Shown here: positions 1-35,076 of the stretch, one piece after another
Layout: each line of letters begins with the position of its first letter
Position numbering within the stretch: the stretch's first letter is position 1
NCBI GenBank assembly: GCA_048213135.1
Contig: PS015606.1
Coordinates: forward strand, 2,307 to 37,382
DNA length: 35,076 nt
Reading direction: 5' to 3'
From: Reclinomonas americana ATCC 50394
Lineage: Eukaryota
Program-made: the position numbers and the translations under genes
The notes under the pieces: generated by a model
What the model saw: the letters and a program-made list of their open reading frames with translations, nothing else
Told to the model about the DNA's origin: nothing
Database searches by the model: none

Positions 1-130
1 CGCGTCCGGATCCGTGAAGCAGGCAAAGCAAAAGAAGCAAACAGTGGTGGTGTGACGTGGTTGAAACACACAAGAGAGCTTGTCATGTTGTTAGTGAGGC
101 TCATATCGGTGGTGGCTGGCGGTGGGCGCA

Positions 131-131
131 G

Positions 132-165
<34 letters not shown>

Positions 166-172
166 CATTGTT
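131..172. repeat. (GTT)n trinucleotide microsatellite
   Basis: About 11 perfect GTT copies from 131, then degenerate. It generates the poly-V/poly-T ORFs in the ORF track. Confidence 0.9.
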
Positions 173-348
173 GTCGCATCAGTGATTTCAAACACTGTGA
201 CAGCCACTGACCGGTGGCCGCACAGTGAGAAAACCAGAGGACTCAGGGTTGAAGACGACGTTGACCACAGACACAATGTTGTTGTTGTCGTCGTCATTAC
301 GAAGCGTTTTGTTGCGTTGTGAAGTTGTTGCTGGCCGCTGCGTTCCAA

Positions 349-598
349 TGCACCTCTCTGCGGTACTCGAAACTTGCTGTTACTCATTAGCAAAGCTACC
401 GCAGTGTGCACGTGTCGGCTTTGTCAAACCCTGTAATCTAGTGTCCGCTTTCAATGCATTGGACCCATTTCCGACAACAGGGTCGCCAACTTAACATCGG
501 CAACGTATCTGCTCACCGCCACAATTCCTCCACTGTGTACCGCACAAAATACGTTTGCTATTGTACGGTGAAGAGCACGACCACCGCGTATACAGTGG
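349..598. ncRNA. Candidate structured non-coding RNA (family not recognised)
   Basis: Complementary segment pairs: 349-353/406-410, 358-365/397-404, 374-379/388-393, 428-434/477-483, 500-510/547-558, 513-525/560-571, 530-539/589-598. No convincing coding frame. Confidence 0.3.
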
Positions 599-799
599 GT
601 TTATTGCTCGCGCGCGCGCAAACGACGGCGCACTGGAGCGCACCACCGACCGTTCACTCACGTGCGAGAGAGCACGCACCATCCCACTCGCCAGGTGAGA
701 TGCGTTGTAATCTTTTCGCACTGCCCTGCTGTGTTCACCAACTCATCATGCGTCCGCATGTGGCTTGCACAGACACACATTGGAGTCGAACACGACAGC

Positions 800-3700
800 A
801 TGAGTGGTGCCGCGGCGCATGAGAACAGCGATGACAGCAGCGACGGTGGTGGAGGAGACTCTTCGGGCGCGCCTCCTTCATTCGCCACTGCGGCAGCGTC
901 TGCCCGTGGAGGCCAAGGTGCGTTCATTTTCTCTTTGCAGTTCATTCTTCTCACTTACTGTACTTGTCTGCGCGATCGTGCAGCAGGCTCCACTCTTCTT
1001 GCCCCCAGCACTCCACTGTCGCACTCTGCCGTGATGCCCGAGTTCACCAGTGTGGTGAGTGGTGACTGCTGCACTGGGTGTCTCTGTGTGTCGTGGCGCC
1101 CGCCTTTTCGCGCCACCAGTGCGCAAAAGTTGTCGGTTGAGAAACTTATTTTTGGGCTGCGACTGCTGCACCTCTCCTCTCCGCCCATGTTGCTGCATAG
1201 GAGGTGGAATACATCGAACCCCGTTCACCTGCCGACATCAAGGCTGCCAGCGGTGGTGCCTCCACCGTGCATCGCACCGCTGTGCCAATTGATGAGCTCG
1301 GTCGTGGAGCCGGTCCGCTTCGCTCTCGCTCCCGCAGCGGCAGTCTGAGTTCGGGCACCTCGACCGGCAACAGCTCGCCGCTGCTGCAGGCTCTCAACCC
1401 GTTTGGAGCCGGCTACGCCACGGCGTCTGCGCCCAACGTATTCGCCGAGCTGCGGCAGGCGATTTCACTGGAACTGCGAGAGTACGACCCCGGTGTCGTG
1501 GCTCGGCAGACCTCAGTGCGCTTGACACCGGAGGAGCGCCTCAGTGTGGCTCGCTGCGCTGGCATTGTTGCGTTGTGTGTCTGCTTGTAACCACAGAGCA
1601 GTGTACTGATACTGCTGCTGCATGCTGCAGCAAGAGCACCTGCTGTCGGTGTTGGCCGTGGCCGAGAAATACGGCACGCGCATTTCTCGTGATCGGGCTG
1701 ACATTCAGGTGCGCAGCGTTCGCGCTTCTTCTTCTCCTTCGCAATACTCGTAGTATTCTGATGGCGCATGCAGGGCTTGACGTCGGCTGAGGCCGCCAAT
1801 CGCCTCGCCGCCAACGGTCCGAATCTGCTTACACCGCCCAAGCGAATCCACCCACTGTTGCGCCTTCTCCGCCGCGCTGTGCTTACATGACAATAATAGC
1901 AAGAATCCTTCTTCACTATCTGCTGCGCACGCAGGGTGTCGTTCCTCAAGTGCTGCACCGATTTGTTCAACCTGCTGCTGCTCGGTGCCGCCGTCATCAG
2001 CTTCCTGTTGATCATCACAGATCCAGGCCTGTCGGACAACGTTTCGCCTCTCACCTGTGATCTGCAAGTTCTCGTTGCACTGAACTTGCGAATTATTACT
2101 GCTGCAGTACATTCTCGGTGGCCTGCTGGTGTTTGTGGTGCTCTTCAATGCCACCATCGACTTTGTGCAACGCCGCAAATCGGAGCGCATCCTCGCTGGC
2201 TTTGCCAACATGCTACCGCCCGAGGCGACCGTAGTTCGCAACGGCGAACAGCAGCGTGTGCCTGCGGCGGGACTCGTCACTGGTGATGTGGTCATGGTGC
2301 GCCCGGGCGACAAGGTTCCGGCGGACATGCGCGTGATTGCCACTCGCGGTCTGAAAGTTCGCCGTCTGTCTTCCTCTTCTTTTTCCGTAGGACTTCGTTG
2401 TTGCGCTAACCCACACGGTGCGTGGAACAGGTAGATCACTCGTCGCTCACGGGTGAAGCTGAGCTGCAGACCCGCACGATTGTGACCATGACCGAGGTCA
2501 ATCCACTGGAGGCGAAGAACATTCTGTTCTACGGCACCAATGTGGTGATGGGAGAGGGTGAAGGTGAGAGTCATCGTCCATCGTGTACATGCTCTCCTTC
2601 ACTGTTGTAGACTGATCACTTGCTGCGCAGGCATCGTGATTCGCACTGGTGACAATACCGTACTCGGCAACATCAACAAGACAGTGTCGTCGGAGAAAGT
2701 GCGCTCGTCGCCAATGACTAGGGTACGCAGCGCAGCAGAGTACATGCACATCTCATACATCATCGTAACATGTATCTGTACCGGTGCAGGAAATCCACTC
2801 CCTGGTAATCAAGATCGGCATCATTGCTGGCATTGTCGCTGTTGTCTTTTTCATCATCGGCATCTTGCTCAGTGAGTAGTGCTTTGAATCCAACAGTTGT
2901 TGCACTGCACTGATTCAGCTGCATTGCAGAGTATTCGATTTCGGTGAACTTCCTCTTCTGTGTCGGCATCATTGTGGCATTGTTGCGTCGAGTCTCTATT
3001 CTGCAGCAGTGTGTGGCCATCCTTCTTCTTCATGGCTTATTGTTGTGCTTTCATGCAGCCTGCCGCAGGGACTGCCCTCCACTGTAATCGTTCAGTCTTT
3101 GTGTGCCACATGTCCCTTCACCACTGCCACCACCACTGTCACCACTGATTACCGCCATCGCAGATGTTGCTGACCATTGCCGCCGCCAACATGGCCAAGA
3201 AGAATGTGTTGGTGAAGAGCCTGCATGCTGTCGACACCCTCGGTGAGATCAATCAGTAGAGTGTTGCAGACTAATCACTGCTGATATGTGTGCATCCTCT
3301 CCACCACACAGGTGCCGTGACACTGCTGGCCTCCGACAAGACAGGTAAATGCGTGTGAAGAGTGGTAATGCGTCTCAGCGGCATGCTCATCCACTGCTGG
3401 CAGGCACACTGACGCAGAATCGCATGACTGTTGTCAATGCGTGGATCGACAACACAATGTACCGCGTTGTCCCTCCTGGACTGGAGGCGCCGCCTGGCGC
3501 AGTCCACATCTTCAGTCGCGAGTCGCCGAGCTCCGTGACGTTGGTGGAGGCCGCTCTGCTTTGCAATCGGTGAGTGCCGACGACCATCGATGGCGTGTCA
3601 GAAAAATGCTGACTGTTGTTGTAATTTCATGGCGGCAGTGCTCGTTGGGCACCAGTGGCGGACAGTGACGTGTCTGCTGTGGGTGGTATTCGCGAGCGTG

Positions 3701-6435
3701 CCATCCTCGGTGATGCAACAGACACGGGTCTCTTCCGCTTTGCCATCAACAACATGGAGTCGGAGGCCGAGGAACTGGAGGTGCTGCTCTGCATTCAGTG
3801 ATCGCATTGGTGACACAGTCGGTTTCATCGCTGACTCTCTGTTGTGCAGATACAACGTCGGTGCAAGCGTATCTTCGAGGTGCCATTCAGCTCGGAGACT
3901 AAGACGCACCTCATCATTGTGGATCGCGTTGACGACGGACGCCTGTTGATTATCAAGGTCGGTGCTCATTAGCAGTCCAGCAGCAATCAGTGCTGCCGCT
4001 ATCCTAACACTCATGTACGCATGCATGCAGGGAGCTCCCGAGCGTGTTCTTCGACGCTGCTCTCGCGCTCGTTTCAACGGTGGAGCAGAAGTTGACTTGG
4101 ACGATGCAGTGGCGGAGAATTTTGATCGTGCCTATCGCAACATGGCGAACCAGGGCCAGCGTGTTCTGGCGTTTGCCATGTTGCAGCTGTCGGGCGAGAT
4201 GGCGTCGGCAGACTGTCAGTTCACTCTTGACCCGCCGAACTACCCCGAGGTGAGTGGTCACTGCTATTCCATCAGAGGAGACTTGAGAATGATGAGTCTG
4301 ACTGAAAACATTGGTGTGTTCCACAGGATTCCTACGTGTTCCTTGGCCTTATCGGACTGGAAGTGAGTTACCTGGTTATCAAGGCACTTGCGCACTCGAT
4401 CTCTCACACGACTGCACAGGATCCACCCAAGCCAGGCGTTGCGGCCGCAGTGGAGACTGTTGCGTTGTCAAACAAACACAATGCATCAGTCATCGTCCAA
4501 CCTCAGCGCTCATTTAGTTTCCCACGCGTAGTGCCGTCGTGCCGGCATCCGCGTCATGATGGTGACTGGTGACCATCCGCTCACGGCGGAGGCCATTGGT
4601 CGCCAGGTCGGCATCATTCGCGGTTTGAAGCGAGAGGATGTGGCACGCACCCGCAACGTACCGGAGGAAGAAGTCCCCGAAGATGGCTACGACGCCGTGG
4701 TCATTCACGGCGACAAGATCGACACGCTCACCGACCACACCTGGCACAGTATCCTCAGCAAGTCGGAGGTCATCTTTGCCCGGTAAGTGTGAACAAACAC
4801 GAACATAATTGTTTCCAGTTTTTTCTCACACCTCCTTGTGTGCAGAACGTCGCCGGCGCACAAGCTGGAGATTGTCAAGCGTGCGCAGGAGTGGGGCCAT
4901 GTGGTTGGCGTCACTGGCGATGGTGTGAACGACTCACCAGCACTGAAAAAGGCCGACCTCGGCATCTCCATGGGCATCTCCGGCAGCGACGTGTCGAAGG
5001 AGGCCGCCTCCATGATCCTCATGGACGATAACTTTGCCACGGTGACCTTTGGCATTGCGGAAGGTAACGGAGCTGCAGATCGCGTACACATACATGTTTG
5101 CATGCATGCACCGGTACCGACACAAGCGTACACACGCAGGTCGCCTCATTTTCGAGAACCTGAAAAAGTCGATCAACTACACGCTGACCCACATCATCCC
5201 CGAGCTCATCGCCTTCCTCCTCTTCATCGCGTTTGCTCTTCCGCTTCCACTGTCGTCCTTGCTGGTGCTGTTCATCGATCTCGGCTCCGAATTGTGCCCA
5301 GGTCTGATCGTGAAGCATGCATCATGTTTGCAGTCAATTGTCATGTGTTCGCTTACCGTTGACACTCGCGTGTGCAGCTCTGTCGTTTGCGTTTGAGCCG
5401 CCGGAGGGCGAGCTGATGATCAAGTGCGTGGTGCTTGGATATTACTGTCTGTGTGGCTGATGTCTTGTATCATTCCTCATTCAAATACACCACCACCAGG
5501 CTGCCCCGCCGTCGAGTGGTTCCGCCGCCGGCGCCAGCGAGAGTGATCGAGCCTGGACGCTCGTTTGACGTCGAAGGTGGCCATCCCTCGGGAGGCTCTC
5601 CTGCCCTGCGTGCTGCAGGTGGTGGCGTGCAGCCGGCGCCCCCACCGCTCGTGGTGTTGTCGCGCATGGCCAGCTATCAGGCGCCACCCACGTTGCCAAA
5701 AATCGATCCGGTCGACATGCGATCCAGCGACGAGCGGCTGGTGGACACCAAGCTGCTGATCAACGCGTACTTGCAGATGGGCTTGTTTGAGACGCTCGGT
5801 TGTCTGGTGGTGTACTTTGTCGTGTTCTGGATTCACGGCATCAAGTCGGTCAAGGCGCTGTTCTTCACCGCCCAAGACTACTTTGCGTCCACCACGACAC
5901 TTGACTTTGTGTTTGAGGATCGCTCTTACGTTGCGCCGCCTTGCTGTTGCTTATCATGCGAACTGTATCATGCATGATCAGTCTCGATTCCACTCACCGC
6001 CAGTGATGTTAACAGTCTCCCGACGAGCAGCGCTGGATTCTGGCCTCGGCACAGTCGGCATACTACTTGACCCTCATCATGATGCAGTGGGCCAACATGT
6101 TTCTCTGCAAGGCGCGCTACGGCACCATCTCGCGTTCGGCATTCAAGTGAGCACACTTCCCACAAGACTGTTAACAAGCGCGTTTCCTCATTTCCCTTCA
6201 CTCGCACAGGAACCGCATGACGTACATCGGCATTGTCGTGTCCATTATTGTGGGCGTTATCATCGTGTACATGCCAGGCATCCAGCTGGTGGTCAAGTCG
6301 CAAATCGTATTCCCGCCGGTGCTCATCGGCTGCCTTCCGGTCATGGCAGTCATGATTCTGTACGATCAAGTCCGCAAGTGGGTCGTCGTTCGCACGGGCA
6401 TTCGCGGGTGTGCTGCCGAGTACTGGAGCTGGTGA
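800..6435 (+). CDS. P-type ATPase, Na+/K+ (P2C)-like alpha subunit, about 26 GT-AG introns
   Basis: Spliced exons give [42 protein letters not shown] (TGE), [16 protein letters not shown] (phosphorylation site, split by an intron at ~3344), [60 protein letters not shown] and IDLGSE. Stop at 6433-6435 after EYWSW. The ATG at 800 is inferred. Confidence 0.95.
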
Positions 6436-6653
6436 CCTGCTGTCAAGCATGCTCTCTTGTGCTCCACTCGAGAGTCTTCTTCTGTTTTCTGTATCCATGT
6501 TCTTCACCTCCCCTACGTACGCGCTCGATCTGCTCGATCAACGCCATTGAAGTGCGAAGCGCCTTGCTGATACTACACACATCACCTGGCTTCACGTTAA
6601 CAATGTGTTGTGGCTCTAAATTGCCCATGCAGTCGCGTTTGCGCCTGCTTGCG

Positions 6654-8146
6654 TCACCCGAATCCGCAGAGGCGAAAAAACAGCAGCATTCGAGCGTGCT
6701 CCTCCAGAAAGCACCGCAGCACCAGCAGTGGAAGTGGCTCCCACTCACTCTCCTCATCGTCAATCTCTCGCAGCGCCAGTTGTGCATTGCACACATCATC
6801 CACTTCGCGTTGCGCGTCTCTCGTCATGCTCCAATAGTCAGCTGCGCACGCGCCAAGCAAGTTCGTGAGAAGGTCACGTGTGCCACCATCCGTTTTGCCC
6901 CCCAACCCACTTGCCTGCGTTCCACACACGAATGCTGCCGTCCTCTGCACAGCTCACGACGCGACCGTCGTGGAGAAAACGGGCGCCGCTTACCGGCATT
7001 TTGTGACCGACGAGTACCGCCACGCATTTCCGAGAGCGGATTCGTGTCACTCGCACTGTATTGTCTTTGCATACACCACTGTCAGCCACGTGCACTTTGT
7101 GGGTCGGACATCGTGTGTCACTCACCGGCACCTCCACTGAGCAAGAACTCGCCGTCGGCGCTGAAGCACAGACTGCGGATGGTACGTGAGTGGATGGTGA
7201 ACTGTCGCAGTTGGTGACGACCATCGGGGCTCCACACACTGATGCGACCATTGCCATACGACACGGCCAGTGCGGTACCATCGAGTGACGATGCCAGCGA
7301 ACACACTGGCAGACCGAGCTCGATTTCATGTTCGCACTCTCCCGTGTCGATGCGCCACCATCGCAGCATGTGATCTTCCGATCCGCTCACAACCCACTCG
7401 CCGCCACCACCACCGCCACCGCCGCCGTGCTTCTGGTGGGCCACCACCATTGCCAGCGACGTGACAGGCCCGGCGCTACTGAGGCGCAGCAGACACTGCC
7501 CTGTGGCCACATCCCAGACACGGAGCGAGCTTACACAACCACCGCTCACCAGCAGCGCACTCGTAGACACAAAGAGCAGGGAGTTCACCGCTCGCTCCTG
7601 TTGCAGTTCACCAGATTTCCACTGCAGGAAAGCCTTTCCCCACTCTGCATCCGCTGTTGATCTTCTCCACAGCTGCACGGTGGACGAGTCGCGAGTGTCG
7701 CGAGCCGCCACTGCCAACAGAGTCGGGTCGACTGCCGATAGGGCGACTGCGTTGACTGGCCACGACCAGTGCCGGAGTGTCGTCAGCAGCGACATGGTGT
7801 TGGCGTCGAGCACACAAACGCAGCCTTCGTGTGACGCCGTCACAATCACCTGCGCGCAGAGATGATCAAGGAAGAGCACGCAGCAAGTGATGCCCATCTT
7901 TCTTGTTACCTGCGACAAAGTGTCTGGCCAGGTCGACAGGGCGAGGCACTGTAGATTGCCGGCACTGTCGGTGATCACCGTGTGATCCTCACTCATGGCG
8001 GCGTCTGGCGAGTGTGACAGCAGCTCCGCTGGCGGCCATGGTGGTGGTTTTGGCGGCGGAGGCGCCGTTATCAACACAGGCTGCTGTTGCTGCTGCTGCG
8101 GTTGCAGAGGTGGCGGAGGTGGATGTCGAGAGGGCTTGTTCCCCAT
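6654..8146 (-). CDS. WD40-repeat protein with Pro/Gln-rich N-terminus (MGNKPS..., possible N-myristoylation), about 3 introns
   Basis: Repeats such as SGGCVSSLRVWD, SGSEDHMLRWWR, HSRTIRSLCFSADGEFLLSGG and GHKMPVSGARFLHDGRVVSCAEDGSIRVWN. The 3' end depends on a GC-AG intron at 6914-6842. Confidence 0.85.
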
Positions 8147-8511
8147 CCACGCCCGCGGGCCTGGCCACGCGCAAAAGCTGCTTGCTGCGTTCTTGTCCCA
8201 CAGAAATGCAAAGGCATCGTCGGCGTACACACGAGTACACGACAGGAGACTCACTGCACAGATGTCTCCTGGTCGGCTTGGGTGACGACAGCGTCGTGCA
8301 CGGGAATGCGAGACAGGCGACGTCGACACCTTCGCGATGGATATCAGACTGAATTGACGCACCACTCGCACCCACTTGCACCAACTGCCTTTTGCCTGAT
8401 TACACAGTACCCAACACTGTTGCGTGGCAGCTGCCAAAACATCGACAGACGGCTGTCAAAACACGACATGACGCAGCGACCGGACGAACACACACACCTT
8501 TACACTCCTCC

Positions 8512-11229
8512 ATGGAGCCACGGCGACGACCATTGGACACCGCGCCCGATCCTGATGTGGACGACGATGCCACCGCAGAGGAAGCCGCGTGCATGCGAGT
8601 GCCTAGCGTTCGCGGCTCGTGGGACTTGATTGGCGGAACTCCCCATCCGACGCCCACCGAGGAGGAGGATGCGGATTCAGAAGACGACGAGGCGCATGGG
8701 AGCTCCTCTCTGCGCGCTTCTCTCTCCGCCCCCGTGTACCGCTCCTCCCCTCCTGCGTGGTCGCCGTCCGCCTCCACCGCCACCGCAGTGGCGGCCGCCT
8801 CAGAGGCCGGCTTGGAGCTGCTGCCACCGCCACAAGTGCCCGGTGTGGTGCTGGAGGCGTACCAGGAGCAGAAGGGCCCGACGCACTACAACATGGCGAC
8901 GTCGAGTCGCGAGCGCGCAGCGGCGCAGATCAATGGCGTGCAGGAGTATGTTGTGTTGCCGCACCACACGCCAGGTGAGTGTGTGCGTGTGTGTGAGATT
9001 GTTCGGGCACTTTTTTTCTGGCAGCGACTTGCATTAACGAGTGCGCGTGCTTGTGTAGCGTGGCCGCGCATCGACGAGTTGCTAAGCAGAACCATCACGG
9101 ATGAGGCTGGCCTGCGTGTGCGTGCTGTGTGCTGCGTGTTTCTTGTCCGCCGGGTTCCATTGGTCAATATCTCTCTGTGTGTGTTGTGGCAGGCGTTTTA
9201 CCGTGAGCTGGATCCATCGTTGGCCTATGTGGGCGAGACGCTTGCCGAGTTTGTGAGCACGCAGATGACGGAGGAGGTTAGTGGCGTGTGTGTGCGTGTG
9301 TGTGTGTGTTCGGTGTCGTGTGTGAGCGACTGTGCATGACCACTCTTCCTGTCGTCGGCTTCTGCCAGGAACGTGAAACCTTCTATCATGGTACACTGAA
9401 GAGCATGATGGATTACGCGCGAGGCGGTCCGCTTCTCCTCCCGGCACACTTGCCGGTGCTGAGCATTGGGCGTGGTGCGATTGGCTGTTCCGTTGCAATG
9501 CTTCTTCCGCCCCCTCGCTCACTCGATGTGCCTGGGCGACGCAGATGTGGCCGTGACCATCTCGCAGCATCAGGCCGCCTGTCTGGTGGCGCAAATGGTG
9601 TTGTGTATCGCCAAGTTCGGGGACGTGCATCTGACAACATCGACTCGATATCCGAATTCTGGCATGCCAAGCCGCACGTTTGAGCGTCTCTTTGGTGGTG
9701 CGTGGTGCATGTGACACTCCGATCGGGAGCAAGAGAAAGAGACCGCGAGTTTAGTTCGCTCACCGTGCTTTGTGTACATGTGTGGCAGACGAGCTTCGAG
9801 GGTCGCGCGCCGGAAAGCTGCGTTGCCTGTTCAACTACTTTCTCCGCATCGTGGATCACGGTTGCGTTTGTTTGTTCTCTCTCTCTCTCTCTCACATACG
9901 CCGACAATGCCCACTAAGAACTCGCCCTGTTGTCCGCCACTTCTCAGTGTCCACTGGCAATCTCACATTCCACCGTCACGTGCTGCGTCCGGACGACGTT
10001 GTTGACTGGACTGCGTGTGAGACGCCAATGTTGCCAATGTGTGCCGTTTCTGATAGTATCGCGATCGAGGACTGCGAGCCTCCATGTCTGATGTGCGACT
10101 TTGCGAACCGCTACATTGGCGGTGGCGTGACTGGCGGGGTGCGTAAGAATGAGTGCTCTCACCCCACTTTTTGCGTTAAAGTAACTGTGGCGATTGCAGG
10201 GTTCCGTACAAGAGGAGATCACGTTTGTCATCAAGCCGGAGCTGCTTGTCGCGCTGTTGCTTGCGCCCACAATGCAGGAGAACGAGACGATCACAATGGT
10301 GTGCTTATCATGATTGTCTCAGCACGCGTGCGCATGTCTGAGAGAGTGCTGCTCACTCGCGCATATGACAGTACGGCGCCGAGCGCTACTCAAAATACCG
10401 CGGCTACGCGGCATCGTTTGAGTTTGCCGGCGATTTTGTGGACCCGGATGTGGGGACGTGAGTTATTCTTTCCGAAAAATGCATCATGTCTTCTTGTGTA
10501 TTTGCGGGTTCTGAGCGATCGATACGCACAGCGATACGTGCGGTCGTCGTCGCAGCTGGGTGGTGGCCATGGACGCATCGATGAATGCCCGAGGCAGTAC
10601 GGCACAGTTCCGCTACAAGAACATTCTTCGCGATCTCAACAAGGCCTACTGTGCCTTCCGTGTCGACCGATTGTTGGACACTGACGATCGGTTGACAGCC
10701 ATTGCCACTGGCAACTGGGGTACAGGCGTGTTTGGTGGCGACAAGGATCTCCGTTGTTTGCAGCAGTGGATGGCGGCGTCTCTCGCAGCTCGTCACGTTG
10801 CGTGCTTGTGTGTGAGGTTCATGTTTCGGTCGATTGGCAAGCAACTGATGTGCATGTGTGCAGTTGCGGTTCTGCACGTTTGGTGATCGCAACCTGGCAC
10901 TGCGTGTCGCCGAACTCGACCACGTGCTGCGCACCACCGAGGTGCACGTCAGCGTCAGTTGCGTGGCCATCTTGCTCTCTCTCGGTGCTTCGAATCTTCT
11001 CTCTCTCTCACACACACGCGCAGTGGAGGTTATCCGGTATCTGCACGACTACAAGGACTACCTCAAGCACTTCACCAAGGAGGCGGACAGACGGTCTGTG
11101 AAGCTGACCGAGGAGATGATGGAGGAGCACTACGGGAAGCACTTTTGCCCGGCAGTCGAGTACGTACGTCGGCGCATTACTGGACAGGCACTGTACACTG
11201 GCAACCCCAGTCGCTGCAGCACCATGTGA
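8512..11229 (+). CDS. PARG: Poly(ADP-ribose) glycohydrolase, canonical macrodomain PARG, about 11 introns
   Basis: Spliced catalytic signature DFANRYIGGGVTGG|GSVQEEITFVIKPE (GGG-x-QEE), plus KLRCLFNYF, GAERYSKYRGYA, VVAMDA, RDLNKAYCAF, ATGNWGTGVFGGD and QWMAAS. Confidence 0.93.
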
Positions 11230-11711
11230 CGCCGTCGAAGCAGCAAACAGCAGCACAGCTGCACGAACCCACGACAACACCAGACGGCGTTGGCTGGAGT
11301 TGCTGAAGTCTTGTGGGGCCCATGCTGCTGCTGCTGGTTGTGGGCGGTCGCCTCGGTCAGTGCGACGCGCATGGCGCTGCTGCTTCATTTCATGTGTGTG
11401 TGCGTGTGTATACGTGTTTGTGCTGGTAAACTTGGTGTGTATCAAACCGCATTCGATATTGTTTGGCAATGTCGTGCGCCGAAGATGGAAACCTCTCATT
11501 CGATCATCACACTTTATTCCTTTCTTCCTGACTCACTTACTCACTCCCCTCTCTCCCTCTCGACTTCCCATCCTCTTGCCTCTTCTTTGTCTCCGATCCC
11601 AAGAATGGGGGAAAACAATTTTGGGCCCGGTTGACCGTTGAAGCGGACGGACGAAAAGGAAAAATTGGCACTTTTCGGGAGAGAGAGAGAGGAAGAACGA
11701 CCACACACACC

Positions 11712-13799
11712 ATGGCAGCTGCACCCCATCACGTCGACACGGAGGTCACTCTGCGCGAGCTGCAGAGCACACTGAAGCAGCTGAACGACGAGATCCGCCA
11801 CATCGGGCAACATCGCGATCGCCGACAACATCGTCACCATCGTCGCTCTCACCGCGAAGAGCGACGTCTCACCACCGTCGGCAGTGAAGATGATGACGAC
11901 AACCACCATCGTCATCGGCATAGTGGTCACCGAGAGGAAGGCGAGCAGAGGCGATCGACATCAGCCTCGCGTCGGTGCGTGCCACTCACTCACTCCGGAC
12001 ATGTGTGATATCTGTTTGGGAGAGTGGCAGAGCGGCAATGCGATCAGTGGCTGACTGGTGGGTGGAGGCACAGGTCTCGTCGCGTAGAGTCTGGTGGGGC
12101 AGTGGAGCGCGACGATGTGGCCGCGATCTTGTCGTCTTCCGTTGAATCGCCGCTTCCTCGTCGCCGACACCATCATCATCGCCGACGGCATGGCGAAAAG
12201 AGAGCATCGTCTTCGCCAGTGCATGCGTGGAAGGCGAGCTCGTCGGCGGTTGGATCCGACAAGGAGAATCAGGTGGACACCAAGTCGCTCCCGTCGTTCA
12301 TGAAGGCCTCGATGAATGGCTTGACGACGCCGGAGATTGCCGATCGGTATGTGGTGGCGCCGGCCAAGGAGAGTGTGCGTGCGCATGCGGTGTGTGTTGA
12401 TGGTGGAATGCGGTGCACAGGAGACTGGCTGCTGAAGTCGAACATTATCGCCTCAAGCGGCAAACGAAGCACATGGAGCGGCAATTGTTGGACTCGTGGA
12501 CCGCAGCCACACTCGGTCGCTCCTCCTCCTCCTCCTCTGCGACAACAACAACGACAACAACAACAACCACGACAGCACCAGCATCATCGTCAGTCGGTTC
12601 AAGTCGCGTGTCATCCACACGCAGTCGGGAGAGACGACAGGCAGGTGGCGATGAGTCGCCACTGCTCAAGGCGGAACCGGTGGAGAGTTTGTACGAGAGC
12701 GAAGACGATGGTGCGCTGACCGAGGATGAGGAGCTGGCAGAGGTGGCTGGTGGAGGGCGCAGGCGTGACTTGAGCAGCCAGTTGCGCGAGTGTGAGGACC
12801 GACATGTGGAACGGGGACGATCGAAAGCCGCCGCACTGTCGTTGTCGTCGTCGTCGTCGTCGCTGCTGGATCACGCCAGCATCATGCAGAGTGGCAGATC
12901 GTCGTCACTGGCCCCGACACGACGTGGATCCGTGGGAACTGCCTCGACCTTGGGCACCAGTTCTGTGGGAGCTGCGCGCCGCGTGCATTTCGCGGATCGA
13001 GTTCAAGTATACGGCATCACACCGAGAAAGAGCCGACTGGCACGATCTGCCCTCTCGCCATCGTCGCCCGCACTCGTATCACTCTCTACGACTCGCTCCA
13101 GCTCGACGTCCACGCGCGACGATCCAGTGTTGCGGAGACTGCGCATGCTGCGATCGCTGCCGAAGTTTTTCCGAGAGACCGCAGAGACCATCAACGGGTG
13201 GGTGTGCCTGTTGCTCGCATATCGCTTCTCTGCGTGTACTCAATCGCACCTTGTCGCTTGCAGGTTTTTGCGTGACCACGGTCCGGCCATGGCGCTGACC
13301 GTCGCCGATGTTTATGGGTTCTTTTTCGAGGTAACACGTTTGTCATGAGAGGTCGCCACTTCATATCGTGGTTTTTTCACACGCATTCCCACAGGTAATA
13401 ACCGACAGCCGAGGGCAGCCACTGTGCGGAGAGCCAGTGGTACATGTGGACGTGTTTGTGTGCACGTCGGCCAAGCCGACCGCCACTGGCCGCATTGTTG
13501 CTCTTCGAGTTGGTAGGTCGTCGTAAGAAATCCTCGTCGTCGTCTTCACACACTCATTCGCATCCACAGGGCGCATGCGAGTACCATACAACCGACACGG
13601 AGTCTGCGTGTTCCCGAAAATCACGCACGTTTCCTTCACGCGCGCCCGCCGCGACGACCCCACAGTTGGCGTCACCAGTCGCCACAAATCGTGGGTCGCT
13701 CGTCTCTTTGTCCGCGGCGCCACCCGCGTCGTTCACGTCCTTCGTGCGCTGGCCGAACACGACCTGGCGACTGCTACCGCAGCCACCACTCGCCCATGA
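11712..13799 (+). CDS. Hypothetical protein: N-terminal coiled coil, long R/H/S-rich disordered region, RVxF motif, small C-terminal domain; about 5 introns
   Basis: Phase-consistent GT-AG joins link the ORF segments at 11712, ~12074, ~12421, ~13264, ~13396 and ~13569 to the TGA at 13797-13799. No family recognised. Confidence 0.6.
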
Positions 13800-13875
13800 A
13801 AACACAGCAGTGAAGCTTTTCGTTTGTCGCGGTCCTGCTGCAACCACAAAAAATTGTCACCATCGAGCGACGACA

Positions 13876-14360
13876 ATGGGCGTTCTCGGCAGCGTGCTGG
13901 TGTGGTTTCTCCGACTCGCCACACTCCTCATTCCCTTCAATGCCTACCAAATGCTGCGGCAAGTGCTCTCGCCGGCCGTCGAGAAGCGCTGGCGACCATT
14001 CCGACTCACAGTCCCCGTCATGCTTCGTCTCTTGCCTCCCTGTCTCTCCTCGAGTAATCGCTCACCGCGCATGCAGCATCGGCGTGGCTCTCGTGCTGTC
14101 CTGGTTCGACGCAACCATTCACGCCCTGGTGACCACTGTCATGGTGCTCGGCACACTGCTGATGACGGCCTTTGCGGCCGGCGGTCTGATCACCATCGGC
14201 AATCGATGGATCACCGTCGGCATCATTGCTCTCTCGTGTTCCATGTTCAGGTTCCGTGCATCCACATCCTGCGTTCAAAGACTGAGAGAGAGACAGCTCA
14301 CTGCCGCCTGCGCACAGCGCGTTGGTGTACTTTGCCGGTCCTGCATCATCTGTCGAGTAA
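13876..14360 (+). CDS. Small multi-pass membrane protein of unknown family, 2 introns
   Basis: MGVLGSVLVWFLRLATLLIPF... joins IGVALVLSWFDATIHALVTTVMVLGTLLMTAFAAGGLITIGNRWITVGIIALSCSMF, then SALVYFAGPASSVE*. The first intron needs a GC donor. Confidence 0.5.
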
Positions 14361-14400
14361 ACCATAATCTTTTTTTGTTTGTCTGAGAGAGAGCGAGAGA

Positions 14401-14972
14401 ATGCACTGGGAGGGAGTGAACGGGCACGCTGCTGCTGCTGCACCCATGCAGGTGGACGCTGAGGACACGTGGCAACGCGATGTGCAAGTGCTGCGTGAGA
14501 GTCTGAGCATGCTGGGCGCAGTGTGCGGCACACGAGTTGCGCGCACATGCATTGCTGATGATAATGATAAAGTCTCTCACACTCCTCGTGAGAGCAGCAA
14601 GCGCGACAACCGAAAGAGACGCGCAGTGGTGCCATGCCACCGCAAATGTCGGAGCGCGCAGAGCAGGAGCGACTGGATGCGGAGAAGCAGGAGATTGTGA
14701 GTCTGTTGGATGAGACGTGGGCGATGTTTGAGGGTGCGGCCGAGCGACTGGAGCGCTCCGTGGTCTCGATGAGCGGTGATGCGTTTGGTGATGATGGTGA
14801 GGGCAATGTGGAGGCGCTGCGTGCGAGGAGAGACGAGCTGCGGGGGGAGGTGCAGAGCGGCAACGTGCAGCTGGCCGACGTGTTGGCGCGACTGCAGAGA
14901 TTGCAGTTCCACTTGCACGCCATGTCGCTGTGCAACTCGGGTGCCGCCACCACCGCCTCCACGCTCACGTAG
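14401..14972 (+). CDS. Small coiled-coil hypothetical protein, 1 intron
   Basis: Exon 1 ...TWQRDVQVLRESLSMLGA, then a heptad-like ORF 14634-14972 (LDAEKQEIVSLLDETWAMFEGAAERLE...LADVLARLQRLQFHL). The start could be 14401 or the next ATG (~14447). Confidence 0.5.
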
Positions 14973-15022
14973 TGAATGCTAACATGTCATTTACATTGAT
15001 CCTTCTTCTTCCGCGCTGTCCG

Positions 15023-18000
15023 TCAGCCACTGCCGCTGCCCGACACGCCGCCCAGATGCTTATGCGTGGACAGCATGTCCTTGCGCGGATTCTGCTGGAG
15101 CGACATTTGCTGGAACACTTGCTGTGCGTACGGCTTGTGCAGGAGGCCGGCCTCGCCCAGCCGTGTCACCAGCTTGTAGCGCGGATCCTTCAGCAGCTGC
15201 ACCTCCGAGTAGCCCTTTAGCGGCTGGAAGGCCGTCGGCAACTCGGTCGAGGGGTCCACCACGGTGCGGTCCGTCATGTTCGCAAACGCCGCCGTCGGCT
15301 GTAGCAGGCGCTCCGGGNNNNNNNNNNNNNNNNNNNNNNNNNNNNNNNNNNNNNNNNNNNNNNNNNNNNNNNNNNNNNNNNNNNNNNNNNNNNNNNNNNN
15401 NNNNNNNNNNNNNNNNNNNNNNNNNNNNNNNNNNNNNNNNNNNNNNNNNNNNNNNNNNTCGTCGGGCACCACTGGCGCCACCTGCGCGCGCAGCTCGTCC
15501 AGCCGCTGCTCCCGTTCCGCTTCCTCCATCGCCGCCTGAATGCGATTCTGCGATCGCTGTTGTGTGCGCTGCTGCAGGAGCTGGTCGCGGAATTGCACGC
15601 GTTCCTGATTCACCCGCGCCTGCTCGTCAGCCTTTAGTCGCCACTCCTCCATCTCGCGTTCTCGTTGTGCTTCAGTCTGGAGGGGGAGGGGGAAGGGGAG
15701 AGAGAATGAGAGCGATGCGAGACGAGGTGGCGACGAGACACACTCACCTCACGCTGCTTCGCCATCATATCCTCCTTCCATCTTTGCAACTCTTGCTCAC
15801 TCTTCTCACGCCACGNNNNNNNNNNNNNNNNNNNNNNNNNNNNNNNNNNNNNNNNNNNNNNNNNNNNNNNNNNNNNNNNNNNNNNNNNNNNNNNNNNNNN
15901 NNNNNNNNNNNNNNNNNNNNNNNNNNNNNNNNNNNNNNNNNNNNNNNNNNNNNNNNNNNNNNNNNNNNNNNNNNNNNNNNNNNNNNNNNNNNNNNNNNNN
16001 NNNNNNNNNNNNNNNNNNNNNNNNNNNNNNNNNNNNNNNNNNNNNNNNNNNNNNNNNNNNNNNNNNNNNNNNNNNNNNNNNNNNNNNNNNNNNNNNNNNN
16101 NNNNNNNNNNNNNNNNNNNNNNNNNNNNNNNNNNNNNNNNNNNNNNNNNNNNNNNNNNNNNNNNNNNNNNNNNNNNNNNNNNNNNNNNNNNNNNNNNNNN
16201 NNNNNNNNNNNNNNNNNNNNNNNNNNNNNNNNNNNNNNNNNNNNNNNNNNNNNNNNNNNNNNNNNNNNNNNNNNNNNNNNNNNNNNNCTTGCTGCTCCTG
16301 CTCACGCTTCTCACGCTCCACCCGCTCCGCCTCCACCTCTGCCGCCCGTTTGGCATCGCGTTCCTGTTGCCGCAGCTCGAATTGTTGCCGGGTGGTCTCG
16401 TAGCGCTGCTTCAACTCACGCGTTGTCTCGCCGTGTCGGGCGCGCTCGGCTTCTGTCATGGCCGAGTCGTGCTCGAATCGTTCCAACAACTATGGAAATT
16501 AGCTGTGAGCTTACTCTCAAACACACACGCGTACCCTCATCACTCGCGCCGCAAACCTCATTGAGTGCATGGCGCTGCTCGCGCAGCTCCTCCATCTCCA
16601 CGGCAAACTCGTCGCGCAGACCCTTGAGCTTGCGGCGATTGTACTCGCACGCAGCGTGCCACGCCAGCATCTCCTCAATGGAGGCCTTGTTGTGCGACGG
16701 CATCTCCAACGACAAACGATCGATGAAGCGCGCGCGGTCAAAGCGCCCCGTGGCGGCGAACTCGCGGCACACCTTTGTGAAGTGTGCCACGTCTTTCTCT
16801 GCACTCCATCGCTCCGGTCGCAACTGCGCCAGTGCCTGCCGCGTGGCCCGCACCGCCGGCTGGTCGTCGCCAGACATGCTCAACACGACCAGCATGCACG
16901 GAGTCTCCGAGAAGACGGCTTGCTTGAACGCATCTGCACGGAAGCTCAGTACGCTGTGCGGGGAAGGGGGCAGAGAGGAGAGAAGGGAAACACGCACCTT
17001 GCTGGCCTTCACGCGGAGTCGCCAATTGATCAACCGGCAGCTGCATGGGTGGTCTTTGCACACCGGCCGATGGCGGACGCTGCACTCCGCGAGCCGACGC
17101 CGGCCGTCCACCAGAGGCCGCCGACATGGGGCGTGCCGACAGTGGTGCATTGCCCACAGCCGAGCCCGGTCGACTGGCGTTGGTGACGAGCGGTACGTTG
17201 AGTGCACTTGATGACCTCCCACAACACCAGTACAAAAAATACACACCTGCTGCGAGCCGAGGTTGGGCGCGCCTTCAGAATGACACGCGAGCCCTCCTGC
17301 AGCATTCGTGGATGTGATCGCTGGGACTCCAGCACGCCGTCGACCGTTGCGCTGCTCTCTGCCAGCTGCTCGTTGGCCTCCTGTGGAAGATCCAGCGCCG
17401 GCACCTCTACTGCAGCAGCAGCAGCAGCCAGGCCTTGCATATCGCCATCCTCGCTCTCCCCGTCATCGTCGGCAATGTCGTCGCTACCGACGACCGACAA
17501 CTGCTGACTGTCTTCGTGCTCCACCGCCGACGATTCGCTGGCACGCTTCTCCAGCGGTGGTGGCATTGCAGCCGCCGTGGTCTGTGTGACAAAGAATGAT
17601 GGACCAGCATGCGAGGCTCCCGACTCCCGTCGCGACAGCGGCGGCCTGGCATTGCTGGCCGCCGATGCGACACCCGATCTCGACGGCGCTGGCGTCACGC
17701 ACGTGGAGACGGCGGGTGTGGTGCTGGTCGAAGATGATGCGGTTGGCTGGAGGAGTGTGGAGGCTCTCCGTTGTGACATGACCTCCAGCGTCTCCGAGTG
17801 CAGCTGTTCGAGGCGTTGCGTCAGCCGACTCGGAATGCTGCAAGTGCGAGTCAACGAAAAGTGGGGCAAGAAAAACAGGCGCCTCCTTCTGCCCCTACCT
17901 CGCCAGTTCATCGTCCACTCGCTGCAACCAGTCCTCGACCTGGCTCTGCGTCATACCCTCAGCTCGTGCCACAGCTTGCGGATTCACGTGCTTGTAATGA

Positions 18001-18953
18001 TGGTGTGTCCGCATGGTTCGGTGCGTCATGTGTGTTCTCCTCGAATGAATGCTCTCCCTGCAGGCACCACCACCACCACTAATGAGTGAAAAGACTGCGT
18101 GTACACAAGCGTGAGCAAGCACGACGCATGCGCAACAGATCGCCGCCGTCGTCGCCCTCCAGCGCCGCTCGCTGCGCCTCCTCCTCGCTCTCCCTCTCCA
18201 GTTCGCGAACATTCGCCATGTGCTCCTCTATCTCGGCCATGACTCGCACACCCTGCGCCGTCGTGTCCTCCTCCGCTTGCTCCAGATCGCCCTTCAGCTC
18301 CACATACATGGCACGCAGCGTGCCGGCCCGCTCGGCGGCATTAAAGTTGAGTGCCAGCATGCCCTGCGACGAAGGTGAGCCAACAGAGCAACAGGCGTCA
18401 ATAAGTATAGATGCAGACTTGAGCACCTTCATGTCGTTGACTCGCTTCGCCCAATCTGCGTGGTGATAAGCAGCTTGAGCGAAACGAGAGGAGAAAGAGA
18501 GGGAGACAGTGCGATGAAATGAACGCAACAAGTCGACATGGAGTACCGAGCGCCCTCTCTCCGCCCCTCCTCCTCCGCAAACTCACACGTGACGTCGTCC
18601 TCCATCGATCCCATTATGGTGGCCAGCTCCAACTCCACGCGCTCCCTGCCGATCCAAGTAAGCAGATGTGTGATGAGAAAGGAACCTCCACCAGCTGCAG
18701 TCGCACCTCTCCTCCTTCAGACGCGCATGCTCCATCAAATAGTCACGCTTGTGCCCATCAATGCGCGACTTTTGCTTGTTGCCCTTGACCACCGACTTGA
18801 GCTGGTGCAACTATACAACGAGTGGAAGGATTGAGTCTGAAATAGCTGACAAAAAAAGTGACCTCGCACTCCCACCTTCTCCTCCAGTCGCTGCGAGCCT
18901 TGCTTTGACCGCTCCAGCAGCGCCATGGCCTTGTCCACATCGTGCCCGCCCAT
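15023..18953 (-). CDS. CCDC148: CCDC148-like coiled-coil protein, about 8-9 introns, two N-gaps
   Basis: The C-terminus LDELRAQVAP...PERLLQPT...GYSEVQLLKDPRYKLVTRLGEAGLLHKPYAQQVF...NPRKDMLS resembles the CCDC148 C-terminus as I recall it. The internal segment RFIDRLSLEMPSHNKASIEEMLAWH is also consistent. The start ATG (MGGHDVDK) is inferred. Confidence 0.7.
15318..15458. other. Assembly gap (N)
   Basis: Run of N inside the CCDC148-like gene. Confidence 1.
15816..16287. other. Assembly gap (N)
   Basis: Run of N inside the CCDC148-like gene. Confidence 1.
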
Positions 18954-19344
18954 CAGTCGAGCGCGCTGACCATGGTGTGACACACTTCGAGCTGAGATGA
19001 ATGGAAGACACTGACTCGTGAGCACACACACACACAAACCACTCACTCACTCTCTCTCTCACACACACCGTGCGTCTTCTCTCTTCTTCTTGCCTGTCTC
19101 TGTCAGTCTGTCTCTATCTTTCTCTCTCGTCTTTCTGCTCCCGCGCAACTTGATTCGCCAGTGCTTGTCTGAGCACTGCCTGTGCGCTCACGCAAGTCGC
19201 GCACGGCTCTCAGTGCGCTCATGCTTCAGAGAGAGCGAGCGAGCGCAAGACAGCGAGTGTGTGAACGGCGGGACAGTTGCGCTCGCGCCTTCCCGCGCGC
19301 GCGATTCGGCTCCTTTCACATTTGTTAATCTCACATAAGCAGCA

Positions 19345-19920
19345 ATGGCCGGCGAGAAGTTGCGTCTCTGTCTGTGATGCTTGTGCGTTGTCCTTGTGTG
19401 CGCCTGTGGCGCTGTGTGTTCGCTCGTGTGCTGTGCGTGACATGTGCGCCGACATGTTTGCCAATGGCGGCCTCACGCTTGTCTCTTGACGCGCTGCAGG
19501 ACTGTGTCGACGCGTGGAGCGGGTGCGGGCGTGTCGCTCAACTCAGCCAAGAAGAACTTCCTGTCGTTCTACTCGGGCGAAGGCGAGGACTCAATGGGCT
19601 TCAAAGTGTTGCGTCTCTCGGCACACACAGCGGACGCTCTCCCTCTCCACACGCATGCACACACACGCACTCTATCCTCCGTTTCCGCACCCACTGCTCT
19701 TGTGTGTCTCGATGAGTGACGAGCGTGTGGACGGGGGCGTGCGCGCCATTTTCCGACGCACATCCCCCACGCGCGTTGTCTCCCGCCAACTCATATTCTC
19801 TCTCTCCCCCTTGTTTCTCCCTTTGTGACTTTTAGGCCGCCGCAATTCGTGCTGATTGGCAGCATCATCTTTGTGGTGATTGTGTTCATCCTGCACATTC
19901 TCGGCAAGTTGGTCGGATAA
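19345..19920 (+). CDS. SEC61B: Sec61 translocon beta subunit; exons 19345-19358, 19500-19607, 19836-19920
   Basis: Spliced product MAGEKTVSTRGAGAGVSLNSAKKNFLSFYSGEGEDSMGFKVPPQFVLIGSIIFVVIVFILHILGKLVG* matches the Sec61beta/Sbh1 pattern (FY..DS.G.KV.P..VL..S..F...V..LHI.GK). The ORF track misses it because of the introns. Confidence 0.9.
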
Positions 19921-20048
19921 TCATGGACTGCAGACGGGATTCGGCTCGCCTGTCGGCACGCGGGAATGAAGGCTGCGAGGCAGTGTTATAGACACCACCC
20001 TGTTTTGTGTTTCCTTGTTTTCTTCACATCTTACTTGGGTTCATCGCT

Positions 20049-22928
20049 CTACGCTGGTGTGTGTTGGTGTTGCTCCTCCACTGGTGGCTGTTGTGGTGAC
20101 GGTGATGGTCTAGGTGGTGGTGGTGGTGGTGGTGGTGGTGGCGGCGGCGGCAGCGGTGATGTGGGTGACATCATTGCTGCGGCGTGCAGGTGGGGATCGG
20201 CATCCGCGTCACGCAGGCTCTGCTGGATCAGCACGTCGCCGAGTTGGCGGCGCACGCAGTCGGCGAATGACAGCAGAGCTGTGTGCGCCGTGGCACTGAG
20301 GGTGTAGCCACGCCGTCGCAAGTCGAGATACCCGCGCAGCGCCACGGTGAATTCGCCGTCGTCGCGACTGTTGTCCGTTTGAACCACGGGGACTTGCCAG
20401 CTGGCCGTCGCCGTGGGAGTGTTGACATTCGAGGTGGATGAGGTGAATGGCGTAGGAGGTCGTCGGGCTGGTGGCGATTCCACCGGGAACTCGAGAGCGG
20501 GCGCCAGAGGCGTCTGCGGGCGCATAGGCACAGTGGACACCGCGTCCTCCTCATGGTCTTCACCGTCGTCACCTCCGTCGTCACTCGCCGCCTCCGCCTC
20601 CTCCTCGTCCTCCTCTTCCGCCTCCTCTTCCTCCTCCTCCTCGGGTTGTGGAATGGTGTGGGCACTGGGTGTGGGCGCTTCCACCGGTGGCGGTGGCGGC
20701 CGGGCCGATCGTAGTGCACTCTTCGGAGGTGCACTGACGGGTGTGGGCGTCGACGACGAGGTGTTGCGCTTGTTCTCCTCCTTGACCACCGCCAAGGATA
20801 TCGATGCAGCTGATGATGATGAAGACGACGACGAGGACGAGGATGAGGAGGAGGAGGAGGAAGGAGACTTGGGGGGCGCACTGCGCGACCGCTTCGTCGG
20901 CGGCTCCACCGACTGAGATCTGTTCTCGGCTGGCCTCTTCGGTGGGACCGCTGCTGCCGCGTACACCGGTGCCGGTGGTCGCGCCGTCGTTGCCGCCTGC
21001 CCGACCGGTTTCACTGTTGGCTGCAGTGGTGGACCACCCGGCCGACTCCCTCCTCCTGGAGCAGCTGCTGCTCCTGCTGTTGTTGTTGTCGTGGCGGTGG
21101 TGGTGGTGGCGGCGGCGGTGGTGGCCGTCATGGCGACATCTGGCTTTGCCAGTGATNNNNNNNNNNNNNNNNNNNNNNNNNNNNNNNNNNNNNNNNNNNN
21201 NNNNNNNNNNNNNNNNNNNNNNNNNNNNNNNNNNNNNNNNNNNNNNNNNNNNNNNNNNNNNNNNNNNNNNNNNNNNNNNNNNNNNNNNNNNNNNNNNNNN
21301 NNNNNNNNNNNNNNNNNNNNNNNNNNNNNNNNNNNNNNNNNNNNNNNNNNNNNNNNNNNNNNNNNNCACGGCGGAGACCAGGCGCGCCCCCATCACCCGA
21401 TGGCGCATCGCGGTCGCCGGTGCACAGGAGCACCCGGTCGCACAGCAGCAAGAGCTCGCGGAAACACTACTCGCCACCTCCGCGACCGCCATCACCGAGT
21501 GCCGATGACCGTCCCCGTCGCCGGAGTCCGCAGCGACTGCGGTCAGAGTCAATGTCGTCGGCATCGTCGTCGCGCTCGCCGTCGCCGGCACCTGTGACTC
21601 CGCGCAGTCGCAGGCCCACGACACCCGGACTCGACACGCAGGTGACAAGCACGGCGGTGACTGCAGTGGCGCCGACGCTGCCGCCCGCAGACTCGTACCC
21701 GGCCATTCGAGTGGCGGCCATGATTCGCAGCGGCTTTTTCGGGCCAGGCTCCAGGTTGCGCTTCTCTGTGGTGAGCCATGTGAAGTCGACTTGCTGCTGA
21801 TCGTGCCGGCACAGGATATCCTTCACCTCGTCAAACGGGACCTTGTCGGCCCGTCTCATCTGTGCGTACGACAAGACCAAGCAGACACTCAAGGTGCGGT
21901 GGCGGCAGTTTGAGCTGCCTGCTCTCTACAGCAGGAATGACTGACCATGGTGTCGATATGCAGACGCATTGGTTTCAGAGTGATGAGGGAGTTCGCTTCA
22001 AGGACCCAACAGTTGCGTGCTAGTGTGTCGCTGTGCCTCCCTCTCTCTCCCTCTCTGCTCACTACGGTGCCAGGCGTTCTTGAGGCACGCTGTGCGGCAT
22101 TTGCAAGGTGCGTGTAATTGGAGTGCATGCGTTGATTGTGCGGCATGCTGACTCGTCGAGTGTGCAGGCATCGAAACCAACGGCAACAACGCGTACTCGG
22201 TGCTGGCAGTCCGCACGCACACGAACCGGGAGTTTGCCTCGCTGGTCGAACTTCGCCGCTTCATCTTCTCACAGACNNNNNNNNNNNNNNNNNNNNNNNN
22301 NNNNNNNNNNNNNNNNNNNNNNNNNNNNNNNNNNNNNNNNNNNNNNNNNNNNNNNNNNNNNNNNNNNNNNNNNNNNNNNNNNNNNNNNNNNNNNNNNNNN
22401 NNNNNNNNNNNNNNNNNNNNNNNNNNNNNNNNNNNNNNNNNNNNNNNNNNNNNNNNNNNNNNNNNNNNNNNNNNNNNNNNNNNNNNNNNNNNNNNNNNNN
22501 NNNNNNNNNNNNNNNNNNNNNNNNNNNNNNNNNNNNNNNNNNNNNNNNNNNNNNNNNNNNNNNNNNNCGTACTCGACCGAGGGCGACGGGGAACGCGAGC
22601 GCCGAGTCCGTGACGAGCGATGTGCGTGATGGTGGTGATGAAGGTGATGGGGCAATTCTGGTGGTGCTGGTGGCGGAGGCGGTGGTGGAGGTGGTGGCGG
22701 TGGCCAGTGACTGCGGTGGCGGTGACTGTGGTCTTCGGGGCGGTATGGGTGAACGTCGTAGCGGTGGTCGTACGGGAGGTGGTGACGGAGACTGGGAGCG
22801 GCGGAGGAGTAACCGTGATGCACATAGTGGTGTGGCTGCGGGTGGCCGCTGCTGCTACCGCTGCTGTTGTAGTGTTGTCGCCGCTCGTAGTCCACGTCAG
22901 CAGCGCTAACTCTGCGACGCGCGCTCAT
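20049..22928 (-). CDS. Hypothetical low-complexity protein (RS/His/Pro-rich N-terminus; Ser, acidic and Pro tracts); two N-gaps
   Basis: MSARRRVSAADVDYERRQHY...RSSRTRRSRSPSPS, possible folded segments at ~21700-22130, and a long final ORF 20049-21131. The exon structure is uncertain. Confidence 0.55.
21157..21366. other. Assembly gap (N)
   Basis: Run of N. Confidence 1.
22277..22567. other. Assembly gap (N)
   Basis: Run of N. Confidence 1.
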
Positions 22929-23092
22929 GCAGACGACGACGACGGACGGGAAGGACGGAGCGACAGAGCGCGAGCGGGGCAAGAGGACGCCGAAAGACAC
23001 TTCGCGGTTTTCCTTCTCAAATCATTTCATTGCAAAACACAAACAACAACACAACACAGAAGCTAGCTATGTAATACAAAGACAACGGGAGC

Positions 23093-26000
23093 TCACTGAA
23101 TCTTGGGACGCAGGATGCCAGTGAATCTGCACAACACAACACACAAATGAGTCGTCGGATCGTCGATCGTCCATGTCGCCGCATGGGGTGCACGCAACTT
23201 GTCCGGCAGCATCTCAAAGTAGCGGTCCATGGCCTCGCGGAAGCGCTTCTTGTACGACCGCGGATTCATGACGGTCGGCGCACCTTTGCCACCGCCAATG
23301 ATACCACTGCTCTTCACAATGTGTTCCAGTTGCTTGTCCCACGTGTACTGGCGCAGGTAGTCTGCACGAAAAGGGCACACATTGAGCTGCGAGCGAGCGC
23401 AGCGAGTGGACGAGCAGGTGGAACATAGCGCGCACCGATAATGCCGACCACCAGCTGCTGTCGCTTCTCATCGATGCCCACCAGCAACGAGTAGTCCATG
23501 ACATTGACTTTGGAGAGGAAGAGGGTGTCGTTGAAGATGGATAGACTCATGAGCGCCTTGCTGGCCTCGTTCATGGCCAGCGGATTATCCTCGTAGATGA
23601 CTGCACGCATCGACTCACGGTGAGCAGATGGAGCGGGAGCGCGCGCACACACATGCTCACGCACACTCCAACATGTTCTCGTCGAGTTGCACGGCGTCGG
23701 ACTTGGTCTGGTAGCGATTGCGCAACGAACCCTTGAGATCGAACGTCTGCACAACAGCAAAAGCACATGAGTTCCACGCTCGTACGCATCCCAACGACAT
23801 TGTACATCACCTGTGCAATCTGCCGATCGTAGAACAAGTTCTCCATCACCACCAGATATTTTTTCACGCTCCGACCGGCTGTCGCGTACTTGACTCTGTA
23901 CAAGCCGAGGACCTTGACCAGCACGGTGGGCAACTGCGCAGCACAGCATATACGAGGTGTGAGTGCGATGTACGTGCGAGCAGACGCAGGGATACAGGCG
24001 GAACTTGGTGGAAGAACGCCTTGGTGAGGTACTCAAAGTACGACAGGCCAAAGTCGAGGAACGACACGAGCTCCACACGCGACACGGACTTGATGACGAA
24101 GCGGTCATCTGCAACCTACGCGTAAGCAAAAGAAGAAAGGAAAAAAGGAACGCAGTCACAGAGAGTGGCATTTGCCGCACCCCATGTTTTCACAAATGTT
24201 GAGCCAGACTTGCCGCCGGTCGGCAGCCATCTTGCGCATCGCAGGAGACTCTCCTCAAAGAGCACGTCACCGCGGCTACAATCCCACCATAGACGACATG
24301 AGGAACGGCGCACGACCGTAGCCAAGGGAATTCACAGCCACAGCGCAACTGAATGTACTTGCGAAGGGCGGCAAACTGCAGCGGGAAATAGACGTGCACG
24401 GAGAAAGCGTCCTTCTTGGTGACGGGGTCCACCACGGCTGTGCGGGAAGCAGCGATTTCAATGATAAGCAGACGCGGAAGGCTACCCTTATTGTCGAACT
24501 ACAGCGACACGCAACAGTGGCTAAACGGTGTCTTGTCCGGGTTCAGCAACAGACTCTCCATGGCTGTGTTAAGACGGTCACGCACACAAAAAGAAGAAAA
24601 CGGGACGAGTACAACGCAACTGACGTGATCCGCGGGGTGTGCCGCGTTCACTGGTTCCACTGTCCTCTCGTAGTCTCGAGAACTGCACGGGGGAGGCGGT
24701 GAGCTGCATGCACGGCGGTGTTTCGCAATCCATATTCTTTCACGAACGTGAGCGTGTGAGCAATAAACGACGACGGCTCCTCGTGGTGCACCGGCACCAA
24801 GCCCAACAATCCCTCCGGCAAGTCCCAGTTGAACGACAGCTCCCTGTGAGACGAAGGAAGTTTGAGCAAGGGCTGATAAAGTGCCACATAGTAGCGACGC
24901 AACTGTGGGAGCGACACACTCGGGAACTTGATCTTTTTCAGCATGTGCGACCGGCGTTTCATGTCTCGTTCGCGCTCGGCGGCCGCTGTGCGTGCGTTCG
25001 AAAGAGAGGACCCGTTGAGTGAGCAATCACAAACGCAGCCGCCGTCAAGTGAACAAGAGAATAACCAACCGAGACGTGCAGCCGCTCCACGAGCCGCACT
25101 GCCCGGCAGCGCTGTCGCTGACGGCACTGCACCAGTGGACACCGATCCACTCTGCATCACAACCACCATCCTCGTCAGCACGCCGATACACGGCAAGCAA
25201 ACACGCTCTCACATGGACGAACCATTCCAGAAACCGCAATCTCCACACCATCCAGCAGCGGCTCCGAAGCCACGTCGGGGAGCACCGGTGGCTGCGTATC
25301 AGAGCAAGCAAAAACATGTCAGCGTCCGCACGCACACACACACTCGTGCAGTGCACACAAACGCACATCCTCACGCGCGCCCTCCTGCAATCACACGAGC
25401 AATCAATGAGAATGGGACATCGCAGAACACGATTCCTTCGTCAACAAACCTCAAAGTCGGCATACGCAGAAATGGTCATGGCGGCAGCACCCTCGGATTC
25501 ATCGGCCAGTCCTTCCCGTTCACCAAACCTGTCACTCTGCAACGATGCCAAGTAGTCCTGCATGGAGATGGCCGACTCGCCACCAATCTCCAGCTTGATT
25601 TGCACGCCAGCCGACAGGGCATTCTCAATCATCGTGGGCGACGTGGACAGGATCACCGGGTCGCCGGCATTCAACGTCAGCTGAACGAACGAGTGGTTCC
25701 AGTGATGAATGTACACGCCCAAAAGTCTGCAACCACACGAGGTCAGCGGAGGCAACGATGCGCACCGCACACAAACAAACACACATAGCTCACCTCAACA
25801 GTCGACCCATCGACATGAGGTCGTTGCCTTGTGAGCGCGCTTGCCGAATGATGGCGAGCATGTCCACGGTGTGCGACGGGATGAGGAGCTTCAGCGCCTC
25901 GAGTGTGTCCTTGCAGTGCTCGTACGGCTCAGACGCACTCATACGCTCCACCATGGCGTACACGCGCGACAAGATCTTCTCGCAGAAGAAGAGAAGTGTC

Positions 26001-27870
26001 AACAAACGTAACACAGACAGGCGAGCTTCGACAAACTGCACACACACACACACACACCTGCTCGGCAATGATGAACAGCGAATTCCACTTCTCCTCACGC
26101 TTGTGATGGTGCGTTCGCATGTTGTAGTCGAGAACTGCCGGTGGCACAATGACGCGGCACAGCGACACCTCCTCGTACTCGAAACGCGCAATCTGCAAGT
26201 ACATACACCGCGAGTGAGAGGTGCGCACATGAAATTACCGTTTCTCACTTCCACAGCACGCAACAATGTTGCCCCTGGCAAAATGGCGTGTCACGTGCCG
26301 ATGCGCCACCTTGTTCTCGGCCCATGTGCGACAGTAGACGGTGGTGTTGTAGAAGAGGTTCTCCAAAAACTTGCCAAACGAATACTGCAGGCTGCGATCG
26401 GAGAGTTTGTTGACTGGCGTCACCTGACGACCCGTGTCGCGGCACGTGCCCCAAGTCACAATGTCGCGACCATCCGTCAGCTTCTTCTGCTCTCACAACA
26501 CACGAAAGTGAGTCGACATCCATCCACAACATGAGGTCGCGTGGCACGAACCGCAGAACGGCGCACTGAGATCGACACTCGACCCGATCCGTGTGCGTAC
26601 GACTTGGTGTGCTGACAAATCTCGTCGAGCGTCTCCTCGTCAAAGCACTTGTGGTTCAAGTAGGTCTCCAACGTCAAGTCGTTCTCCGAGTAATAAGCAA
26701 TCTCAATAACTTCCGGACACTCGTCCAGCTCCAGTCGATCGCGCAACTCGCTGTGGTGCACAAGAAGCAAGGGCAATGAGTATTAAGCACAACGATGCAA
26801 CACAAGCTTAAAAACACACACCTTCCGTCCGACACTGCGCGTTGTCGGTACAAGACGACCAGTTGCTGGTGATGGAACACCGATGGCATGTACACTCGGA
26901 AGCCGGCTGTTGAACGCGGATACAGATCCACATTGTCGTTCGCCGACAAGAACGGCGAGGGCAAGAAGAGACCTTTGGTGGGAATTGGAATGCGAATGTT
27001 TGGCGAAATGCTCATCAAATAGTCCGTCGGCACCTCGCCTGATGCGTGCACACGCACAGAAGCGAAATCAGCGACGCGACACGCACACGTGCTGTGATAA
27101 AGGAGGCAGACACACACTCACCCATTTCGAGTGTGACCTCGCGATCTGTAATGGCCTCAAACGACGGGATTCGCGTGTGTACCGAAGCAGCCGGACTGCG
27201 AGCCGACGACTGCGAACCCTGCCCGTCGTCGTCCTCTGCCGTGTCGCCGCCAAACGCAGTGTCATCGGCGAGCGAGTCATGTGAGCCTTGCCGCACCAAC
27301 TCCGCCGACACCTCCTCCACCGCCTGCGACACCAGCGGCACGACGACCGAGTCGCGACCATCGGCCTTCCCGTCGGCCTCCACATCGTCAAGCTAATGGC
27401 ACGATAGTCATTCCGTGTGAGTCGTAGGGGGGGAGCCGCCAATGCAAAAGTGCACACACCGCATTCGATCCGAACACGAAGAGCGGGACGGCACTGTTCT
27501 CGTAAAAGAGATACTCGGTCTCCAGCGACAGGTTGTAGGCCGCGTAAATGGCAAACTGCATGCAGTGCGGCAGTCAGTCCACATGTGCACGACGAGCAGC
27601 TTGGTGGACGAGACGCAACGCGGAGCAGACGCTTGACAGCACGCAGAGTCTCGTGGTCCGCGCCACGCAGGTTGATGGTGCACCCGAGATCAGATGGGCA
27701 GCCTGCACGCATCAATCGATCAGTGGATGCGATGGCGAGAGAACGCAAAAGGAATATGACAGCCAAGAACGCACCATCAAAGTACAGCAGCGACTTGCGG
27801 CCCCACTCGCCAGATTCGACCTTGAGACGGAATTCACTGCAGGTGCCCAGTTGCGGATTGCGCAAGGCAT

Positions 27871-27904
<34 letters not shown>

Positions 27905-30900
27905 GAGAGAGAGAGGTCAACAAAAGTGATTACACGACGAGTGTCATCGCGAGATCATACCGGCCGACGGCAGGATTTCGCCCTCCGTCAGGCGTGCCAC
28001 TCGCTCCATTGCCAAGCCCTTGGTGTTGAGGATGAGCGTGACACCCGCTTCCAGGAACAAGTCCTGCATGTCGTGATTGTCAGCAATCACTGTTGACTGG
28101 CGCGCACAGATCGCGCCACCTTCACCGCACCTGTGCAATGCGTGACACGGATTTCTCCACAATCACAATGTCGGGCTTGAAGCTCAGAATACGGTTGACG
28201 GTGCGCTTGATGTGCTCGCCCTCCTGCGCAATCACGCGTAAGAATGTGCACAAACGGCAACTCAGACAAGACAGGGTTGTTTGTGACACACACGTACCTG
28301 CTGCAGCAGAATGTCGAATGAGGAGACGCGATCCTCGGTGCGCTCGTATCTGTGTGCATGATTGTGGTGAGACAATAGGCCAACAAGATGCGTGCGGAGT
28401 GGAAACGCACTCCAGCGCCGACTCGAGGAGCAGAATGCGCGGGTTGCGAATGTGGCTCCGCATGCGCTTGTTCGCAATGGTGCGGTCAAGCACCGCACCT
28501 GACACGTACTCGCAGTCCTCGAGGCGCATGTGCGGAATGCAGTGAATCTGCATGTGCGAGCGGGCATTCATTCAGTAATCTGTAATGATGACCACACTAC
28601 CAGGAGAATGTGTGTCACATACCTTGACGTACGCAGTAATGTCCATCTTGTCGCCATCGTCAACGCGCGGAAACACGTGCTGGACGGCCTGGTACGAGAG
28701 CGCAAGGATCACATCTGCGGACGTTCCACGAGTGAGCGACAAACAAATACGAGTGCCACGCGAGAAACATAGCAATAAGCGCACCAATCCACTGCGTGTC
28801 AAGGCCCGCCTCGGCAACAATCTGTGACACCAGACGATGGAAGTGCTGTGACGAGCAGTTCTCGAGAAGTACGCGATGGCGCATGCTGTCTTCCTCCGAC
28901 TCTGTTGAAATGTAGATAATAAGCAAGGCTGGAGGAGACACACACAGAGTGCACGCGCACATAGACACACCTCGCAGCTCCGACAGGAACTGCACGGAAG
29001 TTGACTGGCCCAATACCAGCTGATGCTTTCGCGTGCCAAGGAAGCCGCGCAACCCGGCAGTTGCAGCCGTACCTGCACCATGAATGCGCGAGCAAGTTGG
29101 CGACACGAACAAGCATGAACGAAGTGAGGAATCCACGCACCAGTGGGCGACGACGCAATGAGATGTTCCACATGTCGCGAGGCCGAGGCCACAGAGGACT
29201 CCACATTCACGGTCGCCACCTGCACAACCACCACCATCAGCACAAACGGAGAGCAGGTGGCGAGAAAACAACGCAACAGCTTCGGGAACTGCCGTGAGGT
29301 CTGTTTCAGACTTGCGCTCGGTGCCCCACCTGCATCGCCACAGAAAAAGGTGAGAAACAACATTGGCAGGTGCGCGGCAGCAGGACGATCACGCAACTCA
29401 GCCGAGTTGAACTTGTCCGAGTTGCCTGACTCGACCGTGGGAAGACCGACACGCTGGGGAAGATGAGTTGAGTCACAGCATGAAACACGAGAGTGCGTCT
29501 CGCTGTTAAGCAACACACCTCTTCTTGATCGGAAGCCGGTGGAACTGTGCCGTCGGCATCTGTCGGGGACAGGAGGCGACAACCGTCAGTATCAGGTTGA
29601 GCATTACACAAGCGCGCCAACTCGGGGCACACACAACTCGGCAGCACAATGTCAGAGTCCGGAATCAATGCCAGTGTCTCGTCGCGATCCAGCGTCGTCT
29701 TGTTTCCCGACCCACCGAGGTGACTGATGATGGGCGTCGTTCCGGAGAGATTCCCGCCGTCTTCCGACCCCTGCACGTGCGTGCGCCGCAAGTGGATCTT
29801 GCGGTGGCCGCCGCTGAACTCTTCCTCCTCTGCGCAGCACTGCGAGTAAGCAAGTGGAATTCGCAGAGCCCGTGCAGCTGACTGGACAAACCTCCACCTT
29901 CATCCTGCGTCTCAAAAGAGTCAATCATGCGGCGCCTGATGACGGCGAGTGAGTGAGTGGGAGCACAGGGGGAAACGTGGCAAAGGTATGATGAATACCT
30001 GCTGGCATTGTTTGCCGGTTCCTCCGATAATCTCGCCTCCGAGTGCGCACTGCTGGTCGGTGACGTGACGGTGGTGGCGACAGGTGCGGTCGACGAGTCG
30101 TGCGACATGAGCAGCTGAAAGCAGTACGAACAGACGCGAATGTTGCCCTGGTAGCCGTACGGAATGCCACTGATAAACACATTGCTGCACTTGCCGCAAA
30201 AGATCTGACCGCACACACGGCAGTGGTGCTTGCGCTTGAACACGCTAAACTGCGCGTGACACTCGTAGCAGTTCCGCGCGCTCTCGTCCGGCATCCAATA
30301 CTCCTTCATCTTTTGCTTCGAGCCCAGCGCCTTGAGCCGCTCAATCACCTCCGACATTGGCGTTCGACTGTCGCGTTCCGTCGGCACACGCGACGGCCGC
30401 CTCGTCTGGTCCTCCACCAGCAACGAGCCCTTACTGCCACCAAAAGCACATCAGTGCGCTGTGGGAGACAGGGAGCGCGAGCATGCAAAGATTGACGCAA
30501 CGCATCCAGCGACGACAGTGTTCCACTCCGATGCCGTGTTCTCGCTGTCACGCAAACACATGCATGCCCAACGAGTAAGCACTGTTCTCGCGTCTGTCTG
30601 TCTCTCACTCTCTCTCACACACACACACCTGCATTTGGTGCATCCGGCGACGCTCCTGCCGCCGCCGCTGCCCCTCCTGGCCCGGACGCTGCGGCTGTCG
30701 GCGTCATAGTCGGCGACTGTGCCGACTGCGCAGAGAGCGGAGTCACATTGGAGGTGTGCAGCGGAGCCAGTCTCGCCATCAAAGTCGGAGTCGTGGTGGT
30801 GGTCTCTGTGTCTTCATCACCGCCTCCTCCTCCGCCTCCGCCACCACCAGAGCCGCCTCCAGCACTGCTGATGTCGTCTTTGGAGAAGAAGCTGTGTGCA

Positions 30901-31069
30901 CAATGAGTGAGCGAGTGTGTGTGCGCGAGTGTCAGAGAGAGAGAGACGGAGGATACCCTTTGAGACGAGACAGCAACCCGCCCTTCTTCTGTTGCTTCTG
31001 TTTGCGCTCCTCGCGTGCAATCAGGTCAGAGAAGTCGGTGAGACCGCCGTTATCGCCGGCGTCGGCCAT
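23093..31069 (-). CDS. FAB1: Fab1/PIKfyve phosphatidylinositol-3-phosphate 5-kinase, about 38 introns
   Basis: FYVE domain (WMPDESARNCYEC...RKHHCRVCGQIFC...RVC), CCT/Cpn60-like domain (MDITAYVK|IHCIP...KRMRSHIRNPRILLL), CCR region (SFGKFLE), EEPSSFIA, and PIPK domain (GGKSGSTF, DLKGSLRNR, NDTLFLSKVNVMDYSLLVG, DYLRQYTWDKQLE, PRSYKKRFREAMDRYF). No DEP domain was recognised. Confidence 0.95.
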
Positions 31070-31170
31070 GGAATGAGCACACACTCCGTGAGAGTGCAAC
31101 GAAAGAATTGCGTCTGTGACAATCGCATTCACGGCGAGCCCAATTGTCATACCCACACACACACACGACG
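31070..31170. promoter_or_regulatory. Putative 101-bp bidirectional promoter/5'UTR region between FAB1 and ESF1
   Basis: Head-to-head ATGs at 31069(-) and 31171(+). Inverted TGACAAT (31117-31123) / ATTGTCA (31143-31149). Confidence 0.5.
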
Positions 31171-34100
31171 ATGAGCGAGCGGCGAAAGAGCAAGGCGGCT
31201 GAGAAGGCGCCGAGCAGTGGCCAGAAGACGAAGAAGAAGTTGAGCAAGCAGCAAGCGATACAACGAGGTGAGAGAAAAGTGGTGCTTGCGCGGCCATGTG
31301 CACATTCACATCACCAACTTTTTTCGTGTGCAGATTTGGAAGCGCCGATCATTCGTGATGAGCGATTTGCGAGGATTCACACGGATCCGAGGTTTGCAGA
31401 GCGACCGGCGAGTCGAGCGCACTTGCAAAAGCTGGTGATTGATCCGCGTTTCCGGGCGGTGTTGGAGGACGAGCGCTTTGTGTCGAAGAGTTGCGTCATC
31501 ACTCTCGTGATTGGGGGGAAAGAGTGGTGGTTGTTGTTGATGATGGTGGTGTGGCTTGGTGTAGCTCGCGTGGACAAGTATGGTCGCGTGGTGGACAACG
31601 ACAAGGCGCGGAAGCGAATGGAAAAGTACTACACGATTGGCGAAGAGGAAGTGGAGAAGAAGGAGGAGGAGGAGGAGGAAGACGAGGAAGAGCAGCAGCA
31701 GCCAGAGGATGAGGACGAGGACGGGGAAGAGTTGGATGCTGATGCGCTGAAGCGGGCACGTTATGAGGGATTCGTGGGCGGCGACAGCGATGACTCGTCG
31801 TCGACGTCGGAGGCTGAGTTGTTTGCCGACGATGTCGACAGCGAAGATGAGGATGAGAGCGATTTGTGGAAGGTTCTGGAGGAGGATATCCCGCACGGTG
31901 ATGAGACCACGCGATTGGCCGTCGTCAACTGCGACTGGGATCAGATCAAGGTACTGTTGGTGTTGGGGGATGACCGCTGTCGCTCGCCTGCTGATCGAGA
32001 CTCGTGGTGGTGCGGTGGTGCGCAGGCCAGCGATCTGTTCATGGTCTTTTACAGTGTGTTGAAGGATCCTTCGTCGCTGCTGTCGGTCACAGTCTACCCT
32101 TCCGAGTTTGGTTTGCAGCGGATGGCCGAGGCGAGTAACCCCCACCTTCACCCTTACCCGGCCTGTCGCCAGTGCCTCCTGCTCACGCTGTTGTGTGCTG
32201 CTGCAACTGCAGGAGACTGTCAAGGGCCCGCTGATCAGCAGCAAGTCGAAGAAGGCACCGAGCACCGTCGTCACACAAGAGTTGCATTGCGGTCTCTGGT
32301 GGTTTTCTGAGTGTCCTCTGCTGCTCACGTCGGTGTGTGGGACAGGGCACTGAACCGAGCGGGTGCCAAGGGCAAAGAGAGCGATGACGACGATGATGCG
32401 AACGACAGCGAAGGCGAGGATCACGTGGAACGAGCACGCAGTGATGACGGAGACAGCGAAGACGATGATGATGATGACGACGAGGAGATGGAGGTGGATG
32501 AGGAGGATGATCGCAGAAAGAGAAGAGGCAGTGGCCGCGGCAACAACAGTGGTTCAGATTTCAACCCGGTGAAGCTGCGCAAGTACGAGTTGGACAAGCT
32601 GAGGTTGGTGTTGCATGGGCATTTGCCAAAGAGTGGGCTTGCTTCTCATGCACACGCCCGTGCTGTTAGGTACTATTTTGCCATTGCCGAGTTCACCACC
32701 GTCTCCGCCGCGCGACAAGTGTACTCCGAGTGTGATGGCTCGGAGCTGGAGAAGACCGGCAACATTCTTGATCTGCGCTACGTGCCAGTCGGCACCACTT
32801 TCAAGCAGCCCGCGCGGTGCGTAGGCTTGCCTGATTGATTCGTGTGTGTGATTGCACCAGCTGCTGACCCCACCCCCCGCTGTCGTTCTAGTGACACGAG
32901 CACATCGCCAGTGACAAACTACAAGCCGCTGGACTTCCACACGGCGGCGTTGCAAGACAGCACTGTTGAGCTGACGTGGGATCGCGACGACCCACTGCGC
33001 AGCACGGTGCTCAGGAAGCGGTTCACGGATGAAGACATGCGGGACATTGATTTCAATGCGTATATCGCCTCGTCGGAATCGTCGGAGGGGGATGATGAAG
33101 AGGACGGCGTGAAGGAGGATGACGACGGTGGCAATGCAGCAGTAGCAGCTTCGAAAAGCCGGGAGCGCAACGAAAAGATGTTGAAGAAAAGGAGAAAGGG
33201 CAAGGATGAGAAGGACAAGGCTGTTGCGTGTGACTGTCGAAAACCGGAGCGTGTTCGCTGCCATGCTTTGTCGACTCAATGTGTGTCGTGCAGGCAAAGA
33301 TGGAGGCGGAGCGCAAGAAGTACCAGGCGCTGCTTGCCAGACTGGCCAACGACGACGCCTACGATGCGTTTGCCGACGGCAATGAGGAGGACTTGAAGCA
33401 GATGGATGGGCAGCATGATACGGAAGATCAGCAGCACGATGAAGAGGAGGAGCCGGCGGACAAGTTTAGCGAGCGTGAGTTCAAGGTGGTGTCCGGCATG
33501 GACGATCTGGAGGAGCGGCTGCTGAAAAAGGCTCAGACCGGCACTCTTGGCAAGACGGAGGATACGCGCACGGTGTGGGAAAAGTACTTGGCTAGACGCT
33601 CTGAGAAACGCAAGGATAAGAAAGAAGAGCGACGTTCTCGAGTGGCTGTGCTGCGGGCTGGCGGGCAGGNNNNNNNNNNNNNNNNNNNNNNNNNNNNNNN
33701 NNNNNNNNNNNNNNNNNNNNNNNNNNNNNNNNNNNNNNNNNNNNNNNNNNNNNNNNNNNNNNNNNNNNNNNNNNNNNNNNNNNNNNNNNNNNNNNNNNNN
33801 NNNNNNNNNNNNNNNNNNNNNNNNNNNNNNNNNNNNNNNNNNNNNNNNNNNNNNNNNNNNNNNNNNNNNNNNNNNNNNNNNNNNNNNNNNNNNNNNNNNN
33901 NNNNNNNNNNNNNNNNNNNNNNNNNNNNNNNNNNNNNNNNNNNNNNNNNNNNNNNNNNNNNTCGACAAGGATGGCGACGATAGCGGCGGCGACAAGGGCG
34001 CTGTTGACTCGGAGGAGGAGGCGTTGCTGCGATCGGTGGCCGACGATCCCTTCTTCAAGGACGAACTCGCCGAACAGGGCTTCACCGTCGCCGCTGACGA

Positions 34101-34828
34101 CGCCAAGAAGAACAAGAAGAAGAAGGAGAAGGAGGCGGCTGACGAGAAGAAGAGCAAGACGAAGAAGGGCAGGAAGTCCCGTGCCGATGACGACGACGAC
34201 GAGGAGGAGGAGGATGTGGATGCAGCGAGGCGGCAGGCTGAGATGGAGTTGTTGCTGTTGGATGGAGACAAGGTTGGTGTGTGCGATGCGATCTGTGCCA
34301 CACGACGACGGTGCTCATGCTGCTCTGTTGCAGGAGGACCTGGACTCGGAAGAGGAACGGGATCGCGGCTTGTCAAAAGAGTCCAAGATGTCTCGCCGAC
34401 AACGAGCCAAGCTGAGTCGTGAGTTGAAGAAGCGACGGCAGGAAGAGATTGACACGGGTGTCGATGTTGCCGATCCTCGCTTCGCGGCGGTTTTCAGCGG
34501 AGCGCCAATGTTGGCGCTCGATCCGACCAACCCGAAGTTCAAGCCGACCAAGGGCACGAAGCAGATTCTGGAGGAGCAGCGGAAGAAGCGCAGCGCCTTG
34601 GCGCAGCGCACATTGTCCGCCAGCAGCAGCAGCAGCACCACCACCACCACCACCACCACGACAACAACAACAACAGCCACCGAAGCACCAAGTGACGGTA
34701 TTCGTGACGCGTCGCTCCGCGCTCTCGTATCGTCTGTCAAGCGGGCGGCCACGGCGCCATCCGCACAGGCCGGTGCCCCGCCACTAAAGCGCGCCAAGAC
34801 AGCCACCAATGGCAAGAGCAGCAAGTAA
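31171..34828 (+). CDS. ESF1: ESF1 nucleolar pre-rRNA processing protein, about 10 introns, one N-gap
   Basis: DERFARIHTDPRF, IDPRF, VDKYGR, TTRLAVVNCDWDQIK|ASDLF, VTVYPSEFGLQRMAE|ETVKGP, LRKYELDKLR|YYFAIAEF, LDLRYVP, VELTWDRDDP, and the NUC153-like VDVADPRFAAVF...LDPTNPKFKPTKG. Confidence 0.93.
33670..33961. other. Assembly gap (N)
   Basis: Run of N inside ESF1. Confidence 1.
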
Positions 34829-34954
34829 AGAATCGCTTCTGTCTTATAAATCGACCGTTTTTTTCTGCATTTGGCGGGAACGCGAAATACGAACACCAGC
34901 GAGGCTCGCCCTGACAGACACAACCAAGTAAAGAGTGAGTGTGTGTGCATCCCG

Positions 34955-35053
34955 ATGGCGGGCTCCATTTTGCGTCTGGAGCCCAGCGTGGTCGAGTTTG
35001 GCGATGTGGAACCCGGGAAGCGATACACACGCCGTGTGACAGTCACCAATGTG
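34955..35053 (+). CDS. First exon of an ASH/Ig-like domain ciliary protein (CFAP47/Hydin-like); gene continues beyond the window
   Basis: MAGSILRLEPSVVEFGDVEPGKRYTRRVTVTNV followed by a GT donor. It fits the ASH pattern P..V.FG.V..G..Y...V.V.N. Confidence 0.55.
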
Positions 35054-35076
35054 GTTCGTGTCGTCTCGCTCCTCCC

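Follow-up and report, generated by a model that had tools for sequence, protein, structure and literature searches.

GTTGCG(T) as a probable second class of 5′ splice site in an intron-dense scaffold of Reclinomonas americana

About one in five introns in an intron-dense scaffold of Reclinomonas americana starts with GTTGCG instead of the usual GTGCGT or GTGAGT. Analysis of a 35,076 nucleotide stretch of this scaffold (hereafter the window) makes it very probable that GTTGCG(T) is a genuine, abundant and discrete class of ordinary (U2-type, GT-AG) 5′ splice sites. The best explanation overall, to which we give an even chance, joins this abundant second donor class to displaced docking on an altered U1 arm.

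Donor calls and abundance of the motif

Splice junctions were deduced from protein homology, reading frame and splice signals. Homology votes were cast by our own protein-to-genome spliced aligner, whose sole demand is GT/GC...AG, with 14–20 homologues per gene. Ab initio calls came from two parsers, a donor-blind one in which the donor is scored only as GT or GC and one that carries a donor PWM. Each donor was also forbidden in turn and the homologue alignments rescored (knock-out).

All 21 donors listed in the initial annotation read GTTGCG at the G+1 and on the strand given there, and 18 of them continue with T as claimed. They are located in six genes, namely those of a P-type ATPase, PARG, a coiled-coil protein, Sec61beta, PIKfyve/Fab1 and ESF1, and the parses add three donors absent from that list at 1567 (+), 18136 (−) and 24903 (−). 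Eight of the 21 are confirmed by spliced alignment, each backed by 12–17 of 14–20 homologue alignments, two are contested (5930 and 24349, both GTTGCGC and not GTTGCGT) and 11 were placed by frame and ab initio parsing. The donor-blind parser chose 18 of the 21 sites, missing 29277, 30501 and 31490, and the donor-PWM parser chose all 21. At 16 of the 21, a retained intron would shift the frame or introduce a stop.

GTTGCG occurs 52 times in the whole window, 29 times on the + strand and 23 times on the − strand. The heptamer GTTGCGT is found 25 times, against 8.43 ± 3.23 expected from 100 dinucleotide-preserving shuffles of the window, none of which reaches 25. Within the seven gene regions it lies on the sense strand 20 times and on the antisense strand once, and 20 of the 25 heptamers are the site of a curated donor. 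The proposed frequency of about 20% holds by three counts, as GTTGCG begins 8 of 47 homology-voted introns (17%), 20 of 101 donors in the parse that ignores everything from donor position +3 and 24 of the 101 in the curated set (23 of 101 with 24349 rejected), the curated count leaning on a donor model trained on the homology-voted set. The 101 introns counted in the seven gene regions are consistent with the 105–110 traced previously. In the curated set GTTGCG (24) outnumbers every other donor hexamer, its single-base neighbours occurring 0–3 times each. Among 44 homology-voted donors a position-independence model expects 0.29 GTTGCG where 8 are observed, a frequency far beyond what such a model permits.

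GTTGCG introns in individual genes

In the P-type ATPase gene, on the + strand, the GTTGCGTT intron at 1567..1630 in the N-terminal region was found by the donor-blind and PWM parses. Forbidding its donor makes 10 homologues worse and 3 better with 3 ties, and acceptor 1630 receives 8/17 homology votes. The GTTGCGCC intron at 1857..1934 (16/17 votes) belongs to an open 769-aa exon chain and would add three in-frame stops if retained. Full support of 17/17 votes is given to the GTTGCGTC intron at 2982..3058, with the junction VAF|LPQGL and a length that is not a multiple of 3, as well as to the GTTGCGTT intron at 4459..4531 with the junction AVET|CRRAGI, where knock-out is worse for 16/16. The contested GTTGCGCC candidate at 5930..6015 is taken by both parses and splits the homologues, 7/16 favouring 5909-6015, 4 favouring 5930 and 4 a GC donor at 5933, with 1 tie. 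Three further ATPase introns carry T at +3, namely GTTTCGCC at 2041..2107 (16/17 votes) and GTTCAGTC at 3090..3163 (17/17 votes), both with G at +6, and GTTCGCCG at 2357..2430 (16/17 votes).

PARG, also on the + strand, contains the GTTGCGTT intron at 9861..9947 and the GTTGCGTG intron at 10797..10863, each with 15/16 homology votes and 16/16 in the knock-out. A second GTTGCGTG intron at 10958..11023, in the C-terminal part, is chosen by both parses. Since this intron keeps the frame and has no stop, its support consists of signals and weak homology (10 homologues score higher with the site and 3 lower, with 3 ties). The ESF1 intron GTTGCGTC at 31490..31564 (+; 17/20 votes, knock-out 19/20) is likewise in frame and stop-free, and therefore the donor-blind parser reads through it. 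Both parses choose the ESF1 intron GTTGCGTG at 33223..33293 (+), whose length is not a multiple of 3; here, in a low-complexity region, 8 homologues score better with the site, 6 worse and 6 tie. ESF1 also has a GTTGGTGT intron with T at +3 and G at +5 at 32604..32669 (+; 20/20 votes).

On the − strand, the coiled-coil gene (16295-18953) has two such introns, both taken by both parses. The length of GTTGCGTT at 18456..18529 is not a multiple of 3, and GTTGCGCA at 18058..18136, the addition to the earlier list, would add a stop if retained. Sec61beta, on the + strand, has two GTTGCGTC introns. The first, of 141 nt at 19359..19499, links the ATG exon (MAGE) to the open frame and would add two stops if retained. 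The second, of 228 nt at 19608..19835 with the junction GFKV|PPQFVL, is placed by the match of its downstream exon, which from its second residue matches positions 20-41 of the 41 in the Pfam Sec61_beta profile, and human Sec61beta residues 72-93; the upstream exon queried alone gave no match. Its acceptor, a TTTTAG ending at 19835, was chosen by eye, both ab initio parses taking 19933 instead.

PIKfyve/Fab1, on the − strand, is the richest in these introns. The strongest are GTTGCGTG at 26193..26264 with the junction GNI|IARFEY (14/14 votes, knock-out 14/14) and GTTGCGTC at 27556..27619 with the junction KRLLR|FAIYAAYNL (12/14 votes, knock-out 13/14). Both parses choose the last intron, GTTGCGTG at 23127..23198 with the junction LPDK|FTG, which has direct votes from only 1/14 homologues, 7 scoring better with the site, 1 worse and 6 tying in the knock-out. 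They also agree on GTTGCGTG at 24438..24515 (retention adds a stop; knock-out 10 vs 4) and on GTTGCGTT at 24564..24620, which is in frame and stop-free and lies in a poorly conserved stretch where 5 homologues score better with the site and 9 with the alternative, retention. The contested GTTGCGCT candidate at 24276..24349 is in both parses, but 11/14 homologues score higher with a rival, 24313-24249, that retains the motif in the coding sequence and ends at an acceptor, GAG, used by 0/101 curated introns. The newly added GTTGCGTC intron at 24844..24903 was found by the first donor-blind and the PWM parse, with the retrained donor-blind parse taking 24915 instead and a knock-out of 6 vs 8.

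In the same gene, GTTGCGTT at 29220..29277 was likewise chosen by the PWM and first donor-blind parses, the retrained one taking 29289 (GTTCCCGA), 12 nt upstream in the same frame. Both parses choose GTTGCGTG at 29330..29397, with a length that is not a multiple of 3. At 29277 as at 29397 the knock-out leaves 2 homologues with the site, 2 against and 10 ties. The GTTGCGTC intron at 30434..30501 in the N-terminal part appears in the PWM parse only and requires the upstream donor 30628 (cagGTGTGT), the donor-blind parse taking 30496/30624; 0 homologues are with it, 1 is against and 13 tie. A related PIKfyve intron, GTTCCGCC at 23934..24004, has T at +3 and G at +6 and receives 13/14 votes.

Sequence signature of the class

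Among homology-voted donors, T at +3 goes with G at +6 (11/13, vs 6/31 without T), and G is depleted both at +5 (2/13 vs 26/31) and at −1 (2/13 vs 25/31). The GTTGCG class has G at −1 in 1/24 (p=0.006), an enrichment of T at −1 (11/24, p=0.014) and C at −2 in 11/24, which in a +1 shifted register would face G11. The initial annotation had described the motif as the normal donor shifted by one base. This stands for the conserved G, moved from +5 to +6, and for the lost −1G preference, but the middle base departs from it, GTTGNG being almost always GTTGCG (C 24, T 1) and GTGNG mixed (C 20, A 13, T 10, G 1; p=1.6e-5, or p=0.03 in homology-voted introns alone). GTTGAGT has no occurrence on the sense strand.

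Beyond the donor the classes are alike. Median intron length is 72.5 for GTTGCG vs 70, GCAG/ACAG acceptors are common to the classes, and a CTCAY-like branch motif (CT[CG]AY) occurs at similar rates across them (14/24, 11/14 and 38/63), which points to the same 3′ machinery for all. All three phases are represented among GTTGCG introns. The block UGCGU in GU|UGCGU is identical to that of the commonest ordinary donor, G|UGCGU, lying one base farther from the cut, and its presence at both distances suggests one recognition module used in two registers.

Pairing with U1

Nearest-neighbour calculation, which ignores pseudouridines and U1 proteins, gives GTTGCG donors a mean duplex energy of −0.71 kcal/mol with the textbook U1 arm, where the remaining donors reach −6.75 and GT sites taken at random −2.5. 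The textbook arm pairs meaningfully with GTTGCG sites in no register. Therefore, shifted pairing of the human kind with an unaltered U1, which the initial annotation had offered, fails to explain a class that pairs worse than random GT sites, and an altered U1 5′ arm is predicted in this organism. Its likeliest form would have a G opposite the C, as ACGUAC or ACGCAC. In a scan of 256 arms with positions 3–6 varied, which is a ranking of donors against random GT sites over 100 sites and not a measurement, the textbook arm came 57th, ACGU(AC) 4th and ACGC(AC) 13th. Both of these arms pair with GUUGCGU in precisely the register shifted by +1 (−5 to −9 kcal/mol) and hold GUUGAGU only weakly. Search of the window for an snRNA returned none.

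It is proposed that U1 would dock displaced by one base in the downstream direction. G+1 would come to lie opposite the usual partner of −1G, U+2 would form a mismatch and the helix would run from U+3 to U+7; later U6/U5/Prp8 steps would then place the cut at the only GU. The −1G preference would be lost because G+1 replaces −1G in this register, and the restriction of the displaced class to its GCG form would follow from a G-bearing arm, which makes five contiguous pairs strong enough. Judged from sequence, recognition in the one-base-displaced register is probable; its attribution to a change in the arm of the main U1 is more tentative and falls somewhat short of an even chance. A compensation test, in which +4C donors would need less exon pairing, gave a trend only (−2A in 10/25 vs 22/34). 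The T enrichment at −1 and the avoidance, as distinct from mere neutrality, of −1G are left unexplained by a G-bearing arm.

Alternative readings

Two readings would do away with the class itself. The motif could be no splice signal, either chance or compositional enrichment in a GC- and GT-rich genome or an end sequence common to the copies of an introner that spread recently; certain algae and fungi do have introners that bring splice sites with them. This is largely refuted, and we give it hardly any weight: the shuffles never reach the observed count, the strand bias is 20 to 1 and most heptamers coincide with curated donors. Against an introner origin, the 20 matches listed of 94 in an all-against-all comparison of the 101 introns are all (GT)n repeats between non-GTT introns, and by eye nothing is common to the 21 claimed introns past +7. 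Only slightly less improbable is a misplaced boundary, with the exon extending through GTT to a GC-AG intron three bases downstream (…GTT|GCGT…). Such a shift always keeps the frame, at 7 sites it is what the parse falls back on once the GT donor is forbidden, and ESF1 does contain one GC-AG intron at 32131 (13/20 votes). The extra residue, however, scores worse in 15/16 homologues at 1857, 14/14 at 26264, 12/16 at 5930, 10/14 at 24515 and 7 vs 1 at 23198, and GCGTNN has no consensus as a GC donor, its +5 being variously G, C or T.

The other two accept the class and assign it a different reader. A dedicated second U1 or U1-like snRNA with an arm ...ACGCAAC... fully complementary to GUUGCGU, leaving GTG/GTA donors to the main U1, would resemble the U11/U12 system in small. 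The discreteness of the class and its stringency over seven positions (GTTGCG 24, neighbours 0–3, sense GTTGAGT 0) speak for it, CGCA(AC) ranks 2nd of the 256 arms and gives GTTGCG sites −8.7 kcal/mol, and the lost exon-side AG preference would suit a different particle. Yet an arm continuing with the usual CCUG should still favour the depleted −1G, the homology-confirmed GTTTCG, GTTCCG and GTTCAG share only +6G and fit a dedicated arm poorly, and the classes are alike in acceptors, length and branch-like motif, so that this reading appears unlikely. A little less likely still is an unchanged textbook U1, the class being read by a protein that binds (U)GUUGCGU (U1C, Luc7-like or SR-like) or U1-independently by U6, U5 and Prp8. 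The −1T enrichment, which fits no U1 pairing scheme, could be part of a protein-binding site, and if the arm is standard, its nearly nil pairing means that something else does the work. Against this, the displaced +6G, +7T and −2C mirror U1 contacts, and no candidate factor can be named from the window.

Comparison with known systems

The preferred reading, displaced docking on an altered U1 arm, can be set beside U1 arms and donors of other organisms, as given in a preprint (Roy and Bowser, bioRxiv 10.1101/2022.06.08.495308). There, Thecamonas and five Mamiellales prefer +4C and yet have a standard U1 arm, so a +4C preference need not imply an altered arm, which favours an unchanged U1. Precedents for the preferred reading are Entamoeba, which combines an AACAAAC arm with GUUUGU donors, and Mastigamoeba balamuthi, which has a candidate U1 with the arm ACGUAC and whose donors prefer GUGCGC.

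A second class of 5′ splice sites

The introns of the window that begin with GTTGCG make up a separate and abundant class, as the initial annotation had claimed in listing 21 of them. The hexamer was verified in the sequence at all 21 claimed G+1 positions and is followed by T at 18 of the 21 (GTTGCGT). Among introns backed by spliced protein alignments (homology-voted introns, n = 47) GTTGCG begins eight, and under position independence 0.29 would be expected in 44 homology-voted GT donors. In a curated working set of 101 introns it is observed 24 times against 1.31 of 100 expected under independent positions, beside 12 GTGCGT, eight GTGTGT and seven GTGAGT donors. The ordinary donors are dominated by GTGCGT and its variants (12 GTGCGT and eight GTGCG followed by A, C or G; n = 101).

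T at +3 is found in 13 of the 47 homology-voted donors, and apart from GTTGCG these read GTTTCG, GTTCGC, GTTCAG, GTTCCG and GTTGGT (n = 5). The conserved G of such donors is displaced: G occupies +6 in 11/13 of them as against 6/31 of the donors with another base at +3, whereas +5 carries G in 2/13 and 26/31, and −1 in 2/13 and 25/31, respectively. Each of these three contrasts has p<1e-4 and the curated set behaves alike. The earlier description of the class as the normal donor shifted by one base is thus borne out for the displaced G but not for the middle base, which is confined to the GCG flavour. At this position GTGNG donors carry C 20, A 13, T 10 and G 1, whereas GTTGNG donors carry C 24 and T 1, a difference with p=1.6e-5 in the curated set, 8e-5 in the donor-blind parse (donors scored as GT or GC only) and 0.03 among homology-voted introns. 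In the 24 GTTGCG donors, −1 is G in one (p=0.006), T in 11 (p=0.014) and A in eight, and −2 is C in 11/24. Taken together, the donor statistics support well a reading of GTTGCGT as a donor displaced by one base. In their remaining properties the introns resemble their neighbours: median length is 72.5 nt in the class and 70 nt in other introns, with no difference, the acceptors (GCAG, ACAG) and the share of introns with a CTCAY-like branch motif, CT[CG]AY, are the same, and GTTGCG introns occur in all three phases.

The heptamer is also more frequent than chance would have it. The two strands of the window together hold 25 copies of GTTGCGT, compared to 8.43 +/- 3.23 in 100 dinucleotide-preserving shuffles, none of which reached at least 25. 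Within the seven gene regions (24 kb) there are 20 sense and one antisense copies, as against no sense and four antisense copies of GTTGAGT in the same regions. Curated donors account for 20 of the 25 heptamers, and none of the other five, at 311, 8419, 17815 and 22012 (+) and at 14115 (−), is followed by a convincing acceptor where one would usually lie. The heptamer at 8419 lies 93 nt 5′ of the start codon of PARG, is followed after 58 nt by a weak acceptor and could belong to a 5′-UTR intron; those at 311, 17815 and 22012 (+) and 14115 (−) are without a good acceptor. Unused GTTGCG hexamers on the sense strand, at 4438, 23726 (−), 26747 (−), 29053 (−) and 2400, continue with C or G and read GTTGCGGC, GTTGCGCA, GTTGCGCG and GTTGCGCT, and used sites mostly continue with T.

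Homology evidence for intron starts

Intron starts in conserved regions were obtained with a purpose-made protein-to-genome spliced aligner whose sole splice demand is GT/GC...AG, using 14-20 homologues per gene, and an intron was called homology-voted when at least half of the homologue votes agreed. The eight GTTGCG introns in this set have their G+1 at 1857 (16/17 votes), 2982 (17/17), 4459 (17/17), 9861 (15/16), 10797 (15/16) and 31490 (17/20) on the forward strand and at 26264 (14/14) and 27619 (12/14) on the reverse strand. Joining the ATPase exons at voted introns yields an open frame of 769 residues, and retention breaks the frame for 16 of the 21 claimed introns. In a knock-out test each donor was forbidden in turn, the gene re-parsed and the homologues rescored. 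The site-containing model was clearly favoured at these same eight positions, and a moderate homologue preference was found for 1567, 10958, 23198 and 24515. The test was neutral or slightly against the site at 24620, 24903, 29277, 29397, 30501 and 33223, which all lie in poorly conserved stretches. A GC-AG boundary three bases downstream was ruled out at conserved junctions by the same test.

The list of the initial annotation stands overall, except that homologues contest two of its members, both of which read GTTGCGC. At 24349 (PIKfyve, −) 11 of 14 homologues score higher when the motif is read through and 24313-24249 is removed instead; this rival intron ends in GAG, an ending found in 0/101 curated introns. 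At 5930 (ATPase, +) the homologues are split between 5909 (seven), 5930 (four) and 5933 (four), with one tie. Three GTTGCG donors were found beyond the list, at 1567, 18136 and 24903. With two contested sites, the sequence analysis confirms the existence of the class, specifically of GTTGCGT.

Two ESF1 introns on the forward strand, 31490-31564 and 31951-32025 (17/20 and 20/20 votes), are in frame and stop-free; a parser guided by the frame runs straight through them, and they come to light by homology alone. For Sec61beta the support comes from the second exon alone, which matches the profile of the family from its position 20 on, and the 28-aa upstream exon has no match in PDB or Pfam.

Ab initio parses and the curated set

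For the weakly conserved parts of genes a parser was built from a 3-periodic Markov coding model, an acceptor matrix and an intron-length prior, with donors restricted to GT/GC. Parsing on codon usage only was replaced, since of the 21 ATPase introns known it recovered 16 and then 8, and it drifted on self-training. Trained on the ATPase, the donor-blind parse placed 42 introns in PIKfyve, nine of which start with GTTGCG, and after retraining its run over the whole window yielded 101 introns from seven gene regions, among them 20 that start with GTTGCG. A further 28 predicted introns, low-scoring or strand-ambiguous, are outside all counts (129 predicted versus 101 counted). For a second pass, donors were scored by a two-component model that had been derived from the 47 voted introns; this pass recovered 42 of the 47 and found GTTGCG at 24/99 donors.

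The curated set (n=101) was assembled from all voted introns but two, supplemented by second-pass introns in the gaps. The two left out are 9707-9788, an alternative with a GC donor, and 24313-24249, which is contested; without 24349 the curated GTTGCG count is 23. The Sec61beta acceptor was fixed by eye at 19835, where both parses had 19933. Of the curated introns 100 start with GT and one with GC, and 101/101 end in AG.

General features of the introns and gene content

Curated introns are very uniform in length (median 71 nt, 5th-95th percentile 59-87 nt; n = 101) and end in CAG (89), TAG (9) or AAG (3). PIKfyve is very intron-dense: its roughly 1,700 codons are interrupted by 41 introns. 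CTCAC, CTCAT and GCTCA are enriched near the 3′ ends, in the last 45 nt, with CTCAC in 25 tails versus five heads and CTCAT in 17 versus none; judging from this distribution, CTCAY is likely to be the branch-site consensus. The sole GC donor of the curated set belongs to the ESF1 GC-AG intron 32131-32212 (+), which reads GCGAGTAA...CAG and has 13/20 votes. Microsatellites of the type (GT)n/(TG)n occur in introns at 9286 and 8975 (+), at 27960 and 26057 (−) and at other places, often at GTGTGT donors, where the repeat makes the exact donor ambiguous by 2-nt steps.

The window is a 35-kb piece of a eukaryotic scaffold with ~57% G+C and five N gaps. Gene calls based on homologues and Pfam place a P-type (Na/K-like) ATPase at about 830-6435 (+), PARG at 8512-11229 (+), PIKfyve/Fab1 at 31069-23093 (−) and ESF1 at 31171-34828 (+), and Sec61beta from 19345 (+) is called by its Pfam profile match. 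A WD40-like gene lies on the reverse strand between ATPase and PARG; its repeats are encoded by a 724-nt exon, 7126-7849 (−), which is excluded from all counts. The stretch at 11.5-15.3 kb contains one or two genes whose definition is poor, and a coiled-coil gene lies at 16295-18953 (−). A low-complexity long open frame at 19672-21131 (−) overlaps the 3′ part of Sec61beta, 19345-19917 (+). None of the window's proteins is present in a collection of 5.8 billion proteins. The closest matches to conserved exons, 56-69% identical, are from chytrid and mucoromycote fungi and a Diphylleia rotans transcript, the top protein match has 67% identity, and JGI metagenome contigs hold seven related loci that are all at most 41% identical.

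Pairing with U1 and a possible mechanism

The choice of 5′ splice site is usually explained by pairing with an almost invariant U1 arm. In the window, a discrete donor class that such an arm could barely bind shares its genes with ordinary donors. When each donor, from −3 to +9, was folded with the textbook U1 5′ end AUACUUACCUG, ordinary donors had a mean energy of −6.75 kcal/mol and adopted the canonical register in 57/63 cases, whereas GTTGCG donors averaged −0.71 kcal/mol for the best duplex in any register and random GT sites −2.5 kcal/mol. As GTTGCG donors are weaker than random GT sites, an unchanged U1 would bind them worse than noise, be it shifted or bulged, and these model duplexes make it unlikely that such a U1 recognises GTTGCGT. 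A scan of 256 arms varied at positions 3-6, scored by how well they separate donors from random GT sites, ranks the textbook arm 57th, an arm complementary to GUUGCG 2nd, the Mastigamoeba-type ACGU(AC) 4th and ACGC(AC) 13th. Better pairing in the shifted register is obtained only with hypothetical arms that have G at position 5. With these GUUGCGU folds exactly +1 shifted at −5 to −9 kcal/mol, and GUUGAGU is weak with the same arms. A compensation test gave a trend only. The window has no snRNA match at the Rfam gathering score and none at E<=1, where there are just two sub-threshold miRNA-like matches.

The modelling predicts a changed U1 arm or a second U1. In the +1 shifted duplex with a G at arm position 5, U+3 to U+7 of the donor would pair with arm positions 3-7, C9 of the arm would pair with G+1, and U10 and G11 would face −1 and −2. 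The single assumption of this G in the arm would account for four features at once: the conserved G of the donor is displaced, its middle base is restricted to C, G is lost at −1, and C is present at −2. It leaves unexplained the T at −1 and the active avoidance of G there. For the T at −1 of GTTGCG donors, no U1 pairing scheme that was tried gives an account. It may further be proposed that splicing here normally relies on one snRNA arm working in either of two fixed registers, through a U1 whose 5′ end has changed to read UGCGU, with a G opposite the C, or else through two U1 paralogues, a proposal whose chances are put at somewhat below even. Two-register use would give rise to a genome-wide bimodal donor code, G/UGCGU and GU/UGCGU (the slash marks where UGCGU begins), in which the displaced form would be the single commonest.

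A bimodal code of this kind would be the first mainstream case of shifted-register 5′ splice-site recognition, which in humans is a curiosity, and a second, independent example of co-evolution between U1 and donors, now in an intron-rich genome. If borne out, it would provide a natural system for the uncoupling of register and cleavage site by U1 and U6 and for asking what reads −1 once it is unpaired, and the co-evolution of snRNA arms with thousands of introns without intron loss would be open to study. Because +3 is T in 13/47 voted donors, gene finders trained on GTRNGT would mis-annotate about a quarter to a third of the introns in this genome.

Comparison with known systems

Minor-type (U12) introns have the donor RTATCCTT and their own TCCTTAAC-like branch site. 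Like them, the GTTGCGT introns form a discrete second donor class beside the main one, but unlike them they do not differ from the remaining introns in acceptor, length or branch-like motif. A U12 type was rejected since GTTGCGT does not match RTATCCTT, and to our knowledge no minor-intron system comes near it in frequency. Unrelated to GTTGCG, a U12-like candidate donor, GTATCCTC, is present at intron 30892-30956 (−) in the N-terminal region of PIKfyve; it is without a clear TCCTTAAC-like branch site, and the parse with the learned donor model took another donor. A spread of mobile introns (introners) would be expected to leave similarity among the copies. When the 101 introns were compared all against all, there were 94 matches at E<0.01, the first 20 of which are all (GT)n between non-GTT introns, and by eye the 21 claimed introns have nothing in common beyond +7, so that on this partial evidence, 20 of 94 matches and inspection by eye, there is no sign of an introner origin. 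Among the top-ranked open-access full-text matches for GTTGCG, GTTGCGT or GUUGCG as a splice donor all were primers or unrelated, and a search of open-access literature on aphelid genomes and intron density brought up nothing about donors.

Roca and Krainer reportedly described shifted-register 5′ splice sites in human genes in 2009. Shifted and bulged U1 registers are presented as established for human sites by Tan et al. (2016, NAR, PMC4856993), where the shifted-register sites are described under reference 10 and Figure 1B and the bulged registers, with the bulge at +3 or +2, under reference 16 and Figure 1C. The donors of the window resemble the human shifted-register sites in that GU is followed by U, the rest of the motif lies one base further in, G+1 takes the pairing place of the −1 G and the cut stays at GU. 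They differ in that one heptamer with a GCGU core makes up 17-24% of donors, compared to 5.1% of human sites projected for any bulged or asymmetric-loop register, and in that the better pairing with the standard arm which defines the human sites was not found. On the exon side a shifted register would bring C/A at −2/−1 and no G at −1; the single G at −1 and the 11 C at −2 agree with this, whereas T stands at −1 in 11 of the 24 and A in just eight. GUUGCGU can also be read as GUGCGU plus a looped-out U, as in the bulged registers. A bulge, however, keeps G+1 on C8 and the −1 G on C9, and a preference for G at −1 would be expected, whereas here −1 is G in 1/24, and folds with G-bearing arms pick the shifted over the bulged form.

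A changed arm has precedents. As described in the preprint of Roy and Bowser (bioRxiv 10.1101/2022.06.08.495308), the donors of Entamoeba read GUUUGU and its U1 arm, AACAAAC, has co-evolved with them, and Mastigamoeba combines GUGCGC donors with a candidate U1 arm ACGUAC. U at +3 is thus normal in Entamoeba and C at +4 in Mastigamoeba, both with a changed U1 arm according to this account. Each of them has, in that description, one transformed consensus, and Entamoeba is intron-poor, whereas in the window two discrete classes coexist within the same genes of a very intron-dense genome; furthermore, the G is at +5 in the Entamoeba donors given there as opposed to +6 here. The same preprint reports a standard U1 for Thecamonas trahens and the Mamiellales (GYGCGY), whose donors have C at +4. 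In the window, too, the GTGCGT type is dominant among ordinary donors. For Thecamonas and the Mamiellales the preprint's sections on U1 arms mention no second class with T at +3. As far as these sections go, the analogies point both ways: Entamoeba and Mastigamoeba would favour an altered arm in Reclinomonas, and Thecamonas and the Mamiellales a standard one.

Follow-up and report, generated by a model that had tools for sequence, protein, structure and literature searches.

The window, a single stretch of DNA of 35,076 nucleotides (35 kb) to which all the data given here belong, carries 11 gene regions, including those of an ATPase, PARG, PIKfyve and ESF1. Two programs, a gene finder and a spliced aligner of proteins to genomic DNA, supplied the gene models; both ignore exon position -1, and the final model contains 111 introns. 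Forty-two of these were fixed by homolog votes and make up the verified set, in which the homolog alignment is restored across the junction and the introns are 57 to 90 nt long; the other 69 come from prediction alone. All 111 have GT-AG ends, by construction of the models, and the branch motif, CTNAY, is found some 20 nt upstream of the acceptor. The ordinary donors have the consensus (G,C)AG/GTG(C,A,T)GTG, the slash marking the exon end. In this canonical class (n=64), G is found at +3 in 55 donors, T at +6 in 36 and G at +7 in 32, and the block from +4 to +6 is GCG in 21, GAG in 15 and GTG in 13.

The commonest donor hexamer is GTTGCG, with which 25 of the 111 introns and seven of the 42 verified ones begin (Table 1). 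It defines a second donor class, N/GTTGCGT, comprising about one fifth of the introns, in at least seven genes and in 7 of the 11 gene regions. An earlier note on this DNA had counted 21 such donors, preceded by T (9), A (7), C (4) or G (1); the count now stands at 25, with T 11, A 8, C 4 and G 2 at position -1. The two cases of G are those at 9861 and 21755, the latter being absent from the earlier list.

Table 1. Introns with GTTGCG donors in the final model. Homolog figures are supporting alignments over all alignments; margins are those of the gene model, in nats.
Gene	Exon end	Position	Strand	Support	Remarks
ATPase	att	1567..1630	+	predicted, margin 1.2; 3/17 homologs, including the best-scoring, P0278	
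ATPase	act	1857..1934	+	16/16 homologs	
ATPase	att	2982..3058	+	16/16 homologs	
ATPase	act	4459..4531	+	16/16 homologs	following exon opens with a TGC (Cys) codon
ATPase	tac	5930..6015	+	donor in 7/16 homologs, 8/17 including P0278; margin 3.4	
PARG	acg	9861..9947	+	6/7 homologs	G at -1
PARG	cac	10797..10863	+	4/7 homologs	
PARG	tca	10958..11023	+	predicted, margin 7.5	
unnamed	tct	18058..18136	-	predicted, margin 4.9	
unnamed, same gene	ctt	18456..18529	-	predicted, margin 7.4	
	gaa	19359..19499	+	predicted, margin 2.0	follows a very short first coding exon; 141 nt, long for the window
	agt	19608..19835	+	predicted, margin 4.2	228 nt, longest of the class
	cag	21755..21814	+	prediction only, margin 7.8	G at -1; 60 nt, inside the ORF 21509-21910 (+), may also be read as coding sequence
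	aca	22012..22073	+	predicted, margin 2.7	
PIKfyve	caa	23127..23198	-	predicted, margin 8.8	
PIKfyve	tca	24276..24349	-	7/14 homologs; 9/14 with minimum intron length 52	
PIKfyve	act	24438..24515	-	3/14 and 4/14 homologs (two runs); margin 8.4	rival intron of 45 nt is below every verified length
PIKfyve	tca	24564..24620	-	predicted, margin 7.2	
PIKfyve	aca	24844..24903	-	predicted, margin 0.9, weak	
PIKfyve	att	26193..26264	-	13/14 homologs	
PIKfyve	cgc	27556..27619	-	12/14 homologs; 13/14 with minimum intron length 52	
PIKfyve	gct	29220..29277	-	predicted, margin 1.5, weak	
PIKfyve	tga	29330..29397	-	predicted, margin 5.6	
PIKfyve	tgc	30434..30501	-	predicted, margin 1.9; donor in 3/14 homologs with other acceptors	
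ESF1	gct	33223..33293	+	predicted, margin 6.9	

The GTTGCG donor class is real. The seven verified introns that begin with this hexamer come from homolog alignments alone, to which no donor matrix contributed, and an eighth junction has the support of a majority of homologs; the 18 donors outside the verified set include two with partial homolog support. Over both strands of the window GTTGCG occurs 52 times against 36.5 expected, a number reached in one of 100 shuffles, and 25 of these 52 occurrences are used as donors in the final model. As regards length, branch motif and its distance, acceptor and base composition, the GTTGCG introns are the same as the others: CTNAY is present in 21 of 25 compared with 49 of 67 GTV introns, the branch A stands at a median of 20 nt before the 3' splice site in the former and 19 nt in the latter, and the acceptor is CAG in 22 of 25 and 60 of 67, respectively.

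The donors of minor (U12-type) introns follow a consensus of the (A,G)TATCCTT kind. A U12-type identity of the class was rejected because of the mismatch with this consensus at +3 to +6, and no U12-type hexamer was found among the 40 hexamers that cover all 111 donors. An all-against-all blastn of the intron bodies gave 39 short hits; the 20 of these 39 matches that were listed are 13 to 22 nt long and involve both donor classes, and nothing peculiar to the GTTGCG class was seen. An introner-like or transposon-derived family was likewise rejected.

On the intron side, the signal of the GTTGCG donors is the ordinary GTGCGT consensus placed one base further downstream. Position +7 is T in 20 of the 25, like +6 in the canonical class, and the log-likelihood at +7 (background, -29.6) is -18.8 if the consensus is offset by one base and -41.5 if it is not, a difference of 22.7 nats. 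Moreover, the motif is strict: all 25 donors of the GTNGCG type have T at +3, with no GTAGCG, GTCGCG or GTGGCG among the modelled introns, and against these 25 there is neither a GTTGAG nor a GTTGTG donor in the same set.

On the exon side, the earlier note had claimed that most ordinary donors follow G and that GTTGCG donors almost never do. The first statement was confirmed, since G stands at -1 in all nine GTA donors, all three GTC donors and 36 of the 55 GTG donors; of the GTGCG donors, the direct counterpart, 14 of 21 follow G, and of the GTGCGT donors, 7 of 12. The contingency of the -1 base on donor class, as run within the window, is equally clear, with G in 2 of 25 GTTGCG donors versus 48 of the 67 donors that do not begin with GTT (Fisher p=3e-8), and 2/23 versus 43/77 when both the donor matrix and the homology bonus are left out (p=7e-5). 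The wording "almost never" has to be qualified: the normal, roughly four-fold selection for G is gone, but the neutral baseline is already low and there is no avoidance. G precedes 29 of the 217 exon-internal GTT (13%), 9 of the 87 GTTG and 4 of the 27 non-donor GTTGCG sites, none of which gives any sign that G is actively avoided at the donors, and the -1 bases of the latter agree with the neutral context inside exons (p=0.30 to 0.34). Selection of the canonical kind (odds ratio 4.3) would give G in 10 of 25, and 2 were observed (p=0.0004). Thus, the last exon base at GTTGCG donors is under no detectable splice-signal selection and, as it fits the neutral context, the exon end looks freed from the splice signal, just as had been suggested. 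The exon signal of canonical donors, A at -2 followed by G at -1, is absent, with A at -2 in 5 of 25, and an exon model in the same register scores 19.7 nats below the background; the canonical exon profile in shifted position is no better than background (-109.3 versus -109.4). Two other preferences are found, C at -2 (12 versus 5.7 expected, p about 0.015) and A at -3 (10 versus about 4 expected).

These features may be brought together if U1 snRNA pairs with GTTGCG donors in a register moved by one base, a pairing that we infer purely from the letters of the donors. G+1 would fill the slot of the exon G-1, opposite C9 of U1, and U+2 would be left unpaired opposite C8 and would still be usable as part of the catalytic GU; U+3, G+4, G+6 and U+7 would act as +2, +3, +5 and +6, the exon base at -2 (C) would lie opposite G11 of U1, and the cleavage site, before G+1, would be unchanged. 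One G:C pair would be lost, which would demand near-perfect remaining positions and is proposed as the cause of the tight motif, and the codon at the exon end would be free to vary. The earlier alignment of N/GTTGCGT with G/GTGCGT draws support from T at +7, the invariant T at +3, the lost exon signal, the neutral -1 and C at -2. The reading in terms of U1 holds only in part, given an exon profile no better than background and the strictness of GCG and A at -3, which it leaves unaccounted for. In fact, the shifted register predicts A at -1, where T is the commonest base (11/25), as in the neutral context, and does not predict the enrichment of A at -3; canonical U1 should also pair better with GTTGAG than with GTTGCG, yet only GTTGCG occurs. 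With a human-type U1 5' end, which may not be that of the host, pairing is poor in any register (mean -1.05 versus -6.9 kcal/mol, RNAduplex), and the minimum-energy duplexes join C9 to G+1 in 4 and C4 to +6 in 11 of the 25 donors. On balance, the source is a eukaryote rich in introns, which are very short and of the major GT-AG type, and it has two donor classes; we see an even chance that the second of these is read through a shifted U1 register.

The evidence favours the one-base-shifted register over a bulged U, in which G+1 would pair normally with C8, one U of +2/+3 would be bulged, GCGU would pair as +3 to +6 and the exon end would be dispensable. The intron-side offset fits a bulge equally well, and the bulge +2/+3 is a validated human register, for which 68 sites are predicted (Tan et al. 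2016, Table 3, PMC4856993). However, a bulge leaves C9 free for G-1 and U10 for A-2, so that the canonical exon signal should persist, and this pairing is not kept (G-1 in 2/25 where 10/25 would be expected, A-2 in 5/25); any base would be allowed at a bulged +3, whereas T alone is observed, as expected if U pairs with A7 of U1. A bulge is rather unlikely on these grounds. Highly improbable is ordinary compensation in an unchanged register, where a strong intron side would spare G-1 and the rarity of G before GTT in neutral sequence would do the rest. Its merits are that the -1 distribution equals the neutral context and that dependencies between exon and intron positions of the donor are familiar from other eukaryotes. 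Against it, the GTGCG and GTGCGT donors contain the same block and keep G at -1 in the proportions given above, and GTTGCG read in the normal register, having no purine at +3, no G at +5 and no T at +6, would be a very weak site and not a strong one. Furthermore, G at -1 and G at +5 are positively associated (-1 G in 47 of 67 donors with +5 G and in 11 of 44 without it; among non-GTT donors without +5 G, -1 is still G in 7 of 9), which is the reverse of a trade-off and hence not ordinary compensation. The least probable reading is that some GTTGCG sites are false donors or that the contrast would become smaller if more introns were verified: the gene finder alone recovers exactly 22 to 24 of 27 verified introns (about 85%) and many modelled introns have margins below 3 nats, but the contrast is already significant among verified introns (G at -1 in 1/7 GTTGCG versus 24/31 non-GTT donors, p=0.0035), persists without the donor matrix and concerns a position which neither program uses.

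The donors might also be read by something else, be it a co-evolved U1 5' end, a further variant of U1 or a factor of another kind matching GUUGCGU, the two classes then depending on different molecules. This is unlikely, although less so than the readings just discussed. In its favour, the motif is very tight, 25 identical hexamers being found among the 35 GTT donors without +5 G, with GCG only; the pairing of human-type U1 is very weak in every register, and the canonical class itself favours G at +3 and +7 (counts above), unlike CAG/GTAAGTAT. The strict GCG and the weak pairing, being otherwise unexplained, leave room for a co-evolved or second U1. On the other side, a search of the window for U1 or other snRNA genes found none, every other intron feature is common to both donor classes, and it would have to be by chance that the motif differs from the main consensus by a shift of exactly one base. 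A more specific form, with two parallel 5' splice site systems, a dedicated U1 variant or small RNA complementary to GUUGCGU for about a fifth of the introns and ordinary U1 for AG/GUGNGU, would explain the near-invariant heptamer, the absent GAG and GTG, the lost exon signal and the poor fit of canonical U1; we consider it quite unlikely.

In human, the validated non-canonical U1 registers concern 1.5% of the sites (Tan et al. 2016, PMC4856993) and are known as exceptions, from minigene work; here, if the shifted register is true, one of them would cover about a fifth of the introns. This would provide a natural system for how the cleavage site is set when U1 binds out of register, for how much pairing U1 needs and for the constraint that splice signals place on codons, the last exon base appearing to be freed from it. 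As for annotation, models that insist on a purine at +3 and on G at +5 would overlook a large part of the introns of this lineage and lead to mis-annotated genes. A full-text search of the literature for the GTTGCG motif in combination with splice terms yielded no paper on it.

Among known systems, dependencies between donor positions work as trade-offs, G-1 being needed where the intron side is weak. The GTTGCG class resembles them in that the identity of the exon base at -1 depends on intron positions, and departs from them in that its donors, which have no G at +5, have no G at -1 either. A different kind of relative is found in variant U1 snRNAs (PMC3561869, PMC10870369, PMC8457000). They are similar in that several U1 sequences in one cell could read different donors; we know of no variant U1 for a large dedicated donor class.

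The closest relatives are the shifted and bulged registers of U1, which experiments in human cells have validated (Tan et al. 2016, PMC4856993). The bulge +2/+3 register (Roca et al. 2012, summarised in Table 3 of the same paper) shares with the GTTGCG donors an extra U behind GU and a downstream consensus displaced by one base. Nevertheless, bulge registers keep G-1 paired with C9, whereas the GTTGCG class has lost the exon signal, and this bulge has been predicted at 68 of 201,541 human sites, compared with 25 of 111 donors here. The shifted-register 5' splice sites of Roca and Krainer (2009), as Tan et al. (2016, PMC4856993) describe them, are atypical and rare in humans; they are alike in being GU-AG sites of the major type, with all U1 pairs moved by one base, G+1 opposite C9 and cleavage at GU kept. 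In the model site shown by Tan et al., GU is preceded by C A, and C is enriched at -2 of the GTTGCG donors; at +3, that site has C, and the GTTGCG donors have U, which would pair with A7. The human shifted sites are backed by experiment, while the GTTGCG class is known here from sequence, from which we infer the pairing with U1. What is an exception in human would serve about one in five introns here, with one dominant hexamer.

GTTGCG is the commonest donor hexamer in the window, being found in 25 of 111 introns (GTGCGT, the runner-up, is found in 12) and spread over 7 of 11 gene regions; its share of the verified introns, fixed by homolog protein alignments, is 7 of 42. At GTTGCG donors the last exon base (-1) is free of constraint: T in 11, A in 8, C in 4 and G in 2, the G cases lying at 9861 (verified) and 21755 (predicted only). 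At the other donors G precedes GTA in 9/9, GTC in 3/3 and GTG in 36/55 cases (48/67 in total). The difference from the non-GTT donors is significant in the full model (2/25 vs 48/67, Fisher p=3e-8), and is also present in the verified set (1/7 vs 24/31, p=0.0035) and in a run of the gene finder with its donor matrix zeroed and without homology bonus, which gave 116 introns, recovered 34 of the 42 verified ones and yielded 2/23 vs 43/77 (p=7e-5). GTGCG, the closest equivalent among ordinary donors, has G before it in 14/21 cases (p=4e-5 vs GTTGCG). The earlier note had claimed that GTTGCG donors rarely follow G and that ordinary donors mostly do; both claims stand, with four further donors and one further G case on the GTTGCG side.

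The base at -1 was used neither by the aligner nor by the gene finder with which the introns were defined. The spliced protein-to-genome aligner, whose only inputs are GT, AG, BLOSUM62 and an intron penalty, was run with 16 ATPase, 7 PARG and 14 PIKfyve homologs, providing 22, 5 and 15 verified introns, respectively. Homolog votes were near-unanimous for most of them, the lowest being those for 1709 (9/16) and 10797 (4/7); for the introns at 3570 and 3781, with donor votes of 13/16 and 16/16, the acceptors were set by the gene finder. The latter is a Viterbi model with a 3-periodic coding model, acceptor and branch-site matrices, an intron length prior and a donor matrix restricted to +3 to +8 of the intron. 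After training on the surroundings of the verified introns, it gave the 111 introns in 22 gene pieces, with PIKfyve as a single open frame over 42 exons. On its own the finder recovered exactly 22-24 of 27 verified introns, so that among the 69 unverified introns several probably have one misplaced boundary. At 26487-26578 (-) finder and homologs are in conflict: the alignments of 10 of 14 PIKfyve homologs place the donor at 26551 (GTTCGT, after G), while the finder chooses 26578 (-) by a margin of 0.6; the model was kept, and GTTGCG counts are unaffected by either choice. Intron density is extreme: the model puts 26 introns into the ATPase, whose coding sequence is 3.7 kb, and 41 into PIKfyve. 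The length of verified introns is tightly held at 57-90 nt, and many exons measure merely ~50-200 nt.

The genes were identified by Pfam matches on open reading frames, in a window of 35,076 bases and ~56% G+C. Five N runs, amounting to 1,406 bases, break at least three genes, and gene models are cut there. Between two of these runs the finder predicted an overlap of genes on opposite strands: on the + strand (21367-22276) the model includes four introns that look good; on the - strand (21467-21859) the open reading frame is without a Pfam match. As regards relatives, the top database match of one ATPase exon is a transcriptome protein of Diphylleia rotans (67% identity), followed by zoosporic and other early-diverging fungi (53-63%). 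A metagenome scan with the ATPase exon returned 80 loci, the highest identity being 58%; 16 of these, aligned with three homologs, gave 27 introns with three GTT and no GTTGCG donors, a sample too small and distant to inform, in which two loci (L009 and L011) have the same three donors. For the chaperonin-like exon of PIKfyve no homologs were found in a search limited to proteins of up to 2000 residues. One kinase-domain exon of the same gene (23317-24189, -) shares 73% identity with P0128, a 105-residue protein; this is far above any full-length PIKfyve homolog, so that sequence from a relative at no great distance must exist.

Genes and N runs in the window
Feature	Position	Strand	Basis
Na/K-type P-type ATPase	~800-6435	+	Pfam on open reading frames
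WD40 gene	near 7-8.5 kb	-	Pfam on open reading frames
PARG gene	near 8.5-11.2 kb	+	Pfam on open reading frames
PIKfyve/Fab1-type lipid kinase	~23.1-31.1 kb (23093-31069)	-	Pfam on open reading frames
ESF1	from 31.2 kb	+	Pfam on open reading frames
N run	15318-15458		
N run	15816-16287		
N run	21157-21366		
N run	22277-22567		
N run	33670-33961		

Apart from the donor, introns of both classes are alike. Median length is 72 nt for GTTGCG introns and 71 nt for the others, and the branch motif and its distance, the acceptor and the base composition do not differ; the GTTGCG introns are ordinary major-type introns that differ at the donor alone. A U12-type identity was ruled out. An introner origin was discarded as well, since intron-to-intron blastn revealed no family-wide similarity of the bodies; the short matches obtained are due to GT or CT dinucleotide runs, which are seen inside introns such as 27871-27960 (-), 9861-9947 (+) and 10958-11023 (+). 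It was also ruled out that these are non-GT introns with both boundaries moved by one base: at 4459 the next-exon codon TGC (Cys) would become GGC (Gly), and the Cys at this junction is, we presume, the one that P-type ATPases carry at that position. Five of the 25 GTTGCGT heptamers are unused as donors in the models (311, 8419, 17815 and 31490 on the + strand, 14115 on the - strand); those at 311 and 8419 shortly precede the start of the ATPase and the PARG coding sequence, respectively, and could belong to introns of 5' untranslated regions.

Ordinary donors have the consensus (G/C)AG at the exon end followed by GTG(C/A/T)GTG in the intron. Among 64 of them, A stands at -2 in 32 and G at -1 in 45, and on the intron side there are 55 G at +3, 56 G at +5, 36 T at +6 and 32 G at +7. 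The preference of ordinary donors (for instance those at 10139, 22108 and 29140 (-)) for G at +3 and +7 makes them GTGCGTG rather than GTAAGTA, which could be a sign that the U1 5' end departs from the standard one. At the GTTGCG donors, +7 is T in 20/25 and C in 5/25, corresponding to the ordinary +6 displaced by one base (log-likelihood -18.8 with the offset, -41.5 without it, -29.6 for background). The ordinary exon signal is absent (same-register model -129.1 vs background -109.4). Once corrected for context, C is in excess at -2 (12 vs 5.7 expected, p about 0.015) and A at -3 (10 vs 3.4-4.4 expected, p=0.0002-0.004).

T at +3 is not by itself the cause of the lost G. Among the 44 GTT donors, those with G+5 (e.g. 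GTTGGT, GTTTGT) follow G in 6/9 cases and those without it in 4/35 (p=0.002); the GTT donors with G+6 and without G+5 number 29, of which 2 follow G. When all donors are taken together, G is present at -1 in 47/67 with G+5 vs 11/44 without it (p=5e-6). G at +5 and G at -1 thus co-occur, the opposite of a trade-off, and this speaks for a different way of reading the second class. The non-GTT donors without G+5 have G at -1 in 7/9 cases, as compensation would expect.

A further point is whether G is avoided before GTTGCG or merely unselected. Against a baseline of codon position, -1 seemed to be short of G (1/24 vs 7.3 expected, p=0.002) and rich in T (11 vs 4.8 expected), but this baseline is blind to neighbouring bases. 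Within the sense strand of predicted exons, G precedes GTT in 29/217 cases and GTTG in 9/87, T precedes GTTG in 41/87, and G precedes 4 of 27 non-donor GTTGCG sites. Set against the GTT and GTTG contexts, the 25 donors show nothing unusual at -1 (chi-square p=0.30 and 0.34); the depletion disappears, and active avoidance was dropped. Ordinary donors do select G relative to their own context (39/56 vs 174/503, odds ratio 4.3); selection of that strength would place 10 of the 25 GTTGCG donors after G, and 2 are observed (p=0.0004; p=0.0035 with the GTTG context). What had been described as GTTGCG donors almost never following G is therefore to be read as absence of selection for G, and not as avoidance.

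Three readings of the donor are compatible with an intron side displaced by one base. The one proposed by the earlier note is a shift of U1 pairing by one base. Here G+1 would lie opposite U1 C9, U+2 would be left unpaired, U+3 would pair with A7, G+6 with C4 and U+7 with A3, and exon positions -1 and -2 would face U10 and G11. Such a shift predicts a dispensable G-1, a specific U+3 and C at -2, and all three are seen; +3 is T in 25/25 donors, GTAGCG, GTCGCG and GTGGCG donors being absent. The same offset is compatible with a register in which one U of +2/+3 is bulged, so that exon G-1 and A-2 could still pair with C9 and U10. One would then expect to find the ordinary exon signal, yet it is absent, and a bulged +3 could be any base, yet it is always T. 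Plain compensation with no change of register is likewise compatible with the offset; it is contradicted by the GTGCG donors and their frequent G at -1.

Pairing of U1 in the shifted register is the reading we favour from the sequence, with about an even chance of being correct, and it does not account for everything. With the human-type U1 5' end given by Tan et al. (2016), from which that of this organism may differ, the mean RNAduplex energy is -1.05 kcal/mol for GTTGCG vs -6.9 kcal/mol for ordinary donors, and the C9:G+1 pair appears in only 4/25 minimum-energy duplexes. After GTT the donors have GCG 25 times and never GAG or GTG, while ordinary donors have GCG in 21, GAG in 15 and GTG in 13; canonical U1 would pair A better than C there, so the absence of GTTGAG is left unexplained by the shift. 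In addition, the shift offers nothing for A at -3 to pair with. In view of these three features, the U1 5' end may have co-evolved, or there may be a second reader that serves GUUGCGU alone. Rfam found no snRNA genes in the window, either at gathering scores, with no hits at all, or at E up to 1, where two weak miRNA-like hits far under the cut-offs appeared.

As judged from the sequence, the GTTGCG pattern is strong and internally consistent over the one 35-kb window covered. A full-text literature search for the motif together with splice terms gave nothing relevant. The site type itself is of an already known kind: according to passages of Tan et al. (2016, PMC4856993), shifted and bulge U1 registers have experimental precedent in human cells, validated non-canonical registers making up 1.5% of human sites. 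The human shifted register and the +2/+3 bulge register are the nearest known likenesses to the GTTGCG class, and variant U1 snRNAs are a looser one. What is new here is the scale (about one fifth of introns), the single dominant motif and the measurable freeing of the last exon base.
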